Assembly: GCA_024975835.1 (NCBI GenBank) | Contig: GCA_024975835.1_4840.1 | Direction: 5' to 3' (one strand) | Length of the DNA: 64,000 nt | Source of the DNA: a phage | Shown here: one piece after another, positions 1 through 64,000 of the stretch | Position numbering within the stretch: position 1 is the first letter of the stretch | Layout: every line of letters begins with the position of its first letter | Made by a program: the position numbers and the translations under genes | The notes under the pieces: model-generated | Told to the model about the DNA's origin: nothing | Databases searched by the model: none | Seen by the model: only the letters and a program-made list of their open reading frames with translations

Positions 1-766
1 CCATGGTGAACTTCTCGTTGTTGACCTCAAGTCGAATACCATCCTGCCTCGTGCTGTCGGTAACGGTAAACTCAACAGTGTGATTCAGACAGGAGAACCC
101 CTGGAAGATCGTTATCGGGTGATCTACCGGGTGTGGGATGTTATCCCGTACGACAACTGGTTCAACGCCCAGCGCGTGGATACCCCGTATGAGCGCCGCT
201 TCGATATCATCCAGCAACTGTTTGATGAAGACGACGGTCTGGTTCAGGTTCAGGAAACCCGCGTTGTTCACTCATTTGCCGAAGCCGTCGACCACTTCAA
301 AGACGCGCTGGCTCGCAAAGAAGAAGGCACGATATGTAAGGCCGCCGACATGCCTTGGGAAGATGGTACTTCTTCTGAAGGTCTGAAGCTGAAGATGGAG
401 GTTGAGTGTGACCTTGAAATCGTGGGCTTCAACGAGGCTGACAAGAAGGGTAAACACGCCAAGACTTTTGGCTCACTGATTTGTAAAACTTCCGACAGCC
501 TGCTTGTTGTTGGCGTATCAGGGATCTCAGATGAGCTGAGACGCCATATGTGGGAGAACCAGGGCGACTACATTGGCAAGATCGCCGCAGTGCTCTCCAA
601 TGGCGTACAGGATAAGACAGATGATGCGATGAAGTCTTTGTTCCTACCTCGCCTTGTAGAAGTCCGCATTGACAAGAAAGTGGCCAACACACTGGATGAA
701 GTCTATGCGATACAGAAAGCGTACATTGAAAACATAGCATTCCTGTTGGAGAAGAGTAATGGGTGA
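1..766 (+). CDS. ATP-dependent DNA ligase, C-terminal part (5' end upstream of window)
   Basis: Frame open from window start; track lists it from an internal Met at 80. Ligase-like motifs EGTICK and LKLK, and a C-terminal region resembling T4 gp30 (DLEIVG, YIGKI, FLPRLVEVRIDK). Confidence 0.8.
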   Translation, partial: HGELLVVDLKSNTILPRAVGNGKLNSVIQTGEPLEDRYRVIYRVWDVIPYDNWFNAQRVDTPYERRFDIIQQLFDEDDGLVQVQETRVVHSFAEAVDHFKDALARKEEGTICKAADMPWEDGTSSEGLKLKMEVECDLEIVGFNEADKKGKHAKTFGSLICKTSDSLLVVGVSGISDELRRHMWENQGDYIGKIAAVLSNGVQDKTDDAMKSLFLPRLVEVRIDKKVANTLDEVYAIQKAYIENIAFLLEKSNG

Positions 767-992
767 GTATATGAGTTTCTGGTGGGCGAAGTTCTTGGTT
801 GAACTTCAGATATCCGGCATTGTCTTCTTGATCGCCGTGATCCCAGTTGCCCGTTCGGCGTTCAAGCAATGGCGCTGCAAACACAGCACCTATCGTGAGA
901 ACCATGCTTGCCATGCTATCTGCACCCATTGCGGGAAGGATCTTGGGTTTGTGGGCACTGTTCGCAACATGAAGAATCACAAAGAGGTGTGA
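759..992 (+). CDS. hypothetical small Cys/His-rich protein
   Basis: 77-aa ORF abutting ligase stop; C-x-H-x-C-x2-C cluster suggests a zinc ribbon. Confidence 0.3.
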   Translation: MGEYMSFWWAKFLVELQISGIVFLIAVIPVARSAFKQWRCKHSTYRENHACHAICTHCGKDLGFVGTVRNMKNHKEV

Positions 993-996
993 TCTG

Positions 997-1254
997 ATGG
1001 ACGAGCTATTCGCATTGGTGATTGCATTAACGTTCTTGCTGTCCTTGATTATCAGCTCGCTTGTGATGCTGCTGGTGTGGATAGCTATTCCCGAGATCAA
1101 TAACCACAAGGCGCTTGTTGTCGTGATTATCCTAGGTCTGAGTGCTTCCCTTACTCTTCACTATTCCAAACAGGAGTATAATCCTAACAAATATTACAAG
1201 ACATTAGCGGAACGATATCATGATTTCAAAACTTCGAGAAGTCAAGGAAAATAA
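997..1254 (+). CDS. hypothetical small membrane protein
   Basis: 85-aa ORF with a long hydrophobic N-terminal stretch. Confidence 0.35.
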   Translation: MDELFALVIALTFLLSLIISSLVMLLVWIAIPEINNHKALVVVIILGLSASLTLHYSKQEYNPNKYYKTLAERYHDFKTSRSQGK

Positions 1255-1561
1255 TGACTCTCTGTTCCTATTGAAATTCTTGAAGATGATGGGGATGAAC
1301 CAGAGCGCATTGACAAGGGTGCTGTCTTGCTCTAACGTGGTGAACCATTGGGCTATGGGGTATCGAAAGATTCCTGTTTCCTTCAAGCGGTTCATGCTGG
1401 TGTTGCGGTTTATTCACGAACTAGACCTCATGCCAGAGTTGATGAAATACATCAAACACCATGAATCTCAGGGCTGGGGGTCTTCTGATATCAAGCAGAC
1501 CAACTGGCTGAAACTAAACGATGTAGACACTGGGCGAAATAAGAGGAAGCGCAAATGCTGA
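1220..1561 (+). CDS. hypothetical protein
   Basis: 113-aa ORF in co-directional array; start uncertain (overlaps previous ORF). Confidence 0.3.
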   Translation: MISKLREVKENNDSLFLLKFLKMMGMNQSALTRVLSCSNVVNHWAMGYRKIPVSFKRFMLVLRFIHELDLMPELMKYIKHHESQGWGSSDIKQTNWLKLNDVDTGRNKRKRKC

Positions 1562-2214
1562 CAGAGTGGCAAAAGATGGAGTATGAACGGGCGTTCAACG
1601 TTTACTGTGTCTTCATGGCGATCAAACTACACTTCACCACTAAGGACTTCGATTACAGCTTGTATGGACCGATGAATTACAAGTTCGAGACGTTCTTGGC
1701 GAAGGAGGCTGTGTGCAAACAGTTTGCTCGCCTTGCCCGTCGGTTCGAGTCATCACAGGGTGAAGTGGTAGAGAACTACATCATCGCCAACTTCATCAAA
1801 TCACCCAAGACCTGGGTGACGACATTGCTTACACGCCAGGCTCAGGCCAATTATGATGAATACCGTAAGCTGTACGAGAACTTTACATATAACTTCCTTG
1901 AGGAGTTCGAGCGGGAGATGATCCCTGCCATAAGGGAGCGCAACTGCACCTTCATTGAGTACATCAAGGGGACGGGTACAGGTCATCCACCGTTGCTGAC
2001 AGACATCATCATCAAGAAGTTCCCGATTTGGTTCCTTGTCGGTCTGAACAAGATCGTTGGTTTCATTCATCTATACGATACGATTCTGCGTGATGACATC
2101 TACTGGAACTCAGAGGCGTTCTTGCTCAGGAAGACGAATGCTGTGGTTCCGGATGAGGATACCACATATTCAAAACAGAGACTCCGTGAGCTAATACAAG
2201 CCCACGGAATCTGA
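1555..2214 (+). CDS. hypothetical protein, possible gp59-like helicase-loading protein
   Basis: 219-aa ORF; spacing of aromatic and charged residues loosely resembles T4 gp59. Weak, by-eye only. Confidence 0.35.
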   Translation: MLTEWQKMEYERAFNVYCVFMAIKLHFTTKDFDYSLYGPMNYKFETFLAKEAVCKQFARLARRFESSQGEVVENYIIANFIKSPKTWVTTLLTRQAQANYDEYRKLYENFTYNFLEEFEREMIPAIRERNCTFIEYIKGTGTGHPPLLTDIIIKKFPIWFLVGLNKIVGFIHLYDTILRDDIYWNSEAFLLRKTNAVVPDEDTTYSKQRLRELIQAHGI

Positions 2215-4161
2215 TTACCATTCCCACAGGATGCGGGAATTATCTGTTTTGTTCTCAGGCTCAAGATATGAGCTGTTGAAGTTATTGGTCGTGTTGATCC
2301 TCTTAGAAGCATCCACATTCTGCTGTACTGGCATCACGACGCTGGCTGGAGGCGGTGAATAGCCGCCTTGTACTTGCTCAATATTAGACAGCGCCCTCCC
2401 TTGTGATGGCATGGCCCCGCCCAGAGTACCACCCCCGATAGAACCATACGCAGCTTTCAGCTGAGAGGTGCGGTCATTAGTCATATTCTTGTCATCCGAA
2501 GACGCACCAGAAGGTATTGGAGTCAGCGTTTGTGGATCGATGTTCGGTTGTGCTGGCGTCTGTGGCTGCTGGGTCTCTGTCACATTAGGAGATGGATTCT
2601 CATCAGTGTCAATCAGCATAGACTGGCGAGCCTCATCCATCTTCTGCTTCGCAGCCTGTCCACCCAGAGCGTCAGGGATGATGCTGACGAACTTGTCAAC
2701 GATATCGAACATCGCATTGGTGATTGTGTTCAGCATGTTGAAGAAAGGTTTCTTCACATTTTCGGCAAATCCCTTCTTGATTTCGTCAATAACCTTGTTG
2801 GCCACACCCATGCCCTCGTCGATCACACTACTGATACCCCCTGTGATCCAGTCTACCAGCTTTATCAACTCGGACTGTAGGTTGTCTGCTAACTTGCCAG
2901 GGATATCCGTAAGAGACGTGTCTCTCCCGATCCCTGCAAACAAGTCGTTGCTAATCCAGTCGATAATACCATTCAGCCAACGAGCGGGAGCCTCAGTGAT
3001 CATGAGGGTGTATTTGCGCAGGGTTTCACCCGCCTCGGTATCAAAGCCAAAGATCTTGGACACCCAGTCAAATAGATCACCAAATCCACCAACCAGTTCT
3101 GATATCCCCGCCCGTACTCGGTCAACTATCGTGACAGCACCTTTACCCAGGATCTCCTTCGCATCAATGAAGCCTTTACCGAAGTCCCAGATCATAGACA
3201 GGAGAGCCAGTGGGCCGACTTTCAGGAACTTGAACACCTTCCCAAATGGACCCAGAAGTTTGGTGATACCTTCTCCCAGCTTGGAGAACATACCGAGGAA
3301 AGCCCCGACAACGCCACCGATGATCTTGAACGGCTTGAGCAAGAATCCCTTCAGTGCATTCAGACCGAGCATAGCAGCCACAGCAGCCCCGATACCGGAG
3401 GAATCGTCTTTCTGGTCATCGTCTTTGGGTATAACAGAACCCGCCTGAGGATGACCACCTGTTTCTTTGTCGGTTTCCCCACGGCGCATCTCGTCCTTCT
3501 CACGCCACTTCTGGTCTTCATCAAAGATGCGTGTCAACACTCCAACGATATGACCACCCGTGCGCCCAATCTTGTTTTCAATACTAGACAGGCGAGTAAG
3601 GGTGTCATCGGAGTTCTTTTTCAGTTCAGCAACATCGTCACGAACTTCGATCATCACTCCGTCGATCATGTTCAAGAATGATCCTACGCGGACCAGAGAC
3701 ACGCTCTGCTCGTCCATGCGCTTGAGGGTGTCATCATTGGCAGACTTCAGCTGGTCTGAGATCAGGTTAAGATACTCCAGGGACGTGTCATCTGTTGGCA
3801 TACGGGTGATCTCACCGAGGCGGTCAATCTTGCCTGCGATATTCTCCAGTTCCCGATTGCCTTCGTTACCCACATCGACAGTATCTTTCATCCATACGCT
3901 GAAGTCGCGGGTGAAGATCGGAGACATGCGAGCGAATCCCATGACGATCTCATTGACCGTCGGGATACGGATTTCAAATGGCTTGGACTCGGCCTTGGTG
4001 CCCTGTTTGGTGGCAGATTCCAGCTTGGCCAGATTCTTGTTCATCCGGTCAAGCTGTTTGTTGGTTTCATTCTGAGCGCGGAGTTGTTTGCGCTGCATCA
4101 TCTCCGCCTTGATCTTGTCTAGAACTTTGACAACATCGTTGTTCGTTGCTTCCTGTGCCAT
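2215..4161 (-). CDS. tape-measure-like or internal tail protein
   Basis: 648 aa; coiled-coil-prone N-terminal half, long Gly-rich hydrophobic segment, Pro/Gln-rich C-terminus. Last gene of a minus-strand late operon. Confidence 0.5.
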   Translation of the reverse strand: MAQEATNNDVVKVLDKIKAEMMQRKQLRAQNETNKQLDRMNKNLAKLESATKQGTKAESKPFEIRIPTVNEIVMGFARMSPIFTRDFSVWMKDTVDVGNEGNRELENIAGKIDRLGEITRMPTDDTSLEYLNLISDQLKSANDDTLKRMDEQSVSLVRVGSFLNMIDGVMIEVRDDVAELKKNSDDTLTRLSSIENKIGRTGGHIVGVLTRIFDEDQKWREKDEMRRGETDKETGGHPQAGSVIPKDDDQKDDSSGIGAAVAAMLGLNALKGFLLKPFKIIGGVVGAFLGMFSKLGEGITKLLGPFGKVFKFLKVGPLALLSMIWDFGKGFIDAKEILGKGAVTIVDRVRAGISELVGGFGDLFDWVSKIFGFDTEAGETLRKYTLMITEAPARWLNGIIDWISNDLFAGIGRDTSLTDIPGKLADNLQSELIKLVDWITGGISSVIDEGMGVANKVIDEIKKGFAENVKKPFFNMLNTITNAMFDIVDKFVSIIPDALGGQAAKQKMDEARQSMLIDTDENPSPNVTETQQPQTPAQPNIDPQTLTPIPSGASSDDKNMTNDRTSQLKAAYGSIGGGTLGGAMPSQGRALSNIEQVQGGYSPPPASVVMPVQQNVDASKRINTTNNFNSSYLEPENKTDNSRILWEW

Positions 4162-4172
4162 GGGTCACCTCG

Positions 4173-5561
4173 TTAAACCTTCTGTGCTTGGCCTTTCTCA
4201 ATCGCCTGAGGAGTAGTGGTGGAAGCAGTTGTCTGATTGGTCTGAGGTGGAAGCACCTGCTCCAGCAAACTGTCCTTGGCAATCTCAGCGATGCACTGAT
4301 AATCTTTGGTCAGGCGGGAAATCTTGTGACGCACTTTGGTCACGATATAGTGGCCTGTCGATAGCTTACTTAACTCTGCCAGGTTTTCGTTCTTCTTAGG
4401 ACGGTTGGACTGGTCTTCGACGTAGAACACCTGACCGACGTTCAGGCGGTTATCACCAACGAGCAACACGCGCATCACAGTGCTGGCAAGACTGAAGTTG
4501 ATAACACGACGAGCATAATCAATCTGCTCCGCTCCATCCGGCTGGGCTTCAATGTAACGGACGTTCTGACGATTGAATTCATCTGAGAACATCGGGAACG
4601 GATCAAGGTGAGCCGTCTCTGCAAACCACTCAGTATAGATGCGCTGTGTTGGGGTGACTGTCTTGGTCTCAAAGTCGTAGACGCGCTCGTTCACCGCCAG
4701 GACATCGCGGTAGTTTGCCATGAACTGGTCACGCGCCAGCTTCTTCTCTGCCTTGATGATCGTGCGCATAAAGCGCTCAGAGTTGAAGTTGTTATCCTGC
4801 ATGAGCGGCGCGTCCTGAGGATCACGGAACAACTTGTTCTGCTGAGCTAGTTCCTGCTTCTCTTCTGCTGTCAATGACTGGCTACCCTGGTTGAACAACG
4901 TCGTCAGGCTCTTGAAGTGATAGCCATTGAAGTCTTCATAGAACACGAATGGCATGAACAATTCGTCATAAGAACGGCTCGCCATATAATCAATAGATCG
5001 CAGCACAGGCCAGAGCGGGGTGGCGAACCGCTCTTGAATTCCATACGACGGGTCGATGTCTTCGAACTTGGTGCGCGACTCCAACTGATTGAAGATCACC
5101 TTTGCCATGTCAGAATACGAACCGTCAAGACCGAGGGAGCATCGGATCATGCTGTCCTTGTAGGCATCGGTAGTCACCATGTGCAACCAGAATGCTTTCT
5201 TGGACGAGCTGTTGGACTCATCAGCTACGCGCCCAACACGCGCCACGCGCAGGGAGAGAGTGGTGTATTCCGAGGCCGCCGGACTCTTGAATGACACCAC
5301 AACTTCTTCACCACCCAAGATAGGCATTGTGTCAAGAATGTCCCACCCTTCTTTTATCAAGACATTGGCTGTAAGTGATGGAGATGACTTCCCTTCAAGA
5401 CCCAGATCCTGGAAGACGTTGAACTCCTCAAACAACGCCGTCAGGTCATATGGCGTTGGTGTTCCACCCTGGGGCGTATGAGGGAGGATCGCCATATACT
5501 TCAGGTCAAATGTTGTTGACGGTGTTACAATACCGTCTTGGGTCTCTCTGTTTTCGATCAT
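4173..5561 (-). CDS. putative virion structural protein (baseplate or tail)
   Basis: 462-aa ORF tightly packed between structural-type neighbours on the same strand; no diagnostic motif. Confidence 0.4.
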   Translation of the reverse strand: MIENRETQDGIVTPSTTFDLKYMAILPHTPQGGTPTPYDLTALFEEFNVFQDLGLEGKSSPSLTANVLIKEGWDILDTMPILGGEEVVVSFKSPAASEYTTLSLRVARVGRVADESNSSSKKAFWLHMVTTDAYKDSMIRCSLGLDGSYSDMAKVIFNQLESRTKFEDIDPSYGIQERFATPLWPVLRSIDYMASRSYDELFMPFVFYEDFNGYHFKSLTTLFNQGSQSLTAEEKQELAQQNKLFRDPQDAPLMQDNNFNSERFMRTIIKAEKKLARDQFMANYRDVLAVNERVYDFETKTVTPTQRIYTEWFAETAHLDPFPMFSDEFNRQNVRYIEAQPDGAEQIDYARRVINFSLASTVMRVLLVGDNRLNVGQVFYVEDQSNRPKKNENLAELSKLSTGHYIVTKVRHKISRLTKDYQCIAEIAKDSLLEQVLPPQTNQTTASTTTPQAIEKGQAQKV

Positions 5562-6112
5562 TTCGCCAACTCCTGCTCCAGCTGATTGACAAACGAAGAC
5601 ACATAATCTGGGTCGAGTACTCGGATGTTCCGTTTGGCTTCGTTCTTACTGATTGCATCATCATGGTATGAAACTGCCGTCAGACCATAGTTAGCAATTA
5701 TGGACGGCTCATCTAGGTCTAGGTTATATGCAAATTTGATAGCACGGGCGTCGGTCACATTGTTGAACTGGTCGACATAATAGGCTGTATCCCACATACC
5801 ATCGATGCCGTAATCTGCAGTCAGTTCTTCAATAATACGGCGTTCCGGTTTCGGCCAGTCCTTATTGATGTCCATGATGCCGTTTATCAGACAAGGTATC
5901 CAAAACAACTCGAAGGATCCGTAAACGCGTTCTGCGAAAGACCTTGGGGTTTCCCCCTCTTGGATCGTATACGGCAGCAGAAGCCCTTCGATGTCCTTAA
6001 TTTTCTGTAAGATCATCACCCGGCGCGTTAAGTTCTGTAACAACACCTGATCATTCTCTTGGACATCTTGCAATTGATGCCAAACAAGTGGAAACTTCTC
6101 AAAATATTTCAT
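5558..6112 (-). CDS. putative virion structural protein
   Basis: 184-aa ORF overlapping the downstream gene by 4 nt (operon coupling). Confidence 0.4.
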   Translation of the reverse strand: MKYFEKFPLVWHQLQDVQENDQVLLQNLTRRVMILQKIKDIEGLLLPYTIQEGETPRSFAERVYGSFELFWIPCLINGIMDINKDWPKPERRIIEELTADYGIDGMWDTAYYVDQFNNVTDARAIKFAYNLDLDEPSIIANYGLTAVSYHDDAISKNEAKRNIRVLDPDYVSSFVNQLEQELAK

Positions 6113-6123
6113 GGCATCCTCTC

Positions 6124-7092
6124 TTAGAAGCTATCGCCTTCGGTTTCAAAGCGCCCTTTATGTAGAGGCTCCAGTTCAATGAAGGTCATGTCAACCTGCG
6201 TGGACACGATACCATCATCTTTGTGAACCGCATATGAACTGTCCGGCGTCTCGTTGACGAACATGTTGGAAAGTACACAAGTGGAGATGCGGTGCAGCCA
6301 CTGGTTACGCTCCCCATTGACCATGAACGTAATGTCGAATGTTGAAGGATGCAAGTAAAACGCGCTGGAATTCTTGTTGTACTTGTACTCTGGGTACATA
6401 TGCATCTTGAACATGCGGATGATCTCACGGACCATCTTGGCTTCCTTCTGAGATCGCGGCGTGAATTTGAATGTAAATGGAATCTCACGGTTGCGAACAC
6501 CCTGGAAGATCATCTCCACGTATGGGTTGGTCATGGTGCCTGTGAACAACTCAAGGGTGTCATGGGCGTTAATGCTCGGCAGGAATGGAATAGCCTCCGA
6601 CGCAGATTGGATAGCCTTGGTGGCAGCGAATCGCCCCATCTCCTTCCCGACGTTGAGCGCATCACCCAGTTTAAACTGAGTCATGTCTTGGGCGGCGCGG
6701 GAAAGGAACTGTGCCCCCATACCAGCCAGCCCCAGCTCACTACCATTCCAGCCAACACCATAGTTGGTTGTAATGGACTCAGGCATACAAAGTACGATAG
6801 ACTCGTTTGAACGAACGTGACGCGCCCATGCATATTTGGTGATGGAACCAGACTTGGACCCATAGACCACAGGAGTATTCCCCAGAGGGTTCTGTATTGG
6901 GTTCTCGATAGTCTGAGTAGCCGTATTGCCATAAGATGAACCGGAGATGCGGTTGATGTTGAATAGGACATAGTGTCCCAAGGTCTTACCCCCAGTGACG
7001 TCTAGGGGATAAGACAATTGCTTCTGAGCCTGGGACAATCCCTTCGTGTTCAGAACCTTGATCTTATCGATTGTCTTCTTGAAGTCGGACAT
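6124..7092 (-). CDS. putative virion structural protein, first gene of late operon
   Basis: 322-aa ORF; CTAAATA motif on the minus strand 35 nt upstream of its start. Confidence 0.45.
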   Translation of the reverse strand: MSDFKKTIDKIKVLNTKGLSQAQKQLSYPLDVTGGKTLGHYVLFNINRISGSSYGNTATQTIENPIQNPLGNTPVVYGSKSGSITKYAWARHVRSNESIVLCMPESITTNYGVGWNGSELGLAGMGAQFLSRAAQDMTQFKLGDALNVGKEMGRFAATKAIQSASEAIPFLPSINAHDTLELFTGTMTNPYVEMIFQGVRNREIPFTFKFTPRSQKEAKMVREIIRMFKMHMYPEYKYNKNSSAFYLHPSTFDITFMVNGERNQWLHRISTCVLSNMFVNETPDSSYAVHKDDGIVSTQVDMTFIELEPLHKGRFETEGDSF

Positions 7093-7126
7093 GGTCTCAG
7101 CCCTTAAATAGATAGAGTGTTATGAC

Positions 7127-7133
7127 TATTTAG
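7127..7133 (-). promoter_or_regulatory. late-promoter-like CTAAATA motif
   Basis: Minus-strand CTAAATA 35 nt upstream of the ATG at 7092; same motif and spacing recur before other structural genes. Confidence 0.35.
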
Positions 7134-7142
7134 GACTAGATT

Positions 7143-7880
7143 ATGAGATACTTCGTCTACCAGATAACCAATCTTCTAAACGGTAAGATATATGTTGGTG
7201 CCCACAAAGGCGAACCGGATGATGGCTATATGGGTTCTGGTGTTATGATAACCAGAGCAATCAAGAAACATGGAGTTGAAAACTTCAGAAAGGATATTTT
7301 ATTGGAGTGTGAAACTCAGGAACAAATGTACCTAGAAGAATCCAGAATAGTAACCAAAGATTTTATAGAAAGGGAAGATACATACAATTTGACGCTGGGT
7401 GGATGTGGATCCTTCGACCACATCAATTCAGACCCAGAGGCTAGAAAGCAGGCGTCTACCAAAGCTCTGAACACATTACTCTCTAAACCAAAAGAAGAAC
7501 TGGAAAGAATTTATCGTTCAAGAGCGCTAAACGGTTCTAGAAATTTTTGGTTTGGGAAAGATCGTTCGGGAGAAAATAACCCAAGATTTGGTTGTGTTGT
7601 AGACCAGCAAACCAGGGACAAAATAAGAAATTCAAATAAGCGACTTGTTGAATTGGGGTTGGTAGATTACTCTAATTGCAAAGGGGCTGTGACGAAAGAA
7701 GGGCGCGAGAGAATATCCGAGGCCAATTCCCGAGAATTCAAATTCATCAACCCAGAAGGGCAGTTGGTGACAATTGTCAACCTGGCAAAATTTTGTAAAG
7801 AAAACGGTTTGAGCGAAGGCTCCATGGGCCACGTAAACAAGGGTCGCAATTTACAGCATAAAGGTTGGAGGAAAGCATAA
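7143..7880 (+). CDS. GIY-YIG homing endonuclease (free-standing, Seg-like)
   Basis: N-terminus YFVYQITNLLNGKIYVGAHKG...YMGSG matches the GIY-YIG signature; basic C-terminal region fits a DNA-binding domain. Confidence 0.85.
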   Translation: MRYFVYQITNLLNGKIYVGAHKGEPDDGYMGSGVMITRAIKKHGVENFRKDILLECETQEQMYLEESRIVTKDFIEREDTYNLTLGGCGSFDHINSDPEARKQASTKALNTLLSKPKEELERIYRSRALNGSRNFWFGKDRSGENNPRFGCVVDQQTRDKIRNSNKRLVELGLVDYSNCKGAVTKEGRERISEANSREFKFINPEGQLVTIVNLAKFCKENGLSEGSMGHVNKGRNLQHKGWRKA

Positions 7881-8494
7881 TGGCGCAATATCTTCAAGGG
7901 AAATATGTTCCTGTCAATCCTAAAAAGTACAAAGGCAACCCAAACAAAATCGTATTTCGATCTTCTTTGGAACTTGTGGCTTTCAAGTTTTGTGATACTA
8001 ATCCTGCGATCATTTTCTGGGAAAACGAGGAGACCGTAATCCCTTACATTTCCCCAGTAGACGGGCGCACCCATCGTTACTTCATGGACCTCAAGGTCTG
8101 GACGCGCCGTGAAGGGCAAGAGGAACTACAGGTCACCCTCATTGAGATCAAGCCCAAAGACCAGATCAAGCAGCCGAAGAAGACTCCGAACATGAAGGAG
8201 TCGACATTCAACAATGCGATGCGAACCTGGTTGGTCAACTCTGCCAAGTGGCAGGCCACCCGCGAACTGTGTGCCAAGAAGAACTGGAAGTTCATTATCT
8301 GGACCGAAGAGCATCTTGTTCCAGGTGAAGATCCGGATGTTCGTAAACAGTTTGAGCTGAAGTCGAAGAAGAAACGGGATATGGAGATGCAAGATCGCCG
8401 ACATGCCGAACGTGTCAGGGTGCTGAAGGAACAGATGCGGAAGGAGATTAAACCCGCCCCAACGGAGCGGGATGATGGACTGCTATTACCTTAA
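7880..8494 (+). CDS. hypothetical protein with PD-(D/E)XK-like motif
   Basis: Start chosen at ATG 7880 (GGAGG upstream, TAATG overlap with endonuclease stop); MDLK...IEIKPK resembles a D...E-x-K nuclease core; Lys/Arg-rich C-terminus. Confidence 0.45.
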   Translation: MAQYLQGKYVPVNPKKYKGNPNKIVFRSSLELVAFKFCDTNPAIIFWENEETVIPYISPVDGRTHRYFMDLKVWTRREGQEELQVTLIEIKPKDQIKQPKKTPNMKESTFNNAMRTWLVNSAKWQATRELCAKKNWKFIIWTEEHLVPGEDPDVRKQFELKSKKKRDMEMQDRRHAERVRVLKEQMRKEIKPAPTERDDGLLLP

Positions 8495-8703
8495 CTTCTC
8501 TTGTGGCCAGGGGCGTAACAGGTATGCCTGTCGCGCCCGATTTTCCAACCATCAGCCCGAGCCTGCCTGACACACTCACCCCAAGTCTCACCAGTGTATT
8601 GTTTGAACCCGCACTTGGGATGATGTTCTTCCCAAGCCCAACTGCATGATTTGCAGTCTGAACATTCACAATATAGATCTATGGTGTAGCCTGAAGCGAT
8701 CAT
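8491..8703 (-). CDS. hypothetical small Cys-rich protein
   Basis: 70 aa with 8 Cys (CECSDCKSC...C...C). Confidence 0.4.
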   Translation of the reverse strand: MIASGYTIDLYCECSDCKSCSWAWEEHHPKCGFKQYTGETWGECVRQARADGWKIGRDRHTCYAPGHKRS

Positions 8704-8705
8704 GA

Positions 8706-9113
8706 TCAGTCGTCCAGGTGGTCGTAGATCTTCTGACGGAACGCATTACCACCAGCACAACCCTTGGCCAGCAGGTGGGTGCCGCCCGTACCGATCACGC
8801 TGATTGTTGAGAAGCCCAGGATGCGACCTGTGATGGACTGATCAACCTTCACTGTCTCCACCTTACCGATGCGCAACTCATCAGCATCACGACGGATGAA
8901 ACCACGTTTGACGATGACACGCTTATTAGTCACAGCGAATTCAGTTGTCAATACATTTAAAATTGTTGGTATCAGAAATAACAAGCTGAATCCAAATGTT
9001 GGGATAAACGTTAAAATAACCAGAACGTAAATCCAAAAACCGCTCCACCAGGTCGGGCGGGTGAAGGCAATAACGTGCTCGTCTTTGCCGAGCATACGAT
9101 CTACATAACGCAT
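8706..9113 (-). CDS. membrane protein with bacterial PH-like domain
   Basis: 135 aa; two hydrophobic helices followed by a soluble domain resembling YdbS/YdbT-type bPH proteins. Confidence 0.45.
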   Translation of the reverse strand: MRYVDRMLGKDEHVIAFTRPTWWSGFWIYVLVILTFIPTFGFSLLFLIPTILNVLTTEFAVTNKRVIVKRGFIRRDADELRIGKVETVKVDQSITGRILGFSTISVIGTGGTHLLAKGCAGGNAFRQKIYDHLDD

Positions 9114-9123
9114 GATAAATTCC

Positions 9124-9633
9124 TTATTTGTCAGGGTTCACTAAAACAGGGGTGGATACCAGTTCGCCGTTCTTCACAGAATGCTGGGCTACAACAAACT
9201 GATCGACCATGCGATATACTTCAATTCCAGCAGCCAGCATGTCAATAATGCCGTCTATGATACGATATGGTCGGTCATAGAACACTTTAGCGATCTTGCC
9301 ACTGCCGATAATACGACGGGTGCACTCTGGGCATGGACTATGAGTGACAAACATCACCAGGCCACAACAGTCTTCGGTGTGCTGGGGGAGTTTGCTCAGA
9401 GCATTCTCCTCGGCGTGGATAACACCCACCGATACCAGTTGACCGTCTACTTCCTTCTCACAGACATTAGGAGCGCCAGGAGCAGTCCCGTTCCAACCGA
9501 TAGACAGGGGCTGGTCAACACGCGGGTCAACGATAACACAGCCGACCTTCAGGCGTTGTGCATAGCTGGACAGAGCGTATGCATGAGCCGAGCGCATATG
9601 CGCAAATAACATACGGGGTTTGATAGCCATCAC
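9124..9633 (-). CDS. cd: deoxycytidylate (dCMP) deaminase
   Basis: Zinc-binding deaminase motifs HAEENAL and PCPEC with typical spacing; size as T4 Cd. Confidence 0.85.
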   Translation of the reverse strand: MMAIKPRMLFAHMRSAHAYALSSYAQRLKVGCVIVDPRVDQPLSIGWNGTAPGAPNVCEKEVDGQLVSVGVIHAEENALSKLPQHTEDCCGLVMFVTHSPCPECTRRIIGSGKIAKVFYDRPYRIIDGIIDMLAAGIEVYRMVDQFVVAQHSVKNGELVSTPVLVNPDK

Positions 9634-9944
9634 ATCACCAGTTTCTTTTCAAGGAGGAAGATCATGTCGTCTTGGTCTGCACGACCAAAGATCTGACCCA
9701 TGGCGACCATCTGGTGGACTTCCCTGGCAATGATTTCTTTGCCAGGAGTAACTTCATCCAGGTCCATGATAGTGCTGACGCGGTCTACCATGCGCGGCGG
9801 GTGATTAATGTATCGCTGCAGGTACTTCTCACGAGTGGCGATCAAATTGTTCAACTCGGACAGCTCTGTCTCTTCTTCTGAAAAGCGCTTTTCCTTCGCC
9901 TGCAGTTCAGCCAGGCGCTCATACATTTCTTTTAATGGGGTCAT
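9630..9944 (-). CDS. hypothetical protein
   Basis: 104-aa ORF, 4-nt overlap with downstream gene. Confidence 0.45.
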   Translation of the reverse strand: MTPLKEMYERLAELQAKEKRFSEEETELSELNNLIATREKYLQRYINHPPRMVDRVSTIMDLDEVTPGKEIIAREVHQMVAMGQIFGRADQDDMIFLLEKKLVM

Positions 9945-10013
9945 TTCCGGTTCCTCTTAATAAACGAAGGGAAGTATATACTCCCCCTTCTTCAATAACC
10001 GCTGAATCTTTAT

Positions 10014-10343
10014 TCAGAGATAAGATTTACCGAGTTCGGTCAGGCGATAGAACGTCACCTCAGTGTTCGGCCAGTTCACGTAAGAACCGTCATGAACCAT
10101 TGAGCCAGCTGGTTCGATCAACCCCTTGGCGAGCAGGGAAGCCCCAGTGCGGGGGTTGCCTTTGACGGAGGTGAAACCACCAGCGTTCGGGCATACCTGG
10201 AACGTCCAGACGGTGTTGCCCTTGTCATTGGTCCAGGATTTGGGATGAAAGTACCATTCACCATAACGGTAATGACCTTTCTCAAAGTTCAACATTCCTA
10301 AAAGGACGCAGAGTTGATGTCCTGTGATGCGCGGCTTTTTCAT
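10014..10343 (-). CDS. hypothetical protein
   Basis: Start moved to internal Met (MKKPRIT) that overlaps the upstream stop by 4 nt; track lists 10014..10394. Confidence 0.4.
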   Translation of the reverse strand: MKKPRITGHQLCVLLGMLNFEKGHYRYGEWYFHPKSWTNDKGNTVWTFQVCPNAGGFTSVKGNPRTGASLLAKGLIEPAGSMVHDGSYVNWPNTEVTFYRLTELGKSYL

Positions 10344-10657
10344 GACAATACTCCTTTCAGAGCTAAAACGGAAAGCACACCAATAATCAACCATGTCGGG
10401 ATAATTGGCTTGCAGTTCATGTGGGTTTCTCCACCTTCGATGTTCGGGCTTCCTTGTATAAGAACGTGTTCACAGGAAGCTCTGAACGTCATTACACAGC
10501 CCATCAACACAATTGGCCTGATATAATAACCCGTTTTAGTTTGCTTCACGATACATGGAGAGGAGAAGCGCAGATATGGATCCCCTTTCCGGTAGCCTGT
10601 GATTGTGACCTTCTGCACTTCAGAAGGCACTTTTTGGCCAGGAAAATAAATTTTCAT
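10340..10657 (-). CDS. hypothetical protein with C-terminal transmembrane helix
   Basis: 105-aa ORF; hydrophobic C-terminus. Confidence 0.4.
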
Positions 10658-11214
10658 ATTTCAATCCCCAGATTGGTGTATAACAACTCAGACAGGGTTA
10701 CAGGACGCTTGAATTGTTCCCAGCTGCAGTTCAGGTATTCGCGCTCTTCACGCATTTCACCGTGAAGATGGCCATGGATATTATACACCCAGCGGTCTAA
10801 TTGATAAGGAACGTGAGTGGTCAGCACACGACCAACCGGAGTATCACGCTCATACATCGCACCAAAGGAGCTAATCCATCCCTCTTGATACAGCTGCATC
10901 AACATCTTGAATTTGTCATGGTTGCCTTGCGCCACCCTGATGATAAAGTTCGGTCGCCAGTCATCAGGGACGGGGCGGCGCTTGAACTCATCAATATTCC
11001 GCTTGGCACCCTCGCGCATCAGGCGAATGAACCCCTCAGCCCCGATGAAGCAGATGTCCCCAGCCAGTTCAAGGACGTCTCGGGACTTCAGCCCCTGAAA
11101 GATACTGTCGATAACTGCAGCATCATGTGCCTCTTGGGTATCGAACCCACGGGGCTTGAAGATCTTCTTGTGTCCGAGGTGAGTGTCGCCCAGATACTTT
11201 ACAATTCCTGCCAT
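10654..11214 (-). CDS. metallophosphoesterase (calcineurin-like phosphatase)
   Basis: GDTHLG, GNHD and GHLH motifs; start set at MAGIV (ATG overlaps upstream stop as TAATG). Confidence 0.7.
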
Positions 11215-11642
11215 TATGGTCTCCTCAACCATTCTAAAATCGGTACGTTCACAAACCCTTTATGCCAGCGATGGGGTTTATGGCCTCTGTTGTGTTCGAG
11301 CAAACACGTATCCGGTGGGACACTGAAGTGGATGCCTTCGATGTCGTAGTAATGCCCATCAATCAGAGTATACACATGACCTTCGGTCTGACTGTAATGG
11401 ATCTCTGCTTGGGGATACACGTGCTTCAGAAGTAGAGCAACCTGGTAACACTTCCCGTTCTTCCCCACGTACTCGACATCCACCTGTTGTGGAAACACAT
11501 CTTTGATAAGGTTTATCAATCTCGTGATGTCATTTACGACAACCGAACGTTTCATATCACCTCTCCCGAGGATTCGTTGGTGAACCAATGATACTCTATC
11601 CCGGATATAGAAAAGCCCCTCACGGGGCTTGATCGTCTTCAT
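11214..11642 (-). CDS. hypothetical protein
   Basis: 142-aa ORF in operon context. Confidence 0.45.
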
Positions 11643-11922
11643 CAGGGAATATACGCCATCGACCTATTCCATACCACTCACCGATAGAGTTCCATGTCCT
11701 TTCCCCAGGCCAGCCACCGACCGAGTAGTAATGCGCCACCAGCCGCCAGTAAGGAAGAGAGGCCGTGTTCACGCCGCCGTCGGCCTTTAGGCAGGCCAAG
11801 TACCAATTCGTGAGACTGAACGCCTGAAATAACGGATGAAGGAACATGAAGTACAGGTAGCCCAATATGGCTGTGAATACCCCAGCTGTTACGATCACAC
11901 CGATGACAGTGAATACAATCAT
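11620..11922 (-). CDS. hypothetical small membrane protein
   Basis: 100-aa ORF with a hydrophobic N-terminal helix. Confidence 0.4.
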   Translation of the reverse strand: MIVFTVIGVIVTAGVFTAILGYLYFMFLHPLFQAFSLTNWYLACLKADGGVNTASLPYWRLVAHYYSVGGWPGERTWNSIGEWYGIGRWRIFPDEDDQAP

Positions 11923-12551
11923 CCCACAACCTCCAGACCCATCAGATCTTCCATGGTCTTCTGAATACGCAGCCAGTCAAGCGCAGCGTCATAACGAGGG
12001 TCATGATAGACCATACCTTCCAGTTCCCACGCCTTGATACCAGCATACCGATCCTGCTGTCCAACACCCTTCAGCCAACTCACGATGTCGAAGGTGTGGT
12101 GGTAGTCCCAAGGCTCGTTGGAGTCCTGCTTACATGTCACCTCAATGATGTGCTGAGCCTTGCGCAGATCAAACAGGTTGCGATCACACCAGTCGACCGA
12201 GCGCGGGTCTACCCCAAGACGATGACAACCCTTGCGGATTTCATCGGCCAATTGGAAGATAGAGATGTCATCTTCCTTGGGGTACAGACTGACTGCGCGA
12301 GCCGCATCACACGGGTTACGTTTACCCGCCCCCAACCACCATTCTACCGTCCCAGCGTCCTTCACGCGACCAAGTTCGAGCTGCTCTTTGACATTCAGCT
12401 TAATGAACGTCGTGCGCTCCTCAACCAGCTGCTGAAGAGTATAACGCTTGGTCAAGTCAGCGATGGTATGTGCCCAAGACAGCATGACTGCATCATCCCA
12501 GCGCCCCAGGGTTTCGCTGTCGGCCACAGCCAAAAAATTTGATTTATACAT
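11919..12551 (-). CDS. DEDDh 3'-5' exonuclease (DexA-like)
   Basis: Exo I-like LAVADSETLG and Exo III-like YHDPRYDAALD motifs. Confidence 0.6.
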   Translation of the reverse strand: MYKSNFLAVADSETLGRWDDAVMLSWAHTIADLTKRYTLQQLVEERTTFIKLNVKEQLELGRVKDAGTVEWWLGAGKRNPCDAARAVSLYPKEDDISIFQLADEIRKGCHRLGVDPRSVDWCDRNLFDLRKAQHIIEVTCKQDSNEPWDYHHTFDIVSWLKGVGQQDRYAGIKAWELEGMVYHDPRYDAALDWLRIQKTMEDLMGLEVVG

Positions 12552-12795
12552 GTTTATTCTCCCAACACTTTATTTTGGCTTTTACTGTATAATAATTTTC
12601 ATCAATGAACTTTTTGTTGACGCGCTTAATTTCTATCTCTGGGCAAAGTAACCCTATAGTTTCCCTCAAAATCTGGCTCACCCTGGCCTGTGAAATACAA
12701 TAAATTTCTGATACTTCTTTCGAACTAGTTCCAGACATGACAAGTTTTAGAATATTGACCTTTTTATAAAATTCTTGATCAAACGCACATATCAT
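12544..12795 (-). CDS. small helix-turn-helix protein
   Basis: 83 aa; central segment resembles a sigma-region-4/LuxR-type HTH. Confidence 0.4.
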   Translation of the reverse strand: MICAFDQEFYKKVNILKLVMSGTSSKEVSEIYCISQARVSQILRETIGLLCPEIEIKRVNKKFIDENYYTVKAKIKCWENKHV

Positions 12796-12798
12796 TAT

Positions 12799-13413
12799 TC
12801 ACCCCTCCTCGTCGATGATTTCTTGCTCATCTTCGACAATCATGATACCTTCTGCGTCCAGATGAGAAAGTTCCATCAGATCATTATCGAATCCGTCTCC
12901 TTCCCTGATATAGAAGACTGGGACGACACGACGGCGGGTCTCTTCATACACGCTTTCAGAGATTCGATTGATATGGCGTACTACACTGTAGAGGTTCAGG
13001 CCACCAATACCACAGCCGATAGCAGGCAGGCCGACATAGACAGTTTCGTCTTTAGTTGCTTCCACAATTTCATGCACCTGCTCAAACAGGGTCTGAACAG
13101 AACTGATGACAGACGGCATGCGAGCGTTCGGGCCTGGATAAAACTGAGTGTAGAGGTTCGCGCCCCAAACGCCCTTGCTGTGGTCAAATGCATAGGACAT
13201 ACCACCCAGGCGTTGCTCTGGACCACGAGGGTCGTTCGCATCGACTTCGCGCAGCGCTGGGAAGTTGTTGCCGATGTGCAGGGCAATACCCGCGCCCATG
13301 GTAGACCAACAGTTGGCACCGTGGGCAAAGATGTCGATCAGATTGAAGCTACAGGCGGCTTTCAGTAAATCGCCGCCATTGATTACATAGGTTGTCATGC
13401 GTACTGTCTCCAT
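12799..13413 (-). CDS. macro-domain protein (ADP-ribose binding or hydrolase)
   Basis: HGANC...GAGIALHIG...GIGGL pattern typical of macro domains; acidic C-terminal tail. Confidence 0.7.
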   Translation of the reverse strand: METVRMTTYVINGGDLLKAACSFNLIDIFAHGANCWSTMGAGIALHIGNNFPALREVDANDPRGPEQRLGGMSYAFDHSKGVWGANLYTQFYPGPNARMPSVISSVQTLFEQVHEIVEATKDETVYVGLPAIGCGIGGLNLYSVVRHINRISESVYEETRRRVVPVFYIREGDGFDNDLMELSHLDAEGIMIVEDEQEIIDEEG

Positions 13414-13637
13414 TCAATAATGCTGTTGTCAACACATGACACCTGGATGATGCCTGTGCGGTGGTGATAATCAGTCATCTGCATGATAAAGTTGTTCCCA
13501 TTGCGGATAATGGTGTTGACAACGATACCCTTGGCAGCAAGGCGTATTACAATGGCAGTGCAAAGACGGTCCATGTAACCGGACACAGAACCTGGTTCGA
13601 AGCATCGCTCGAACAGGTTTTCAAATTCTGGGCTCAT
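13395..13637 (-). CDS. hypothetical protein
   Basis: 80-aa ORF. Confidence 0.4.
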   Translation of the reverse strand: MSPEFENLFERCFEPGSVSGYMDRLCTAIVIRLAAKGIVVNTIIRNGNNFIMQMTDYHHRTGIIQVSCVDNSIIEWRQYA

Positions 13638-13687
13638 TTGATGTTACCAAACAAGAGGTCGAGGCGGTAATAATACCGCCTTTTTCT

Positions 13688-14098
13688 TCAATAGAGGTCT
13701 TCGGAAAAGAGTTCGCGGAAAGGGGTTGTCTTCAGGCGCACCTGATTGATCTGTCCAGCTTCACGGGCTACGATGCACGCCTCTTCACGAGTGAGGAAGT
13801 TGCCCTGGTTGTCGATGAATCCCTGTTCGCGGGTATGGGTGGATTTAATGACGCCTGCTTCTTTCAGGATCTTGAGCTGGCTGTTCATGAATCGGCTGTG
13901 GTGACGGTCGGCAACGACGATCACGTCACCATATTTGTTGGCGGCAGCGACCACACGGCGCTCCCAGGCACCTTCGGCAGGAAGTTCACGAGTGTACAAT
14001 GGAATCATCGTATCGCCGATGTCATCCCCTTTCACCTGTGAGAACAACTTGCCTTCAGTGCCCGTTGGGAGTTCACGAAAATATCCCAGTAATTTCAT
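13688..14098 (-). CDS. hypothetical protein
   Basis: 136-aa ORF; no confident motif. Confidence 0.45.
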   Translation of the reverse strand: MKLLGYFRELPTGTEGKLFSQVKGDDIGDTMIPLYTRELPAEGAWERRVVAAANKYGDVIVVADRHHSRFMNSQLKILKEAGVIKSTHTREQGFIDNQGNFLTREEACIVAREAGQINQVRLKTTPFRELFSEDLY

Positions 14099-14157
14099 AA
14101 TCTATTCAATCCAAATTTCAGGTTCATGGATGTCGACCATACCCACTGTCTGGTTCT

Positions 14158-14379
14158 TCAGATCGTGGAAACAGTCGCCGAGGAATTGTATTTGCCGTCG
14201 GTCAGGAACAGATGGCAACGTGATGCTGGATCAGATGCATTCACCAGCAGGCTCGGTGTGAACGTAGGCTCAATAACATTGTTGTTCCACGACCACATCG
14301 GACCTTGGGTTTCGCCCTTAATGTGATATAGATGAAGCATATCACACCTAGGACAATGAAAATACAAGGAATCATCCAT
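14158..14379 (-). CDS. hypothetical zinc-ribbon protein
   Basis: 73 aa with CPRC...C...H arrangement. Confidence 0.35.
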   Translation of the reverse strand: MDDSLYFHCPRCDMLHLYHIKGETQGPMWSWNNNVIEPTFTPSLLVNASDPASRCHLFLTDGKYNSSATVSTI

Positions 14380-14414
14380 AGACAGAAGTTTAGGGCTCAG
14401 AAGCTATGTTATGA

Positions 14415-14702
14415 TCAACCATCTACAGTGGCTTCAGGATCGTAGGGGCGCAGTTCACCAACCAGTTTCGGAAAGAGTGCAAGCCCGAACAGGTTGAAAG
14501 AACGCATAGTGCCGACCATTGCAACATCTTCCCCTTCCTCGATATCTTTCATGGCGCACATTGGGTAATATTCATCGACCTCTGGGTCTTCCGTCTCACC
14601 ATAGAGACCAAACGCTACCTCTTCTTTGATAAAGCGAGGAACCAAGAAATCAAATAGGATAATGATGAATACCACAGGTGCTGCAGAACGGAGATAGAAC
14701 AT
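14415..14702 (-). CDS. hypothetical protein
   Basis: 95-aa ORF with hydrophobic N-terminus. Confidence 0.4.
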   Translation of the reverse strand: MFYLRSAAPVVFIIILFDFLVPRFIKEEVAFGLYGETEDPEVDEYYPMCAMKDIEEGEDVAMVGTMRSFNLFGLALFPKLVGELRPYDPEATVDG

Positions 14703-14743
14703 AGCACAACCCTCCAGGTGAGGAGGGGCGAACCCCTCCGATG

Positions 14744-16075
14744 TTATAGGCCAAGAGCCTTTTCAAGGTCATCAAGGTCTTCAGTGTAAAGATCGATGTC
14801 CTCTTTCTTACTTAATTCCTTGTGCTGTGCTTCAAGGTTCTCAATCTGCTTGAGTAGGCGCTCACGGGCATCCAGAGTAATAGACGACAGAGGCATCTTG
14901 AACAACTCGTCAAGATCACCACCAAAGTCCGGGTAGTCCTGCATGAACAGAGACTTCAGCACGTCAATCTTTTGGCGGAGATCAACACGCGTCGCCCATT
15001 CAATGAACACCGCCCGGTCACCCAGCTTGCGGATCCTGTCTGCCATGTCCTTCAACAGATACTGGCGACGGTCTTCATACCGTGACAGGCGATAATTGAA
15101 GAACGGCAGCAGCATATCCCGCCAACCAGAATAACGATGAATGACACCGTCTTCATCCCATGCCGTCCAAACAGGCTTGTTGGCTGAATACAACTTGAAC
15201 ATCTGCTCAACCTGCTCGTCACTTAGCTTAGAGAGTTCGCCGCGCTTAAACACAACCGTGATATCCCAGCCGTCTTCGGTCGTGTCGTTGGCGTACTCGG
15301 TGAGGATACCAGCCTTGTACAGAGGCAGCAACACCTTGGTCTCATAGGTTTTGGCAAACCAACCCACTGGGACTTCGGTGATATGCAGGGTGGTGGCATT
15401 GACGCGACGGAAGATACCGCGACTGTATGCTCTTCCTTCCTCAGTATAGCCTGTCTCTCCTTTGAAGCCGTTCCAGTACGGTTTTAAGTCTTTCGGGTCT
15501 TCGCCACGGAGAAGCGCTCTCAGGGCATTCAGCACGGACTTAACGCAATGACACGGGGTGTCGGTGGAATATCCGGTGCCGATACCATTGATCCCATTCA
15601 CCAGGAACATGGGCAGGATGGGCAGAAAGAACTTCGGCTCTAGCCTTTCTTCACCAAGGTAGTTGTATTCCAAGATACCCTCATCCTCCTTGCGGAAGAT
15701 CTTGCGGATAACATCAGACACAGCCACCGAAATGTAACGTGCTGACGACGCGTCGCGCCCCATGATAGAACCAAACTGGCCATCGCGGTCAAAGTACGGG
15801 ATGTTGTTCGTGCCTGGGAACCCCTGAGCCATGTTCACGATAGTGCCGCTCATGTTCTCACCACCAGACTTGTAGTTGGTGCGAGCGGCGGCGAACATAC
15901 CAAGGCGGTCAACAATCTCCTCCTTGTTGTACTCAAGAGCAGCGAAAAGGATCTTGCGCTGGCTTGGCTTGAGGCTGTCAATCAGCTGAGGGATTTGACG
16001 GATGCTGTTGACCACAGAAAACTGCTTATGGTCAGTGTTGACAAAGTCCGTTACAGTAATGCTCTTAGCAACCAT
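14744..16075 (-). CDS. DNA topoisomerase II medium subunit (GyrA-like, T4 gp52-like)
   Basis: GyrA-type N-terminal region (LKPSQRKILFA, YxxxxTxVxxxxGxP pattern); start placed at MVAKS with GAGG 9 nt upstream. Confidence 0.8.
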   Translation of the reverse strand: MVAKSITVTDFVNTDHKQFSVVNSIRQIPQLIDSLKPSQRKILFAALEYNKEEIVDRLGMFAAARTNYKSGGENMSGTIVNMAQGFPGTNNIPYFDRDGQFGSIMGRDASSARYISVAVSDVIRKIFRKEDEGILEYNYLGEERLEPKFFLPILPMFLVNGINGIGTGYSTDTPCHCVKSVLNALRALLRGEDPKDLKPYWNGFKGETGYTEEGRAYSRGIFRRVNATTLHITEVPVGWFAKTYETKVLLPLYKAGILTEYANDTTEDGWDITVVFKRGELSKLSDEQVEQMFKLYSANKPVWTAWDEDGVIHRYSGWRDMLLPFFNYRLSRYEDRRQYLLKDMADRIRKLGDRAVFIEWATRVDLRQKIDVLKSLFMQDYPDFGGDLDELFKMPLSSITLDARERLLKQIENLEAQHKELSKKEDIDLYTEDLDDLEKALGL

Positions 16076-16076
16076 C

Positions 16077-17987
16077 TTATTCATCCTCAGTTTCAAACAG
16101 GCAAACATCGCTAAACCAGGTTTTACGGTAATCGGCAGCCTCATCACCGAAGCCATTCTTCAGTGACTGTTGGTAGCCATCGTCCAGCGTGACCGTCGTA
16201 GTATACGCATCTAGGTTGTTTAGAATACGTTTGAAGTCTTCAGTGCTGTTACCACCAAGACCTTTCAGATATTTCTTCTTCGTGATCTTCTTGGCATCAG
16301 GCGTCTTCAGGAACTCCTCATACTCGGCGTTGTTCATGAACTCATGCATCACCTTACCACACCACACACGCATGTAAGGGGTGCGCAGGAGCTTCAGCCT
16401 GCCCTGACGGACATACTCCGGCCAGTAGGTGCAATACAGGGTGATCAACAACCCACGGATGTGGATGCCGTCATCGTCCGCATCGGTAGCCACAACAGTC
16501 TGTGGGTAACGGGTGATATCAAGGGGCTGGCCTGGCACTGCGCCGCCATGGATCGTACACAGGTTCTTGAACTCTTCATTGTTCATCACCTTTGAGCGCG
16601 GGGCGTTCAGGCAGTTGATGAACTTACCACGAAGCGGGAACAACCCGATCTTCTTGGTGTCGCGGGCGTTCAGGATAGGATTGGAGGCACTATCACCCTC
16701 TGTCAGCAACAGGGAGCATCCGCTGCGGTCACCACGGGCGGTCGCCGGGTAATACTTCTCAATCTCACGATAATCCCGCTTGCTGATGTCCTTCTTGGCC
16801 TTTTCAAACTCAGCATCATCCTGCTCATTGCGCAGGGAAGCCAGTTCTTTGCTCAGACCAGCCGTAACGAACTCAAGCGCCTTGCGGATCAGTTTATCAC
16901 TGGGCTTGTACGACGTACCGAACTGGCTGACAGGAGTGGTCATGCGCTCCTTGGTCTGGCTGTCAAAGCGCGGGTTGTTGATGTCGGCAGCGATGAACAA
17001 GGACATGTGGTTCTTGATCATTGCTGGCTTCAGTTCGGTCTTGAACTTCTTCACCAGCTGGGGACGAATCGCTGCCACGATCTGGTCAGCAACATAATCA
17101 ACGTGAGGACCACCGATGTGGGTGGCAATAGAGTTCACGTATGATGCGTGCATGAACGTACCGGATGAAGGGGCTACAGCAACAGACCAATCCCCGGTTT
17201 CGTCAACAGCCGAACCAGCATGGAAGTAATCAACGAAGTGGCCAAAGCGGTCAATCCGGATTTGCTTCCCGTTGAGAACAATCTTCAGGCGCGGGTTACA
17301 CGCAGCCACTTCAAACGCGCGGCGATAGATCATCAGCAGGTTGTTCTGGTCAAGTCCTTTGACGCCCAGACGAGCATAGTCAGGGATCCAGGCGATGGAT
17401 GTGCCAGGACTGTTCACGTTGCTGATGACTGGGTTAGATTTCTTGCTCATGTTGTCTTCAAACGTCTGAGTATAAGACTTCTTGCCGTCATTAGTCGTGA
17501 CGCGGAACCATTTGGAGAACACGTTGACGAGGGACGCCCCTTCGCCATTCTGACCACCGGACTTCTGGTTGTTGTACTCTTCGTCTTCGTCGTTGAAGTT
17601 CGATCCCGCATATAGAGAGCCGAACAACATTTCAGGAAGCCACTCGTTGGTGACGCCATGCTTGACCACAGGGATACCCCCGTTGTCAGCAACGATGATT
17701 TGACCGTTCATCGGGGAAACTGTGACGGTGATTTCCGTCAGGGATTTGCCCTCAGGGGTCTTGCTGTGGTCAACACAGTTGGTGATGATTTCATCAAACT
17801 GTTTGATCAGTGCGGGGGAGTACTCAAAGTTGTCACGGAAGATGACTTTATCCTTAGTTGGGTCATACACCCACACCGTCCCCACAGACGAACGAATACT
17901 ACCCAGATGACGCTCTGGGCGGAGTAGGATATGCTCAACGTGAGTGAGCTTCTTGTACTTGCGTTCAATATCAATTTTGTTGGACAT
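16077..17987 (-). CDS. DNA topoisomerase II large subunit (GyrB-like ATPase, fused gp39/gp60 type)
   Basis: GHKL ATPase motifs (ITNCVDH, ADNGGIP) and TOPRIM-like region (LTEGDSA); 636 aa. Confidence 0.85.
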   Translation of the reverse strand: MSNKIDIERKYKKLTHVEHILLRPERHLGSIRSSVGTVWVYDPTKDKVIFRDNFEYSPALIKQFDEIITNCVDHSKTPEGKSLTEITVTVSPMNGQIIVADNGGIPVVKHGVTNEWLPEMLFGSLYAGSNFNDEDEEYNNQKSGGQNGEGASLVNVFSKWFRVTTNDGKKSYTQTFEDNMSKKSNPVISNVNSPGTSIAWIPDYARLGVKGLDQNNLLMIYRRAFEVAACNPRLKIVLNGKQIRIDRFGHFVDYFHAGSAVDETGDWSVAVAPSSGTFMHASYVNSIATHIGGPHVDYVADQIVAAIRPQLVKKFKTELKPAMIKNHMSLFIAADINNPRFDSQTKERMTTPVSQFGTSYKPSDKLIRKALEFVTAGLSKELASLRNEQDDAEFEKAKKDISKRDYREIEKYYPATARGDRSGCSLLLTEGDSASNPILNARDTKKIGLFPLRGKFINCLNAPRSKVMNNEEFKNLCTIHGGAVPGQPLDITRYPQTVVATDADDDGIHIRGLLITLYCTYWPEYVRQGRLKLLRTPYMRVWCGKVMHEFMNNAEYEEFLKTPDAKKITKKKYLKGLGGNSTEDFKRILNNLDAYTTTVTLDDGYQQSLKNGFGDEAADYRKTWFSDVCLFETEDE

Positions 17988-18036
17988 CGGCCTATCCCGT
18001 CAATGGTAAACACACAAGATTATGTATGGGGTCGGC

Positions 18037-18618
18037 TTATAGACCAAATTTGCTACGCCACTTTTCAACCTTGTGTTCAATAGCGTGCTCCACTTTAATG
18101 CGAGTGGCCATCAAAGAGGATCCATGGATCGCCCCTTCCCCACACCCCATGCGCGCAACATGCTTGATTAGGTCATTGACGAGTTGATCCAATCTGTCTT
18201 GACTGCGATAAGGCTGGTTGCACAACCGGATAATCCGGCCATGATAATGATGGATAAGATTCAGATGCTTTTGAGGATCACGATCAATCAGACGGAACCA
18301 GTCTTCTTCCAACAGATTAGAAGAAATATCGTTCACTGTCGCCATGTGGTTGATGACAGAGTCGATCATTTCGGCCTTGTTCATAGAGCCGCGCATTTGG
18401 ACGTCGTCATAATCCATGACGTACAGAAGGTCAATAGCAGAGATAATGACATCAGCAACTTCGCCATTCAACGGCTCAGAAGATACTATGCCATGAAACA
18501 CATCAGACAGTTCACAGATCTCTTCACCTAGTTTGTTCAGAACAAACACAGGCGAGCGGTCTGGGGTATGAGCAGTGCAGTCATAAGAAGCGTCGACGAT
18601 AGTGTGTAGAAATTTCAT
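18037..18618 (-). CDS. hypothetical protein, possible all-alpha NTP pyrophosphohydrolase (MazG-like)
   Basis: NKLGEEICELSDVF...EVADVIISAIDLLY resembles the EExxE...D metal-binding helices of MazG/dCTPase-type enzymes; tentative. Confidence 0.4.
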   Translation of the reverse strand: MKFLHTIVDASYDCTAHTPDRSPVFVLNKLGEEICELSDVFHGIVSSEPLNGEVADVIISAIDLLYVMDYDDVQMRGSMNKAEMIDSVINHMATVNDISSNLLEEDWFRLIDRDPQKHLNLIHHYHGRIIRLCNQPYRSQDRLDQLVNDLIKHVARMGCGEGAIHGSSLMATRIKVEHAIEHKVEKWRSKFGL

Positions 18619-19118
18619 TTCAAAGTTCCTTGTATGCGGAGACGATTAATGTGGGCAATGATATAGTCCATAGAGTTTTGAAAACTGTATTTCCCGTTCT
18701 GAACGTATGCATGGATCAGGGGTAGGCGACTGTACGCCAATCTGATCTTCAGACGTTCAGGCATTGTCTGGAGTTTCATACTAGTTGCAAATAGGATATC
18801 GCGCTTGAATTCTTCGGTAGACGGGTCCAGGACAATGACGCGGGAAGCCGCCAATCCCTGTCCATATTGCTTGGCCTCATAACCGTCGAGCAGGCGCAGG
18901 TTGTCATCCCTATACTTCAGCCAATACCAGTACCCCTCCATGGAGTTAAACACACCATGTTCATGGGTAGTCATTGGATGATGGGTAAAATGCGAGAGGA
19001 AGCGCCCGAGTTCCGTCTGGCTCCGGCTGTAGATGTTGAAGTGATTCTTACCCTCTGTTGCAGGGGTCATCTTGTTCTGTGGAACGCTCATTAACATCAT
19101 CATGATGTAGTTTCTCAA
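18615..19118 (-). CDS. hypothetical protein
   Basis: 167-aa ORF; start uncertain (several N-terminal Met). Confidence 0.45.
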   Translation of the reverse strand: MRNYIMMMLMSVPQNKMTPATEGKNHFNIYSRSQTELGRFLSHFTHHPMTTHEHGVFNSMEGYWYWLKYRDDNLRLLDGYEAKQYGQGLAASRVIVLDPSTEEFKRDILFATSMKLQTMPERLKIRLAYSRLPLIHAYVQNGKYSFQNSMDYIIAHINRLRIQGTLK

Positions 19119-19145
19119 ATCAAAGTATTGCTGTGTGTAGCCAGT

Positions 19146-19343
19146 TTATTTCTTCACACACCCCAAATAGGAGCAGAGTAAACCGACAACAGAAAATATA
19201 ATGGCAAGAAGGTAACGAGTCACCTGCATTTGTGGTGTTGTAAGCAGGCCGATAACGCTTTCGAGCGCCAGGAACAAACACACCCCAGCGATTACACCGA
19301 ATTTGAACGAATTACGTTCTCTGTTAATTCTGAACTTGTACAT
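19146..19343 (-). CDS. hypothetical small membrane protein
   Basis: 65 aa, two hydrophobic helices. Confidence 0.35.
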   Translation of the reverse strand: MYKFRINRERNSFKFGVIAGVCLFLALESVIGLLTTPQMQVTRYLLAIIFSVVGLLCSYLGCVKK

Positions 19344-19392
19344 TGCGCACCTCCTGTTAGGGAAATAGGGGAGTTTCCTCCCCTGTAACTAT

Positions 19393-19893
19393 CTAGCCCA
19401 GAAACACTACTAAAGTCAAATTAGTGAGGGCGCTGCGGCCTTCCCGCAGCATTTCATGCGCAGATGCAAGGCGCTTGGGGTCATGCAACGTATCAGAGAA
19501 CACGATGATGTTTGCTTTATCGATGCCCGTGCCCATGTAATGGGAGATGGTTGTCGTGTGCTGTTTCTTGTCTACATCGGGCAATGATACATCCGCGCCT
19601 GCTCGGGAGCGGAAGAAAGAATCGCGTTCACTAACGCTATGGAAGACACCCATGATGTTGAGGTTGTTCTCTGTCTGGAAATCATAGGACAGAATCTTCT
19701 TCAGCGCGGCGGTGTGCCCAGTCTGGCGCAGCATGCGATAGTACAGTATGTTTCCAGGACAGGTGGGGTCCGTCACACCTCCCCTCGATTGGCGATCTTT
19801 CTGGATTTCATACGCATCCAGGATAAGTTGTTGGACCATTTCAATATGGGCAGTCAGGGAGATTTCGACTTTACGTTTGACCATGGATTTCAT
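19393..19893 (-). CDS. hypothetical protein
   Basis: 166-aa ORF. Confidence 0.45.
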   Translation of the reverse strand: MKSMVKRKVEISLTAHIEMVQQLILDAYEIQKDRQSRGGVTDPTCPGNILYYRMLRQTGHTAALKKILSYDFQTENNLNIMGVFHSVSERDSFFRSRAGADVSLPDVDKKQHTTTISHYMGTGIDKANIIVFSDTLHDPKRLASAHEMLREGRSALTNLTLVVFLG

Positions 19894-19960
19894 TTGGTGT
19901 ATCCTCAGTTAGGTTCCGCTCATGGGGAACGGGTCCATTATACACCAAATGCTGGAAATG

Positions 19961-19984
19961 AAAAAGAGGCCGGAGCCTCTTTTG
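19961..19984 (-). terminator. intrinsic terminator hairpin (bidirectional)
   Basis: AGAGGCCGGAGCCTCT stem-loop flanked by an A-run and a T-run. Confidence 0.6.
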
Positions 19985-20011
19985 TTAACCCATGATCATC
20001 GCGTTCATGGC

Positions 20012-20269
20012 TCATTCCTCTTCATATTTGCCTGTCCTGAAGTTCCACTTTCGCGCATTCTTCAGGTCGAGGTCTTTGAAGATGTTTCCAAAGATCTTTT
20101 GGAAGGAGGTCTGCTCTTGTTCTTCCTCAAGATCCTTGGGCTTCTTGACAGGCTCTTTCACCATACCGCCTTCGGGTTTCCCCACATCGGCGGTCGTGGT
20201 TCCAGGGGCTGCTGAGTCTTCAAGGAAGTCCTGGAAGCCTTTCATGATTAGACCGCAGCCATTTCGCAA
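20012..20269 (-). CDS. hypothetical acidic/basic protein
   Basis: 85-aa ORF immediately upstream of the terminator. Confidence 0.4.
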   Translation of the reverse strand: MRNGCGLIMKGFQDFLEDSAAPGTTTADVGKPEGGMVKEPVKKPKDLEEEQEQTSFQKIFGNIFKDLDLKNARKWNFRTGKYEEE

Positions 20270-21069
20270 CGAGTAGAGGTCACAGAGTGGCCGTCAGCGT
20301 CTTCAACAACACACCAGTACTCACCCTCGTTTTCGGCAGCAACTGCAGTGATAACCAGGCTCGCAGTTGCAGCAGTGGGGTTAGTGCCAGCATCGATCAC
20401 CTCACCTTCACCACCAGGGACATCAGAGAAGTACCAAGTATGTGTGTATGGGGTAGTGCCGCCTGTAGCAGCGATGGTGAAGGTTGCGGATTCACCTGTT
20501 GTTACATCCTGAGAAGCAGCCAGATCGGTAGACAGAGACAGAGCGCCAGCCACTGTGATGACGGTAGAGTCAGTGTGGTCACCTTCGATGGTCACGCCAT
20601 AAACTGTTACCGAGCCAGGGGCCAGCAGCTTGAATTTACCACCACCGATGTGCACAGCTTTGGTCAGATCGCCAGAGTACCAGTTGACACCCTGGTAGGT
20701 CGCGTTCTCCGGAGCGACGACCGCCTTCAGTTCAACAACCTGACCGACTTCACCATTAGCAGTTTCAGGGGTGATGGTCAGGCCAGTGGTCAGCACAGCG
20801 CTTGGGTCGTGGATTTCATAAGACAGCTGGAAGCCAACGGGCTTGGTTGGATCCACTTTGGTGACGCCATCGGCCTGCAAATTGCTCTTGGTCAGCAGTG
20901 CATCCAGACCTTTACACTCAGTCAGGATCTCGTCTGGGTCTTGGTTAAGACTGGTCTTTTCCCAACCCCGAGCAGTACCTGTTACAGTGTGAAGACGCTC
21001 AGTTTCCGGTTTGTTGCGAACAACTTCCGGTGCTACTAATACAGTGATCGTTGGCATGGTTTCCTCCAC
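20248..21069 (-). CDS. Ig-like domain protein (possible Hoc-like capsid decoration or adhesin)
   Basis: Thr/Val-rich beta-strand repeats and C-terminal GEYWCVVEDADG, typical of Ig-like (I-set/Big) domains. Confidence 0.6.
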   Translation of the reverse strand: MEETMPTITVLVAPEVVRNKPETERLHTVTGTARGWEKTSLNQDPDEILTECKGLDALLTKSNLQADGVTKVDPTKPVGFQLSYEIHDPSAVLTTGLTITPETANGEVGQVVELKAVVAPENATYQGVNWYSGDLTKAVHIGGGKFKLLAPGSVTVYGVTIEGDHTDSTVITVAGALSLSTDLAASQDVTTGESATFTIAATGGTTPYTHTWYFSDVPGGEGEVIDAGTNPTAATASLVITAVAAENEGEYWCVVEDADGHSVTSTRCEMAAV

Positions 21070-21428
21070 TCATCCAAATCGTTGTTCAGAGCCATCATCA
21101 GCTCATTATCTGGTTCGTATGAACCGGAACATAAATCATCGCGCCATACGCCTAATGTCAACAAAGCAGCCTTGAGGCGTGGCAACTGGGGCTTATCCAC
21201 CTTCAAAACGAGCATACGGCAAGCGGCCTCTGTTTCGAACGTATTGAAGACAGTAATCAATTGATTGAGAATCAACCGAGGACTCTTACCAGGGACAAAT
21301 CTCTTCAATGATTGATTAATTAGCGAAATCCGCTGAATGTCTACCAGCAGTTCATCCCACGAGACAGAATCTACAATATAATGCCTCAGTGCATAATCCA
21401 TCAAGTTGCTTTCGTCAACGATAGGCAT
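21036..21428 (-). CDS. hypothetical protein
   Basis: 130-aa ORF. Confidence 0.45.
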   Translation of the reverse strand: MPIVDESNLMDYALRHYIVDSVSWDELLVDIQRISLINQSLKRFVPGKSPRLILNQLITVFNTFETEAACRMLVLKVDKPQLPRLKAALLTLGVWRDDLCSGSYEPDNELMMALNNDLDEWRKPCQRSLY

Positions 21429-21457
21429 ATTGAATAAGTTCAGCTGTTGTCATCGGC

Positions 21458-21883
21458 TTATTTAATCTGCAATTTTTCGATCAGCTTCGCAATCAGCTGA
21501 ATGCGATCTTCTTCTGTGATACCCAGCGGCGCAGCCAACAACTTGAGATCGTCAACCCCCAACAGGTTCAGAGTCTCGACTGTGATGTTGGTTTCAATCA
21601 CAGCCCCGGTTTCAAACGGCTTGCCGAACTTGTCGCGACCATAACGCTTGAGGGTCGCAGCCAGCCCTGGAAGCTCCTGGAGGAGTTCTTTGGTGCCGTC
21701 TTGGTATTCGCACACCCAACCGTACCCGCCAGCGTAGACGACGCCTCCGTCTCCCCCTGGAGGGATGTTATCGATGGCGCGTTGTAGGTAGGTAGGCAAC
21801 ACACCTTCCTCCTTCGCCTGGATGTCATCGACTGGGGCTTCGGTTTTAATTTCAACTTTCTTGACTTCAGGTTTCTTCGCCAT
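21458..21883 (-). CDS. hypothetical protein
   Basis: 141-aa ORF. Confidence 0.45.
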   Translation of the reverse strand: MAKKPEVKKVEIKTEAPVDDIQAKEEGVLPTYLQRAIDNIPPGGDGGVVYAGGYGWVCEYQDGTKELLQELPGLAATLKRYGRDKFGKPFETGAVIETNITVETLNLLGVDDLKLLAAPLGITEEDRIQLIAKLIEKLQIK

Positions 21884-22054
21884 GTTTGGTTCTCCTATAG
21901 ACTGTTACGTATTTACCACAGCAATTGCAGCAGTATACGTGCATCGCGTATCCTTCGTCTGTGAAGTCGAAACCACCACAGCGACAGAACAATTTCACGA
22001 ACTGTTGGTCATGAACTTCACGGGGAGGGAATTGTTTGTGGGGGTATTCCCTGG

Positions 22055-22080
22055 TCTCGCCTTCGAACTGAAAGGAGGCC
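22055..22080 (-). terminator. putative terminator hairpin downstream of rIIB-like gene
   Basis: AGGAGGCCGGAGCCTCCT stem-loop; U-tract on minus strand is weak. Confidence 0.45.
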
Positions 22081-22107
22081 GGAGCCTCCTTGATGGATGG
22101 GGTTTAG

Positions 22108-23673
22108 TTACTTGTACAGACCTGTCACGTCAATAGACTTGTGCTGGCGGTTGTACTCAGCAGTGTAGTCATCCAACACCAGATATTCACAGCATCGGAT
22201 CTTGCTGGAGCCATAGTCGTTGGTAATAGACACGATGTCTTTTGGGTTCAGCTTACAGCGAACAACGCGCTGGCCAACAGAACCGAAGCACTGTTTCAGA
22301 TAGGCCAGGGAGCAAACGTGCAAACCGTATGAACACAGGTCAGAGTTGTTGTCGTTCACGAATGAGCGAGCCATCCGCACGATAGTGCCTGGGGCGTTGC
22401 TGATCGTGTTGCTGTGCTTGTCCATGTAGTTGCCGCGCACCGATTTGTAGAGGATGATGTCACCATCGTCGTCAATTTCGATGTCAGAGTACGCCATGAA
22501 CTCATAGATGCGCCCAGACTGAACCAGAGAAGCAGACGGGTTCTGGAACATTTTGTCCATAAACTTCGCCATGCGGTCCAGGTTGTGAAAGTCACCCTTC
22601 AGCATCAGCGCCAGTACACGCTTGGCGATGGATGTGCCTGTGATGTCATGGCCAGACCAGCGGACACGGTTGTCAGACACGTCTACCAGTCCAGCAGCGT
22701 ACTTCGCGATCGCTTCACGAGGGCGCATCAGCGAGTATGCCAGCTTCACGTCTTTGTCTTTGATCGCCTGTACGATGCGGTCATAGGCCGGGTGTGAAGT
22801 GGTGATCGTTTCCGGCTTGCCGTCAATCGCGATAACAACGCTGTCAGGAAGAATCAGGATCTGGTGTTCGTTCAGGAACACGTCCAGGTCTTTCGCGCCG
22901 AAGTCCTGTTTGGTTTTCTTGTTATCAGCCGCTTCTTCAACTTCTTTGATAACAACAGCGAATTCCACAGAAGACAGAGCCAGGCGCAGAGTGCGGCCGA
23001 GGATGGCATCGAAGTAACCAACACGGCGACGGGCATCCAAGGATCCACGGATAGGATAGGTTTCCCCGTCAACCACAACGCTGATTTCAACGTTGCTCGG
23101 AACTTTGTCAGCGCCTTCTGTCAGCGCCACAGAAATTTCTGCCATCTTACCGACAGCTTCAACACCGAAAGCGCGACTATCACCTTCCACAGGAGTCAGT
23201 TCGGATTTTTCAAAGAGAGCCCCTTTGAAATTGCCGTCATTGGTGAGACACAGATACTTGTTATAGTTTGGTAAATATGCCCCAACATACCATTCTGAGC
23301 CATCTTTGTCTTTGGCCGTGCCGCCCGGTTGGACCTCGAATACTTCCTGCTCTTCCGGCTTGATAGGAGAGATCACAGTTACCTTGTTTTCCTCCTCGGT
23401 AATGCGGACCAACAGAGCGCGAGCAATGGTCTTGGCGGACACACCGTACACCTTGGCCAAGAATGCATTGCTGACATTACCTGCCGCCGAATCCCTTTGG
23501 ATATTGGCGATCTGATCTGTTGTCAGGGATTTCAGCGAAGTAGGGTCAACACCAATTTCCGTGTCGGAAACACGTTGTACAGTCGAGCGGGGTATGCCCA
23601 ACAGAGTAGCAATTGCGCTCTGGCTTTTGCCTTCCTTCAAATACTTCAGGATCTTTTCGTCAATCTTGTTCAT
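22108..23673 (-). CDS. rIIB: rIIB-like protein
   Basis: Large ORF directly downstream of the rIIA-like gene, as in T4-type genomes; N-terminal HTH-like segment (KSQSAIATLLGIPRSTVQRV). Start set at MNKIDE; track lists 23760. Confidence 0.5.
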   Translation of the reverse strand: MNKIDEKILKYLKEGKSQSAIATLLGIPRSTVQRVSDTEIGVDPTSLKSLTTDQIANIQRDSAAGNVSNAFLAKVYGVSAKTIARALLVRITEEENKVTVISPIKPEEQEVFEVQPGGTAKDKDGSEWYVGAYLPNYNKYLCLTNDGNFKGALFEKSELTPVEGDSRAFGVEAVGKMAEISVALTEGADKVPSNVEISVVVDGETYPIRGSLDARRRVGYFDAILGRTLRLALSSVEFAVVIKEVEEAADNKKTKQDFGAKDLDVFLNEHQILILPDSVVIAIDGKPETITTSHPAYDRIVQAIKDKDVKLAYSLMRPREAIAKYAAGLVDVSDNRVRWSGHDITGTSIAKRVLALMLKGDFHNLDRMAKFMDKMFQNPSASLVQSGRIYEFMAYSDIEIDDDGDIILYKSVRGNYMDKHSNTISNAPGTIVRMARSFVNDNNSDLCSYGLHVCSLAYLKQCFGSVGQRVVRCKLNPKDIVSITNDYGSSKIRCCEYLVLDDYTAEYNRQHKSIDVTGLYK

Positions 23674-23704
23674 CTTGTAGTTCCCACGTTGGTTAACAGG
23701 ACTA

Positions 23705-26461
23705 TTATGCCCTGATAATGGAATTTGAAATAACGTCCAAGTAATCCGAAGATTTTTCAATCGGGTTCAGGGCGCTTGGTTTGTAATTCTCTTTCAAGAA
23801 CCGGACAACACGATGACGCTCGATGGTCAATCGGTTTTCCCGCCTTGCTTTCAATGACGGAGTCCTCGATATATCAAACGGTGTAAATCCATGAAACCGC
23901 AACACATCCGAAGCGCATTCAAAGATCTGTAGCATCTGATGTTCTGAACGGAAGATCTTTTCGTCACGCTCGTTGGCGTACAAATTCACGTTAAGAGAAT
24001 GTATTGTGTCCTGGAAATGGCTAAATCGACGCTTGTCATTGATTGAAACCGGGGCTTTCGCCAGGCTTTGGTAATGACGTACAGTCTGCTCATCCAAGAT
24101 ATCGTCCACAACTTTCATTAACTTGTTGTAACGGCTGACCAATTTGCCATAACGATCGTCTTCAACATCACCAAACGCCTGATGAACCAGATGGCTCCCG
24201 TATTTTAATCGATCCGCCCCAAGGCGCATGCGGCGGTATGATTCCAGTATGCGCTTGGCGCTATCGCGCTCCATCATAGGCTTCACGTTTTCCAACATGA
24301 TCTTCAGGATTTCATCGATCGGTATGAAGACCTCTGGGAACTTCTTCATCATTGGCACGGATTTACGACGAGCCAAGAAGATTCGGTTGTGAACGTTCAA
24401 CATATCGCTGATGTACACTGGCTTGCCTTCATCGTCGACACTGACTGCGTGCTCATACAGAGATTTACGAATACCCCGCGCCGCCGCAGTCGTCAACGTT
24501 CTGTCCATCACCTGATGGATACACGCATGGCCAGACACCTCAATATAGACGATGCGCTCGCCCTTGTTGATGATATCTGAGATCTGGTCGCCCGTTAGTT
24601 CTTCATACTGGTATATGTCGAAGTTGCTGCGCGTGAACGGAAACAGGCCAGGGTCTTTGGTGACCGGGGGCGTGACATACGACAGTTCGTTCATGAACTT
24701 GACTTCAGCAGGCTCCAACACCGCACTCAGCCAATCGACGAACTTGTCGGCGAAGCACAGATAATCAACCGTCGTTTCTTCTTTACCAATCCAAGTTTCA
24801 AAGAAATCATAGAGAGCCTGAGAATTCTTGAACGCAGGGTTGTCCTTAGATTGGTTGCGCTTGGTGACATAGGATGTGTTCGGCTTGGCCACGATGACTA
24901 TCGTCCCTGTATCTTTCAGCTGCTTGATCTTCAGGTTACGAGCACGAACACTATCTTCGATCACCACAGTAACATGCTGGCCGCGATCAATCCACTTCTG
25001 GATTTCTGAAATGGTCAAATTACTGGACTCACCCCAGTCATAGAAGATCTCCATAGAGAACGGCGATGACAGCTCATTGAACGGCGCGGTATGGTCATAA
25101 TCGCGATCTATCTCAACAGGCAGCGGGTAACGGTAATATGAATCATGAAAGCGCTTGTCTGCCGGGTATTCCTTTTCAACCATCTTGCGGAACCCACTGC
25201 CGAACATTTCACTCAGTTTTACCTTCTCCATATACAGGGCAAGAGGACCACGCTTACACGCCAGCTCCAGGTCACGCATCTTTTCTGTCAAGATTGCATT
25301 GGCGGTGCCCTTAAACTCCTCAGAGAGCGTCTCACGCGTGAATTCGTCATATGAAAGGTCTTCACGCGACGGTGGTACGTTCAGCGAGCCAAGTTCGAAG
25401 AACGTATAGGACGATGGAAACTTGCTCATGATGGAAGCAGTGTCCGGGTCCAGCTGGTCCAGGTCAATCGGGTACGACACGCCACCCATTACAGCATAAT
25501 GGGTGTTCCCCTGACCTTTCGGCTGGATGTACGTGTTGTTGACCTTGAAATCATAACTGATATCTTCCCAGCTGAAGCGGTATGAAGCGTTCTCAACAAT
25601 TGGACGTTGTTCAGGGCGCATAACACGACCAAGGCGAACCAGTTCATCAGAGAATGCGGAGAAGCGAGCGTTCTTCACCGGGATCTTCACCGTCATGCCG
25701 TTGAACTCATCGGTGTCTTCCGGCTTAGGATCACGGGTTTCAAGATCTTTGGTGATCAGGTCAACAGTCGGGATGCGCTTGGCATTCAGGTACATCAGGA
25801 AGCGATGGAGTTTACCGTCCATGCGGCTTTCCACAGTGAACGAATCCGATACCGCAAATGGTGATTTGGAGCCAAGACCGAATGCCCCAATCTGATCATC
25901 ATCTTCTTCCTTCGTACTGTGGAAGAGAGTGGTATACAACCCAGGCGTACGAATGATTTCACCATCTTCGCGACGGAACACTAGACCACCATTATAGAAC
26001 GCAGGCACGCCGATGACCTCAGCTGAGTCAGGGATCTCATCTTCCTTGACCACCATGTTGCCTTCCAGCAACACTTCATCTTCCTGCGCTGGGATAGGCT
26101 CGCCAATGATCTTCTCAAGTGGCAGACCGATGCCGTAATCACGGATTTCCAGCCATGGCTCAAAGTCATCAGGTAGATGCACAACAACCTGCTTACCCTT
26201 CGGTGCAAGGTATTTGCTATGGCGGGCAGGAGGCGGAGTGAGAGGCGCGTAGTGGGACGCCATCACACGGTGCATACGATCACGCATGCCATGGGAGTCG
26301 ATGGCGTTACAGACGGTTTCGCGCAGGGCTGCAGCCTCTTTGTAACGATACAATGATGAGAACAGAGTCTCAAACATCTTATCGTTCATCTTCACGTTGA
26401 ACGCCTGCCCCTGAATGGAAGACGACGAGCGGATAAAGTGCTCGGACTTGCGCATTTTCAT
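23705..26461 (-). CDS. rIIA: rIIA-like protein with N-terminal GHKL-type ATPase domain
   Basis: 918 aa; N-terminal LYRYKEAAALRETVCNAIDSHG resembles the ATP-lid of GHKL ATPases found in T4 rIIA. Confidence 0.65.
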   Translation of the reverse strand: MKMRKSEHFIRSSSSIQGQAFNVKMNDKMFETLFSSLYRYKEAAALRETVCNAIDSHGMRDRMHRVMASHYAPLTPPPARHSKYLAPKGKQVVVHLPDDFEPWLEIRDYGIGLPLEKIIGEPIPAQEDEVLLEGNMVVKEDEIPDSAEVIGVPAFYNGGLVFRREDGEIIRTPGLYTTLFHSTKEEDDDQIGAFGLGSKSPFAVSDSFTVESRMDGKLHRFLMYLNAKRIPTVDLITKDLETRDPKPEDTDEFNGMTVKIPVKNARFSAFSDELVRLGRVMRPEQRPIVENASYRFSWEDISYDFKVNNTYIQPKGQGNTHYAVMGGVSYPIDLDQLDPDTASIMSKFPSSYTFFELGSLNVPPSREDLSYDEFTRETLSEEFKGTANAILTEKMRDLELACKRGPLALYMEKVKLSEMFGSGFRKMVEKEYPADKRFHDSYYRYPLPVEIDRDYDHTAPFNELSSPFSMEIFYDWGESSNLTISEIQKWIDRGQHVTVVIEDSVRARNLKIKQLKDTGTIVIVAKPNTSYVTKRNQSKDNPAFKNSQALYDFFETWIGKEETTVDYLCFADKFVDWLSAVLEPAEVKFMNELSYVTPPVTKDPGLFPFTRSNFDIYQYEELTGDQISDIINKGERIVYIEVSGHACIHQVMDRTLTTAAARGIRKSLYEHAVSVDDEGKPVYISDMLNVHNRIFLARRKSVPMMKKFPEVFIPIDEILKIMLENVKPMMERDSAKRILESYRRMRLGADRLKYGSHLVHQAFGDVEDDRYGKLVSRYNKLMKVVDDILDEQTVRHYQSLAKAPVSINDKRRFSHFQDTIHSLNVNLYANERDEKIFRSEHQMLQIFECASDVLRFHGFTPFDISRTPSLKARRENRLTIERHRVVRFLKENYKPSALNPIEKSSDYLDVISNSIIRA

Positions 26462-26535
26462 AGTATAGAAATCCTATCAATGTCAAAGGGGAACATATTG
26501 GTTGAGTGGGTATAATACGGTGGGCGTCTTCAATT

Positions 26536-26563
26536 GAAAAAGCCCTCAGCTGAGGGCTTTGTT
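26536..26563 (-). terminator. intrinsic terminator (bidirectional hairpin)
   Basis: AGCCCTCAGCTGAGGGCT palindrome flanked by AAAAA and TTTGTT. Confidence 0.6.
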
Positions 26564-26567
26564 CAGA

Positions 26568-26915
26568 TCAATCTTCAGTGGCAAATTGTGCCTGGAAGTT
26601 GAATGTCGGTCGGGTGGCACCAGGCTCAAGGGTTTCCTCAAGATAGCCCACGACCGTGCGGGTGACTGACACAGTCTCTTTGCGCGGTTTGACTGGAGTG
26701 GCCAGTGCGATGATAGATGCCTTCTCTTCTTCAGTGCGGGTATAATCCACGTTGAAATGATAACGGCTACCGAACGCTGCCACTTCCACTTTGGTGATCT
26801 GTAGATCTTTCAGTTCAGTGCTGTTCAGGGTTCCCACGTTCAACTGTGAGCGCAGATGCTCAACAATGTTGGAGTACACATACTGTGGGGTGATCAGCTG
26901 TTCAATAGAACTCAT
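26568..26915 (-). CDS. hypothetical protein
   Basis: 115-aa ORF. Confidence 0.45.
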   Translation of the reverse strand: MSSIEQLITPQYVYSNIVEHLRSQLNVGTLNSTELKDLQITKVEVAAFGSRYHFNVDYTRTEEEKASIIALATPVKPRKETVSVTRTVVGYLEETLEPGATRPTFNFQAQFATED

Positions 26916-27056
26916 AACATATCCTCTACTTTTTGGGTTCGGTTTTACTTAATCGAGCGACCTCTGCTCGAAGGAAGATTATCTCGTCGGTCATCAAACA
27001 TCACCCATGATCTGCCTAACTTAGGATTGCCAACGGACAAATCCTTCAGGCGCTCC

Positions 27057-27257
27057 TCACTTACGTTTGCGCTTGTTCTTTCCATGAGTCTTCGCCTTCT
27101 TCTTGCGGGTTACAGACGGGCGACCATGTCCCGGTTCGCCGGGTGTGCCACCCTGAGTGTAACGACGCCCCCACATGTCATCACCACGATGCGCGGCGAC
27201 GATTTCCATTTCTGACAGCGCTAGCATAGCAGCAACAGCCGCAGATGATTTCTTCAT
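27057..27257 (-). CDS. hypothetical small basic protein
   Basis: 66 aa with Lys/Arg-rich C-terminus; could be spurious. Confidence 0.3.
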   Translation of the reverse strand: MKKSSAAVAAMLALSEMEIVAAHRGDDMWGRRYTQGGTPGEPGHGRPSVTRKKKAKTHGKNKRKRK

Positions 27258-27709
27258 TTCGTTTCCCCCTTGGCAGCATAGGACAGTGCCTTGACGATCA
27301 TTACAGCCAGATCGATCGGCGAGTAGGTGCTGTTCAGATCTTCTCGAACACTCTGCTCTATTTCTTCATCAGACTGGACTACAGGACAGTTCTTTCCCTG
27401 GCGACGGCGTTCTGTGTTGATCATATCACGCAGGAGCAGATCGGTGAAGGAGTACTCATCAAAGTTTTCCAGATAATTCTGAATCCCAGTGGATACAGGG
27501 GTTGGCTCCGGTTCCTGTTCTCCAGGATCTTTCAGGGCAGCAACAGTGGCATCAATATCCCACAGAGGGTTCAGCAGTAACAGAAGATTAACTGTTTCTC
27601 CTGACTCTGAAGTCGGGTTATTTCCCAGCACCTTGTACAGATTCTTCAGGGTGCTGTCGAAGGTCAGAACGGTCTGCGCCAGTTCTTCATAAGTTGGTTT
27701 GGTAGTCAT
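27254..27709 (-). CDS. hypothetical protein
   Basis: Start moved to MTTKP (GGAG upstream); the track's first Met lies inside the terminator hairpin. Confidence 0.45.
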   Translation of the reverse strand: MTTKPTYEELAQTVLTFDSTLKNLYKVLGNNPTSESGETVNLLLLLNPLWDIDATVAALKDPGEQEPEPTPVSTGIQNYLENFDEYSFTDLLLRDMINTERRRQGKNCPVVQSDEEIEQSVREDLNSTYSPIDLAVMIVKALSYAAKGETK

Positions 27710-27772
27710 CAGCGTTTGCTCCGGCGTTTGTTCTTCATCTTTCTTGGCTTGTCTGTCATGTTCCTGTCCACG

Positions 27773-27812
27773 AAAAAGGGGATAGAGCAATAATACCCTA
27801 TCCCCTTTTATT
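27773..27812 (-). terminator. intrinsic terminator hairpin
   Basis: GGGGATAG / CTATCCCC stem with 12-nt loop, A-run and T-run flanks. Confidence 0.6.
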
Positions 27813-27821
27813 GAAGAACGA

Positions 27822-28235
27822 TTAGTCTTCAGATTCTACTTTGCCGCCTCGTAGATCCCGAACTGGTTTACCGTCCGGTGCCATCACATAAATGGTGTTG
27901 ATTGTCTCAAACCAAGACAGCTGGTCAACACCCTCGGTGTATGGGGTCACCGGAACAGAAGTCTTGACCTCTTTGCCTTTCGTGTTCGGATGTTCAACCA
28001 CATCCAAGAACGCACATTTCCCGCTCGGAAGGATCACACCATCAGTAAACAGCACGATCTTCTTGCGAGGGTTGCTGGCCTCACCCAGGCACACCACCAG
28101 ATGATGGATCATCTCGGGGCGGTCAATCAACATGTCGTCTTTGATAATCCCTTGCTTGATAGCAGAGATCACCACCTCATCCAACAGAGCCTGCTGTTGG
28201 TCCAGTGTCAGGGATTCAGTGAGTTTCACGCTCAT
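27822..28235 (-). CDS. hypothetical protein
   Basis: 137-aa ORF. Confidence 0.45.
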   Translation of the reverse strand: MSVKLTESLTLDQQQALLDEVVISAIKQGIIKDDMLIDRPEMIHHLVVCLGEASNPRKKIVLFTDGVILPSGKCAFLDVVEHPNTKGKEVKTSVPVTPYTEGVDQLSWFETINTIYVMAPDGKPVRDLRGGKVESED

Positions 28236-28239
28236 GACA

Positions 28240-28809
28240 TCAGCCTTTGAAGTTAATCGGTTTCTGAATACCAGCGTCGAACGCGGCCTGGGTACGGGTA
28301 TCGCTCACCACCTGGCAGGTCTTGTCAAGGTCGATACGCGGGTAGCCGAACATGCCAGCAATCAACGAACCAGGGAACTGAGCCAGCTTGGTTTCGTATA
28401 TTGTGCAGATATCCAGCTTCTTGGTCTGGCTGATGCGGAATTCATCACGCCCAGAACTGATCACCACCTGGATCTCTTTGTACAGGCTGGAATCGAACTG
28501 AATATTCTGCTCCTGGATCCACTGCATGACGGCCTTGGAACCATCAGCACCATAACGCCCTTCGAACGTGCCTTTGATCACTTCCTTCAAGCCGTCTTTA
28601 TACATGTCAGGAATCTGCGCCGTCTCCTGAACTTTGAGCGTGTAGTTGCTCAGGTAGTTCTCGGAGTCTTTGTTGAACTTCTTGACCTGCTGCTCAGTGC
28701 GGTTGAAGTCGTTGAAGTAGCTGATGACTGTACCGATGCCGAGAATCACTACACCCAGAAAAGCCAAACCAACTATCCAACCTGTTGCAATACCCTTAGA
28801 TTGAGACAT
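28240..28809 (-). CDS. membrane-anchored protein (LemA-like topology, tentative)
   Basis: 189 aa; single N-terminal TM helix followed by a soluble domain. Confidence 0.5.
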   Translation of the reverse strand: MSQSKGIATGWIVGLAFLGVVILGIGTVISYFNDFNRTEQQVKKFNKDSENYLSNYTLKVQETAQIPDMYKDGLKEVIKGTFEGRYGADGSKAVMQWIQEQNIQFDSSLYKEIQVVISSGRDEFRISQTKKLDICTIYETKLAQFPGSLIAGMFGYPRIDLDKTCQVVSDTRTQAAFDAGIQKPINFKG

Positions 28810-28827
28810 TCTTACTTCCTCTTTTGA

Positions 28828-29943
28828 TTAAAAATTAAACGGATAACGACGACGGCCACCATTGTACTCCATTCGCTGTAATATGAAAATTGCGGTGAAT
28901 GGTAAGCAGCCCAGCAGAACAACAACCACAACTTCCCAGGTCTTGAGTTCCCGCCACTTCAGGTACTCCATTTCCTTCATCTCAACGCGGTTGTAGCCTT
29001 TGGTGATGTTAGCGACAACATCAGCCATGACACCGACACCCATGTCGTGGCCTGTGAGAGCCATGCCATTGCGAGAATGGAGTTCACGGTTGTGCATACC
29101 ATCAGCGAACGAAGTGCTCTTACCCCAGTTGATCTTCAGGTCTTTGTTGATGTCGGTCACGACGATAACGTCGTTCTTTTTACCACCATCCCAAGCATAG
29201 ACCAAGCCCTGGAAGTATTCAACTGGCTGCCCGGAAGTCACAACCCAGACGATGTTCACCTGCTTGGCTGCGCCCAGCTTCTTCAGGGCATCATTCAGAT
29301 AATCGTTCCAGTATGTGGTCGGTAACGCCAGGCCGGACACGTTCAGCACACGAGTGACGCGATAGTAGTCATAGACTTCGGGATACTTCGGAATCTTGTC
29401 TTTGAAGCGCTCAGCAAACTGCTGGTCTGAACGAGAGAACAGAGAGTCTTTGTTGCCCAGCACATAATTCATATATGAATGTTCACGTGCCGCAGGTTCC
29501 CCGATTTTAACTTGTGTCCAACGCGGAGGCTCTGTAGTACCCTGACGATCAATACGGTCAATGCTCAGATCGCCGACGGTTGTTAATACATCCCAATCAA
29601 CGTCATAAGAGTGCTCATAGCATGTGCTGCAATGACGCGTTTGTGTACAAGATCGGTTATTTCCTGAACCTGTACAAGATGTTGTGTAATAGCACATACA
29701 TTCATATGAATGCTCACAGCTCACCTTATTGCGCTCCTTGCCAGTGACGTATCCGTTCAGGATCTCAACGTCCCCTGAACTGCCGAGGGAGAACGCAGCA
29801 TAAGCCCCGACCTGAATCAGACAGGACAGCACCACCACAATCGCCGTCGCTATCAGGGTCTCTTTCGGCTCATGGGTCTTGCGGTGGTAGGTCACAAACA
29901 GGATAGCCAGTACCAATGGCACACCAAACAGGAGGTAGATCAT
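28828..29943 (-). CDS. Cys-rich integral membrane protein
   Basis: 371 aa; N- and C-terminal TM helices; 9-Cys cluster (CEHSYECMCYYTTSCTG...CTQTRHCSTC). Confidence 0.5.
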   Translation of the reverse strand: MIYLLFGVPLVLAILFVTYHRKTHEPKETLIATAIVVVLSCLIQVGAYAAFSLGSSGDVEILNGYVTGKERNKVSCEHSYECMCYYTTSCTGSGNNRSCTQTRHCSTCYEHSYDVDWDVLTTVGDLSIDRIDRQGTTEPPRWTQVKIGEPAAREHSYMNYVLGNKDSLFSRSDQQFAERFKDKIPKYPEVYDYYRVTRVLNVSGLALPTTYWNDYLNDALKKLGAAKQVNIVWVVTSGQPVEYFQGLVYAWDGGKKNDVIVVTDINKDLKINWGKSTSFADGMHNRELHSRNGMALTGHDMGVGVMADVVANITKGYNRVEMKEMEYLKWRELKTWEVVVVVLLGCLPFTAIFILQRMEYNGGRRRYPFNF

Positions 29944-30326
29944 TTGGATTCACCGACGAGCTGTGCCTTGGTCATCCCAAGGAGTTGATCTTTATGCTCA
30001 GGATTGGCACCGTTCTTTAACAACAAATCCCAACGCTCTTCATGGTACTGTGGAGTTATTGCATCGTCAAAAGAAACATGGTGGCGATGCATAATTGTTG
30101 CAACGGTGTGAAGAACGATTGCTGTTGCTCTTTTTAAAGCACGTGTATCCGTGATGTGGTCTTCGTATTCGATTCCCAACAAATCGAGTTCTTTTCGGAT
30201 ATATGCTATAGACAAATTACCTTCAGAATGCAACGCGACGATAGTGGCTTTCTTAGGGTGGAGTGTACCATCCGTTTCTTTCATGAACAGATCGTACAGG
30301 TACTGTTTGTATTCGGACTGTGTCAT
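29940..30326 (-). CDS. hypothetical protein
   Basis: 128-aa ORF. Confidence 0.45.
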   Translation of the reverse strand: MTQSEYKQYLYDLFMKETDGTLHPKKATIVALHSEGNLSIAYIRKELDLLGIEYEDHITDTRALKRATAIVLHTVATIMHRHHVSFDDAITPQYHEERWDLLLKNGANPEHKDQLLGMTKAQLVGESK

Positions 30327-30535
30327 TTAGATTCTCCCATGACGATAACAGGAGCGCCATTACGGAAACAACTATATTCTGCAGGAAGACCTTCGCGAAC
30401 CTTCTGGGCGAACGCTTCAGAAACAACCAAACGACCAACCAGAGGTTCTTTTTGTTTTGGGGTGGACTCAAAGTAATCACCAAAAGTCGCTTCCATATCG
30501 AGCGCAGACATGTCTTCAATTCGTTGCATTGCCAT
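30323..30535 (-). CDS. hypothetical protein
   Basis: 70-aa ORF. Confidence 0.4.
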   Translation of the reverse strand: MAMQRIEDMSALDMEATFGDYFESTPKQKEPLVGRLVVSEAFAQKVREGLPAEYSCFRNGAPVIVMGESK

Positions 30536-30546
30536 GATATAGGACC

Positions 30547-30738
30547 TCAGTATAATTTCGTATAAACTTGTTTAACGCCAATATCGGCAGGAGCTGTGCT
30601 CTGCTGCATATTATAGAATGCCAAATCTGCTTGTTCTTTGTTTTCAAAATCAACTACAACTGTGTGTACTGATATTGCTTCACCCTGTCCATAAGCATAA
30701 CAACGGCTGGTGACCAATATTTTGTATTGAGGTGTCAT
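30547..30738 (-). CDS. hypothetical protein
   Basis: 63-aa ORF. Confidence 0.35.
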   Translation of the reverse strand: MTPQYKILVTSRCYAYGQGEAISVHTVVVDFENKEQADLAFYNMQQSTAPADIGVKQVYTKLY

Positions 30739-30751
30739 AAATCAATCCTTG

Positions 30752-30797
30752 CAAAAAGAAAGGGGAACGGGCTAATATTAACCCATTCCCCTTTATT
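30752..30797 (-). terminator. intrinsic terminator hairpin
   Basis: GGGGAACGGG...CCCATTCCCC stem-loop flanked by A-rich and T-rich runs. Confidence 0.55.
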
Positions 30798-30819
30798 GAA
30801 GAACGCAATCCGCAGTCAG

Positions 30820-30988
30820 ATTACTTTTTCTTCAGCTCTTCCAGCTTGGCTTCGATTTGTTCCAGGATGTCCTTACCCTTCTGAACAATCACTTCACCGT
30901 CTTGCGCGTGTTTACGGAAGACCAGAGCACCAGCTACGAAACCGACAACAACGCCAGGAAGCGCGTACACCAACAGATCTTGTAACAT
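30820..30988 (-). CDS. hypothetical small membrane protein (56 aa, not in ORF track)
   Basis: MLQDLLVYALPGVVVGFVAGALVF...; below the 60-aa track cut-off; ends just before the terminator. Confidence 0.3.
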
Positions 30989-31024
30989 GATAATATCCTC
31001 ACTTTATAGGCGAGGATATTTATA

Positions 31025-32263
31025 TCAGCGTTTCAAGAGTGTCATGAGGTTGACGCTATGTTTGCGCGGCTGCTTGTCCTCAACCTTGCGCACAGGCATC
31101 TTCAGGTTCGTACATACCTCGGATGGTTCCCAGCGCGTACCCTTTTGCAGGTGCCAGATGTGCAGAGGAACGCCAGTCTCAAAGAACACAGGCATCTTCC
31201 ACTTCTGGACGCCTGGAACGTGCCCTGCAGGAGCCTTTTCACACAACAGGGTATCTGGCAGCCAGAGCGAACGGGCTTCCCAGAGCGCTGCGCAGGAGTA
31301 TTCAGGCCAGACGCGTTCCATGTAGTCTATCTCATCCCAGGTACGCTCTGCGTCCCACCCGATGTAACGGGTATTCTTCAGTCGGAAGAACTTCTTCAGC
31401 CAGCATGCACCGGAGGTTTCAAAGTTCAGACGGTTGATGAACGTCAGGTGCCCGAACTCAGCCACACAATCCTGGAACGCCTGCTCAAGGTCGGCCTCAA
31501 GGATGTCACACTCTTCATCCGTGATAGGACAACCGTTGATCTTTTTCTTCCCGTGTTTAGTCACCCAATCGTCACGGTTGGACAAGAACGCCGCGCCATT
31601 ACGGTTGGACTCGCTTCCATCACGATCACGCAGCATGAAGCCAGGGACGTCAATGGTGTATTCGTTCCCGAAGACCATGTTCAGGGCTTCCAGGAAGTTC
31701 CAGGCGCTCAGGCGACCGAAGTATTTCCAGGACATCGCCGTGTCCCACAGCTGGGTGAATTGTTCTGTCTTATCGATGCACACCAACATCCCACGGAAAG
31801 CGTCATATTGAGTACGGCCAGCCAGCCAGTCAATATAGGACTGAACACACGGAATCATCTTGGACTTGCGGTAGCGACAGTCGGTATCGAATCGCATGCG
31901 TTCAAAGTTCAGGTTATACCAATCAGAGAAGCGCTGCATCTCTTCCTTAGACTGAGGCGGCACAGGGAACTCACTGTAGATTGTCCACGGTCCGACAGCG
32001 TTATAGCAACAACCCCACAGGAATGCCATCCAGATCTTGCGCTCGACTTTCTGTTCGAGGCTGATGCCTTCAGTGACTTCGATCGCATAGTCCATCAGAC
32101 GCATCTGCTGGTTGTGCTCTTCTGTGTAGGACAGCGCCTCCACCCAAGCCTTGAGCAGGTACATGCGATTCTCAGGCTTGCGATAATCAACAGCCAGGTC
32201 AATCGGGTACTTCCATTCAGCCGGAGGCGTATAGCCCGTCGGCATTTTAGATAAATGATGCAT
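31025..32263 (-). CDS. large hypothetical protein, candidate DNA base-modification enzyme
   Basis: 412 aa, Trp/Cys-rich; sits in the kinase-phosphatase-polymerase neighbourhood. Function assigned by context only. Confidence 0.55.
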   Translation of the reverse strand: MHHLSKMPTGYTPPAEWKYPIDLAVDYRKPENRMYLLKAWVEALSYTEEHNQQMRLMDYAIEVTEGISLEQKVERKIWMAFLWGCCYNAVGPWTIYSEFPVPPQSKEEMQRFSDWYNLNFERMRFDTDCRYRKSKMIPCVQSYIDWLAGRTQYDAFRGMLVCIDKTEQFTQLWDTAMSWKYFGRLSAWNFLEALNMVFGNEYTIDVPGFMLRDRDGSESNRNGAAFLSNRDDWVTKHGKKKINGCPITDEECDILEADLEQAFQDCVAEFGHLTFINRLNFETSGACWLKKFFRLKNTRYIGWDAERTWDEIDYMERVWPEYSCAALWEARSLWLPDTLLCEKAPAGHVPGVQKWKMPVFFETGVPLHIWHLQKGTRWEPSEVCTNLKMPVRKVEDKQPRKHSVNLMTLLKR

Positions 32264-32603
32264 CTTTCGCTTCCTCTTCAGGAGCCAACTGAATGTCTTC
32301 TGGTTTCACAAACCCCATCGGACGTTCCCACATATCGATGAAGCGGCGGTCGGCGGTCACAAACCAAAGACGGGCTGCAGTGTGGGTCTTACCCGAGATG
32401 AACATCTGGGCATTCGTCTGGGTACGGAACGGAGCCGCCTGCAACCACTTACCGAAGTCTTTGGACGACGGATTGGCATTCAACTGGAACTGAGGGATGA
32501 CGCAGTTCTTTTCAGGAATCAGGCGCACGGCAGTAATGTGCTTGGCGTTTCCGGTGTAGTCGATCGCAACAGCCACAGCATCGCGAGGGATTTGAATTTT
32601 CAT
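32247..32603 (-). CDS. hypothetical protein
   Basis: 118-aa ORF. Confidence 0.45.
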   Translation of the reverse strand: MKIQIPRDAVAVAIDYTGNAKHITAVRLIPEKNCVIPQFQLNANPSSKDFGKWLQAAPFRTQTNAQMFISGKTHTAARLWFVTADRRFIDMWERPMGFVKPEDIQLAPEEEAKDASFI

Positions 32604-32803
32604 TTTGGTTCCTTGAATATTTTATAGCCAGCAGCGCCGATAGCCATAATCGCGCCGATACAATACAACATGGTCAGGTTCATCTTTTCTGAGGTTGTTA
32701 AGTCCAGAGGGGTGAAATGATAGGCTAGGGCAGTACACATTGAAACGGCTGCCATAACCAGACCAATGAACAACAGATAATTAGACAACCGTTTCATGAT
32801 CAC
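32600..32803 (-). CDS. hypothetical small membrane protein
   Basis: 67 aa, two hydrophobic helices. Confidence 0.4.
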   Translation of the reverse strand: MIMKRLSNYLLFIGLVMAAVSMCTALAYHFTPLDLTTSEKMNLTMLYCIGAIMAIGAAGYKIFKEPK

Positions 32804-33717
32804 CCCTTCTTCATCAGGTCAAGGAGAGAGCGCGACGCTGCCTTCGTTGCTTCTGGCTGGGCGCTCGCCTTGGTTTTAGTTTTGGATGCCTTCTGCGGCT
32901 TCTCAGGGACTCTGTGCGCCAAAGGATCCTGGCCGCCGATTTCACGAGTCATCGGATTGGTTTCACAGTAGGCGTAGAAGTCTTTGGTGTCCATGTTAAC
33001 TTCACGCAGTTCGGACCGTATCTGATGACAAATCGCATTACCCACAACCCACAGCGGGGCGTCGAACGGTAGTACCGCCAACTCGGACTGCTGTTTGGTC
33101 GTGAACTCCTGGGTGTTGGCGTCCGGTGATTTATACAGGATATCCTGTCCGCTGTAATCATCAACAGCCACAGTGAAGCCCAGCGCCAGCATTTCGGCCT
33201 TCGACTTCTCAAACTCCTTGTAGTAAGATTCGTTGCGCGACCAGCCGGAGTTCCCTGCTTCTTTACCAGATCGACCACGGATACGAGCATCGTACTGATA
33301 GCGGTCGGGGTACGCAAAGTACAGCAGCGCCAATGATTCAATCGGATAGTTCTTGAACATCCATTCAGGACGCCATTTGTCCGATAGCATGAGGGGTTCA
33401 CCCTCGCACACCAGAGTGTATCCCTGAACCAACCAGCACTTGATTAGATCACGAGCAATATCGCCTGAGCCTGTAGCAGCATGGATTGCATCCATTGAAG
33501 TCCAGGAAGCCAGGCCGGATTTGTTAGACACGGTGTACTGTCCAACGAAGATTAACTTCAGCTCTCCGAACTTCAAGCCAAACGGGCGAGTCTTGTCACC
33601 AACGGTGTAGGTCAGTTCGGTAGGCTCCAGCTTAGTGCGCAGCCATTCGATGAACTGGACCACTCTCGTACCCTTGCCCGTGGCCGAGGTGCCTTTCACT
33701 ACGATAATTTTTGCCAT
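32800..33717 (-). CDS. P-loop kinase (polynucleotide-kinase-like; candidate 5-hmdU DNA kinase)
   Basis: Walker A VVKGTSATGKGT at N-terminus; Lys/Thr/Ala-rich basic C-terminal tail. Confidence 0.6.
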   Translation of the reverse strand: MAKIIVVKGTSATGKGTRVVQFIEWLRTKLEPTELTYTVGDKTRPFGLKFGELKLIFVGQYTVSNKSGLASWTSMDAIHAATGSGDIARDLIKCWLVQGYTLVCEGEPLMLSDKWRPEWMFKNYPIESLALLYFAYPDRYQYDARIRGRSGKEAGNSGWSRNESYYKEFEKSKAEMLALGFTVAVDDYSGQDILYKSPDANTQEFTTKQQSELAVLPFDAPLWVVGNAICHQIRSELREVNMDTKDFYAYCETNPMTREIGGQDPLAHRVPEKPQKASKTKTKASAQPEATKAASRSLLDLMKKG

Positions 33718-34022
33718 TACACAGCATCCTCAATACGCCAGCTCACGCCGCCCAGCCAAGGTGCCCAGAACACAGCAACCTGTGGGCGGCCATTCTCTTC
33801 AAACTTCACTTTATACTGGTCGTCGAAGTTATAGAAGATTTCATCCGCTTCAGAGCGCTGGCCGATCTTCACCAGTACATCATGAAGAGCCTTGGCTGCA
33901 CCGATAGGAGTCGGAGTCTCCTGCTGACGAATGAAGTTGTTCACATGGTTAATCACGCCATCCATGTCGCTATCACCGAAACGCTCGTCGGGGATTTCCC
34001 CGAACTTGGATTGTTCTTGCAC
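33717..34022 (-). CDS. hypothetical protein
   Basis: 101-aa ORF. Confidence 0.45.
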   Translation of the reverse strand: MQEQSKFGEIPDERFGDSDMDGVINHVNNFIRQQETPTPIGAAKALHDVLVKIGQRSEADEIFYNFDDQYKVKFEENGRPQVAVFWAPWLGGVSWRIEDAV

Positions 34023-34031
34023 GATGTCCTC

Positions 34032-34811
34032 CTATCGGACGTATTGATAATGACTAATCAGGCGGTTCACCACTTCGACAATATTGCGGTTCAGGAAGTC
34101 GAAGTGATTCTGGCCTTCTACTGGTTTAATATAAAGCATGTCTTCCGAATTCGAAAGATCCAGTTTTTCATAATTGCCCTGAGGAACAAAGATGACAAAG
34201 ATGTTGTTCAGGCCACACGGCTCGACATACTTCGGATTGTCATCAATCAGGACATCGCCAGCCAGCAGATGCTTTTCGTCGGTGCTGACAAACCCGTTGA
34301 AGATACCAGGGAACTTGTCATAGACAAACTGACGCTTGCTGCGCTCGTGTTCCGGCTCGCACTTCGACACCGCGATGAATTCCACATTGTCGAAATCTTC
34401 AAGCAAGATATCCTTCAGATTTACCAGGAACTCGTAAGCGCCGGGGAGCGGGTTCATCTTGGCGTACAGGTCAGGGCGACGCCACCAATCCATAGGATCG
34501 TTACCGCTTGGCACACGTTGTTTGTGCATCCCCAATTGGACTTCATGGTATAGCCACGCCGGATGCGCACGTTCACGCATCAGAATAGCCAGGTCGCCAG
34601 CATGGGACATATAACACTCTTTGGTGATCGGCTGGAACTGGTATGACTTATGTTCCCCCGTAGCGATAGCAGCGGCGGCGATGTTCTCTTCGTTGAACCA
34701 CTGCACCCAAGGGGAGAGGCTGTCGACCAACGTCAGGTCAACATCCACGAGGACGCGATACAGGCCACCGACCTTTGATTTCATATCATAGATACAAACC
34801 AGGTTGTTCAT
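34032..34811 (-). CDS. HAD-superfamily phosphatase (putative nucleotidase)
   Basis: DxDxT motif I (LVDVDLTLVDS) near N-terminus. Confidence 0.55.
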   Translation of the reverse strand: MNNLVCIYDMKSKVGGLYRVLVDVDLTLVDSLSPWVQWFNEENIAAAAIATGEHKSYQFQPITKECYMSHAGDLAILMRERAHPAWLYHEVQLGMHKQRVPSGNDPMDWWRRPDLYAKMNPLPGAYEFLVNLKDILLEDFDNVEFIAVSKCEPEHERSKRQFVYDKFPGIFNGFVSTDEKHLLAGDVLIDDNPKYVEPCGLNNIFVIFVPQGNYEKLDLSNSEDMLYIKPVEGQNHFDFLNRNIVEVVNRLISHYQYVR

Positions 34812-35158
34812 TTGTCTTCCTCAACTTTATCGTAGCCTGTAGCAACACACTGTTCTTCGGTACAATCTGCATACAGAACGACGGAGGCCTGCTTCACGTA
34901 GGTGATGCAGTGGTAAGTTTCGTCTTCCTGGATGGAATCGTCATAGTTGCAGACAGTTTGGAGCGGACCCGGAGTAGTGTTGTCCAGTGCTGCATGTGCC
35001 TTAATGGTGTCTTCCATCTTGGACACGGCCTGCTCATTGGTGAACGTCGGCGCGTCAAGGTCTACAGTAGACGCAACGTCCAGAAGGGTGGAACACGCAG
35101 TGGTAGAGAAAGCCAGAGCACACACCAGAAGAATCTTATTGAGTTTCATTTCAATCAC
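34808..35158 (-). CDS. secreted or lipoprotein-like small protein
   Basis: 116 aa; N-terminal signal peptide with Cys near predicted cleavage site (LVCALAFSTTAC); acidic mature part. Confidence 0.5.
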   Translation of the reverse strand: MIEMKLNKILLVCALAFSTTACSTLLDVASTVDLDAPTFTNEQAVSKMEDTIKAHAALDNTTPGPLQTVCNYDDSIQEDETYHCITYVKQASVVLYADCTEEQCVATGYDKVEEDK

Positions 35159-35179
35159 CTGTTTGTCAAAGGGTTAACA

Positions 35180-35197
35180 GGGGGAATTATATCCCCC
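35180..35197. other. GC-rich hairpin between polymerase gene and downstream gene
   Basis: GGGGGAATTATATCCCCC; T-tract only on the plus side. Confidence 0.4.
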
Positions 35198-35211
35198 TTT
35201 GGTTTATTGAA

Positions 35212-38211
35212 TCAACCTTTCTTCTTTTGCATCATGGCAAGAAGGTTCACACGGCGCTTGTGTGACCAGCCGACCACGTCGAGGATAGACTGAATCGGAT
35301 CAATGAAGGACTTCTCAAAGGCCGCCTGATAATCCACCCATTTGCCCAGACCAAGCTCCTCAGGGAAGAACTCAGGATATGCGAAGTAATTCTGGCCGAA
35401 TGGGTTGCCTGGCTTCAACAACACCATCTGTACCTTATCACCCGACTCGATCATCGGCAGGCCGAGATCTTCGTTCTTCTCAACCAGACGGTTGTAACCC
35501 ACACAAGCCTTTGCAGCAAAATGAGCACCAGAGATGAACGATCCGTCAGCAGCCACACACTTCTCTATGTCGGACACGCCTGACGCCTTGGCGATATCGT
35601 CTACAGAGAGTTTCATGTACTCCTCTTTGTACTGGGAGATGAGCGCCTGTACTTCCTCTTCGGTGCCGAGTAGGATCTTCTCATAGCACTTGACAAGGCG
35701 CTCACGACACCATTCCGGCGTGGTGGACTTGCGGGCTTCCAGACCTTTGAACTTGATCTTCGGCTTCTCGTACTTGATACCCTCACTGTCGTACACGGCC
35801 ATGGCATACATCTTCTTGGCTCGCCAGACAGCGGCTGACGCAATGACCTCACGCTCCCACACCATGCGCTGTTCAAATCCGTTCATGGTGTTACATAGAA
35901 GCTGTGCCCACTCATTGGTCTTCGGCTGGTAGTTGTCTTTGATCCATTGGTCGATATTATCAACCATAGCATGATGGTCAGTAACATCAGGCCACAACTG
36001 CTTGACAAGACGCTCAATGCAGATGTAGTTGGAGTCGGTATCCCCTGCGATGACGAAGTCCTGACCTGTTGTACCACACAGCTTGTTCAGATAGTCATCA
36101 GTGTAACGCTTGTTCCACTTGTTGATCAGCTGACCGGATGTGGTGATGGCTTCGGCAATGTTGAGGTTGAAGTACTCTTTGAACCAGACGTTTGAGATCG
36201 CGCCATAACCTGCGTTCATCAAGATCTTCAGACCTTGCTGAAGGGTATCTTGAGCAACGCCCAGATCTTCCCACTTCTTCATCACTTCGGTCAGTGCATC
36301 AAGATCAACGTTCTTGTGCTCTTCATACCACTCTGGGTCATAGTAGCGAGACTTCATGGCAGACTCAAGATGGAAGTCGCCCTTCGACATCTCTTTACAC
36401 CAGCCAGCCCACTGCTCATACTTCAGACCCTTGGCCTTCTCTACTTTACGGTCGCTGTAGATACCACGCATGATTTCAGACAGGAACGACATCTTCTCGT
36501 TGCTGAAGAACTGAACGTTCGGCGTGAAGGACACGTTGTAGAGGCGCAGGGTTTCAAAGTGGAACTCACCCAGGGCAACCAACTCATCAACAACCTGCAG
36601 GCGTTCGTCAACCGCACGCAACAGCTTGTCGTGAAGGGCTTTCATCAACCGACGTTTGTGCATCGGCGTTGCCATGTTATTCATCTGAGCAGCCAGCTCT
36701 TCACACATAGCCTCAATAATCTCGCGGCGCTGGTGTTTGTCGCCAACGATAGTCTCTGGACCGAGGTTGTACTGCTGAATGATGTGAGGATACAGGGAGT
36801 TCAAATCTTCCGAGAAGACCCAGAAGTAGATTCCTGGTGTCACATCCATGACGTATGCACCCTCAAAGTCGGTCGGACCATCGTATACACGCTGGATCTT
36901 AGGCACTATCCCCTTCTCGTACAGGCGATAGTAGCACATGGCCAGCCACGGAGCCACAGTGCCCAGACCGTCTTCATAGTTGGACTTGGTGCGGTAGGCC
37001 AGGACGAACATCAGCTGGAGCAGGCGCAGCTTCTGTTCAAGTCGCCATACCAGCTTAACGTCTTTGATACCATATCGGGTGTGTTTGCAGTAGTCGTTGA
37101 AGTACAGATCAAAGAGCGACTTGCTCTCACTGTAGTCCATCTTCTTCTCACCCAGCTCACAATACGCAATCCAGTCAAGAGAGTAGCGTTCACGGGTGGT
37201 GTACGTGTGTTTCTTGTAGATCTGCATATAATCGAGCATAGGGCAACCCACGAACTGATACGTCGTGATATCGCCCTTCTTATCGCGAATGATACGCTTC
37301 TTAATGATACCCCAAGGACTGAGGCGCGACGTTTCAGCCTCTCCCAGAACCTGATTCATGCGCTCAACAAGATAAGGGCTATCAAACGTCTCAATGTTCC
37401 AGCCAGTCCATCCGTCGAACTGACGCTCCGACCAGAAGTCCAGGAAAGAGCGCAGCAGGTCTTGTTCGGTGGTGAACTCCTGATAAACAACCTCCAGGCC
37501 GCCGATCTCTTTGTCTTCTGCGTCATAGGTGAATTTGTTACGATCTTTGGCGCACGGCATACCCCAGACCATGAACTTGTTGGTCGCCATATCCTGAAGC
37601 TGGATCAGGGTAATGGGGAACGCCGCATTCATGTCTTGGGTGATCTTGCCGTTGCTGTCAATGATAGGGAACTGATCAGTGACGTTGTTGCTGATGAAAG
37701 AACCAGGGAAGTGCTCACGGACAAAATCATGGTTGGCCAGCACTTGTTTATGGAAGCGGCGAATGCGCGCCTCATTCCCTTTGAACGTCTGCTGCTCAAT
37801 GGTTGGGTGAGGGAATGGACCTTTGGTCATCTTTCCGTCTTTCCACCCGGCGGAGAACACTTCGATATCGAGGTTAGCAATATGGATGTTGGAATAATCC
37901 GGCTCAATCTTTCCAGGAAAGCTATGGGCGATGAACTGGTATGCATAATCGGTCTGCCCGTAAATGGCAGCACCCTGGACTTCCTTGTACTCTTCAAGAT
38001 AGTTGTCAGCGTCACGCATGGAAGGGAACTGCTTGGCTACCAGGGGTTCATTGAGAAGGCCAACCTTTTCAACATTTGAATAGTCAGCCGTGGGTAAATA
38101 GAGAGTGGGTTCGAATTTCTTTTTCAACAGACGGCGATTACCCATGTCATCTGCAATTCGAATCAACAGGTCATTGCCCCTGCGGGCAACGTTCGTATAG
38201 AAAACGGTCAT
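35212..38211 (-). CDS. family-B DNA polymerase (T4 gp43-like)
   Basis: N-terminal FPSMRDA, Exo I NLDIEV, WTGWNIETFDSPYL, and polymerase motif C IAGDTDS; 999 aa, uninterrupted. Confidence 0.9.
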   Translation of the reverse strand: MTVFYTNVARRGNDLLIRIADDMGNRRLLKKKFEPTLYLPTADYSNVEKVGLLNEPLVAKQFPSMRDADNYLEEYKEVQGAAIYGQTDYAYQFIAHSFPGKIEPDYSNIHIANLDIEVFSAGWKDGKMTKGPFPHPTIEQQTFKGNEARIRRFHKQVLANHDFVREHFPGSFISNNVTDQFPIIDSNGKITQDMNAAFPITLIQLQDMATNKFMVWGMPCAKDRNKFTYDAEDKEIGGLEVVYQEFTTEQDLLRSFLDFWSERQFDGWTGWNIETFDSPYLVERMNQVLGEAETSRLSPWGIIKKRIIRDKKGDITTYQFVGCPMLDYMQIYKKHTYTTRERYSLDWIAYCELGEKKMDYSESKSLFDLYFNDYCKHTRYGIKDVKLVWRLEQKLRLLQLMFVLAYRTKSNYEDGLGTVAPWLAMCYYRLYEKGIVPKIQRVYDGPTDFEGAYVMDVTPGIYFWVFSEDLNSLYPHIIQQYNLGPETIVGDKHQRREIIEAMCEELAAQMNNMATPMHKRRLMKALHDKLLRAVDERLQVVDELVALGEFHFETLRLYNVSFTPNVQFFSNEKMSFLSEIMRGIYSDRKVEKAKGLKYEQWAGWCKEMSKGDFHLESAMKSRYYDPEWYEEHKNVDLDALTEVMKKWEDLGVAQDTLQQGLKILMNAGYGAISNVWFKEYFNLNIAEAITTSGQLINKWNKRYTDDYLNKLCGTTGQDFVIAGDTDSNYICIERLVKQLWPDVTDHHAMVDNIDQWIKDNYQPKTNEWAQLLCNTMNGFEQRMVWEREVIASAAVWRAKKMYAMAVYDSEGIKYEKPKIKFKGLEARKSTTPEWCRERLVKCYEKILLGTEEEVQALISQYKEEYMKLSVDDIAKASGVSDIEKCVAADGSFISGAHFAAKACVGYNRLVEKNEDLGLPMIESGDKVQMVLLKPGNPFGQNYFAYPEFFPEELGLGKWVDYQAAFEKSFIDPIQSILDVVGWSHKRRVNLLAMMQKKKG

Positions 38212-38290
38212 GTAATTCTCCAGGTTATCCGTGCCGTTAGCACGTGGGCATATTTAACCATAGAGCCATTCATTGACCAAGGAGTTTAAT

Positions 38291-38863
38291 ATGGCAATCC
38301 CCCTCGTTGGTATGATCCCAGGGGCGCTCAAGCAACTCTGGAACCTCGGGACTGATTTGATCCAATATAAGCGGGAAGTTGTACAGGCCAAACACGACGT
38401 CAAGCTGGAGGCCATCAAGTCCTCCTCAGATTGGGAGCTGTCTAAGATCACCGAAGTCGGCGGATCTTGGAAAGATGAATTCTGGACTATCGTGTTGGCC
38501 ATACCCGCCATCCTCGTCATGACTGCTCCGGTTGTGGAACTGATTCTGTTCCCTGGTGAGTATCATAAAGGGGATTTCATCAAAGCAGTAATCGGTGGCC
38601 TTCAGGCACTAGATACCGCACCTGAATGGTATACCTATTCGTTATTGACAGCAATTAGTGCATCATTCGGTATCAAAGGCTACAACCACTACAAAAGCAA
38701 CAGGCGAAAAGCCCAAGCTATGGATGCTCTCAAGCAATTTGGGGTTCGGGTCGTACAGAAAGATCCCACTGTTGTTACTCAGTCGGGTGCTCCCGATCTT
38801 GAGTCTGCTCCCCCAGCTGGGTCTACTGCGACCTCTGGTGCGTGGCCTGATCTGAAGAAATAA
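38291..38863 (+). CDS. hypothetical integral membrane protein
   Basis: Start at MAIPLVG preceded by AAGGAG; about three hydrophobic helices. Confidence 0.5.
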   Translation: MAIPLVGMIPGALKQLWNLGTDLIQYKREVVQAKHDVKLEAIKSSSDWELSKITEVGGSWKDEFWTIVLAIPAILVMTAPVVELILFPGEYHKGDFIKAVIGGLQALDTAPEWYTYSLLTAISASFGIKGYNHYKSNRRKAQAMDALKQFGVRVVQKDPTVVTQSGAPDLESAPPAGSTATSGAWPDLKK

Positions 38864-38869
38864 GTTCAA

Positions 38870-38894
38870 GGGGAGGAAACTCCCCTTTCTTTTG
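38870..38894 (+). terminator. intrinsic terminator
   Basis: GGGGAG-GAAA-CTCCCC hairpin followed by TTTCTTTT. Confidence 0.7.
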
Positions 38895-38905
38895 GTGTTT
38901 AGGGA

Positions 38906-39118
38906 ATGAATGTGGTAAACAAGAGATTGCTCGTCACCCAAGGCGGGGCGACGATAGTGCGCGGAAGGATCTATGAACAAACACAGCTGGGTGATCACAA
39001 GACGCGCCTGACTGTTAAGGCTCCAGATGGTGGTTGGCCGACAAAGGTAATTGTCCCTGACGGTCTCATAGAACGAGGGTCGGCGGTGTATAAAGGAGCA
39101 GAGTTCAAAATTTATTAA
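38906..39118 (+). CDS. hypothetical protein
   Basis: 70-aa ORF. Confidence 0.4.
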   Translation: MNVVNKRLLVTQGGATIVRGRIYEQTQLGDHKTRLTVKAPDGGWPTKVIVPDGLIERGSAVYKGAEFKIY

Positions 39119-39136
39119 AATATTTATTGAATAAAG

Positions 39137-39164
39137 TTTACTTCTTCAATAACTGGCGTATACT
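39137..39164 (+). promoter_or_regulatory. sigma70-like promoter candidate
   Basis: TTTACT, 16-nt spacer, TATACT; about 50 nt upstream of the 39214 start. Confidence 0.3.
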
Positions 39165-39213
39165 TCTAATTGTAGTACGAACAAACAACAATCTGAAGAG
39201 AAGGAAATACATC

Positions 39214-39771
39214 ATGGCAATCGAAATTATCGCTCAATCCAAATCTGGTAAAACTGTAATGTACGGCACTGAAGAAGGCCGCGCAATCACCACTCTGGGC
39301 ACAATTGACGGTTCCAACCCAGTGAAAGGCGGTCGCTACCTGGTTGAATACGGTTCACACCTGCTGATGGTAAGCAAAGTCGATGGTCGTGAAATCATGA
39401 TTCCCCGCAAAGAGTACTTCGACTCGCGCATTGAAGCCATGAACTTCTTCCTTTTCCAGGAACGTCACGAACTGTTCGTTGAAGCGAAAGACGCAGGCCT
39501 GGACGATGCGACTGCCGAACTGATTGCCGAAGGTAAAATGTCCCTCGAAGAAGCTCTGGGTGACATGGATTGCGATGCTGAAGCCCATTACATCGAATAT
39601 TCCGCTTATCAGAATGAATGCGAAGACGATCCTGAAGATGACGGCTTCGACCCTGACCTTCACGGTGGCGAGGATGACAATACTCCTTCCCTGGAAGTGA
39701 TCATGGCAGGCGGCCAGGCCGCTTGGGAGTGGCAGAACGAAAAGAACGCCTGGCTGGATTCCCACCTTTAA
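39214..39771 (+). CDS. hypothetical highly acidic protein
   Basis: Start at MAIEII (GAAGGAAA upstream); C-terminal half very Asp/Glu-rich. Confidence 0.5.
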   Translation: MAIEIIAQSKSGKTVMYGTEEGRAITTLGTIDGSNPVKGGRYLVEYGSHLLMVSKVDGREIMIPRKEYFDSRIEAMNFFLFQERHELFVEAKDAGLDDATAELIAEGKMSLEEALGDMDCDAEAHYIEYSAYQNECEDDPEDDGFDPDLHGGEDDNTPSLEVIMAGGQAAWEWQNEKNAWLDSHL

Positions 39772-39789
39772 TGTGAAGAAATAAAGAAA

Positions 39790-39812
39790 GGGGCTTAACG
39801 CCCCTTTTCTTA
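39790..39812. terminator. bidirectional intrinsic terminator
   Basis: GGGGC-TTAAC-GCCCC hairpin between convergent genes, A-run before and T-run after. Confidence 0.65.
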
Positions 39813-40268
39813 TTCTTCCCAGAAGTCTTCGTCGTCCCCGACAGCAGCCAGTTCCGTGTCCAGTTCTTCATCGGTAAACGGTGGCAGCACCCCGTTCTGA
39901 ATCAGATAATCCATCTCATCATCTTCCAGCTGCAGGTCGGTGGCAATATACAGCGCTCCGCTGCCCTCTTCGTCCGTCTCGATACTGTACGAAGTGTATG
40001 GCACCCCATTCACTGTAATGATGATAGACGTTGGATCCTTGGGATCTACGTGCGCCTCGAACGGCACGCCATCAATCGGTGCGTCTTCCAGGAAGGTGGC
40101 AAGTGCTACGGCGGCGCGGACAACATCAGTGCCTTCAACGCCTGCATAGATCTCTTCCGCGCCTGTCTCTTCACGATCAAACAGCTCAATCGTGATACCG
40201 TCTTGAACACCAGTCCATACAGGGATGTCATTAGTGTATTCTGATTCAAACAATTTGGAGGTTGGCAT
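39810..40268 (-). CDS. hypothetical highly acidic protein
   Basis: 152 aa, Asp/Glu-rich throughout. Confidence 0.45.
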   Translation of the reverse strand: MPTSKLFESEYTNDIPVWTGVQDGITIELFDREETGAEEIYAGVEGTDVVRAAVALATFLEDAPIDGVPFEAHVDPKDPTSIIITVNGVPYTSYSIETDEEGSGALYIATDLQLEDDEMDYLIQNGVLPPFTDEELDTELAAVGDDEDFWEE

Positions 40269-40300
40269 GTTAGGTTCCTCAGTGGGTTAGCCATATGGGG

Positions 40301-40307
40301 TATTTAG
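40301..40307 (-). promoter_or_regulatory. late-promoter-like CTAAATA motif
   Basis: Minus-strand CCTAAATACCCCATATGG 33 nt upstream of the ATG at 40268. Confidence 0.35.
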
Positions 40308-40399
40308 GCTTCCCGCTTGGCGATGCCTGGTTTGTACAGGACGCCTCTCGGAATATTGGAGGAAGGTTTTCATAGATACCCCACACTGGTTGTATGGGG

Positions 40400-40406
40400 T
40401 ATTTAG
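40400..40406 (-). promoter_or_regulatory. second copy of CTAAATACCCC motif
   Basis: Direct repeat of the element at 40301, about 100 nt further upstream. Confidence 0.3.
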
Positions 40407-40412
40407 GATGGA

Positions 40413-41606
40413 TCAGGAAGGGGTGAAGTCGTTCACAGGAACTGTTTCAGGGATAGCCAGCTCAGGGCATGCTGCCTTCATTGGCTCAATGTACGGCTTA
40501 CTACCCACAATCCAGAACAGAGTGTTCTCATTGAGCAACTCTGGCTTGTTCTGCTGGATCCAGGTCATGACCTTGCCTTCATAGCGAGGATGCAACTCAA
40601 TATCGCCCCACTGATATTCCATCAGGTCATTATAACGAACCCAATTAGTGGTATGAAGATCCCAATGGTGTACCTCAAAGCGAGGAAGCACGACCTCTGG
40701 CTCTTCCTTCTGCCTGATACCACTTAGGAGGCCAGCCAGCGAAACGCTCTTAGAGGCATGCTGAAGCTCCTTCTTGCCGTGTACATAGTCTGGGTTGTCG
40801 TGATAGCGACGGGTAAAGTCGACAATGTGCGGCAGATTGGCATGTTTGCCGATGATGCGCAGGCGGCTCTCGATAAAGTCAAGGCGGTTAGGACCGATGC
40901 CGATTAGATACACACGCTTCAGATTAGGCTTCGGATGCATTGCCAGCCCGGTCAGGATGCTTGTGCAAGAGTTGCACGATCCGGCTGGGATGATCAGGTC
41001 AGTAATGTGATCAGGAATGTTGGCAACCTGCTCGCCACCCAACATATGGAACCCAGCAATGCGCTCAGGGGAGTGGGCTGTATGGTCGAGGGTGATACCA
41101 TACTCCAGATAATACGCCTTTGGATTCTGTTGTTCGATCAACTTCTTACAGCGCGGCTGGATGGTGCTGTTGTAACCCGAGCCGACGAAGTTGAACTCAC
41201 TACCAAACCAGGCTGACATTGCCACCATTTCATGGTTCATACAGGTGGTGGGTTTGGTCGCGCCGAGCACAGTAGTTGTCTTGCCGCCGAAGTGCCGAGA
41301 GACTGCTGTCGCCATAGGGGACTGCGGACTACCAACGACAGTACCATGGATGATGTCAGGGGAGCCTCCGGCCTTGAGGTGCTCAACCATCAACCAGATG
41401 GCCTGGCGGAGTTTGCTGCCATTGATGCCCTGCTTGGCGTTGGCATAGTTAGACAGCGGCGCAAAATAATCTTCACGCTTGAACCAGACCTGCTGGTTGG
41501 TTTCGGGATTGACGACAAGTTCGCACGGGGTGTGCTTGTAGAGATAGTCTTCCCAGTGAACCAGATTGCGGTCGAGGGAAAGGGTATCGAAAATGGTCTT
41601 GTTCAT
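40413..41606 (-). CDS. PLP-dependent enzyme (fold type II, ACC-deaminase / Trp-synthase-beta-like)
   Basis: NGSKLRQ lysine motif and Gly-rich loops typical of fold-type-II PLP enzymes; start at MNKTIFD with AGGAG upstream. Confidence 0.6.
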   Translation of the reverse strand: MNKTIFDTLSLDRNLVHWEDYLYKHTPCELVVNPETNQQVWFKREDYFAPLSNYANAKQGINGSKLRQAIWLMVEHLKAGGSPDIIHGTVVGSPQSPMATAVSRHFGGKTTTVLGATKPTTCMNHEMVAMSAWFGSEFNFVGSGYNSTIQPRCKKLIEQQNPKAYYLEYGITLDHTAHSPERIAGFHMLGGEQVANIPDHITDLIIPAGSCNSCTSILTGLAMHPKPNLKRVYLIGIGPNRLDFIESRLRIIGKHANLPHIVDFTRRYHDNPDYVHGKKELQHASKSVSLAGLLSGIRQKEEPEVVLPRFEVHHWDLHTTNWVRYNDLMEYQWGDIELHPRYEGKVMTWIQQNKPELLNENTLFWIVGSKPYIEPMKAACPELAIPETVPVNDFTPS

Positions 41607-41676
41607 TCTATTTTCTCCTGTAGACATTGGTTTATCATAGTGTATCTACAGGAGTATAGAAAAGGAGAATCTCGGC

Positions 41677-42336
41677 TTATTTCTTGAATAAACGAAGGAA
41701 CTTCATCATGTTTTCCATGAAAGTCGGCTTCTTGACCTTTTGTTTTACCGGAGCGCCCTGATCATTCAGAACACGACTGGCCGGAGGAGTAGGTGGTGTC
41801 GGTGCTTTCGTTTCACAGGCCGGAACGATGTTCACGTCATGATGAGAAGACTCAGCTGTAGTGTTAACAACATTGTTCTCCTGGACGACAGGCTTAACGA
41901 GATTCTTTTCATACTCGCGAGCAATCGCCTGGTACTTCCGATTCTCCGCGTCAAAGTCCATAGAAACGACTTTACGACGGCGGCGCGTCGCGCTCTCATC
42001 ACCATAGAAATCGTATCCGTTCTTGACCAGCCAGTGTACAGCTTGGACAAATGAATGGAAGATCATGAACGGCTGGCCATTACCCTCTTCAGCAGCGGTG
42101 ATGCCGGAGTAGCCCATGAGCACAACCTGACCCTTTACGTCGAGGTCAAAAGATGTACATTCACCGTGCTGGTTCAGATCACGCGGAGCCAGCTGGGAAT
42201 CACGATGGATATAATTCGGCGACAAAAACTCATTCAGAGTTCGTTTGTTGCCTTTGTATTCAAACAGGCGAATACAGATGGGAGTCGTCAGTTCATGCCA
42301 TTCGGCATCGTTGACCCAGATAGAAACATTACGCAT
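41677..42336 (-). CDS. hypothetical protein
   Basis: 219-aa ORF; Pro/Thr-rich basic C-terminal tail. Confidence 0.45.
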   Translation of the reverse strand: MRNVSIWVNDAEWHELTTPICIRLFEYKGNKRTLNEFLSPNYIHRDSQLAPRDLNQHGECTSFDLDVKGQVVLMGYSGITAAEEGNGQPFMIFHSFVQAVHWLVKNGYDFYGDESATRRRRKVVSMDFDAENRKYQAIAREYEKNLVKPVVQENNVVNTTAESSHHDVNIVPACETKAPTPPTPPASRVLNDQGAPVKQKVKKPTFMENMMKFLRLFKK

Positions 42337-42428
42337 CGGTGTATCCTCAAATCAATGGATAGGGGTTTAACGGTTAAATTTTAAACCATTCTATCTCATT
42401 GAACAAATACAGAATGGGAAGGATGGAC

Positions 42429-42456
42429 AAAAGAAAGCCGGATAAGGATATCCGGC
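42429..42456 (-). terminator. intrinsic terminator downstream of tRNA cluster
   Basis: GCCGGATA-AGG-TATCCGGC hairpin followed on the minus strand by TTTCTTTT. Confidence 0.6.
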
Positions 42457-42675
42457 TATACCACATCGATGGGATGGGTTGAAAAGACTACACGCTTGCA
42501 CTGGTACTGCCTTATGGGAGAGCGCGTCAGGAGTCGAACCTGAAGTCGTCGACGTAGAGAAAGCTATTTGCATTTCACTATCCTCGCCGCGATTTTCTTA
42601 ACTTCCTAAACACCCCGATTACGAGAGAGTCGACATGCACATCTTCTAACTCTTCAGGAAGTCACGCCCGTAATT

Positions 42676-42764
42676 TGGCGGAAGGTGAAGGATTCGAACC
42701 TTCGGGGGCTAAAAGCCCCACTCGATTAGCAATCGAGTCCCTTAAACCTCTCGGGCAACCTTCC
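42676..42764 (-). tRNA. tRNA-Ser (anticodon GCT)
   Basis: Folded by hand: 7-bp acceptor GGAAGGT/ACCTTCC, anticodon stem CTCGA/TCGAG with loop TTGCTAA, long variable arm, T-loop GGTTCGAATCC, encoded CCA. Confidence 0.8.
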
Positions 42765-42984
42765 AATTTGGACGGGCTTCGCACCCGATTGAGCATTTGA
42801 TCTACCGTAGCCCAACTCCCCGCGCTTCTCAGCGCCGATTGGTTAACTGGCGACCAGTGCCTTCTGGTTCGATCTCCTGGAACTTTACAGGCTTTGCGCC
42901 AGACCATTTCTGGAAGTTGGGGCATCGTTTCCGATGTGGAGTCACCCCATTTTATACACAGCTGGCTGCAACGCTTACTGTGTT

Positions 42985-43068
42985 TGGTGTGAGTGGATGG
43001 ATTCGAACCACCGCGCTGTTACGGGGAGATTTACAGTCTCCTGCATTCGACCGCTCTGCCACACTCAC
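42985..43068 (-). tRNA. tRNA-Tyr (anticodon GTA)
   Basis: Acceptor GTGAGTG/CACTCAC, anticodon loop CTGTAAA, long variable arm, T-loop TTCGAAT, encoded CCA. Confidence 0.8.
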
Positions 43069-43325
43069 ATTTGGTCTGCCGCTGCGTGCTGGGCCACGCT
43101 CGAGGACATCGGCCATCCTTCCTCAGCTAATCCACGCAGCGGTAGATTTGTATCAGAGTGTCCGGTGTAGCAACCCGTGAGGTGCGCACTACTGTAGCCT
43201 CTACACTCTGAATTTGGTGGGTGTTACTATCGTCGTCTTCGGATTCCGTTCGGCTATTGGACAGAGGCTTGGAGCTTGTCGGTCGCGTACTTTATGCCTA
43301 TTCACTTTCGTTCACACCCATTGTC

Positions 43326-43401
43326 TGGCGACGATGGCAGGACTTGAACCTGCGACATATGGATTAACAGTCCACCGTTCTACCGACTGAACTACATCGT
43401 C
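43326..43401 (-). tRNA. tRNA-Asn (anticodon GTT)
   Basis: 76 nt; acceptor GACGATG/CATCGTC, D-stem GTTC/GAAC, anticodon loop CTGTTAA, T-arm GCAGGTTCAAGTCCTGC, encoded CCA. Confidence 0.85.
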
Positions 43402-43562
43402 TTGCAAATCACTATACCATATAAAGTTTATTGAACAAACATTTATTTTACAACAAACTGTATTGGCGGGGTCTGAGGCTTTTCACCTCACCTGCTGGGT
43501 TTGGCCGCCCAGCCGTTCTCTATGAGGATTCACTGTCCGGACAGCTATCCATTAAACTATCG

Positions 43563-43639
43563 CCCCTCAATATGGTGATCCTGATTGGGTTTGAACCAAT
43601 GACCAATGAATTATGAGTTCACTGCTCTAACCGACTGAG
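43563..43639 (-). tRNA. tRNA-Met (anticodon CAT; Met or Ile2 not distinguishable)
   Basis: 77 nt; acceptor GGTCCTG/CAGGATC, D-arm GCTCAGTCGGTTAGAGC, anticodon loop CTCATAA, T-loop GGTTCAAACCC, encoded CCA. Confidence 0.8.
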
Positions 43640-45033
43640 CTACAGGACCAAATTATTGTGTGACCAACCAAGGACTGTCAACCCTTTATCCCGTTTGTGC
43701 ATGATCAGTTCATACAGGCCTCTTTGTGCTGCCTCACGGCATGCGCTTCTGTTGGTCATTGGCTTACACTGTGGCCTCACAACAGGCGTTTATTTTTCCA
43801 GGGCTTTCCACTTACAAGTCTTAACCAGACCGGGATACGGGCTTGTAAGATCGGGTTGGACACAACTTTGAGGACACTGACGACGTATACGAGTCACCCA
43901 TAACAGATATTCGGATGCCAGTGTCCTCAAAGTTGCAACCAATGTCGCAACTCGCAGCTTCCATACAGAAGCAACTTGTCCTCTAACGCTCGGACCAAAC
44001 GAGGCTGGCTGGTTGATTCAGAGCCGCTGGTTGCTCCAGCAAGCATGGGTTGATAGCCCGGCAACATAGAATCACCCAAAGATGAAGAACATTCATGACT
44101 CACATCACACCACGAATGGCCTGAAAGAGAATCGAACTCTTTAAATGCTCTTCATTTTGTGAACTTGAGAATACTACGCCTGTCTCGGGTTTCCCCTTAG
44201 TTCGGCCTCCCAGTCCTCGCCGCGCCGGGTAGCTAACCCTGATGGCTCGTCTGCTACTGAGTTCTTCTTGGTGCCCACCAGTGTCCGGAATGTGTAGGCA
44301 TCGCAATCTGCAAGGCATGGTCTATTTCACCCAATGCTCTCTCAAGTTCACAAATCGAAGTGCCCTGACTCAACAGTATGGCCCAATATGCTGTTATCGT
44401 CCACCGGATTGGCCGCCCAATTTGTAGATCAACCTTTGGGTTTAAGATAAATTGTCAAGGCACTTCGATTTGTGTGCCCTTCACCTGCCAGGGATCAGGG
44501 CTGATGGCAAGACTTCGCTCACATCTTTCAAGATACTCGTGAGAATATCCTCAAAGATGTGGAGCCGTTTTAGGGAGTCGAACCCAAATGCTTGGCCAGC
44601 GCTGACCTTACATCCCATCTGACTTAGGCAACCCACCTCTGCTTACTCAGGAGCTTATCCCCTTTGGACAGTCAGATATAACGGCATTGTCGACGGGAGC
44701 TTATTAATCACACCCTCCCGTCTATTTTAGTGCGCCGAATTTGGTGATGAGGAATCGGAAGACCTCACTGACTTATAGGCTGTTACGCCGCCATCAGAAC
44801 TTCGGAATCATTAGCAGTTATTTGCTTGGTCAGTTTCTAAAAACCCGCAAAGTCACTCACAACGAAAACGAAAACCTGTTTGAGCACAAGACGCCATGTC
44901 CTGGGTTCACATCGAAGTGTTTGTCTAATGCCCAAACAGCTTTTCGTTCAGTGGGTTAACTATACTTTGTAACCCGTTATTGACAAAACCTTAAATTAAG
45001 TTGCGGTGTACTCAAGACCACCGCACTATTAAT

Positions 45034-45348
45034 CTACTTCAGCCAGCCCATGACTGCTTTGATGGTGTTGTCTGAATTAACTTCCACAGACTCAACCCAA
45101 ACAGCCTGACACGAGGCCGAGAAATTATACAGGGCATCGTAGTTCTCAAACTTCTTGTCCACCAGAGCGATGGCACGCTTCCGTCCTGAGATTTCTACCT
45201 TGGTTGAGTCTTCAGATTTCACCAGAGTGCATGAAACCCCATCCCAACCCAGTTGCTTCTGTAAATTCTCTAAATTGATCATAACTACCTCTTTGTCGAT
45301 ATTTGTTGGACATTTCCATTCGCGGACTATGTCAACACCCACCAACAT
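45034..45348 (-). CDS. hypothetical protein
   Basis: 104-aa ORF at the edge of the ORF-poor region. Confidence 0.35.
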   Translation of the reverse strand: MLVGVDIVREWKCPTNIDKEVVMINLENLQKQLGWDGVSCTLVKSEDSTKVEISGRKRAIALVDKKFENYDALYNFSASCQAVWVESVEVNSDNTIKAVMGWLK

Positions 45349-45998
45349 TTTGCCGGAACTTACGCATCCGGCCTCGCCTGTTGGTGCTCCTTCGAATCCG
45401 GGAAGATCAGTAGGAACTATGAATCAAGTTAATTCGACCAACAGGAACCTTGTTGCCCTTTGACGCAACATTATGAACCCTCTATGGAAGACTCATAATG
45501 TTGTCGGCGTGATGGAGATTAGCGCCCCCGACCTCCCCTTGTGTTGGTGTCGACTTGCCAACGGGGTGCTCTCTATTTCTGAGCTAATCACGCTGCAACA
45601 GGGAGTTTCGTTCTCCGACGGTCAAGTGCGTCCACTGACACCATGCAAGGTGGATATTGACTTATGAAGCCGGAGTCCTCGTCCTAGGACTGTGCTTGGC
45701 CTCAGCCTTTACACCGCTGGTCGCCCGACTCTTTACACCATAAAATTTACTATACTACAGCCAAGCTAATTTGAAAAGTCCTCTCCTCTTTGTGCTACAC
45801 TGCCCACAGCAGTGCGGACGAACCTTCACACAAAACCGGATGCGCCGAAGTGGGCGACTGTTTACCGGACTGATCGGGTAGACCCAGGAGAGAGCAGGTA
45901 ATCCCGATCAGGAGGATGAGGAGTAACATCATGTAAAACATAGTGTTCCCTCCCTTCCATGCAACTAACTTTACTGCAATTATTTATTGAATAAAGCG

Positions 45999-46568
45999 TT
46001 ATTTTAACACTTCTAACTTCACAATACGACGCAGAAGGTAAACATATTCGCCAGCAGCTTCATGCGTCATATAATGGGTAGAAGGTGTGGAATGAGTGTT
46101 CTGGGTTTCTTTTAATCCAACGCGTTCAGCCCAACCATTAATAGAGTTCCCATAGAAACCGATAATCGCGCCAAAATAAATACGCCCGCTTTCTGGCTCT
46201 AAAACGTAGTTGACAGTGAAGCAAATGTCAGAACGAATAGACTCCAGTTTCATACCAACACGACCTTCAGAGAATTCGTTACGAACATATAAATGACGGA
46301 AGCGATCGCGCCGTGCTTGTGATGATTCTTCCAATTCTTGTCGAAGTGAAGAAGTTATGTCAATATTAAATGAAAATGTTGGATTTCGTAAATCAGAACG
46401 GGCCAACTCTAACGCAGATTCAATAACGCGACGGAAATTGATACTTTTACCTGTCAGGCGTTTCACTTCATCGGTGATTTTTTCAAAAGGGATTTTCGTG
46501 GCGCGTTCCCCTTCGTATTTTGCTAACAAAGGAACAATGTGTTTCATGATTGCTGTGTTAATGTGCAT
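45999..46568 (-). CDS. hypothetical protein
   Basis: 189-aa ORF flanked by AT-rich intergenic DNA. Confidence 0.45.
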   Translation of the reverse strand: MHINTAIMKHIVPLLAKYEGERATKIPFEKITDEVKRLTGKSINFRRVIESALELARSDLRNPTFSFNIDITSSLRQELEESSQARRDRFRHLYVRNEFSEGRVGMKLESIRSDICFTVNYVLEPESGRIYFGAIIGFYGNSINGWAERVGLKETQNTHSTPSTHYMTHEAAGEYVYLLRRIVKLEVLK

Positions 46569-46886
46569 TCCGGAGCCTCACTGGATTGATTAAATGTCTC
46601 CGTTATTATATTGGGAGTATGTTTATTGAATATAAACACAGGAATGACCAATAAAATAATGACAGTGATTATTAATAGGTAAAAACTACTTTTCTACAAC
46701 ATCAAGAAACTGTATCCTAACGCAGTGCCCTTCGAGTTGTGAGTGTTAACGAACAACGAGAAGCAGCCTCCATGGCTGTGGAATGGTGCTGCCCGCATAG
46801 GGCGGTGTTACGAGCGAGGGCGTTAGCCCCCTCGCGAGTTATATTCGAATAAATTAAACGCGCGCGAGCGTTTTGATTCCCGTTGG

Positions 46887-46893
46887 CTAAATA
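46887..46893 (+). promoter_or_regulatory. late-promoter-like CTAAATA motif
   Basis: CTAAATA 41 nt upstream of the ATG at 46934. Confidence 0.35.
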
Positions 46894-46933
46894 TCTTCAA
46901 CACCATATTCAAACTCAGGTGATGGAGATTATC

Positions 46934-48712
46934 ATGGCCACGCAAACAGTCCCTTCACTCGATGTCAGGGCTTTCGAGTATCTTATCAAGAAGCGTATGA
47001 AAGCTGATCCAACTTTCAAGGATTATGACTTTGAAGGTTCTGGTCTCAGTGCAATCGTGCGTATCTTGGCCTCGGATGCCAACTCTATCGGGTTCATGCA
47101 GAACATGCTGAATGGCGAAAGCCATCTTCACTCTGCTCAACAGCGTTCTAATGTCGGTCTTGCGGCCGGGTTCTTGTCGTACACCCCTCATAACTACCAG
47201 GCGGCGTACCTGTATGCAAACGTCACAGTCACTCCATATGACGCCAGCACGGCTCCGGACACGATTATAATGGATCGCCGCGCGATGTTCATTGGGGCGA
47301 AGGATGGCAAATCCTACAACTTCACGGTTGAACAACCTGTGAGTGCCTCTCTTGTAGACGGCTCTTACAAGTTCGAGAACATCAAACTCATACAGGGTAA
47401 CTGGCTGTACAAGTCCTATGACGTGGAAGGCAGCGCGATTTCTACCTATGTGATCCCATCTTCTTCCGTGGACATCGACCATATGGTAGTGCAGGTACAG
47501 GAATCTGAGACATCTGACGTGCGGTCTACCTTCTCACGGTATGTCAGCCCGTTCGATTTGAGCCAGTATGCGCAACTCTACTTCGTTGAGCTGGGGTTGG
47601 ACGGAATGTACACGTTCGAATTCGGTGATGGGTACATCTGCAAGCGAGTAGAAGACGGCAATGTTGTGTACCTCCAGTATCTGGAGACAGCTGGTGCGGA
47701 CGGCAATGACATCACTGCCTTGTCCTCCGCGTCTTCCATCGGGGGATTCAACCTTGTAGATGTTGAGCTGGTGTCAGAACGTTCTTCCGGCGGTGCGGAC
47801 CCAGAGAGCATTGAGGACATCAAGCGCCTTGCTCCGCTGGCTTATCAGGCAGAGGGTGCGGCGGTAGCCGAAGTCGATTATGCTGTGTTGACCGAGCGTC
47901 TGTTCTCCAACGTCTCCCGCGCCAAAGCATATGGCGGAGACACGCTCTCTCCGCCCGACTCCGGATACGTTTACATTGCTGTGGTGCCTTCTGTTGGTGA
48001 GACGCTCTCGGACGCCGAGAAGGCAGATATCGTGGCGACGTTGGACAAGTACAATGTGGGTACGATCACACCCAAGATTGTCGACGCTGAACTGACTTAT
48101 GTTGATGTCACCACCCGCGTGTTCTGGGATCCGACTTCCACGTCCTATACCGAAGAGCAGTTGAAGACAGTCGTGAAGAACGGTGTTGTCAACTGGGGCT
48201 TGGGGAACCTAGAAGGATTCGACGAACTGTTCGATAAAGAGCAGTTACAGTCGGCCATCACCGACATGGACAGATCGATAGTGTCAAACATCACTTCTGT
48301 GAAGTATAAGCGCCATTTCAAGCCAGACTATGGGGTACTGGACAGCTTCACATTCGATTTTGGGCGCTCGATTGCGTCTGGTTCTGTGCGTATCAGTGGG
48401 TTTAAGCCGCTTCCGGCCGAGGTCGAATTCACTTACTACATACGCGACGTCAGTGGTGTCCTGAATATGTACAAGGTGAGTACAACAGACACGACCAAGG
48501 AATATCTGGTACAAGCTGTTGGAACGGTTGATTATGTGAATGGCGTTGTTGAACTCCAGCGTATCATAGTATCCAACTACAACACTGAGGGTGTGACAAT
48601 AATTGTGTCTCCAGACGGTCTTGACCAGAACATTCAGGCCACACAGAATCAGGTGCTCCGCATCGGTGCTGTAACTGTGGAGCCGGAGGTGCGTTATGTC
48701 CAAAGATCTTAA
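46934..48712 (+). CDS. baseplate wedge protein (Baseplate-J / T4 gp6-like, tentative)
   Basis: Start at MATQTV (GGAG 6 nt upstream); about 590 aa, first gene of the late plus-strand module. Confidence 0.5.
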   Translation: MATQTVPSLDVRAFEYLIKKRMKADPTFKDYDFEGSGLSAIVRILASDANSIGFMQNMLNGESHLHSAQQRSNVGLAAGFLSYTPHNYQAAYLYANVTVTPYDASTAPDTIIMDRRAMFIGAKDGKSYNFTVEQPVSASLVDGSYKFENIKLIQGNWLYKSYDVEGSAISTYVIPSSSVDIDHMVVQVQESETSDVRSTFSRYVSPFDLSQYAQLYFVELGLDGMYTFEFGDGYICKRVEDGNVVYLQYLETAGADGNDITALSSASSIGGFNLVDVELVSERSSGGADPESIEDIKRLAPLAYQAEGAAVAEVDYAVLTERLFSNVSRAKAYGGDTLSPPDSGYVYIAVVPSVGETLSDAEKADIVATLDKYNVGTITPKIVDAELTYVDVTTRVFWDPTSTSYTEEQLKTVVKNGVVNWGLGNLEGFDELFDKEQLQSAITDMDRSIVSNITSVKYKRHFKPDYGVLDSFTFDFGRSIASGSVRISGFKPLPAEVEFTYYIRDVSGVLNMYKVSTTDTTKEYLVQAVGTVDYVNGVVELQRIIVSNYNTEGVTIIVSPDGLDQNIQATQNQVLRIGAVTVEPEVRYVQRS

Positions 48713-49550
48713 TAACGGACACAATGGGGTGAAATATGAAACCCCATTGTTTTACCAGAATGAATTCCCAGTATTCATCGAGTTTATGGATACGTTCTTC
48801 AACTGGTTGTATCGACAGCAGGGATTCACCGAAGAGGAGATCTTGGCGTATCTGGCAGACACTGGTGGCTGGGTGAACCCAAATACGGATCAGTCTCCTA
48901 TTGAGCAGTTGATTGACATCAAGAAGCGCAAGACGCCAGGTACTGAGGCCAAAGACTTCTTGGAAGACAAGTTCCTGACGCGCACGTTTGAGAACATGAT
49001 GGCGCTAGACTTCGAAGATTTGCTGGACGTGGACGGTCGGCCATTAATCTCAATGGAAGACAAGAACGAACGCATCGACGATTGGTATGCTGATTTTGGA
49101 TTCCAGAGAACGGTTGATAAGTCCTTCCTGGAGTTCGGGAAGTTTGTGCCAGTTGGTTCGGACAGTTTGGTGACTTCAGACGGAGACACTCTCTCTGTAT
49201 ATGTCGAGGGAACTGAACGCCGGACACTGGACCATGTACGCTGGTTGAAGTTACTTAAACACATTTATCGCATTCGCGGGACGAAGAAAGCGATTGAATT
49301 GTTCTTCTGGATTTACTTTGGTTGCCCAGTGAGTGTGTATTATCCCAAGGAAGCAATTGGTGGCCTGGATGACAACTTTGAATGTGACGGCGCGACAGGA
49401 ATGCGTGACGATTACTACTATGATGAATTCACGTATGTGATAAGAGTTCCTGGCAACGTATCTGATTTTGAAGGTGTGTTTGATCGCGTCTTCCGTCAGC
49501 ATTTCCATCCTGCTGGGTTTACTGTATTCCTAGAAAGTTCAAGGAGTTAA
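48696..49550 (+). CDS. putative baseplate/tail structural protein
   Basis: 284-aa ORF translationally coupled to neighbours. Confidence 0.45.
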   Translation: MSKDLNNGHNGVKYETPLFYQNEFPVFIEFMDTFFNWLYRQQGFTEEEILAYLADTGGWVNPNTDQSPIEQLIDIKKRKTPGTEAKDFLEDKFLTRTFENMMALDFEDLLDVDGRPLISMEDKNERIDDWYADFGFQRTVDKSFLEFGKFVPVGSDSLVTSDGDTLSVYVEGTERRTLDHVRWLKLLKHIYRIRGTKKAIELFFWIYFGCPVSVYYPKEAIGGLDDNFECDGATGMRDDYYYDEFTYVIRVPGNVSDFEGVFDRVFRQHFHPAGFTVFLESSRS

Positions 49551-49552
49551 AA

Positions 49553-50743
49553 ATGGCCGATTTTCTGAGTCAATACACAGGTCAGCAGATTGATGCAATC
49601 CTTTCTTCTGTTGACGATAAAATAAGCAAGACTGATGTTGTCAACGATTTCGCTGTTGATGATCCGTTGTTCCCTCCTTCAGCTCATTTGACATACGAGC
49701 TGAAGCGTTCTGTGGATAATATCTACGACACACTGGAAAACAAAGTGATCCGCACCGACGGTGGTGAACAAACGATCAACGGGAGAAAGACTTTTGTTGC
49801 GTTGTTGACCGCCAACGGCGGCCTGACTGTTCCGGCTGGAAAGAAACTTTCTATCGCGGATGAGCCTACGATAGCGACAGATGGTGTTAACCTGAGCATG
49901 TTGAGAAAGCATGGTGTCAGTGAAGACACTACCCCACCTGGTTCTGGTTTGGCTGGGGAGTTGTTGGCATCCGGATATTACAAATTCAATTTGGATTTCA
50001 CCAAATTGTCTGCGTATATCGGATCAACGTTGCCGACTTCAATCCCAGTACAAACAGATTCTGGAGCGCGTTATTGGACAATGACTGCATTTTTTGATGC
50101 GTTGTTTGCAGATAACCGATTTAATGGATATGTGACAACGACAGCGTATGATGCAGATATGCTGAGTTTAGAGTCCCAGATTAATAACATCAACACATCG
50201 TTGAACGGGAAAGTCAACACATCGACTTACAACACTAAGATGGCGTCATTGGATTTGAGTATCTCCAATATCAATACGTCTCTGGGTAATAAAGTCGAGG
50301 TCAGCACGTACAACACGAAGATGACATCTCTGGATAACAGCATCAGTTCTCTTTCCAGTGATAAAGTTAATGTATCAACGTATAATGCCAAGATGACCTC
50401 TGTCGACAATAGTTTAGGGAACGCCGTTTATCGTACCAAAACGAATTTGTCTTCTTACACGGTTTCGGCTTCTGGGACGACGGCTCTTCCAGATTTTGAT
50501 TTGGTGAACCTTTGTCAAATACTGGTGACCGCGCAATGGGGAACAGGTAACGTTGTTGATACATATCGAGTAACCATAACTCGCGACGGAACTATCAAAT
50601 CGGAGTTGTTGGTTCAGAAAAGTACGAGCGGTACAGTGACGTTCACAGGTTCTGTGGTGGGTGGTAAATTGAGAATTTCCGTTGTTAATGCGAACACGAC
50701 GACTGCGTGCTACGTTGACTACAATCTAGTCGCTTCTTTCTAA
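49553..50743 (+). CDS. tail-fibre-like protein with tandem 23-aa repeats
   Basis: 396 aa; repeats of the type N(I/T)SL(N/G)xKVxxSTYNxKM(A/T)SLDxS in the central region. Confidence 0.5.
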   Translation: MADFLSQYTGQQIDAILSSVDDKISKTDVVNDFAVDDPLFPPSAHLTYELKRSVDNIYDTLENKVIRTDGGEQTINGRKTFVALLTANGGLTVPAGKKLSIADEPTIATDGVNLSMLRKHGVSEDTTPPGSGLAGELLASGYYKFNLDFTKLSAYIGSTLPTSIPVQTDSGARYWTMTAFFDALFADNRFNGYVTTTAYDADMLSLESQINNINTSLNGKVNTSTYNTKMASLDLSISNINTSLGNKVEVSTYNTKMTSLDNSISSLSSDKVNVSTYNAKMTSVDNSLGNAVYRTKTNLSSYTVSASGTTALPDFDLVNLCQILVTAQWGTGNVVDTYRVTITRDGTIKSELLVQKSTSGTVTFTGSVVGGKLRISVVNANTTTACYVDYNLVASF

Positions 50744-50751
50744 AGTGAAAA

Positions 50752-50758
50752 CTAAATA
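50752..50758 (+). promoter_or_regulatory. late-promoter-like CTAAATA motif
   Basis: ACTAAATACCCC 38 nt upstream of the ATG at 50796. Confidence 0.4.
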
Positions 50759-50795
50759 CCCCTAGATGAAACGAACACATTTAGGGGTATTTGAA

Positions 50796-53700
50796 ATGGC
50801 TAATAAACCAACACAGCCTGTTTTCCCTCTCGGTCTGGTGGCTGAAGAGCAGTCTACTTTGGCTGGTGTCGTCAACACGGGTACGATTGAGCATGGACCA
50901 GATGCTGTCCTGACTTTACCCGAGGGTAATGCCAGCGCAGGACTCCCGTCTTCCGTTCGCTACAATGCCGACTCCGACGAATTTGAGGGCTTCTATGAAA
51001 ATGGTGGATGGTTGCCGCTGGGTGGCGGTGGTATCCGCTGGGAAGTCCTTCCGCATGCCTCTACGGCAACGCTCACTGAAGGGCGAGGCTATCTCATTAA
51101 TAATACCACAGGGGCATCTACAGTGGTTCTCCCTTCCCCTACGCGTGTTGGGGATTCTGTTACTATTTGCGACGCTTATGGGAAATTTGCCACTTACCCA
51201 TTGACTGTGTCTCCTTCTGGAAATAATTTGTATGGCTCCACTGAAGACATGGCTATAACAACTGATAACGTATCAGCAACGTTCACTTGGTCTGGACCTG
51301 AACAAGGTTGGATTATTACATCCGGCGTCGGTCTTGGCCAAGGTCGTGTCTACAGTCGTGAAATCTTTACAAAAATTTTGGCGTCTGAGACAAGTTCTGT
51401 CACTCTCAATACTCCACCAACAATCGTGGACGTGTATGCTGATGGAAAACGTCTTGCGGAATCCAAATATTCACTAGATGGGAATGTAATCACTTTCAGT
51501 CCTTCTTTGCCAGCCAGCACAGAACTTCAGGTGATTGAATATACTCCTATTCAATTGGGTATTGGGGATGGTTCTGGCTCTTCCACGATTACCTGGGTCT
51601 ATAATGGGGGTTCAGCGATTGGTGGTGAAACCGAAATCACGTTGGACGTCGTTGTTGATGATGTTCCGGCCATTGATATAAACGGAAGTCGCCAGTATAA
51701 AAATCTGGGGTTCACATTCGATCCATTAACCAGTAAAATCACTCTTGCGCAAGAACTGGAACCAGAGGATGAAGTTGTTGTAATTATCAATGGAACACCA
51801 AACATCTATAATCAAATTGATCATACTTTGCGGGAAGTTGCTCGCGCAACCAATGTTAAAGATACAGAGGTCGTTTATTTTAGTGTTGGTGCTGCGTTAA
51901 GTGGGTATAAAGTTATTTATGACAAGGAGACGCAAAGGGCTTATCCCTTGCCTGCTGATATTGCCCCTGGTACTACTGCTGTCAGTCTTAGTTCTTCCGC
52001 TGTACTTGTGCATTCAGCGGGTTCTGTAGACCTCGGGGAATTGGCTGTTACTCGTGAAGAGTACGTCACATTGTCCGGAACATTTGATACTGGTGTAACA
52101 GTTAATACCAAGAATGAACTGGTTGTTTTTACTGATGGTAAGTACCGTTGGGATGGGGTGTTGCCTAAAGAAGTTTCTGCTGGCTCAACTCCAGAGACTG
52201 CTGGTGGTGTAGGTGCGGGAAAATGGTTGAGTGTTGGTGATGTATCATTGAGAGCCGACTTACTGTCAGGTGGCATGACTGATTTAATTGGATTTCCTGG
52301 GTACAACAATCTTACAGCATTCTTGCATACCACTGTTCGTACAGTAGAAGAGTTCAGAAGTGACGGACTAACTGACGCACAGGTATTCCAAGCGGCAATC
52401 AATGCAGGTAACGTGCGTGTGCCAGCAGGTAGCGTTATTAACATCACAGGGAATATTGATATCACTATCCCAGCCAATCGTTTAATTGTTGTAGATGACG
52501 GAGGTATATTACGCTCTAACGGTCGTTTTACAGCTTACGGCGTAAACGATGTTCATTGGGTAATTAACGGACTAGTTGAAAGCACTGGCATGGTTGCGGC
52601 CCCGGCAAAATCTGGATGGCCCAATACAGCAGAAGGCACTCAAGCGGGAGATGAGCGTGGGTTTATTGAGTTTGGTGGTGTTGTATTCGCCGGTAACGAT
52701 GGGAAGAATTATTCTGTAACTGGTTCAGGGCACATTCAGGGTCCATGGTCTGGAACTCCTAACGTTTCAGATTTAGCCAATCAGTTAAATAAAAAGGGTA
52801 TTGCTGCGTGGAACTGCTCAGGATTCACTGTTGAAGGCGTTAGTATCGACGGCTTTGAAGGTGAGCAAGTGTATTGGTTTGCTCGCAACGCAGACAACAG
52901 AGACGCAATTTTCAATAGAGTAAAAAGTACCAATGCACGTTTTAACGCCCTGAACATGAACGTGTACAGCGCAACAAAAAATATTCGTGTGATCGATTGT
53001 TACACCAATAATTCGTACAACGGAATTGAATCATCTGCTGGTGATATCATTAACACAATCCATGACAATCCGGTTAACACAGGTATTCTGTTTGGTTCAG
53101 GTACTGGTGGTGGCAACCGATTAATTGAAGGCAATCAGGTGAACGAATGCCTCGGAACACCTTATTCACTACTTTATAATAAGGACTATGAAAGTCGTGG
53201 GTATGTACCTAACGTTACAGTGGTAAACAACACCGCAACAAACCCCGGCGTTCACTTCATCGCCATCTCAGGCATCACTGGATTCAAAGTCGCCAACAAT
53301 ACATGTTACGGGCTTAAAACAGGTAGATTTATTCAGGCCACCGTTTTACAAGGCGGTATTATAGAAAATAATACTAACTACAAACCATCACCAGGGACAG
53401 AGCACGTCTATCGTGGCGAATGTTATAGCGTAGAAGAGCATAATAACGCGCGTGTACTTTTAGGCGGTTCGTATGTTACTGCCGCCGCGTCAGACCACGC
53501 CATAACCGGGGGGAATTCAAGCGCTATAACGACATTCGGCAATCGTGAAAACTTCAAGGATTTACGTGCTGACAGTCCAGCAATCGGAACTGGCGCAGAA
53601 CTTAGATACTCTGTTGATATAGGCGCCGCATTTACTCCTGTATCGTTAAGTATGCAACTGACCACATATGGGGGTTCAGGCGCTCAAGCTGACTGGTCTA

Positions 53701-54275
53701 TCAATAACCTAAAGATAAATCCTAATGATGTACTTGGGCAGTCATGGGTGTCTCGACATACAGGACATTGGGAACCTGGGACTGATGGTATACAAAATTT
53801 CGGGTCACCAACGCGCCGTGTTAACAACAGCTATTTCACGGTAGCGCCTACTGTAACGTCTAATGAAATGGCTAAAACTGCGCTGTTAGATCTATCTGAA
53901 GCAGAACGTAACGCGGCATTAGAAATTAAAGATAACATTCGCAAGTATAAGCTATTAGATGCTATCGCTATTAAAGGGGAGGATGGTGCCCGTTGGCACT
54001 TCGGTGTGGGTGCACAAACGGTAGGCGATATAATGAGAAAACATGGACTTAATCCTGCTGACTATGGGTTTTGGTGTCACGATACATGGGAAGACCAATA
54101 CACGGATGTAATGAAAAAAATTTATACCGGAAATACCGTTGTAAATGAGGAAGGACTTTCAGTTCCTGAATACACATTAGAACCAACAGGTGAAAGGATG
54201 CTTGTTAGGACCGCCGGAGAAAACTACGGCATTCGTTATGATGAATTGTCTATGTTTATATTAAGTGCAATATAA
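50796..54275 (+). CDS. tailspike protein 1 (beta-helix depolymerase-like, C-terminal chaperone-like domain)
   Basis: Start at MANKPTQ (AGGGG upstream); conserved anchor module around residues 350-480; pectate-lyase-like repeats in the middle; C-terminal GARWHFG...GIRYDE domain shared with tailspike 2. Confidence 0.65.
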   Translation: MANKPTQPVFPLGLVAEEQSTLAGVVNTGTIEHGPDAVLTLPEGNASAGLPSSVRYNADSDEFEGFYENGGWLPLGGGGIRWEVLPHASTATLTEGRGYLINNTTGASTVVLPSPTRVGDSVTICDAYGKFATYPLTVSPSGNNLYGSTEDMAITTDNVSATFTWSGPEQGWIITSGVGLGQGRVYSREIFTKILASETSSVTLNTPPTIVDVYADGKRLAESKYSLDGNVITFSPSLPASTELQVIEYTPIQLGIGDGSGSSTITWVYNGGSAIGGETEITLDVVVDDVPAIDINGSRQYKNLGFTFDPLTSKITLAQELEPEDEVVVIINGTPNIYNQIDHTLREVARATNVKDTEVVYFSVGAALSGYKVIYDKETQRAYPLPADIAPGTTAVSLSSSAVLVHSAGSVDLGELAVTREEYVTLSGTFDTGVTVNTKNELVVFTDGKYRWDGVLPKEVSAGSTPETAGGVGAGKWLSVGDVSLRADLLSGGMTDLIGFPGYNNLTAFLHTTVRTVEEFRSDGLTDAQVFQAAINAGNVRVPAGSVINITGNIDITIPANRLIVVDDGGILRSNGRFTAYGVNDVHWVINGLVESTGMVAAPAKSGWPNTAEGTQAGDERGFIEFGGVVFAGNDGKNYSVTGSGHIQGPWSGTPNVSDLANQLNKKGIAAWNCSGFTVEGVSIDGFEGEQVYWFARNADNRDAIFNRVKSTNARFNALNMNVYSATKNIRVIDCYTNNSYNGIESSAGDIINTIHDNPVNTGILFGSGTGGGNRLIEGNQVNECLGTPYSLLYNKDYESRGYVPNVTVVNNTATNPGVHFIAISGITGFKVANNTCYGLKTGRFIQATVLQGGIIENNTNYKPSPGTEHVYRGECYSVEEHNNARVLLGGSYVTAAASDHAITGGNSSAITTFGNRENFKDLRADSPAIGTGAELRYSVDIGAAFTPVSLSMQLTTYGGSGAQADWSINNLKINPNDVLGQSWVSRHTGHWEPGTDGIQNFGSPTRRVNNSYFTVAPTVTSNEMAKTALLDLSEAERNAALEIKDNIRKYKLLDAIAIKGEDGARWHFGVGAQTVGDIMRKHGLNPADYGFWCHDTWEDQYTDVMKKIYTGNTVVNEEGLSVPEYTLEPTGERMLVRTAGENYGIRYDELSMFILSAI

Positions 54276-54281
54276 CAAAAA

Positions 54282-54306
54282 CCCCGCTTTGGCGGGGTTC
54301 TTATTA
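54282..54306 (+). terminator. intrinsic terminator
   Basis: CCCCGC-TTTG-GCGGGG hairpin followed by TTCTTATTAT. Confidence 0.7.
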
Positions 54307-54310
54307 TACC

Positions 54311-54374
54311 TTTGTTCATAAATTTATTAGTTCAGACTAAATACCCTATATTGGCAAATCCTTTATGGGGTATT
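54311..54374 (+). repeat. 64-bp direct repeat, copy 1 (promoter/leader cassette)
   Basis: Identical except one base to 56971..57034; contains CTAAATACCC and the RBS/start context of tailspike 2. Confidence 0.7.
54337..54343 (+). promoter_or_regulatory. late-promoter-like CTAAATA motif
   Basis: 35 nt upstream of the ATG at 54378. Confidence 0.4.
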
Positions 54375-54377
54375 ATC

Positions 54378-56696
54378 ATGATTTCTCAATTCAATCAACC
54401 ACGCGGCTCCGCTTCCATAGAAGTTAACAAACAATCTATCGCTCGAAATTTCGGTGTCAAAGAAGACGAAGTCGTTTATTTCACTGCTGGTATTGATCTC
54501 AGTGGATTTAAAGTAATTTATGATGAGACCACCCAACGGGCTTATTCTCTCCCTTCCGGTATTGTTTCAGGGACAACTGCAATTAGTCTGGACGAACGAG
54601 CTATCCTCACTCATTCCGCTGGTTCTGTTGATCTAGGGGAACTTGCCGTAGCCAGAGAAGAATATGTAACCTTACCTGGTTCATTTGATACCGGTGTAAC
54701 CGTCAATGCTAAGAATGAATTGGTTGTCTTTACCGACGGCAAGTACCGTTGGGATGGGGAGATTCCCAAAATAGTACCTGTCAACACAACCCCTAAAGAT
54801 ACTGGGGGTGTTGGTCTAGGGGCATGGTTAAGAGTCGGCGATGCATCTTTGCGTTCTGAAGTTTACTCAAATATGGCTTGGGTTTCTCCTGAAATGTACG
54901 GTGCACTTGAAACGGAATCTGATGCGGATACTCAAGCTGTTATAGATGCGTTTATTACCGCGAAGACAATGGGGCTGGCTGTGAAGCTGTCCAGAATATA
55001 TAAGTGTGATCAAAACATATCAGTAGCTAATTTTTACGGAGATATTTTTGGCGTAAGTATGGCCACATGCGGAATAAAATTTGCTGCTGGATATGGTCTT
55101 ATCATTGATAACTCTGGGACCACAGTAGTACGCAAACCTGTAGGTCTTTGTAATTTCACCATTAAAGCCACTGGTAAACGACAAGGCACTGCTCTAGAGT
55201 TTCTAGGTACTGGTGGAATAGCTTATGCACGACAACTTATTGTAAGAGATTTAGATGTATCAAATGATGCTGGAACCCCTACCTCTTTTGATGTAGTATT
55301 CAAGTTAAACCGTGCAGGTCAATGTGTATTTGATGGGGTGAATGTCGCTGGCGGTGGCACAAGCGACCCCAACGCTCGCATGGGCAAAATATTCGACCTG
55401 TACTCAACAAAGAATATCAATGTTGTCAACGGTTCTTATCAGAACTTCGACACCTTCATGTACGCGCATGACGATACCGAAGGTGTTGTGGTTTTCGGTA
55501 ACCACATCATCGCAGGTCGTCGTGGTGTTGTCTCAGAAAACAATGTTGGCAACTTGTTCCAGGTAACGAACAACCACTTCAACACATCGTTGAGTGCTGT
55601 AGAGTTGGGCGATCTGTCTAACAACGGTGGGAACCATAGCATAATCACCGACAACTTCTGTATGGTATGGAATGGGATTCCTGAAGATGATACTACGCCA
55701 TATATCGGGTTCAAGTCCTGTGCCATGTACGGAACCTATAGTGATAATGAGGTGCTTCTGTCTGGTTTCACTAAAGACGTTACTCACACCTTGTTTACTT
55801 CTAATGCCACAGGGACCAGAACGGCACAATACAATATAGTAAGCAACCCAAGAGTTAATAATTGTACCAGAGGCATTCATATGCTGGCTGGCACCCAATC
55901 GAACCATGTGAGCAACGTCCAGCGCGTAGGCGTAACACTGGCAAATGCCATCATAGATGAAGGGGCAAACAACAGGTCATGGATGTTTGATGTAGATAAT
56001 AATGCATTTATGACCAGAAACATAAAATTGTGCACTCCAGGTTCAGCCGTTGCGCAGCAAATTCGTTTTTACTCCGCTACTGATGCAAATACACCAAGCG
56101 CCATTCTCCGAGTATCTGGAGGCGTTGCCGGTGTTGGCGGGGATGGGACGGCAGAGCTTACTGCTGGTACTACCGTCTTTAAAAACATTAGACCGTCAGC
56201 TGCAAACACTTATAGCTGCGGATCTAGCGGTGCACCGTGGTCTGGCGGGTTCACACAAACTGCATTCACCGTGACATCTGATGCTGATTACAAATCAGAT
56301 CCACTGCTGATGACTGATGATATTCTTGATGCAGCAGAAGAGGTACAACTTGTCCAGTATCAATATCTCGACAGGATTGAAGAAAAAGGAGCTGACGGTG
56401 CCCGCTGGCACTTCGGAGCCATTGCACAACGGTATGTAGAGGCATTTGAAAGACACGGGCTTGATGCTCATCGCTTTGGGTTCATCTGTTATGATGAATG
56501 GGGTGATGCTCCTGCTGTCATAGATGAAGATACTGGCGAAGTGATCACGCCAGCTATTGAGGCAGGATCAAGATACGGCATTCGTTATGAAGAAATGCTG
56601 GTAATGGAAGCAGCGCTGCAACGCAGAAACTATGCGCGGCTACTTGATAAATACGAAACACTTGAGGCTCGTATTAGCTCATTAGAGAATAAATAA
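54378..56696 (+). CDS. tailspike protein 2 (with C-terminal chaperone-like domain)
   Basis: Start at MISQFN; N-terminal anchor module nearly co-linear with that of tailspikes 1 and 4; C-terminal domain homologous to that of tailspike 1. Confidence 0.6.
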   Translation: MISQFNQPRGSASIEVNKQSIARNFGVKEDEVVYFTAGIDLSGFKVIYDETTQRAYSLPSGIVSGTTAISLDERAILTHSAGSVDLGELAVAREEYVTLPGSFDTGVTVNAKNELVVFTDGKYRWDGEIPKIVPVNTTPKDTGGVGLGAWLRVGDASLRSEVYSNMAWVSPEMYGALETESDADTQAVIDAFITAKTMGLAVKLSRIYKCDQNISVANFYGDIFGVSMATCGIKFAAGYGLIIDNSGTTVVRKPVGLCNFTIKATGKRQGTALEFLGTGGIAYARQLIVRDLDVSNDAGTPTSFDVVFKLNRAGQCVFDGVNVAGGGTSDPNARMGKIFDLYSTKNINVVNGSYQNFDTFMYAHDDTEGVVVFGNHIIAGRRGVVSENNVGNLFQVTNNHFNTSLSAVELGDLSNNGGNHSIITDNFCMVWNGIPEDDTTPYIGFKSCAMYGTYSDNEVLLSGFTKDVTHTLFTSNATGTRTAQYNIVSNPRVNNCTRGIHMLAGTQSNHVSNVQRVGVTLANAIIDEGANNRSWMFDVDNNAFMTRNIKLCTPGSAVAQQIRFYSATDANTPSAILRVSGGVAGVGGDGTAELTAGTTVFKNIRPSAANTYSCGSSGAPWSGGFTQTAFTVTSDADYKSDPLLMTDDILDAAEEVQLVQYQYLDRIEEKGADGARWHFGAIAQRYVEAFERHGLDAHRFGFICYDEWGDAPAVIDEDTGEVITPAIEAGSRYGIRYEEMLVMEAALQRRNYARLLDKYETLEARISSLENK

Positions 56697-56784
56697 AAAT
56701 CCTACTCTCCTGAGAGTACTATGTATATGCATTCGTTATTTACGGTTGTAAACTATAGTAATTACATTAACAATCCAATAGGTA

Positions 56785-56810
56785 AGCCCCAGCATATGGG
56801 CTTTTTGTTG
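56785..56810 (+). terminator. putative intrinsic terminator
   Basis: AGCCC-CAGCATAT-GGGCT hairpin followed by TTTTGTTG. Confidence 0.55.
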
Positions 56811-56941
56811 TACCCCAAACAATCCTTTATGTAGACTGTTTTAGTCAATTACGACTTAACTAACCTGAGAAAGTCCCTATGGGAAATGAACCAGATAACG
56901 TAACTCTAGCGAGAGACTGAGAAACATTTCGAAAACCAAAA

Positions 56942-56966
56942 CCCCGCTTCGGTGGGGTTTCTCTTA
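56942..56966 (+). terminator. intrinsic terminator (second, in tandem)
   Basis: CCCCGC-TTCG-GTGGGG hairpin followed by TTTCTCTT; near-copy of the 54282 terminator. Confidence 0.65.
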
Positions 56967-56970
56967 TACA

Positions 56971-57034
56971 TTTGTTCATAAATTTATTAGTTCAGACTAA
57001 ATACCCCATATTGGCAAATCCTTTATGGGGTATT
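56971..57034 (+). repeat. 64-bp direct repeat, copy 2 (promoter/leader cassette)
   Basis: 63 of 64 identical to 54311..54374. Confidence 0.7.
56997..57003 (+). promoter_or_regulatory. late-promoter-like CTAAATA motif
   Basis: 37 nt upstream of the ATG at 57040. Confidence 0.4.
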
Positions 57035-57039
57035 TTCAA

Positions 57040-59103
57040 ATGACCAGAAACGTCGAGAGCATCTTTGGAGCGGTCGTAACAGCTCCACACCAGATTCCAT
57101 ACACTTACACAGCAACTGGCGGAGAGAAGTTTATCTCCCTCCCTTTCTACCCTGTCACTGGAGTAGTCACAGTCAACGGTAGTATGCAAGTTCCGTTAGA
57201 CAACTTCGAGATAGACGGGAATACGTTAAACCTTGGGCGCGCATTATCCAAAGGCGATGTTGTGTTCTGTCTGTTTGATAAGATTCTTTCGCCAGAAGAT
57301 TATAAAACCGGGATTCGAATCTATAAGTTTCAGGCTGTAGGAGGTGAAACTGAGTTCACTCCTGATTTCACATCTTATGGAGTCCAATCTCTTTATATCG
57401 GTGGTGAGTACAAAACACCCGAAATTGAATATTCCTATAACAGCACGACAGGGAAAGTGTCTTTGCAAACTGCACTGACTGCAGGCGTTTGGGTTGTGGC
57501 TGAAATGTCTGCTAAACAACCGAATATCGGTCCGTTGTTTGACCGAAGTATTCAAGAAATCGCTCGTGCAGCTAACGTAAAAGACTCTGAAGTAATCCTT
57601 AGTACAGATAGTACCCAGTTCCTGAATGACAAGAAGATTGTTTATTCTGTTAGTGAACAGAAGGCTTATGGGTTACCAGTATTACCTACTAACGTATTCA
57701 TTCAGTCTGTGGATAATGGCAAGTTAACTTACTCCCCAGGTAACATTGCTGTAGACCTGGTTCCTGTTCCTGGCTCTGCTGAGTCACTTACTGCTTCGGA
57801 TGTTCCAACTACTTCTGGGGATTCCGTACAGGATGGGTTAGATAGTATTGATGTATTTATTGATACTGACTCATATAAGAGAGTTGGGGATATTCGCGGT
57901 TATACAACCACGCAGGATGTAACTCCTGTTAACGCAATTATTGCAGCAAATCAAGATGTTGGTATTATTCGGCTACCTAAGGGTAACTGGACTGGTAACT
58001 TTGCTCTGCTAAATAAAACTAGTTTAGATGGCACTTCACTTGCTACTACAACGTTAACTGTTCCAATTAATACAGCAGGTATTAAACCCTCCGGTACTGA
58101 TGTACGTGGTATTAACATTAGTAACATTGCTATGCAGGTGGTGGGTGCTGTGTCTGGTGGGGCACCAATTGGTACAGGTATTGGTCTGGATATGACTGGC
58201 TGTACTAAGATGGTTAACTGTACTATTTCTAATATCTATAGTGATTTCTTTGATATTGGTTTCAAAGCTGGCCCTGCTGATTTCTCTAACGTTTACAATA
58301 ACATTCGCTGTAATAACAACCGTATTGGTTTTGATATTTCTAGTAACGGGCAGATTATTGAGAATACCTGGAACAGCCCATATGCTGCTAACTGGACCCA
58401 GATTGGTATGAAGATTAGTGGTGTTGGTGGTCAGGTAATCAATGCACCAAACTTTGGGCATAATGGCACCGCTGGCGCTTACTTCATGCACATTGACACC
58501 AACTCCCGTGGAGTGATTATTAATGGTGCTAACTTCGAAATGGATGCTGTAGGTGGTAAACTTTCTGCTGGTAGCCAAGCAGTAATTGTAGCTTCTGACT
58601 CAGCAGTTACTTTTAATGCCCCTGTATTCAATAAGGTTGGTGCTGCTGGCCCTAATACCTATCTTTTTCGTATCCGTGGTACATGTGTAGTACATATTAA
58701 CAATCCGCAGATTTACAATGATGATGGGATTGTTGGACACTTACGTATTGAAGATACTGCTACTGTATATCTGAATGACCCTAAAGGCGTTATTACGGTA
58801 ATTTCTGTGGCAGCAGGTGCTAAGTTGATTCGTGTACATGAAAAACTGGCTAATGCACCTAGTTATACGGCTGTTCAATCAGTTCAGTCTGGTACAGTTG
58901 TAAACGTTGGTTTCTATCCTACGTATGCTATAGGTGTACCGGATTTCCATGCCAGCGCACTACCAGCTACATTTAAGTATGCCGTTACCTTTGATACGTA
59001 TAACTCTACCCATGGAACTATGGTAGCTAGGGTTTACGATACTACTACCGGGTTGTATGTTACTTCAGTATCTGTTCCCACATTCATTCAAGCATGGCGT
59101 TAG
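57040..59103 (+). CDS. tailspike protein 3
   Basis: Start at MTRNVES (track's upstream Met lies inside the repeat); shorter, divergent anchor region (IQEIARAANVKDSEV); Gly/Asn-rich beta-helix-like body. Confidence 0.6.
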   Translation: MTRNVESIFGAVVTAPHQIPYTYTATGGEKFISLPFYPVTGVVTVNGSMQVPLDNFEIDGNTLNLGRALSKGDVVFCLFDKILSPEDYKTGIRIYKFQAVGGETEFTPDFTSYGVQSLYIGGEYKTPEIEYSYNSTTGKVSLQTALTAGVWVVAEMSAKQPNIGPLFDRSIQEIARAANVKDSEVILSTDSTQFLNDKKIVYSVSEQKAYGLPVLPTNVFIQSVDNGKLTYSPGNIAVDLVPVPGSAESLTASDVPTTSGDSVQDGLDSIDVFIDTDSYKRVGDIRGYTTTQDVTPVNAIIAANQDVGIIRLPKGNWTGNFALLNKTSLDGTSLATTTLTVPINTAGIKPSGTDVRGINISNIAMQVVGAVSGGAPIGTGIGLDMTGCTKMVNCTISNIYSDFFDIGFKAGPADFSNVYNNIRCNNNRIGFDISSNGQIIENTWNSPYAANWTQIGMKISGVGGQVINAPNFGHNGTAGAYFMHIDTNSRGVIINGANFEMDAVGGKLSAGSQAVIVASDSAVTFNAPVFNKVGAAGPNTYLFRIRGTCVVHINNPQIYNDDGIVGHLRIEDTATVYLNDPKGVITVISVAAGAKLIRVHEKLANAPSYTAVQSVQSGTVVNVGFYPTYAIGVPDFHASALPATFKYAVTFDTYNSTHGTMVARVYDTTTGLYVTSVSVPTFIQAWR

Positions 59104-59109
59104 TAACTG

Positions 59110-59140
59110 CCCCCCCCTTCTCTCCTGGGAGGGGGGTTTC
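59110..59140 (+). terminator. putative terminator hairpin
   Basis: CCCCCCC...GGGGGG stem followed by TTTCC; loop unusually long. Confidence 0.5.
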
Positions 59141-59162
59141 CTAGAAAAACAAAGAGGTTTAT

Positions 59163-61241
59163 ATGAACGAAATGTTCTCACAAGGTGGTAAGGGTTCAAC
59201 TGGAATCTTAACCAACAAACAAGCAGTAGCTCGTCACTTTGGGGTTAAACAATCTGAGGTTGTTTACTTCTCAGTGGGTGCTGTACTAAGCGGTTATAAA
59301 GTTATCTATGACAAAGTGTCACAGCGTGCTTATTCCTTACCTGCCGACATTGGTTCAGGGGTTACTGCTGTAAGCCTTAGTCCTGCTGGGGTATTAGTTC
59401 ACTCTGACGGTAATGTTGACTTGGGTGCACTAGCCGTTACCCGCGAAGAGTATGTAACCCTACCTGGCTCATTTACTACAGGCGTTACTGTTAATAGTAA
59501 AAATGAACTTGTTGTGAGTGTTGGTGTTAAATACCGTTGGGATGGTTCTCTACCTAAAGTAGTTCCTCCTGATTCTACTCCATTAAGCACTGGGGGAGTT
59601 GGCCCAGGGGCATGGATAGTAGAAGGTGTTGCTGGGTTGGAGCAACGTTTGGCTTCCTGGGAAGGTTCATCCATTATTGACTCTGGTAATCTGTCCCTTT
59701 ACAAAAAGAGTGGTGTATTTGGTGATGGTGGGGAAGTAACTGATAAGCAACAGGTTATTAAGCATACAGATGGATTTTGGTACAAGTATACTGGAACCCT
59801 GCCCGTTAGCTATGGCTCTGCCCCAGACTCTTCCTGGACTAATGTTGGTAAGTTAACCGGGTTTAATGAACACTCACCTGAGAACTTTGGGGCAATCCCG
59901 AACGATGCCAGCTTTGACTGTCTACCTGCTATAAAATTAGCTATAGCTACAGGCACATTAAACCTGGATGGTAATTCTACCTACCACGTAACTGATGAGG
60001 TTATCATACCCTCACATCTACGTGGGAATTTGAATGGGGCAACAATCAAAGCAATCGGTCCTACCTGGCCTGTATTAAAATCTGTTGTTCGTGTTAGTAA
60101 ATTTCCTATTGGAACCCCAACCGTTGATGTAGCTAATACTGAGAACCAGGTACGAGGGCTACGTTTAATTGGTAGTTTGAACATAGACTGTGCAGATATT
60201 GCATCGTATGGTTTTTACGCACGACTAATGTGTGCAGAATCCGAGATGGGTAGTATCTATTCTTACAATGCTAATAAGTATGGCATTGTAATGTTCGCTT
60301 GCTGGTATTTTCAGATGGGCGTGCTTCATGCAAACAATTGTGCAAGGGGGATGGCTTTAGGTTACTCAACAGAAGGGGAGCAGGGCGATACTTACGTAAA
60401 CGCAACATACTTCCCACACATTAGTGCATGGGGTACTGATAAGTCTACGGGGCTAGGCTATGACCCAATCACCGACGATGCAAGTAAGTACACAATAGGT
60501 GCTGGTATTATTCTAGGCCGTGGTTTGTCCACTAGTGTTGGTGTGCTGTGCTCTGAGAATACATCCGGTGCTGGTGTGGTAACAATGGACCCTGCTGCGT
60601 GGGATATTGGAGTTATGTACTGTGAGGGCAACAGTAAAGACTTCACTCAGGAGGGTGAGCCGAAGGTATCATTGTTGTCATCTAAGGCTAACAGCGAGAG
60701 TCATACACTTACCATCTCTACACTTCACCTATCTGCTGGTTGTGGCATTTTAACCAGAAGTAAACAAGAACGGGTGTTGATCAGAAGTCTTTACCGTTTT
60801 GATAATTCAAAAACCTTCCACTCTTACTGCACAGAAGATACAATAGAGATTGGTAGTAGCAACTACTATGTACTTAATGGTCATAATTACAATGCACCTG
60901 CTGCACTTATTAAAGAACCTCTCAATGTGGATTTTGTGCGATCAGGGCTGACCTTGAGTGAGTGGACACCTACCGTTATTGGTTACTTTCCTGGCAGCAC
61001 GTCAGAACAACAGCTTTATGTTAAGCTGCCTGTAAGCCCTAGTGGGCTAGATCTACAGATTGCTAGTGAAGATGGTACAGAATACATCACTGTAACTGGC
61101 ACAGATTTTAAAGCCTCTTTAACCAAGAAAAGGCTGCCCAGTAAGGTGTATGAGATAAAGATTGGGTCTGTCTCAACAGTAGCTGTTACTGATTGCTCCA
61201 TTTTAATCAGAAGTAAAAAAGGAGATTGGTACTACTGGTAA
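59163..61241 (+). CDS. tailspike protein 4
   Basis: N-terminal module (VARHFGVKQSEVVYFSVGAVLSGYKVIYDK...KYRWDGSLPK) highly similar to tailspikes 1 and 2; distinct C-terminal body. Confidence 0.6.
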   Translation: MNEMFSQGGKGSTGILTNKQAVARHFGVKQSEVVYFSVGAVLSGYKVIYDKVSQRAYSLPADIGSGVTAVSLSPAGVLVHSDGNVDLGALAVTREEYVTLPGSFTTGVTVNSKNELVVSVGVKYRWDGSLPKVVPPDSTPLSTGGVGPGAWIVEGVAGLEQRLASWEGSSIIDSGNLSLYKKSGVFGDGGEVTDKQQVIKHTDGFWYKYTGTLPVSYGSAPDSSWTNVGKLTGFNEHSPENFGAIPNDASFDCLPAIKLAIATGTLNLDGNSTYHVTDEVIIPSHLRGNLNGATIKAIGPTWPVLKSVVRVSKFPIGTPTVDVANTENQVRGLRLIGSLNIDCADIASYGFYARLMCAESEMGSIYSYNANKYGIVMFACWYFQMGVLHANNCARGMALGYSTEGEQGDTYVNATYFPHISAWGTDKSTGLGYDPITDDASKYTIGAGIILGRGLSTSVGVLCSENTSGAGVVTMDPAAWDIGVMYCEGNSKDFTQEGEPKVSLLSSKANSESHTLTISTLHLSAGCGILTRSKQERVLIRSLYRFDNSKTFHSYCTEDTIEIGSSNYYVLNGHNYNAPAALIKEPLNVDFVRSGLTLSEWTPTVIGYFPGSTSEQQLYVKLPVSPSGLDLQIASEDGTEYITVTGTDFKASLTKKRLPSKVYEIKIGSVSTVAVTDCSILIRSKKGDWYYW

Positions 61242-61252
61242 TAGATAGGAAA

Positions 61253-61280
61253 AGCCCCCAGAATTGGGGGCTTATTTCTT
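61253..61280 (+). terminator. intrinsic terminator
   Basis: AGCCCCCA-GAAT-TGGGGGCT hairpin followed by TATTTCTTTC. Confidence 0.7.
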
Positions 61281-61303
61281 TCTATTCCTCGGTTGGTTGT
61301 ATA

Positions 61304-61310
61304 CTAAATA
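61304..61310 (+). promoter_or_regulatory. late-promoter-like CTAAATA motif
   Basis: 35 nt upstream of the ATG at 61345. Confidence 0.4.
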
Positions 61311-61344
61311 TCTCTATAATGGCACCTATCGATGGAGCATCAAA

Positions 61345-64000
61345 ATGCAAGAAATGAACCTCAACCGCCGCCCATATTGGGATGACTGGAATCCAGAGAA
61401 GCGTTTTTCGCGCATCCTATTCCGTCCGGCACCTATCAAAGTTCAGACGCGTGAACTGAACCAGATGCAGACCATCTTCCAGGATCAACTGGAGAAACTT
61501 GGCAACCATCTGTTCAAAGACGGTTCAATGGTTATCCCCGGCGGCCTAACGATCACCAACACTGCTGTGTCCATGAAGTTCACTCTGGCTGGTGGTAGTG
61601 AGTTCACTGATCTGGAAGGTATCTCCGAACTCTATGTTCTGGGCAAGGACAACAATGCGAAAGCACGCGTCCTGTCCTTGGAACGTTATCCGGCTGAGCC
61701 AGATACAATGTATGCCATCTTAGAGATGACTGAGAGTGGTAGTTCAGACGGTTTCGAAGCTGGCGACAATCTATACTTCAACACCTATGACGTGAACGAT
61801 AACTTCATCCGTGTCGGCTATGGTGTGGCCGATACTGTTGGTGGTTCGATTGTCGCTCGCATGACAAAGGGTGTTTATTTCGTTCGTGGTATGTTCCTGG
61901 ATGTTGAACCAACCACTTTGATCGTAGACAACGCATCGAACTCTACATCTCACCGCATTGGCTTCAAAGTTACAGAAACAATCGTGACTGAAGCAGAAGA
62001 TGAAAGTCTGTTCTCCAATGCTCAGGGTACTCCGAACTCTAAAGCCCCTGGTGCGCATCGCCTGCGCGTCGACCTCGTGTTGTCTCGCTACGGTTATGAT
62101 GAAGAAGTGGCCGACTTCGTTGAACTGGCGAAGGTGAAAGACGGTCGCATTCAGTCCATGGTCACCCAGTCAACGTACAACATCCTCGAAGACGCCATGG
62201 CTCAGCGTACCTATGAGACTAATGGTGACTACAACGTCTCTACTCACCAGATCGACCTGCGCGAACATCTGAAACAGAACAACAACGGCGGCGTTTACAC
62301 TCCGGCTGAAGGTGGTGATGAAAGCAAATTCGTGGCGGTTATGAAGCCAGGGATATCCTACGTTCGTGGTCGTCGTATCGAAAACCTCGGCGAAGAGCTG
62401 GTCATAATTGAAAAAGCCCGTGACACTGATATCCTGAACAACAACCCTGTGGCTGTTTCGACTGGCAACTATCTGGTGTCCAAGAACTCCAAAGGGGTTC
62501 CGGTTGTCTCCCGCACAATCCGCTACAAGTTCCTGAACGCATCTAGCGATGTGCAGGCCACCGCCCTGCTGATTTCGGCAGAGCGCTCCGGTACTGAATT
62601 CCGTCTGTATATGCGCGACCTGGTTGTGACTGGAGACATGGGTACGGTGACCAAAGTCGCTTATGAAGAAAGCGGTACAACGATGTTCTCTTGCGAACTG
62701 GAGTCCAATCAGTTCAGTCAGAGTTCGGCGATTGACCTGATCTTCCCTCTTCCTGTATTTGGTGTGAAGACCCTAGCACCTACAGGCACCATCGACATCA
62801 ACTACACTGTCCTGCGGTCAAACAAGATCACGTTGAACGCCGCTGGTGCAGGCTCAATCTCTGCTCCTCTGGGTTACAGCTTCAGCCCTGAGTTTTCACT
62901 GTACTCCGCAGCGAAAGCAGATGGCACTGCAGCTCAGTTTGATATCTCTTCGGGACTGTCCCTGGCTGGTACTCCGGTTGGTTCAGCACTGCAGATTTCC
63001 CTGGGCGCGGGGTACGCCAACCAGTCTATCAACCTGTTGGCATTGATGGTCCGCACCACAGCGACGATCAAGACCAAGACTGTTACCGAAGTCACCGAGA
63101 CTGTGACGTTTACTACGGCAGCCAGCGTACAACTTGGGAACCACGACGGATACAAGCTGGTCAGCGTGAAGAACGCAAATGGTGCTGACGTCACCTCGAA
63201 CTTCACTCTGGACGGCGGTCAGCGTGATGCTGCATACTACCTTTCTAACCTCGTATCGTCTACTGGATCCATCTCAGGCGTGTTCACAGTGGTGTACCAG
63301 TACTTCGCTCACAGTTCTGGTGATTTCTTCACAGCGGACTCCTATTCGTCCATCAACTACCCAGACATCCCGAACTATGTTTCATCCAGTTCTGGTACTG
63401 TGTATGGGTTGGCCGACAGCCTGGACTTCCGTCCTAAGATCACCAACGGAACGTCTGACACGGACATGGTTCGCCCGAACACCGCGATCATCCTAGATGC
63501 AGAGTACTATCTGCCTCGTATTGATGCCGTGTATCTGGCAGACAACGGCGTGTTCAACGTTGCTCGCGGTGTGAGTTCCAACAGCCTGGCTTCCCCTGCG
63601 ATCCCAGACAACGGCATGCGTCTGTACGAATTGATGATCCCACCATACACGGCCAACATTGACGACATCCAGATTCGCACTATCGACAACCGCCGCTACA
63701 CGATGCGCGATATCGGTAAACTGGAGACCCGTATCTCCAATGTCGAATATTACACCTCACTGTCTCAGCTGGAATCCTCGGCGATGGCGCAACAGGTGTT
63801 CGATCCAATTACTGGCAACCCGCGCTTCAAGAACGGTATCGCAGCAGACCCGTTCAAAGACTTCCGTCTGATCGACGATTTGTCTGCAGACTGGGTGGGT
63901 TCAATCGACACTGACAATGGTCGCCTGCGTCCGTTTGTTCAGCAGAACGCGATTGACCTGACGCCAGTCGGTTGGAACAACGTTCAGGATGGCATGGTTG
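61345..64000 (+). CDS. large virion structural protein (baseplate/tail-associated), 3' end beyond window
   Basis: I translated this frame codon by codon from ATG 61345 to position 63999: about 885 codons with no stop. Not in the ORF track because no stop falls inside the window. Confidence 0.6.
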   Translation, partial: MQEMNLNRRPYWDDWNPEKRFSRILFRPAPIKVQTRELNQMQTIFQDQLEKLGNHLFKDGSMVIPGGLTITNTAVSMKFTLAGGSEFTDLEGISELYVLGKDNNAKARVLSLERYPAEPDTMYAILEMTESGSSDGFEAGDNLYFNTYDVNDNFIRVGYGVADTVGGSIVARMTKGVYFVRGMFLDVEPTTLIVDNASNSTSHRIGFKVTETIVTEAEDESLFSNAQGTPNSKAPGAHRLRVDLVLSRYGYDEEVADFVELAKVKDGRIQSMVTQSTYNILEDAMAQRTYETNGDYNVSTHQIDLREHLKQNNNGGVYTPAEGGDESKFVAVMKPGISYVRGRRIENLGEELVIIEKARDTDILNNNPVAVSTGNYLVSKNSKGVPVVSRTIRYKFLNASSDVQATALLISAERSGTEFRLYMRDLVVTGDMGTVTKVAYEESGTTMFSCELESNQFSQSSAIDLIFPLPVFGVKTLAPTGTIDINYTVLRSNKITLNAAGAGSISAPLGYSFSPEFSLYSAAKADGTAAQFDISSGLSLAGTPVGSALQISLGAGYANQSINLLALMVRTTATIKTKTVTEVTETVTFTTAASVQLGNHDGYKLVSVKNANGADVTSNFTLDGGQRDAAYYLSNLVSSTGSISGVFTVVYQYFAHSSGDFFTADSYSSINYPDIPNYVSSSSGTVYGLADSLDFRPKITNGTSDTDMVRPNTAIILDAEYYLPRIDAVYLADNGVFNVARGVSSNSLASPAIPDNGMRLYELMIPPYTANIDDIQIRTIDNRRYTMRDIGKLETRISNVEYYTSLSQLESSAMAQQVFDPITGNPRFKNGIAADPFKDFRLIDDLSADWVGSIDTDNGRLRPFVQQNAIDLTPVGWNNVQDGMV

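Follow-up and report, generated by a model that had tools for sequence, protein, structure and literature searches.

The heptamer CTAAATA has already been published as the late-gene promoter box of ViI-like (Ackermannviridae) phages. In the window, i.e. the whole stretch of 64,000 nucleotides of phage DNA that was analyzed (source: an Agtrevirus-like Ackermannviridae phage), its placement ahead of start codons is far from chance. We put at about 0.6 the probability that CTAAATA is a gp55-type late-promoter box combined with a hairpin that buries the Shine-Dalgarno (SD) sequence and gates RNA initiated upstream. The longer form of the motif, CTAAATAcCcc, reportedly originates from Adriaenssens et al. 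2012, Arch Virol 157:2035. PMC7283392 cites CTAAATAcCcc as regulatory in the Ackermannviridae ('Viunalikevirus'), and the string found here is identical, including the partly conserved C-rich extension, in the same family and ahead of morphogenesis genes. The motif is already known, and the window is one more genome that contains it; neither for the cCcc extension nor for the inverted GGGGTAT was a published explanation found in the searchable literature.

Boxes in the window and their placement

Exact matching identified nine copies of CTAAATA. Eight of these, with the coordinates and strands given in the initial annotation, precede an ATG on the same strand; the ninth had been omitted from that list. 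Together with five further candidate boxes, one of which is a perfect TATAAATA, the sites are the following (all +1 positions are predicted):

7104-7110 (+), TTAAATA variant box, divergent partner of 7127-7133 in a 50-bp intergenic region, 32 nt upstream of the ATG at 7143
7127-7133 (−), CTAAATA box of the baseplate tail-tube-cap operon, which opens with gene 6124-7092 (−); ATG 34 nt away, +1 at 7121
21459-21465 (−), TTAAATA variant, candidate box, 30 nt upstream of 130-aa gene 21036-21428, no hairpin
21910-21916 (−), GTAAATA variant, candidate box, 26 nt upstream of 141-aa gene 21458-21883, no hairpin
31017-31024 (−), perfect T4-type TATAAATA box, 28 nt upstream of 55-aa gene 30821-30988 (phrog_3879), +1 at 31011
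40301-40307 (−), CTAAATACCCC box, 32 nt upstream of 152-aa gene 39810-40268, +1 at 40295
40400-40406 (−), CTAAATACCCC box ahead of the 28-codon remnant ORF 40287-40373 (−), +1 at 40394
45981-45987 (−), ATAAATA variant, candidate box, 39 nt upstream of 48-aa gene 45795-45941
46887-46893 (+), CTAAATA box of the gp6-like baseplate wedge gene 46934-48712, +1 at 46899
50752-50758 (+), CTAAATACCCC box of tailspike gene 50796-54275, +1 at 50764
54337-54343 (+), CTAAATACCCT box of tailspike gene 54378-56696, +1 at 54349
56997-57003 (+), CTAAATACCCC box of tailspike gene 57040-59103, +1 at 57009
58009-58015 (+), ninth exact CTAAATA, inside tailspike gene 57040-59103, without a start codon downstream
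61304-61310 (+), CTAAATA box of the tail-fibre gene, which begins at 61345 and extends beyond the window, +1 at 61316

The count of the bare 7-mer is only mildly above chance (9 vs. 4.6 expected; at least 9 in 3 of 100 shuffles). What is far from chance is its placement: the search relative to start codons showed upstream enrichment, with seven of the nine copies located on the coding strand within 20 to 45 nt upstream of called genes, positions that account for 1.9% of the window (binomial p = 3 × 10−11; p = 4 × 10−9 when compared with the rate for all 7-mers of equal composition). The permutations that rank next after CTAAATA are shifted versions of the same motif, and CTAAATACCCC with at most one mismatch occurs six times vs. 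0.56 expected. The copy at 58009-58015 most likely is a chance occurrence, because a single coding-sequence copy is in line with the 4.6 expected per window. The spacing, initially described as fixed at 33 to 41 nt, varies among the eight sites, from 26 to 40 nt between the end of the motif and the ATG (34, 26, 32, 40, 37, 34, 36 and 34 nt) or from 33 to 47 nt when counted from its first base. The invariant core is TAAATA, and exact matching of CTAAATA under-counts the boxes.

The description of all eight sites as starts of structural genes holds for the baseplate, tailspike and tail-fibre genes but not for 40301, where the 152-aa product matches phrog_3852 (function unknown), or for 40400, where relatives carry an intact 154-aa gene and the window copy has an internal deletion of ~395 nt. 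Gene 6124-7092 matches phrog_230 (baseplate tail tube cap), and its box is conserved in the relative PQ306799. The TTAAATA box opposite precedes a homing endonuclease gene, followed by head-closure gene 7880-8494, and a relative has the same divergent box pair ahead of the head-closure and tube-cap genes. The TTAAATA site at 21459-21465 is also found in a relative. The TATAAATA box at 31017-31024, absent from the initial annotation, precedes a gene that closes a minus-strand early-type unit, with an early-type TTCAAT-N14-TATAAT upstream (35186-35211, −) and a strong terminator (30759-30794) after the gene. The gp6 box is conserved in 19 of 19 related loci, and a late promoter has been predicted upstream of gp6 in phage AG3 (PMC3121705). 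The box at 50752 begins 9 nt past the stop codon of the upstream gene; that at 61304 is conserved in L005, L017 and PQ306799. The 54337 and 56997 copies are not independent because they lie within a duplicated 105-nt cassette (54274-54378 and 56934-57038, 91% identical).

The boxes as probable late promoters

The suggestion that CTAAATA is the late promoter of this phage is supported, indirectly, by the likeness of the box to those of T4 and Aeh1, by the late genes that it precedes, by conservation, and by the gp55, gp33 and gp45 genes of a relative. In the window, the box is located on the coding strand before baseplate, tailspike and tail-fibre genes; it is kept at orthologous positions in 19 related contigs, and even a Vibrio phage with a gp6 of only 38% identity has it ahead of late genes. 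A relative that is 96% identical has 55 TAAATA occurrences in its rebuilt genome, of which 29 are on the coding strand at most 100 nt upstream of a CDS, although 92.8% of that genome is coding, and the genes behind these boxes include sheath, scaffold, gp5, gp2, head closure and endolysin. The same relative encodes homologues of gp55 (phrog_234, 3 × 10−52) and gp45, as well as gp33 (PF16805, 8.5 × 10−18); the genes for these three proteins are not in the window itself. Across the candidate late-promoter sites, no position between −51 and −13 exceeds 0.23 bits, and A occupies the predicted +1 in 15 of 27 sites. A late promoter of the family has been used to drive a reporter. Neither for this phage nor for any family member did the searchable literature yield 5′ ends, maps of transcripts or data on expression.

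The late promoter of T4, TATAAATA (−13 to −6), is recognized by gp55 together with gp33 and the sliding clamp, gp45 (PMC2988020, PMC7892883). As noted initially, CTAAATA is one base away from this core, matching it with C at −12. The two systems share a single −10-like box without a −35 element, ahead of virion and lysis genes on either strand, as well as gp55, gp33 and gp45 homologues encoded in the lineage; a perfect TATAAATA is present at 31017-31024. They differ in that C is preferred over A at −12, where T4 gp55 flips the base into a deep pocket (for the 263-aa gp55 homologue of the relative, phmmer linked no PDB chain), and in that the segment downstream of the box, which is AT-rich in T4 (PMC2988020), is often C/T-rich here, e.g. 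CCCC. The same variant is found in the consensus of Aeromonas phage Aeh1, (a/g)CTAAATA with (a/g)C at −13/−12 (PMC2988020): A or G occupies −13 in five of the eight window sites. However, Aeh1 belongs to a different phage group, and both consensus sequences are in silico only.

Judging by these likenesses, the host core RNA polymerase with a gp55-like late sigma would read CTAAATA as a −10-like element at positions −12 to −6, assisted by gp33-like and gp45-like proteins, and would start transcription approximately 6 nt past the last A of the box, with no need of a −35 element. TAAATA appears to be strictly required and C to be preferred at −12, with the T4 box TATAAATA probably used as well.

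Predicted hairpins over the ribosome-binding site

The extra regulatory palindrome, initially put forward as a possibility, is real: it folds as an RNA-type hairpin, with z between −3.9 and −7.7 for five sites of the window and −2.2 for gp6, and a hairpin over the ribosome-binding site most likely is a better reading of it than a DNA operator. The inverted repeat assigned to several copies is GGGGTAT at 40400, 50752, 54337 and 56997 only; elsewhere the complementary arms differ or are missing. The hairpins, and the terminator-like structures in the same region, are:

30992-31020 (−), AAUAUCCUCGC / GUGAGGAUAUU, covers SD GAGGA, MFE −14.0 kcal/mol, z −5.45
40376-40402 (−), AUACCCCAUAC / GUGUGGGGUAU, 11 bp including one U.G, 5-nt loop, SD GGGG covered by the 3′ arm, MFE −17.2 kcal/mol, z −4.55, 0 of 200 shuffles equally stable
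46893-46929 (+), AUCUUCA.CACC / GGUG.UGGAGAU, SD GGAG in the 3′ arm, MFE −11.6 kcal/mol, z −2.22, stability matched by 8 of 200 shuffles
50753-50793 (+), 16-bp hairpin UAAAUACCCCUAGAUG / CAUUUAGGGGUAUUUG, covers the SD, MFE −21.0 kcal/mol, z −7.73
54340-54374 (+), AAUACCCUAUA / UAUGGGGUAUU, MFE −16.1 kcal/mol, z −3.87, sense strand 5.9 kcal/mol better than antisense
56999-57035 (+), AAAUACCCCAUA / UAUGGGGUAUUU, covers the SD, MFE −18.8 kcal/mol, z −4.88
54280-54299 (+), GC-rich hairpin resembling an intrinsic terminator, after the first tailspike gene and before the next promoter
56784-56803 and 61252-61273, similar GC-rich terminator-like hairpins

The 5′ arm is formed by the end of the box and positions −5 to about +3, and the 3′ arm by the SD and the spacer, so that CCCC would act as an anti-SD. 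When the predicted late transcripts were folded from +1, nearly all hairpin stability was gone (only −0.9 kcal/mol is left for the truncated transcript at 50753-50793). The complementarity is site-specific: for the 8 nt after TAAATA, the 20 nt ahead of their own ATG are a better pairing partner than the corresponding stretches elsewhere (permutation p = 10−3 to 10−4 in the relative and 0.002-0.003 in the window). In the relative, the predicted unpaired probability of the SD increases upon truncation to the late 5′ end (Wilcoxon p = 0.001), and z is below −3 in 5 of 26 late leaders vs. 3 of 82 control leaders.

Among hairpin-bearing orthologous sites, CCCC is kept in 63 of 64, the lone exception being CCCT, which still pairs as U.G, compared with only 9 of 17 orthologous sites without a hairpin. 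The orthologue alignments contain no double compensatory changes; the stems are simply invariant. The arms are also constrained as promoter and as SD. At the 40400 site (8 distinct orthologous sequences), the stem is invariant, the loop is variable, and one U.G changes to U-A; at 54337, the extension of the box has T in place of C, which is tolerated because it still pairs, as U.G; in the second haplotype of the gp6 hairpin, a U.G becomes C-G and two flanking pairs are broken. About two thirds of the candidate late promoters have no hairpin. The 40301 site folds into none despite its CCCC (z +0.64), and its orthologues have drifted to TCCC, GTCC or ACCC; 61304 shows only weak CUCUA/UGGAG pairing (61313-61336, z −0.73), and folding of 7127 gave no significant hairpin (z −0.39). 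The apparent palindrome at 7104/7127 was rejected as a pair of hairpin arms, as it consists of two opposed boxes.

At about a third of the promoters, the bases after the box, e.g. CCCC(A/T), TCTTC or TCCTC, are the complement of the gene's own SD, and the spacer after the SD, typically TATT, is that of the box end; RNA entering from upstream (possibly early or middle read-through, terminator leakage or a preceding late operon) would, because of this complementarity, fold into a hairpin of 9-16 bp that buries the ribosome-binding site. RNA from the gene's own late promoter would begin inside or after the 5′ arm, form no hairpin and be translated. Two points count against gating: at gp6, the nearest upstream gene is divergent and offers no clear source of read-through RNA, and at the tailspike genes, RNA from upstream would itself be late, so that the benefit of gating is not obvious.

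Alternative readings and the T4 precedent

CCCC and its inverted copy might instead act on DNA, as a discriminator-like promoter element, recognized by the gp55-like sigma or the core polymerase, or as a palindromic operator for a dimeric regulator of late genes. Such a role would fit the published family motif, which includes cCcc, the 40301 promoter, which keeps CCCC in the window without a hairpin, and the C/T preference at −4 and −3, which extends to some non-hairpin sites, so that part of cCcc may belong to the promoter. We nevertheless consider it unlikely: the arms vary by site (CCCCAUA, CCCCUAG, UCUUCA and UCCUCGC here, GCCCAUA, CCUC and ACCAGUUG in relatives), and loops of 5 to about 19 nt are a poor fit to a single operator. 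Moreover, the stems contain G.U pairs, the sense strand folds better than the antisense strand at several sites, CCCC drifts where there is no hairpin, and the complementarity is specific to each gene's own SD. Even less probable is that the hairpins are terminators or 3′-end stabilizers of the upstream genes that overlap promoter and ribosome-binding site by chance. They do lie directly 3′ of upstream genes, and several 3′ arms end in a U-rich run (GGGGUAUUUU), but the terminator scan did not report them, their loops are large, UAUCAUG without a U run follows the gp6 hairpin and only a short AUUAUC follows that at 31023, and the 3′ arm always covers the SD, which a terminator would not need. 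The promoter-SD hairpins are separate from terminators because distinct GC-rich, canonical ones lie 40-200 nt upstream (those at 54280, 56784 and 61252 above).

That the motif itself is an RNA-level signal in late leaders, e.g. for processing or for binding of a repressor of translation such as the RegA homologue, is highly improbable. In favor of this reading, the motif occurs on the coding strand within a narrow range of distances before starts, and a RegA-like repressor of translation is encoded by the relative. Against it, the box is one base from the T4 late box and the same as the Aeh1 variant, the gp55, gp33 and gp45 machinery is present in the family, divergent gene pairs have one box per strand, the predicted +1 is enriched in A, and the reporter was driven by a late promoter of the family.

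Late promoters joined to SD-burying hairpins have a precedent in T4, where translation of genes e (lysozyme), soc, 49 and I-TevI is controlled by a leader hairpin containing the late promoter (PMC3014915, section 29). There as here, the SD is paired within a helix, the 5′ strand of which contains the late promoter or comes right after it, and only late-promoter transcripts are open to ribosomes, which for the present phage is predicted from folding. Unlike in T4, the design is found at about a third of the late promoters, including three consecutive tailspikes and the gp6 wedge, and is apparently so stereotyped that the promoter consensus of the family has absorbed it. The endolysin and RuvC-like resolvase genes of the relative have the same promoter-hairpin arrangement and are predicted to be gated likewise, resembling e and 49; the small late gene 30821-30988, at the end of its early-type unit and putatively gated, resembles soc.

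Placement of CTAAATA and the genes that follow it

CTAAATA occurs nine times in the window compared with 4.6 copies expected, and at least nine copies were obtained in 3 of 100 shuffles; the bare count is weak evidence, whereas the placement of the copies is strong evidence. When the motif was searched relative to start codons, as the initial annotation had suggested, seven of the nine copies fell within the 1.9% of positions located 20–45 nt upstream of called genes (P = 3 × 10−11; P = 4 × 10−9 against 7-mers of equal composition). The next most enriched permutations of the motif are frame-shifted forms of CTAAATA itself. The eleven-base CTAAATACCCC, with at most one mismatch, is found six times in the window (0.56 expected); four copies are exact, and one is a CCCT variant. 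The ninth CTAAATA copy (58009), located within a tailspike gene, probably arose by chance.

The remaining eight copies (7127, 40301 and 40400 on the minus strand; 46887, 50752, 54337, 56997 and 61304 on the plus strand) had been reported in the initial annotation, and all were recovered by the motif search at the same coordinates and on the same strands. Each precedes a same-strand ATG, and the supposedly fixed distance is instead a range, with 26–40 nt between the end of the motif and the ATG. The start codon after 40400 opens only a 28-codon remnant, the gene following 40301 is not a recognized structural gene but encodes a 152-aa protein of unknown function, and the copies at 54337 and 56997, counted as separate, sit in a single duplicated 105-nt cassette (54274–54378 and 56934–57038, plus strand; 91% identical). 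The 28-codon open reading frame (40287–40373, minus strand) lies between two CTAAATACCCC boxes and is the frame-shifted remnant of a 154-aa gene, of which about 395 nt are deleted in the window. This gene is intact in the related contig L005 and most relatives, with a TAA stop codon that forms part of the proximal CTAAATA box.

Between 46 and 58 kb, the window shares 96% identity with genomes of Agtrevirus, in the family Ackermannviridae (Salmonella phage vB_CECAV_050, PQ306799; Escherichia phages YX22 and LHE287), compared to about 83% with Kuttervirus genomes; G+C content is about 50% in the first 50 kb and 43–45% across the tailspike region. Gene content was assigned from the PQ306799 annotation and PHROG matches, and tRNA genes with ARAGORN. 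The boxes in the window precede baseplate, tailspike, tail-fibre and head-closure genes, on either strand.

Gene content of the window
6124–7092 and downstream, minus strand: baseplate operon
Within the window: rIIA/rIIB, topoisomerase and DNA-polymerase regions
42676–43649, minus strand: four tRNA genes (Ser-GCT, Tyr-GTA, Asn-GTT, Met-CAT)
46934 to the window end, plus strand: gp6-like wedge gene, two more baseplate genes, four tailspike/tail-protein genes and a tail-fibre gene

Five tRNA genes, including Trp, are listed for PQ306799; ARAGORN did not find Trp in the window. A 240-nt segment recurs inside three tailspike/tail-protein genes (52011–52250, 54612–54851 and 59400–59639, plus strand; 65–73% identity), presumably as a common protein domain. 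The convergent genes 39214–39771 (plus strand) and 39810–40268 (minus strand) are separated by a bidirectional terminator-like hairpin at 39787–39808 (AAAGGGGCGTTAAGCCCCTTT), with T-runs on both strands.

The probable promoter box and the late-transcription machinery

In T4, late promoters consist of the 8-bp TATAAATA at −13 to −6, followed by an AT-rich segment, with no −35 element; for Aeromonas phage Aeh1, a variant with (a/g)C at −13/−12, i.e. (A/G)CTAAATA, was derived in silico (PMC2988020). The (N)CTAAATA of the window differs from the T4 box by a single mismatch at −12, where T4 has A and this phage prefers C; a perfect TATAAATA is present at 31017–31024. In T4, cryo-EM shows a flipped −12 adenine occupying a deep pocket of gp55 (PMC7892883), and C at this position offers a simple test of a shift in late-sigma specificity.

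The relative PQ306799 encodes a gp55 homologue, or late sigma (phrog_234, 3 × 10−52), a gp33 co-activator (PF16805, 8.5 × 10−18) and a gp45 clamp (phrog_223, 1 × 10−64), all mapping outside the window. The gp55 homologue has no significant phmmer match among PDB chains, the T4 gp55 structure included, and none in Pfam; its tie to the late-sigma family comes from PHROGs only. Homologues of gp55, gp33 and gp45 were noted in ViI-like phages in 2011 (PMC3184105), and in phage AG3, late promoters were predicted with one mismatch to TATAAATA, one of them upstream of gp6 (PMC3121705). The sequence cited as one of two regulatory motifs of Ackermannviridae, CTAAATAcCcc (PMC7283392), is identical to that of the window, which belongs to the same family, and an Ackermannviridae late promoter has served as NanoLuc driver in CBA120 (PMC9965104). 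Our literature search found no transcript maps or 5′-end data for any Ackermannviridae phage. Placement, late-gene targets, likeness to the T4 and Aeh1 boxes and the machinery of the relative all support the proposal of the initial annotation, and CTAAATA is very probably a late promoter. As such it is already published for Ackermannviridae: the motif is not new, and the window adds one more genome. That the box itself acts as an RNA signal is unlikely, given its likeness to the T4 and Aeh1 boxes and the late-transcription genes of the relative.

In our reconstruction of PQ306799 (151.8 kb, 191 annotated CDS, 92.8% coding), 29 of the 55 TAAATA copies stand on the coding strand of a CDS, no more than 100 nt ahead of its start; these 29 are preceded by C (13 copies), A (7), T (7) or G (2). 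The targets include the tail tube cap, head closure, gp2, gp5, endolysin, scaffold, sheath, tail fibre, tailspike, gp6 and virion structural protein genes. Across 27 of the PQ306799 sites, no −35 element was detected, with at most 0.23 bits at any position between −51 and −13. Positions −4 and −3 favour C or T (C at −4 in 16), and the predicted +1 is A in 15. Whereas the T4 downstream segment is AT-rich, the segment after the box here is not: many boxes are followed by CCCC, TCTT or CCTC. Given these TAAATA statistics, the window therefore holds candidate boxes beyond exact CTAAATA.

Candidate boxes in the window beyond exact CTAAATA
7104–7110, plus strand: TTAAATA, divergent partner of 7127–7133
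21459–21465, minus strand: TTAAATA
21910–21916, minus strand: GTAAATA
31017–31024, minus strand: perfect TATAAATA
45981–45987, minus strand: ATAAATA

With TAAATA as the core and C, A or T at −12, searches for exact CTAAATA miss real candidates. The major head, portal and tail-tube genes of PQ306799 have no TAAATA and carry CTAAGTA or CTAATTA about 30–40 nt before the ATG (L023, PQ306799 79001–103100, and L001; near 100300, 104190 and 104790 in the record); the true promoter set is therefore still more degenerate, and the middle A of the box, judging from these sequences, may be replaceable. The gp6 gene of Vibrio phage D506 likewise has CTAAGTA. Two further matches were set aside: CTAAACACCCC at 42606 (plus strand), a one-mismatch match that adjoins a tRNA and has no downstream gene, was treated as chance, and TTAAATA at 38251–38257 (minus strand), before the DNA polymerase gene, is kept in the relative but is doubtful, its target being a replication rather than a virion or lysis gene and its leader having no hairpin. 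A homing-endonuclease gene (245 aa, 7143–7880, plus strand; phrog_314, 1.5 × 10−45) lies between the divergent promoter region and the head-closure gene (7880–8494); it is absent from PQ306799, whose head-closure gene comes immediately after the promoter, and in the window it has in effect captured the late promoter-like box at 7104–7110.

Predicted hairpins joining the box region to the Shine-Dalgarno sequence

Leaders were folded from −12 to just past the ATG. Strong hairpins are predicted at five sites and a weaker one at 46887; the same folding gave no significant structure for the leaders of 40301–40307, 7127–7133 and 61304.

Predicted leader hairpins (minimum free energy, z)
31017–31024, minus strand: −14.0 kcal/mol, z = −5.45
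40400–40406, minus strand: −17.2 kcal/mol, z = −4.55
46887, plus strand: −11.6 kcal/mol, z = −2.22
50752, plus strand: −21.0 kcal/mol, z = −7.73
54337, plus strand: −16.1 kcal/mol, z = −3.87
56997, plus strand: −18.8 kcal/mol, z = −4.88

In every hairpin, the 5′ arm comprises the box tail AAAUA and the next 5–9 nt (about −9 to +3), and the 3′ arm comprises the Shine-Dalgarno and the spacer before the AUG, so that a late transcript, with +1 put six nucleotides past the box, as in T4, would begin inside or after the 5′ arm. Cutting the leaders to this +1 is predicted to cost 12–20 kcal/mol at the strong sites and to leave −0.9 to −5.9 kcal/mol. In PQ306799, the predicted unpaired probability of the Shine-Dalgarno is 0.03–0.17 in full-length hairpin leaders, and its predicted accessibility increases on cutting to the late 5′ end (Wilcoxon p = 0.001); in the same genome, z is below −3 for 5 of 26 late leaders compared with 3 of 82 control leaders. 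Hairpins with z of −7.3 and −5.0 precede the RuvC-like resolvase and endolysin genes, respectively (PQ306799 locus L022, record 43449–43492 and 54360–54395, minus strand). At gathering thresholds, Rfam recovered only the four tRNAs, and the hairpins match no family.

The arm pairs differ from gene to gene, each matching its own ribosome-binding site: CCCCAUA/UAUGGGG, CCCCUAG/CUAGGGG, AUCUUCA/UGGAGAU and UCCUCGC/GUGAGGA in the window, and GCCCAUA/UAUGGGC, CCUC/GAGG and ACCAGUUGU/ACAAUUGGU in relatives. In a permutation test, pairing of the 8 nt after TAAATA was better with the 20 nt preceding the gene's own ATG than with the corresponding 20 nt of other sites; the p value for PQ306799 was 1 × 10−3 with starts as annotated, 1 × 10−4 with two mis-set starts corrected and 5 × 10−4 with only one CCCC site retained; for the window alone it was 0.002–0.003.

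Conservation was assessed in 19 IMG/VR contigs retrieved by their gp6-like protein (78–98% identical; G+C 43–50%). In these, CTAAATA is kept at the orthologous places before gp6, the first and subsequent tailspike genes and the 152-aa gene; a further family (CTAAATAaaccagttgtt...), absent from the window, also occurs. Of 64 orthologous sites with a hairpin, 63 retain CCCC, and the sole exception, CCCT at 54337, still allows U.G pairing, whereas at the hairpin-less promoter of the 152-aa gene 8 of 17 loci have TCCC, GTCC or ACCC instead. Orthologue alignments show constant stems and variable loops; pairs change on one side only (U.G to U-A or C-G), and double compensatory changes were not seen, so that the alignments say little for or against an RNA structure. 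For TSP1, the MAFFT alignment is mis-gapped and therefore uninformative. In a Vibrio phage with a 38% identical gp6, four of five plus-strand CTAAATA copies precede late genes, and its copies carry neither the CCCC extension nor hairpins. Since the stems contain U.G pairs, the sense strand is the more stable at several sites, and CCCC is kept with the hairpin and drifts without it, these observations suggest that what constrains CCCC acts on RNA and not on DNA, through pairing and not through promoter strength.

The initial annotation had raised a possible regulatory palindrome, and a DNA operator or discriminator element would be one form of it. This reading is disfavoured: the arm sequences differ, the loops range from 5 to about 19 nt, G.U pairs occur, and the complementarity is specific to each gene. 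C/T at −4 and −3 may also contribute in part to the promoter, in keeping with the base preference at the 27 PQ306799 sites. The 'cCcc' of the published consensus probably reflects a translational hairpin and not promoter recognition. Terminator function, also disfavoured, would place transcription ends at the hairpins, but the terminator scan calls none of them, and separate canonical GC-rich terminators stand upstream. The palindrome could also mark divergent promoters, and this holds for two pairs only: 7104/7133, a special case in which two boxes stand face to face, and gp2/tail-tube in PQ306799. Elsewhere, the 3′ arms read on the other strand give no TAAATA box, and there is no opposite-strand gene.

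Proposed translational gating and the parallel with T4

In T4, the ribosome-binding sites of genes e, soc, 49 and I-TevI are hidden on long early or middle RNA by a helix, the 5′ strand of which contains the late promoter; RNA started at that promoter is devoid of this strand and is translated (PMC3014915). In the window, the Shine-Dalgarno likewise lies in a predicted stable helix at five sites, and by geometry the late promoter is likewise in or just before the 5′ strand. RNA initiated upstream would thus fold with the Shine-Dalgarno buried, whereas RNA from the gene's own late promoter would lack the 5′ strand and be open to translation. T4 gene 49 encodes a junction resolvase. Both this gene and gene e (lysozyme) are gated (PMC3014915), and the hairpin-bearing genes of PQ306799 include the endolysin and the RuvC-like Holliday-junction resolvase. 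We lean slightly towards the hairpin being a T4-style translational gate, and we put the probability of the combined reading, a CTAAATA late promoter with a hairpin gate, at about 0.6. The hairpin reading of cCcc seems to be the only undescribed part, and would be a new instance of a known control.

The pattern of T4 soc fits the window's 55-aa gene (30821–30988), which ends a minus-strand unit and has its own TATAAATA box and hairpin; the unit starts near an early-type TTCAAT-N14-TATAAT (35186–35211) and ends at a 16-bp terminator (30759–30794). TTCAAT-N14-TATAAT is the other published Ackermannviridae motif, presumably an early sigma-70-type promoter, with two exact copies in the window compared to 0.02 expected.

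Copies of TTCAAT-N14-TATAAT in the window
35186–35211, minus strand: just after the DNA polymerase gene
46605–46630, minus strand: in the 365-nt gap upstream of gp6, pointing away from it

Co-directional upstream genes permit read-in, by their order, at 31017–31024, 40400–40406 and 50752; terminators (54280 and 56784) stand between the upstream genes and 54337 and 56997, respectively, and the gene nearest upstream of 46887 is divergent. Tailspike genes follow the order terminator, promoter, hairpin, gene. Here, RNA leaking past the terminator or reading through from the operon would be silenced by the hairpin, and it is plausible that, through such gating, production of each tailspike depends on its own promoter alone. 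Tentatively, we propose that the cCcc tail is an anti-Shine-Dalgarno and not a promoter element, and that a stereotyped portable cassette (terminator, promoter, hairpin, ribosome-binding site) gates about one third of Ackermannviridae late genes, every tailspike included. If so, own-promoter-only translation could set tailspike stoichiometry, and the cassette would travel along with exchanged tailspike modules. In reporter or engineered phages (CBA120 and SPTD1 derivatives), the box with its native leader could silence cargo in a read-through context.

The 105-nt direct repeat spans the terminator, box, hairpin and ribosome-binding site before two consecutive tailspike genes, and is likely a junction for tailspike-module exchange. 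The tailspike gene at 59163–61241 has no box; the sequence upstream (59104–59162, plus strand) holds only a C7...G7 stem followed by TTTCC, and the gene is probably co-transcribed with the preceding one.

Follow-up and report, generated by a model that had tools for sequence, protein, structure and literature searches.

A probable Seg-type GIY-YIG homing cassette at the gp48/gp4 junction of an Ag3-like Ackermannviridae phage

Introduction

The phage DNA examined here, a stretch of 64,000 nucleotides analysed as a whole and referred to below as the window, contains a GIY-YIG reading frame whose stop codon overlaps the start of a second reading frame with a nuclease-like motif. The locus raises the question of what is mobile: the GIY-YIG gene by itself, with the downstream gene as its resident target, or a coupled pair of nucleases. 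On the sequence evidence described below, we put at roughly 85% the probability that ORF 7143-7880 encodes a free-standing homing endonuclease of the Seg type (GIY-YIG) that entered between gp48 and gp4 in an Ag3-like (Agtrevirus) phage of the Ackermannviridae, and that gp4 is the resident target gene. The features of the locus are summarized in Table 1.

Table 1. Coordinates of features at the gp48/gp4 locus in the window
Feature	Position	Strand	Details or basis
gp48 baseplate tail-tube cap gene	6124..7092	-	phrog_230, E=7.7e-114; Pfam T4_tail_cap
Late-promoter-like motif TTAAATA (T4-type -10, core TAAATA)	7104..7110	+	upstream of endonuclease-gp4
Late-promoter-like motif CTAAATA	7127..7133	-	41 nt upstream of gp48 start
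Shine-Dalgarno AGGA	7132..7135	+	7 nt ahead of endonuclease ATG
GIY-YIG homing endonuclease gene, free-standing	7143..7880	+	245 aa; Pfam, phrog, alignments
Shine-Dalgarno GGAGGA for gp4	7867..7872	+	inside last endonuclease codons (…GWRKA*)
gp4 head-completion protein gene	7880..8494	+	204 aa; phrog_218, Pfam, homology to T6 gp4
Co-conversion tract, first 147 nt (49 codons) of gp4	7880..8026	+	mismatch break against fGh-Ecl02
Candidate recognition/cleavage site, altered and presumably immune form (AIIFWENEETV)	8005..8035	+	inferred
Terminator-like hairpin	8453..8471	-	in gp4 3' end; 8-bp stem, 7 GC pairs, T-rich tail

Results

The endonuclease protein

The N-terminal GIY-YIG domain of the endonuclease possesses Y6, Y17-V-G19, R38, E65/E66 and N82, and is followed by a linker corresponding to NUMOD3 (residues 142-162) and a predicted C-terminal DNA-binding module (residues 190-244). 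The Pfam models SegE_GIY-YIG (34.2 bits, cut-off 25) and NUMOD3 (25.3 bits, cut-off 20.4) matched the protein, as did phrog_314, 'homing endonuclease' (E=1.5e-45), in agreement with the initial annotation of a free-standing GIY-YIG gene. The score with the generic Pfam GIY-YIG model (PF01541) was 18.0, below the cut-off of 22.6, and that with TIGR01453 was also under its cut-off (E=1.3e-10). When aligned with the catalytic domain of I-TevI (1MK0, E=0.018), Y6, Y17/G19 and N82 could be placed; the Arg and Glu assignments in this alignment are gapped or 1-2 residues off, and the equivalent of I-TevI Arg27 falls in a gapped part and is not confidently placed. Y6, YVG, R38, E65-E66 and N82 are all kept in 6 of 6 homologs. 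The C-terminal module resembles that of phrog_2081 and weakly matched the DNA-binding part of I-HmuI (1U3E, E=0.07). Comparison of the homologs gave pN values of 0.13-0.17 and pS values of 0.57-0.78, and the resulting pN/pS of about 0.2 indicates that the coding sequence is under purifying selection.

The overall arrangement, an N-terminal GIY-YIG catalytic domain of about 90 residues, a linker and a C-terminal DNA-binding domain, is that of I-TevI (T4 td). Unlike I-TevI, the gene is not intron-encoded; it resides neither in an intron nor in an intein, and the conserved neighbours on both sides are intact. The nearest relative is encoded on an uncultured IMG/VR contig, L009 (79% amino acid identity), and F-LimII of Dickeya phage LIMEstone1 is 77% identical. 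A search of the rest of the 64-kb window revealed no paralog of either the endonuclease or gp4.

The downstream reading frame is the head-completion gene gp4

The second reading frame matched phrog_218 (E=6.1e-57) and the Pfam family Tn7_TnsA-like_N (62.9 bits against a cut-off of 26.5, E=4e-17). It displayed 37% identity to T6 gp4 over residues 6-146, and tblastn with this protein retrieved gp4 of T6, RB43, JSE and cyanophages with E values down to 1e-26, in 2544 records in total. The gp53 and gp48 genes lie directly upstream on the opposite strand, and in T6, gp53 is likewise divergent from gp4. The product is thus an ortholog of T4 gp4: both proteins have the invariant E...D...ExK residues, and both genes lie divergent from baseplate genes. 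Unlike T4 gp4, the protein in the window carries a 58-residue charged (Lys/Arg/Glu-rich) C-terminal extension found only in the Ackermannviridae and ending in DDGLLLP, and its first 49 codons are here of foreign type.

The core of gp4 (residues 1-146) is of the TnsA-like PD-(D/E)XK kind, with E50, D70 and E89-x-K91. These four residues are invariant in an alignment of ten sequences from the Ackermannviridae, Straboviridae, Kyanoviridae, Pootjesviridae and phage Cr30. The D...E-x-K pattern noticed initially in this reading frame is therefore real (D70...E89-I-K91) and is a property of gp4 homologs in general. T4 gp4 had been predicted by fold recognition to be a PD-(D/E)XK protein similar to TnsA and T7 endonuclease I (Kosinski et al. 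2005, PMC1189080), and the predicted restriction-endonuclease-like fold of the present protein rests on the Pfam family and on that study. An AlphaFold2 model from the single sequence had a mean pLDDT of 52 and a pTM of 0.36, a quality too low for fold comparison, and sequence searches of the PDB, with gp4 alone and with the ten-sequence profile, gave only matches at chance level.

The initial annotation had proposed that this reading frame could be a second nuclease or the target-site gene. A role as a nuclease of the cassette was rejected, as gp4 occurs in T4-like phages regardless of the endonuclease (2544 records in total; 214 empty junctions), and the motif is that of the gp4-family PD-(D/E)XK core; the proposal of a target-site gene agrees with the 147-nt co-conversion tract described below. 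We conclude that gp4 is a resident, conserved PD-(D/E)XK head-completion protein, and probably the target gene rather than a partner nuclease.

Transcription and translation signals

To its left, the endonuclease gene faces gp48, which heads the divergent late structural operon gp48-gp53-hub. Genes of nucleotide metabolism, such as that for dCMP deaminase (9124-9633, minus strand), follow gp4. The locus had been described as lying between a late structural operon and early genes; this is correct for the operon, but the gene adjacent on the other side, gp4, is itself a late morphogenesis gene.

Two CTAAATA-like motifs had been taken to bracket the endonuclease gene and to mark a mobile cassette. 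Their coordinates and strands are as described, but both are located 5' of the endonuclease gene, within the 50-bp gp48/gp4 intergenic region (7093-7142). LIMEstone1 and the empty-site fGh-Ecl02 have both motifs unchanged. Both sites are annotated as late promoters in LIMEstone1 (HE600015), the hexamer equivalent to the plus-strand motif as 'putative late promoter', so the motifs are not cassette boundaries. In the window, [CT]TAAATA occurs 14 times, and 9 of these sites are 8-60 nt upstream of a gene start on the same strand, zones that cover 3.5% of strand positions. For CTAAATA by itself, 9 sites were counted where 4.6 would be expected. As in T4-type late promoters, a TATAAATA-like -10 element without a -35 element lies just upstream of late genes. 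Sigma-70-like promoters were not found in 6900-8900. The two motifs are thus the putative resident, divergent late promoters, situated outside the cassette; the one on the plus strand is predicted to drive the endonuclease-gp4 transcript and the one on the minus strand the gp48 operon.

The cassette lacks a promoter of its own and is placed exactly at the gp4 start codon. The sequence TTTAGGACTAGATTATGAG is the same in the window and in fGh-Ecl02, where its ATG belongs to gp4. Because the same AGGA serves gp4 in empty-site phages, the endonuclease appears to have taken over the gp4 ribosome-binding site. The GGAGGA within the last endonuclease codons would be the replacement for the site that the insertion took from gp4. 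The segment GGTTGGAGGAAAGC[A/G]TAATG is kept in all endonuclease-carrying genomes, and the C-terminal peptide [G/L]WRKA* is present at every occupied locus. The start/stop overlap pointed out in the initial annotation was confirmed: the endonuclease stop codon TAA (7878-7880) overlaps the gp4 ATG (7880-7882) as TAATG, and the same overlap was seen in every endonuclease-carrying relative examined. Together, the replacement Shine-Dalgarno sequence and the overlap should keep this essential head-completion gene expressed.

We also searched for regulatory elements directed at the endonuclease. An operator for autorepression of the I-TevI style was not found when the promoter region was compared with the gp4 5' end of empty sites (score 7, shuffle mean 7.8), nor was there a signal for a hairpin sequestering the endonuclease ribosome-binding site (z-score +0.64). 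At the 3' end of gp4, the terminator-like hairpin probably ends transcripts that arrive from the minus-strand genes downstream, which are convergent with gp4; a putative factor-independent terminator is annotated at the equivalent place in LIMEstone1.

Distribution of the endonuclease

Among the matches listed, none of the Ag3-like Agtrevirus relatives with 92-97% identity carries the endonuclease. In these phages gp48 is followed by 50 bp and then gp4, and the sequence is identical through ATGAG. The window and the endonuclease-less fGh-Ecl02 differ by 16 mismatches over 6000-7142 (about 98.6% identity). About 58 phage records in other genera of the Ackermannviridae have a homolog at the same spot, together with the accompanying gp4 5' end, and the junction is uninterrupted in 214 records of the phage collection. 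The synteny comparison that had been suggested as a check on the initial proposal of a mobile homing cassette thus favours mobility, with 214 empty against about 58 occupied junctions, and the proposal is further borne out by the absence from the listed 92-97% relatives and by the near-identical cassette described below. Sporadic presence and absence at one precise locus supports a mobile homing cassette. On the other hand, 19 of 19 Dickeya Limestonevirus records have the endonuclease. Some of these copies contain frameshifts, which a homing endonuclease would be expected to acquire towards the end of its life cycle.

An imported gp4 tract accompanies the endonuclease

The gp4 gene was then compared with that of fGh-Ecl02. 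Mismatches are concentrated at the 5' end, with 47 in the first 147 nt and 8 in the remaining 468 nt (66% against 98% identity). The same break was found in a Kuttervirus pair (72% against 98% identity, tract ending at gp4 nt 155) and in a Taipeivirus pair (73% against 88%, ending at about nt 143). Beyond the first 147 nt, the gp4 sequence is kept regardless of whether the endonuclease is present. The first 147 nt thus appear to be of foreign origin and to have arrived with the endonuclease. On its left side, the tract has no visible end because the intergenic region is near-invariant; the sharp right boundary could in part reflect the homology required for crossover rather than the position of the cut.

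The exact endonuclease protein is encoded on 4 public contigs, and the cassette was found in three Agtrevirus-like backbones. Two contigs, L018 and L020, have no mismatches to the window in 7880-8026, and their flanks differ from it by 2.9-3.0%. Over the 917-bp cassette, we counted 3 (L018) and 2 (L020) mismatches where 26-27 would be expected (Poisson P = 1e-8 and 5e-10, respectively). A cassette that is nearly identical in backbones about 3% apart points to recent spread. Contig L009 encodes the same endonuclease lineage (82% nucleotide identity) and the same type of gp4 5' end (88%), and the four flanking genes that were compared are 84-87% identical to those of the window, suggesting that a donor-like lineage exists.

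A candidate target site within gp4

A group of 28 endonuclease-less Kuttervirus records, the BSP101 group, was informative on the position of the target. Their gp4 genes are identical to that of PhaxI in nt 1-125 and have only 3 differing positions after nt 147. Between them, nt 126-147 constitute a patch of 11 substitutions relative to PhaxI that agrees with the window allele in 19 of its 22 nucleotides. The occurrence of this 22-nt patch alone in endonuclease-less Kuttervirus points to a target at about 8005-8035. In a sample from IMG/VR, all 'WSSEET' alleles (9/9) were endonuclease-less and all endonuclease-carrying loci (7/7) were altered at this spot; in every case, the carriers are altered at gp4 nt 126-156. 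A scan of IMG/VR for the window-type patch retrieved three known BSP101-group isolates only, and no new carriers. We infer a target site at about 8005-8035 from these comparative patterns, which come from related genomes that are phylogenetically non-independent.

Discussion

Comparison with known systems

F-LimII corresponds to ORF22 of LIMEstone1; a published table (Adriaenssens et al. 2012, PMC3296691) lists it among free-standing endonucleases as SegD-like, followed by the head completion gene. Beyond that table, our literature search for Ackermannviridae endonucleases at the head-completion gene found nothing. The window gene resembles F-LimII and its homologs in Kuttervirus (Det7, PhiSH19, SenALZ1) and Taipeivirus (KpS110) in its gp48/gp4 location, orientation and length (245-246 residues), and shares with them the TAATG overlap, the embedded Shine-Dalgarno sequence and 74-77% amino acid identity. 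It differs in belonging to a distinct lineage (about 72% nucleotide identity), in residing in an Agtrevirus backbone with no carrier among the close relatives listed, and in the presumed immune allele of gp4, which is 'WENEET' in the window and 'W[GS]SETC' with the F-LimII group.

The seg genes of T4 are promoter-less cassettes that harness host promoters, with cleavage sites distant from the insertion and tracts of co-conversion (PMC2988022). As with T4 SegA-G and intronless homing (Edgell, Gibb & Belfort 2010, PMC2988022), a free-standing GIY-YIG enzyme is positioned here between conserved genes, uses a host promoter and embeds the signals of the downstream gene in its own coding region; likewise, flanking markers are co-converted and the presumed cleavage site is away from the insertion point. 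The similarity to the T4 proteins is distant (a SegE-type Pfam domain, 34 bits), and the candidate cut, about 130-150 bp from the insertion point, is at the short end of the published seg range.

Alternative explanations

It can be argued that the endonuclease is an inactive or domesticated passenger, and that the foreign block 7143-8026 entered by ordinary homologous recombination between co-infecting Ackermannviridae, without site-specific cleavage. The family is indeed mosaic elsewhere, with L018 only 67% identical to the window over the dCMP deaminase region, and the edges of the block coincide with the best-conserved flanks, where any recombination would resolve. However, in three genera the block recurs with an unchanged right boundary and always together with the endonuclease. 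Purifying selection acts on the endonuclease, whose catalytic residues are conserved, and the cassette varies far less than the backbones around it. A 22-nt patch within otherwise identical genes is also hard to account for unless a localized break occurred or selection at that spot was strong. We thus regard the passenger explanation as improbable.

We consider it less probable still that the endonuclease is ancestral at this site and was lost by deletion from the empty-site phages. Loss does happen, judging from the decaying copies in Limestonevirus, all 19 records of which have the gene. Nevertheless, the junction in the empty-site phages is precise: the resident promoter and ribosome-binding site lead directly to the gp4 ATG. 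The 5' end of gp4 in these phages also differs from that in the window, and a deletion would not produce such a difference. With no carrier at identities of at least 92% among the matches listed, and a near-identical cassette shared by three backbones about 3% apart, recent gain is indicated. The least credible proposal, to which we assign almost no weight, is that the endonuclease and the downstream PD-(D/E)XK protein constitute a translationally coupled two-nuclease system. Although the two genes have the TAATG overlap and a promoter in common, and both proteins have nuclease folds or motifs, gp4 occurs across T4-like phages mostly without an upstream endonuclease and, apart from its first 147 nt, is unchanged whether the endonuclease is present or absent. 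The overlap itself is accounted for as the means by which the cassette preserves gp4 translation.

A model for homing

Returning to the free-standing homing endonuclease with gp4 as its target, the following sequence of events can be proposed. In a mixed infection, the enzyme would cut endonuclease-less genomes within the 5' part of gp4, most likely at about gp4 nt 126-156. The cut would be resected and then repaired from the endonuclease-carrying genome, and the repair would copy the endonuclease gene along with the first ~147 nt of gp4. Being heavily recoded, the imported stretch would shield the carrier from its own enzyme. Crossovers on the left would resolve in the near-invariant intergenic region and the start of gp48, and those on the right in the conserved block coding for VIPYISPVDGRxHRYFMD.

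A more far-reaching and speculative possibility, which we favour less than its negation, is that the endonuclease and the first ~50 recoded codons of gp4 make up a two-part selfish unit, cutter and immunity allele, that crosses Ackermannviridae genera. Two rival lineages, which would be the window/L009 type ('WENEET') and the F-LimII type ('W[GS]SETC'), might then be in an arms race over about 30 bp of an essential gene, with the BSP101 group escaping by means of the 22-nt patch alone.

Implications

The locus is a clear but ordinary case of a known kind of mobile element, recently inserted in a Vi1-like (Ackermannviridae) phage. Two misreadings are corrected by the analysis: the promoter motifs are not the ends of the cassette, and the nuclease-like downstream reading frame is outside the mobile element. 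A single phage family captures several stages of the homing-endonuclease life cycle in natural sequences, namely recent invasion in Agtrevirus-like phages, polymorphism in Kuttervirus and Taipeivirus, and presence in every sampled record with some decay in Limestonevirus; the BSP101 group represents an apparent escape through a patch-only immune allele. The comparison also provides a concrete prediction of a target site inside an essential gene.

Biocontrol of Salmonella, E. coli O157, Dickeya and Klebsiella is a widely proposed use of Ackermannviridae phages. If the two-part unit proves true and the enzymes cut each other's alleles, phages combined in a biocontrol cocktail would exclude one another's head-completion markers in predictable directions. 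Marker exclusion driven by the endonuclease could alter recombination and competition among cocktail phages.

Gene organization at the endonuclease locus

The window derives from a phage of the Ackermannviridae, of the same type as Ag3 (Agtrevirus). Across 5500-9200 it shares 92-97% identity with Enterobacter phage fGh-Ecl02, several E. coli phages, Shigella phages Ag3 and MK-13, and Salmonella phage P46FS4. The endonuclease gene and gp4 overlap at T-A-A-T-G (7878-7882).

Features at the endonuclease locus, with the corresponding gp4 patch in Salmonella phage BSP101 (L026)
Feature	Position	Strand	Remarks
Hub/tail protein	4173-5561	-	left of endonuclease
gp53 wedge protein	5558-6112	-	left of endonuclease
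gp48 baseplate tail-tube cap	6124-7092	-	left of endonuclease
Endonuclease ORF	7143-7880	+	245 aa
gp4 ORF	7880-8494	+	204 aa counted from ATG
70-aa ORF, function unassigned	8491-8703	-	right of gp4; phrog_926, E=3.6e-26
Membrane-flanked bPH_2 protein		-	right of gp4
dCMP deaminase	9124-9633	-	right of gp4
22-nt gp4 patch	L026 1617-1638; also L027-L029		equivalent to window 8005-8026

The 70-aa ORF is Cys/His-rich (CECSDCKSC...HPKC) and converges on gp4 with a 4-nt overlap at the gp4 stop codon; it is annotated in Kuttervirus records and unannotated in fGh-Ecl02 and LIMEstone1. The genes for gp53 and gp48 are adjacent in the window (11 nt apart; compare 6112 and 6124) and in other genera examined. 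Limestonevirus harbours a second mobile gene between them, the Hef-like F-LimIII (547 aa; 2116-3759 in the Limestonevirus record L002, 1116-2759 in Dickeya phage Kamild, L008). We also noticed a second mosaic break against L018, the phage of SRR29134153: identity is ~97% in structural genes and only ~67% across the dCMP deaminase region (L018 4982-5942), beyond which the small genes differ.

A Seg-like GIY-YIG endonuclease

The endonuclease matched Pfam SegE_GIY-YIG (34.2 bits, cut-off 25), NUMOD3 (25.3 bits, cut-off 20.4) and PHROG 314 'homing endonuclease' (E=1.5e-45); the match to the group I intron endonuclease model TIGR01453 was below cut-off. The I-TevI catalytic domain (1MK0/1LN0) aligned with the N-terminal 84 residues, placing the GIY tyrosine at Y6, the YIG motif at Y17-V-G19, the Asn at N82 and the Glu within two residues of E65/E66; placement of the Arg was not confident. 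Catalytic-motif residues and full length are kept in six homologs from four genera, among which pN (0.13-0.17) is below pS (0.57-0.78), indicating purifying selection. Within the phage collection, F-LimII of Dickeya phage LIMEstone1 and its counterparts come closest (74-77% amino acid and ~72% nucleotide identity). F-LimII has been described as a SegD-like free-standing GIY-YIG endonuclease, with a head completion protein gene downstream (PMC3296691). The element belongs as a new member in the F-LimII group, whose GIY-YIG endonucleases are Seg-like and free-standing, and is found here on an Agtrevirus-type backbone and with a distinct, putative linked immunity allele.

The protein itself is mosaic (window 7590-7700, residues ~150-187). 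Residues 1-149 are closest to those of L009, an IMG/VR contig; the linker segment CVVDQQTRDKIRNSNKRLVELGLVDYSNCKG is LIMEstone1-like, the L009 segment there being unrelated, and over its last 22 residues the protein is identical to that of Klebsiella phage KpS110.

Sporadic presence at a single site

In fGh-Ecl02, 50 bp separate the gp48 start from the gp4 start. The window agrees with this empty site through ATGAG inclusive, after which the endonuclease follows. A 300-bp probe spanning the empty junction found it uninterrupted in 214 records, while a joint probe for the endonuclease and the gp4 5' end was covered by 58. All 19 Dickeya Limestonevirus records are carriers, as are some Salmonella Kuttervirus phages (Det7, PhiSH19, SenALZ1, KE27) and some Klebsiella Taipeivirus phages (KpS110), with the gene at the identical position and the same TAATG overlap. 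No listed relative with at least 92% identity carries it. The endonuclease is thus not universal at this locus, which supports the mobile homing cassette proposed in the initial annotation. In Kamild (L008 3823-4561), a frameshift splits F-LimII into a 145-aa N-terminal fragment and a 73-aa C-terminal ORF, so that copies are decaying in some Limestonevirus isolates. By alignment length and annotation, the copy is likewise frameshifted in RC-2014, XF4, phiDP10.3 and Ds5CZ.

Expression signals

The initial annotation described the sequence largely accurately, but the CTAAATA-like motifs said to bracket the gene, TTAAATA (7104-7110, plus strand) and CTAAATA (7127-7133, minus strand), both lie upstream of it in the 50-bp intergenic region. 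Nor are they part of a homing cassette: both are invariant in empty-site genomes, and the LIMEstone1 annotation has their counterparts as putative late promoters, one on each strand. Of the 14 [CT]TAAATA occurrences in the window, nine fall within the 8-60 nt that precede a gene start on the same strand; such zones amount to 3.5% of strand positions. Together, these observations make the motifs the probable divergent late promoters of the resident genes gp48 and gp4. The endonuclease has neither a promoter motif nor a ribosome-binding site of its own. It is placed behind AGGA (7132-7135), which serves gp4 in empty-site phages, and its last codons contain GGAGGA (7867-7872), which is conserved in all carriers and lies 7 nt upstream of the ATG of gp4. 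These signals match the 'promoter-less cassette' arrangement of several T4 seg/mob genes (PMC2988022). We found no hairpin at the endonuclease start site, nor any operator-like resemblance of the promoter region to the candidate target region.

The downstream gene encodes gp4

The downstream ORF had been considered either a second nuclease of the cassette or the target-site gene. It is an ortholog of the T4 gp4 head-completion protein, with matches to PHROG 218 (E=6.1e-57) and Pfam Tn7_TnsA-like_N (62.9 bits, cut-off 26.5), 37% identity to T6 gp4 and homologs in 2544 phage records, so that a second cassette nuclease can be dismissed. The D...E-x-K pattern noted earlier is genuine. E50, D70, E89 and K91 are invariant in an alignment across several families, and the pattern therefore corresponds to the PD-(D/E)XK signature of the gp4 family, predicted for T4 gp4 in 2005 (PMC1189080). 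A single-sequence AlphaFold2 model (pLDDT 52) was too poor to confirm the fold, and a PDB search with gp4 gave no sequence-level relative.

Ackermannviridae gp4 carries a Lys/Arg/Glu-rich C-terminal extension of ~58 residues (aa 148-204, window 8321-8491), predicted to form one long helix (aa 152-189) and ending in a conserved DDGLLLP. The gp4 proteins of T-even phages, cyanophages and Rhizobium phages lack it.

Probable co-conversion, evidence of recent spread and a candidate target site

Against fGh-Ecl02, 47 mismatches fall within the first 147 nt of gp4 (7880-8026) and only 8 in the other 468, while the left flank is ~99% identical right to the ATG. Similar tracts were found in Kuttervirus (PhiSH19 versus PhaxI, 72% in the 5' part and 98% elsewhere, the dense tract ending at nt 155) and Taipeivirus (KpS110 versus PWKp5, 73% versus 88%, ending at ~nt 143). 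All three end just before the conserved block encoding VIPYISPVDGRxHRYFMD, where the catalytic core begins. The tract is the footprint to be expected from double-strand-break repair with co-conversion, a process described for T4 seg genes (PMC2988022).

The exact 245-aa protein occurs in four public assemblies, at this locus every time. One, L019, is identical to the window. In L018 and L020, the flanks differ from the window by 2.9-3.0%, but 7143-8059 (917 bp) contains only 3 and 2 differences, respectively, where 26-27 would be expected (Poisson P = 1e-8 and 5e-10). Among other lineages, L009 is the closest, an uncultured 160-kb contig (endonuclease 82% nucleotide identity, gp4 5' tract 88%, four flanking genes compared 84-87%). 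As its tract is no more diverged than its backbone, L009 resembles the donor lineage. Single-base differences private to the window and L019 relative to fGh-Ecl02, L018 and L020 are present at 7089 (gp48 codon 2, Ala to Ser), 7125 (between the two promoter motifs) and 8059.

A search with the 151-nt tract retrieved 28 Kuttervirus records that lack the endonuclease (BSP101, S115, S118, allotria, bering, maane and others); their identity of 80% is higher than the match of the window tract to its own empty-site siblings. Compared with endonuclease-less PhaxI, BSP101 gp4 is identical over nt 1-125 and has only 3 differences after nt 147; nt 126-147 contain 11 substitutions, changing AIVYWSSEETV to AIIFWENEETV. 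This 22-nt patch, carried by the 28 records, is the window/L009 allele (19/22 nt matched, PhaxI 11/22), and resembles the outcome of short-patch conversion or of an escape from cleavage. In F-LimII-type carriers, adjacent codons are altered to W[GS]SETC (nt 142-156). Among Ackermannviridae in an IMG/VR sample, the endonuclease was absent in 9/9 cases with a WSSEET allele, the allele was altered in 7/7 carriers and the patch alone was present in 3 non-carriers, a pattern that, the genomes being mutually related, is a lead rather than statistical proof. The simplest reading is that recognition or cleavage occurs at about gp4 nt 126-156 (window 8005-8035), ~130-150 bp from the insertion point. 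Changes at these positions would make carriers immune, and some non-carriers may have turned resistant through the short conversion patch. Together with the co-converted 147 nt, the altered alleles suggest that gp4 may indeed be the target.

The element appears to follow the established mode of T4 intronless homing. What makes it valuable is not novelty but unusually clean natural evidence, together with a target-site prediction that can be put to the test.

Follow-up and report, generated by a model that had tools for sequence, protein, structure and literature searches.

Does the short sequence TTTATTGAATAAA, which recurs between genes in a 64,000-nucleotide stretch of phage DNA (the window), belong to a promoter, or is it an operator for a phage regulator, the two readings which a preliminary description had offered? 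The window derives from a ViI-like (Ackermannviridae) phage to which Enterobacter phage fGh-Ecl02 is 96% identical, and most of its genes are directed to the minus strand. The recurring TTTATTGAATAAA corresponds, seen from the other strand, to the upstream half of TTCAAT-N14-TATAAT; the conserved unit in minus-strand reading is TTCAAT(aa)-N14-TAtaAT, and the functional strand is that of TTCAAT(AA), opposite to the one on which the element had been framed.

The motif of the Ackermannviridae, or 'Viunalikevirus', is attributed to Adriaenssens et al. 2012, Arch Virol 157:2035. Regulatory motifs reported for the family are 'TTCAAT[N14]TATAAT and CTAAATAcCcc' (PMC7283392); the element is thus already published as a hallmark motif, and its appearance here is a re-discovery, not a new element. 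Hexamers, 14-bp spacing and phage family of the motif in Enterobacter phage EspM4VN (PMC7283392) all match, with no essential difference from the published form, of which the preliminary description had caught no more than the upstream half; it had read that half on the complementary strand and stretched it into a palindrome. An alignment pairs window positions 46605-46630 with a published EspM4VN site, 61226-61251, as orthologs; both hexamers are kept and the spacer differs. The accessible literature on the motif gives sequence and positions only, without a mechanism, and mentions neither an overlap with terminators nor extra box copies in sigma70-like promoters. The element is real, functional-looking and known already.

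All copies listed previously exist within a few bases, except that the one placed at 46608 was 14 nt off; 46605-46610 is the partner -10 hexamer, and the copy itself is TTTATTGAATATA at 46622-46634. The others are TTCTTCAATAA on the plus strand at 9988-9998 and at 39142-39152 (given earlier as 39141), TTTATTGAAGAAC at 27807-27819 and 30792-30804, TTTATTGAATCAA at 35203-35215, TTTATTGAACAAA at 43427-43439, and exact copies of the 13-mer at 39123-39135 and 45983-45995. The full near-palindrome ATTTATTGAATAAAG is indeed found at 39122 and 45982, and the 10-bp palindrome AGTATATACT at 9973-9982 beside a copy. Related copies which had been missed are located at 13683-13695, 26533-26538, 42398-42403, 19957-19962 and 44979-44984. 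With up to 2 mismatches allowed, the 13-mer gave 16 strand-hits in the window versus 1.7 expected, a number reached in 0 of 100 shuffles. Intergenic DNA (54 segments, 6,948 bp of the window) contained TTCAATAA or its complement 9 times against 0.32 expected, and none of 500 dinucleotide shuffles had more than 3; its intergenic frequency thus lies far above chance, the point on which the preliminary description would have been refuted. Among the 9-10-mers of fGh-Ecl02, the closest complete genome, only the late-promoter motif is more over-represented than this one, and 24 of the 31 copies of TTCAATAA are intergenic.

When TTCAAT followed by a hexamer matching TATAAT at 5 or more of 6 positions was counted, the spacing peaked sharply at N14: fGh-Ecl02 has 13 such sites, where 0.20 were expected and no more than 2 arose in any of 60 simulations; by the same criterion, the window has 4 and LIMEstone1 has 6 N14 sites. 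The 14 bp from TTCAAT equal 12 bp counted from TTCAATAA, and the hexamer is a sigma70-type -10. All genuinely intergenic sites with N13-15 spacing (18/18) are co-oriented with the downstream gene; these genes include rIIA, nrdA, gp32, thymidylate kinase, gp55, an HU-like protein, tRNA-Asn and small ORFs. The box stands upstream of pre-replicative genes (replication, nucleotide-metabolism, tRNA and small early genes) and never of structural genes; the tailspike and structural genes are preceded by the late motif CTAAATACCCC instead. Several copies are off-spacing from a -10 hexamer: some are N6-8 from it, taking TTCAATAA as the reference, and others precede a predicted start by about 42 to 56 nt. 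At orthologous sites the hexamers are kept and the spacers drift, which is modest evidence of constraint, since the available relatives are close (86-99% DNA polymerase identity). Spacing, co-orientation, gene classes, orthologous conservation and the published motif together lend good support to the promoter alternative: the element is very probably the upstream box of a conserved pre-replicative (early/middle) Ackermannviridae promoter, TTCAAT(aa)-N14-TAtaAT, located mostly on the minus strand here. Promoter activity and timing are to be read as inferred, because the searchable literature yielded neither transcript 5' ends nor in vitro transcription for any Ackermannviridae phage.

Two sites on the minus strand have the canonical form TTCAAT-N14-TATAAT. 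At 46605..46630 (TTCAAT 46625-46630, TATAAT 46605-46610), the ATG of a 189-aa ORF (45999-46568) follows 36 nt downstream. The site at 35186..35211 comes directly after the stop codon of the DNA polymerase (ggtTGAttcaat), 36 nt upstream of ORF 34808-35149, and its TATAAT is in the loop of a GGGGG/CCCCC hairpin (35179-35198); among relatives keeping this junction (16/19 loci), hexamers and GC stem are invariant with a variable spacer, and the site is conserved in LIMEstone1 as well. The sites that follow are also on the minus strand. TTCAAT-N14-TAATAT at 30775..30800, upstream of ORF 30547-30738 and with an ortholog in LIMEstone1 at 148126, has its spacer, -10 hexamer and start region inside a 16-bp intrinsic terminator hairpin (30759-30794; MFE -29.2 kcal/mol, z -6.3) followed by a U-run. 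TTCAAT-N14-TATTAT at 27790..27815 overlaps the intrinsic terminator hairpin 27774-27809 (MFE -29.2, z -5.7), which is followed by TTTTT; its LIMEstone1 ortholog, whose stem has a single difference (G-U versus G-C), is annotated as a terminator with a 'minus_10_signal putative promoter' inside it. TTCAAT-N15-TATTAT at 26512..26538, directly after the terminator hairpin 26539-26560, is 50 nt upstream of rIIA (23705-26461), and its LIMEstone1 counterpart keeps TTCAAT and TATnAT with a diverged spacer. The same holds for TTCAAT-N14-TAAAAT at 42378..42403, a site absent from the earlier list, upstream of a 219-aa ORF (41677-42336), with hexamers kept and spacer diverged in LIMEstone1 (131628).

At 43411..43435, the copy formerly given as 43424, TTCAAT-N13-TATAGT is found; 9 nt separate the end of its -10 hexamer from the 5' end of tRNA-Asn (43401). 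A weaker, off-spacing variant, TTCAAT-N12-TAAAGT, is present at 45968..45991 upstream of the small ORF 45795-45941, and on the plus strand this site shows the full ATTTATTGAATAAAG (45982-45996); the LIMEstone1 ortholog is GTCAATAA, in which the palindrome is lost. The variant TTCATT-N14-TATAAT at 19937..19962 follows a terminator, is 43 nt upstream of ORF 19393-19893 and is 96% conserved in LIMEstone1. Another variant, GTCAAT-N14-TATAGT at 44959..44984, is situated in a gene-poor region with no clear downstream ORF. A sub-threshold Rfam hit was noted downstream of the latter.

The association with terminator hairpins described previously holds for six loci (9967-9988, 13662-13681, 26539-26560, 27774-27809, 30759-30794 and 35179-35198). 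As intrinsic terminators of the gene before the site, these hairpins share sequence with the promoter: the spacer makes up the ascending arm, and the -10 hexamer is placed at or close to the loop, often within it. Transcription would then stop and restart within about 50 bp. That the motif is a mere A/T-rich flank of intrinsic (bidirectional) terminators without a function of its own is very improbable. AATAAA does pair with the U-tract and lengthens the terminator stem at 27806 and 30791, and on the plus strand the box is the T-rich hairpin tail at 9988 and 13684; against this, many copies have no hairpin (46630, 43435 and 42403 in the window; 72812 and 85016 in fGh-Ecl02), TTCAAT is outside the stem, and terminator composition does not account for a specific 6-8-mer that keeps a constant distance to TATAAT.

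An operator for a dimeric phage or host regulator, TTATT-G/C-AATAA, acting independently of promoter recognition, would appear improbable too. In its favour, full 11-bp dyads exist at 39124-39134 and 45984-45994, a TT(A/C) prefix before TTCAATAA is over-represented, and phages of the family have an HU/TF1-like protein. Two copies, moreover, run against the direction of the genes. One is TTCTTCAATAA at 9988-9998 (+), flanked by minus-strand genes and adjoining the hairpin 9967-9988 with AGTATATACT at its apex; this locus (9967..9998) shows no fitting box-to-hexamer spacing on either strand and is 95% conserved in LIMEstone1. The other, TTTCTTCAATAGA at 13683-13695 (+), follows the hairpin 13662-13681 (minus-strand loop TATTAT) and fits neither spacing; no ortholog of 13662..13695 was found in LIMEstone1. 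Box copies in either orientation are also seen upstream of and within the spacer of sigma70-like, early-type promoters. 

The sigma70-like promoter TTTACT-N16-TATACT at 39137..39164 (+), of the T4 early type and upstream of ORF 39214-39771, has TTCTTCAATAA (39142-39152) in its spacer; the 18 relatives carrying it all have TTCAATAA, TTTAC and TATACT unchanged, with variable flanks, and by similarity to T4 its orthologous and paralogous LIMEstone1 copies bear the annotation of putative early or middle promoters. Upstream of its -35 hexamer, in AT-rich sequence, an inverted box copy, ATTTATTGAATAAAG at 39122..39136 (+), is centred about 42 nt before the predicted start. This promoter is presumably of the immediate-early type, and its box copies may be secondary binding sites or merely inherited sequence.

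The operator alternative is not supported, because the symmetry is not conserved and a conserved small HTH regulator was not found near the copies; for the copies at 39122-39164 an operator role is conceivable. The small HTH proteins mentioned in the preliminary description come down to an 83-aa ORF with sub-threshold HTH hits which is absent from the closest relative. Most copies are without the TTTA prefix and without dyad symmetry, and orthologs in related phages keep TTCAAT/TTCAATAA with the palindrome broken; 39122..39136, for example, is TTTATTGAAAAAC in one clade. Dyad symmetry is therefore not the conserved property, contrary to the earlier emphasis on a near-palindrome. Strict gene orientation and a fixed N14 to TATAAT would not be expected of a symmetric operator. 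The position of the upstream copies counts against it as well, varying in paralogous promoters from about 42 to 56 nt before the predicted start; their orientation varies there too.

It is conceivable, if rather doubtful, that the sites are plain host-type early promoters, used by the sigma70 holoenzyme alone immediately after infection, in which case TTCAAT would be a degenerate -35 or UP-like element beside a strong -10. The -10 hexamers fit sigma70 excellently, an activator homolog was looked for and not found, and at 35211 an alternative reading TTGATT-N18-TATAAT can be made; the CBA120 authors found eight sigma70-consensus promoters, yet argued for many more early promoters (PMC3184105). 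The conserved hexamer, however, is 14 bp and not 16-18 bp from the -10 and matches TTGACA at 3/6 positions, the positions for a properly spaced -35 are not conserved, and the TGn extended -10 element is absent. Moreover, the genome has separate promoters with proper sigma70 spacing (TTTACT-N16-TATACT at 39137; TTGACA-N18-AATAAT at 43652-43681).

For the pre-replicative promoter with its own upstream box, the -10 hexamer would be read by the host sigma70 RNA polymerase. The box would be centred near -30, and since a spacing of 14 bp leaves too little room for a normal -35 contact, its most likely reader is a phage-encoded factor. Such a factor could act by sigma appropriation, as do MotA/AsiA of T4, in which case the promoters would be 'middle'. 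A homolog search and the literature (PMC3184105) showed no MotA or AsiA homolog, and no protein that binds the box came to light. Among the enzymes of hmU-derived thymidine hypermodification in the phage family are a thymine pyrophosphorylase homolog, annotated at the counterpart of window 31025-32263, and one with a 5-hmdU DNA kinase domain. TF1 of Bacillus phage SPO1 is an HU-family protein which binds hydroxymethyluracil DNA at early promoters. Like SPO1, the phage family encodes an HU-family protein (92 aa; Bac_DNA_binding, E 6e-30); its gene is outside the window, and no evidence ties it to the box.

With its AT-rich upstream region, the promoter at 39137-39164 matches the architecture of T4-type early promoters (strong sigma70; UP, -35, -10), which are without a TTCAATAA box, whereas here one is present in the spacer and a second copy upstream. 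In T4 middle promoters, a distance of 12 +/- 1 bp separates the MotA box, centred at -30, from the -10 hexamer (PMC2988021). The box sequence differs, being TTCAAT(aa) here and (a/t)(a/t)(a/t)TGCTTtA in T4, the modified base is thymine here and cytosine in T4, and in the T4-like gene order gp52 ... Arn.3 the slot of motA contains unrelated small ORFs. The arrangement is nevertheless alike: a phage-specific box near -30 replaces the -35, 12 bp from an excellent sigma70 -10; the same kinds of genes follow (rIIA, replication, nucleotide metabolism, tRNAs, gene 55), and the sites are often located after terminators.

The stretch at 35000-47000 of the window was 96% identical to Enterobacter phage fGh-Ecl02 (ON212266), the closest complete genome; with Shigella phage Ag3 and Enterobacter phage EspM4VN, it shared about 90% identity. 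The window phage and these three are Ackermannviridae, i.e., ViI-like or "Viunalikevirus" phages. Between about 2.2 and 46.6 kb, the minus strand encodes most genes, among them topoisomerase, rIIB, rIIA, DNA polymerase and four tRNAs; genes for baseplate and tailspike come next, on the plus strand.

The recurring element was confirmed and is highly non-random. All copies listed in the preliminary description were present within a few bases of their coordinates, except for the copy placed at 46608, which exists, but at 46622-46634; exact matches were obtained for both full 15-mers and for the palindrome of 10 bp at 9973-9982. With up to two mismatches, the 13-mer gave 16 strand-hits in the window (1.7 expected). 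TTCAATAA or its complement was found nine times in the 6.9 kb of intergenic DNA of the window, compared to an expectation of 0.32 and a maximum of 3 in 500 shuffles of that DNA. The complete genome of fGh-Ecl02 contained 31 copies of TTCAATAA (6.1 expected), 24 of them intergenic; among the 9-10-mers of that genome, it was the second most over-represented after CTAAATACCCC. Thus, the element exceeds the frequency expected from base composition, both between genes and genome-wide, and the reservation that it might not do so no longer applies. Hits at 41680 and 58623 are within coding sequence, have no -10 partner and are probably incidental.

Read in gene direction, the conserved unit, which is promoter-like, consists of TTCAAT(aa) and a TATAAT-like hexamer at a fixed distance. 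The spacing between the two showed one sharp peak at 14 bp (N14). Sites of this spacing with at least five of six matches to TATAAT numbered 13 in fGh-Ecl02, where 0.20 were expected, six in LIMEstone1 and four in the window. All 18 truly intergenic sites of fGh-Ecl02 with spacers of 13 to 15 bp (N13-15) were directed at the downstream gene, with about 25-80 nt between hexamer and start codon. Behind N13-15 sites are rIIA, nrdA, gp32, thymidylate kinase, gp55, an HU-like protein, a homing endonuclease, tRNA-Asn and many small ORFs; structural genes were found behind none of the 18. The consensus was ..tt.TTCAATaa..g.....ggg.TATaAT, and the aligned sites showed neither conservation at a properly spaced -35 position nor a TGn element. 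The fixed spacing, the orientation to the downstream gene and the kinds of genes served argue for the "promoter element" part of the original suggestion, and the promoter assignment of the TTCAAT-N14 sites is supported by strong sequence statistics.

Exact copies of TTCAAT-N14-TATAAT are located at 46605-46630, upstream of a 189-aa ORF, and at 35186-35211, upstream of ORF 34808-35149. One mismatch in the -10 hexamer is present at 30775-30800 (before ORF 30547-30738), 27790-27815 (before ORF 27254-27709, the start of which was taken from the fGh-Ecl02 annotation) and 42378-42403 (before a 219-aa ORF). Other spacers occur upstream of rIIA (N15, 26512-26538), upstream of tRNA-Asn (N13, 43411-43435, the hexamer ending 9 nt before the tRNA) and upstream of the small ORF 45795-45941 (N12 with TAAAGT, 45968-45991). 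A variant with TTCATT at 19937-19962 precedes ORF 19393-19893, and GTCAAT-N14-TATAGT at 44959-44984 has no clear downstream ORF. All these sites are on the minus strand. For annotation, the motif indicates likely pre-replicative promoters on the minus strand of the window, at least seven to ten of them, and it accounts for the modules of terminator and AT-rich box between genes.

Several observations were made in the vicinity of such sites. A near-consensus sigma70 promoter, TTGACA-N18-AATAAT, at 43652-43681 (minus strand) ends 2 nt before the first tRNA (43573-43649, minus strand); therefore, the tRNA cluster has promoters of both the host type and the TTCAAT type. This tRNA has a CAT anticodon and was assigned to Met by ARAGORN. 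The tRNA at the matching cluster end of fGh-Ecl02 (20813-20886) is annotated as tRNA-Ile, several related records list tRNA-Ile in the cluster, and the window tRNA may be a lysidine-modified Ile tRNA. A gene-poor stretch (43650-45800) adjoins the cluster. Just downstream of the 44959-44984 site, a sub-threshold Rfam match to tmRNA_permuted (22 bits, E 0.098) was obtained at 44783-44933 (minus strand), which may correspond to a small RNA or to the remains of a tRNA-like gene; above threshold, the Rfam scan yielded four tRNAs only. Outside the window, fGh-Ecl02 encodes an HU-family protein of 92 aa (85096-85374), which bears the annotation "transcription factor" and has TTCAAT-N13-TAAACT upstream, and a 672-aa protein (72906-74924) with TTCTTCAATAA-N12-TATATT upstream, which is called "putative DNA-directed RNA polymerase" in another record and had no Pfam match.

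The window element is the published Ackermannviridae regulatory motif TTCAAT[N14]TATAAT (PMC7283392), seen from the opposite strand; it is already known and therefore not novel. A listed instance, EspM4VN 61226-61251 (PMC7283392), aligns with 46605-46630 of the window when EspM4VN 61100-61400 is compared; the hexamers are identical and the spacers differ (AACACCTTCACCAA vs. AAACATACTCCCAA). Membership in the family and the partner late motif CTAAATAcCcc are both present in the window phage. The motif reportedly goes back to the "Viunalikevirus" genus proposal of Adriaenssens et al. in 2012 (Arch Virol 157:2035). Earlier papers on Ag3, CBA120 and LIMEstone1 did not give it. The CBA120 paper of 2011 states that identification of early and middle promoters was not possible and that homologs of MotA, AsiA, Alt and ModA are absent (PMC3184105). 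No transcript mapping for Ackermannviridae was found in the searchable literature. Finding the motif adds little, as it had been listed as a family signature before; of interest are the recognition of the box and the compact nesting of terminators and promoters.

The late-promoter-like motif CTAAATACCCC occurs in exact form at 40297-40307 and 40396-40406 (minus strand) and at 50752-50762 and 56997-57007 (plus strand), directly upstream of the tailspike and other structural genes, and with one mismatch at 54337-54347 (plus strand). The TTCAAT-N14 sites are cleanly set apart from these late promoters, and the two classes are complementary.

The remark that copies occur beside terminator hairpins is accounted for by terminators which overlap or adjoin the promoter-like sites. 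Judged from their sequences, the neighbouring hairpins, and not the motif itself, are intrinsic (rho-independent) terminators of the upstream gene. The hairpins 27774-27809 and 30759-30794 comprise 16 bp, each followed by a U-run, and both fold at -29.2 kcal/mol (z -5.7 and -6.3, respectively). At the sites 27790-27815 and 30775-30800, everything from the AATAAA after TTCAAT through the spacer and the -10 hexamer to the predicted start region is inside these hairpins. With respect to these two terminators and to terminator 26539-26560, which stops immediately before the TTCAAT of the rIIA site, the motif is positioned immediately outside or at the edge formed by the A-tract. As the -10 hexamer is at the hairpin apex in the two 16-bp cases, a new transcript would start in the descending arm and would thus exclude the terminator. 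At 35186-35211, TATAAT forms the loop of a GGGGG/CCCCC hairpin immediately 3' of the DNA polymerase stop codon. This junction was kept in 16 of 19 loci of relatives; the GC stem and the hexamers do not vary there, and a longer stem is present in one clade. The LIMEstone1 annotation contains a "minus_10_signal" inside the terminator orthologous to 27774-27809. In fGh-Ecl02, the -10 hexamer was at or in the apical loop in 13 of 19 intergenic sites, with z < -2 in seven; the arrangement is recurrent, not universal.

A different layout was found on the plus strand at 39137-39164, where TTTACT-N16-TATACT, a sigma70-like promoter, precedes ORF 39214-39771. Its spacer contains TTCTTCAATAA, where 6 bp separate the end of the box from the -10 hexamer; ATTTATTGAATAAAG is present in the AT-rich region upstream. 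The same combination of box and promoter is present in paralogous promoters elsewhere in the genome; in the LIMEstone1 annotation, such promoters are putative early or middle ones, by similarity to T4. The region 39095-39220 (plus strand), comprising the promoter and a leader of about 50 nt, is nearly invariant in 18 of 19 related loci. In these 18, which carry the promoter, TTTAC, TTCAATAA and TATACT are invariant and neighbouring bases vary. The first codons of the ORF behind it vary between phages (ATGGCA, ATGGGC, ATGACC, ATGAAA, ATGTCC), suggesting a conserved promoter cassette which drives exchangeable early genes.

The second possibility raised initially, an operator for a phage regulator, would rest on dyad symmetry. 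Full dyads are present only at 39124-39134 and 45984-45994 and are broken in orthologs; in one clade the copy upstream of the 39137-39164 promoter is TTTATTGAAAAAC, and therefore the palindrome is not the conserved feature. A palindromic operator of a dimeric regulator is not supported, since the symmetry is neither shared by the copies nor kept in orthologs. Two inverted copies (TTCTTCAATAA/G, plus strand), at 9988-9998 and 13684-13694, are opposite to the flanking genes, and both adjoin a hairpin with TATATA or TATTAT in the loop on the minus strand. Neither has acceptable hexamer spacing for either promoter class on either strand; the module at 9988 is 95% conserved in LIMEstone1. Concerning small HTH proteins, an 83-aa ORF at 12544-12795 (minus strand), between dexA and a Tk.4-like gene, had sub-threshold matches to Sigma70_r4, GerE and HTH (E ~0.005-0.008) and is absent from fGh-Ecl02. 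The N-terminal 100 aa (23374-23673, minus strand) of the rIIB homolog (22108-23673) matched HTH_23 (34.6 bits) and HTH_38 (33.7 bits) above threshold, and residues 66-87 possibly form a second HTH; it is unexpected for rIIB to carry a DNA-binding module.

The best reading of the N14 class, we infer, is that sigma70 polymerase would bind the -10 hexamer and a phage factor would read the box. The TTCAAT-N14 sites would then be promoters of the middle type, and the immediate-early class would be represented by the sigma70-like promoters. That sigma70 alone uses the TTCAAT-N14 promoters is a live alternative. TTCAAT is unlike a sigma70 -35 hexamer, being only 14 bp from the -10 hexamer and matching TTGACA at 3 of 6 positions, and, among the sites with the box, canonical geometry (TTGACA-like, 16-18 bp, TATAAT-like) was found only at 39137-39164. 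As for the phage factor, phmmer searches with T4 MotA and AsiA against every six-frame ORF of the window, of fGh-Ecl02 and of LIMEstone1 yielded no homologs (best E ~1-4; the control, Arn.3, scored 9e-14); a non-homologous analog may exist. When some 40 proteins of the window and the closest genome, including products of genes downstream of sigma70-like early-type promoters, were scanned against Pfam and PHROG, there was no candidate for MotA, AsiA, an anti-sigma factor or a conserved HTH protein. Searches of PDB sequences with the 189-aa, 219-aa and 166-aa proteins gave no match. The consensus sequences of IHF (WATCAANNNNTTR) and of sigma32, sigma28 and sigma24 promoters, compared by eye, did not fit.

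The 166-aa protein (19393-19893, minus strand; phrog_4164) is called "histone-like" or "histone family DNA-binding" in databases. Its matches with a phage name were all from Dickeya, Salmonella or Klebsiella phages, at identities down to 36%, and many matches were on contigs of 150-160 kb. The AlphaFold model was confident (pLDDT 85.7), with an alpha/beta fold, and no PDB entry was significantly similar in Foldseek (best E 5e-3, TM ≤ 0.43). As modelled, it has no DNA-binding fold; the label looks unsupported, as does a role as binder of the box.

A more specific proposal, which we regard as rather improbable, is that the TTCAATAA box is the site of an Ackermannviridae factor, non-homologous to MotA/AsiA, which redirects host sigma70 RNA polymerase. 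Such a factor would activate promoters with the box centred at -30 (N14 class). The sigma70-like promoters of the immediate-early class, which carry the box in the spacer, 6 bp nearer to the -10 hexamer, and once more upstream, would be occluded by it. If true, the early-to-middle switch on thymidine-hypermodified DNA would be driven by a single protein and a single box, and the nesting of -10 hexamers in terminator loops would link termination with re-initiation. What reads a -30 box on hypermodified thymidine, when MotA and AsiA are lacking, was a question raised by the CBA120 authors in 2011, with no answer found in the searchable literature. The sample for phylogenetic footprinting, LIMEstone1 and 19 IMG/VR relatives with DNA polymerase identities of 86-99%, was too close for a strong footprint.

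Comparison with T4 shows both differences and similarities. The T4 gene order gp52 ... Arn.3 (T4 159500-165500) is kept at 13688-16156 (minus strand) of the window, with an Arn.3 homolog at E 9e-14; in place of motA.1 and motA there are an unrelated ORF of 95 aa, a putative membrane protein according to the fGh-Ecl02 annotation, and a 73-aa DUF6527 ORF. The T4 MotA box, (a/t)(a/t)(a/t)TGCTTtA, is unlike ..tt.TTCAATaa of the window phage. In T4, this box is 12 ± 1 bp from the -10 hexamer, with its centre at -30 (PMC2988021). In the N14 class, TTCAATAA would span about -32 to -25, with its centre likewise at -30, and ends 12 bp before the hexamer; thus, the sites have the exact geometry of T4 middle promoters, and they serve the same gene classes as those of T4 middle genes.
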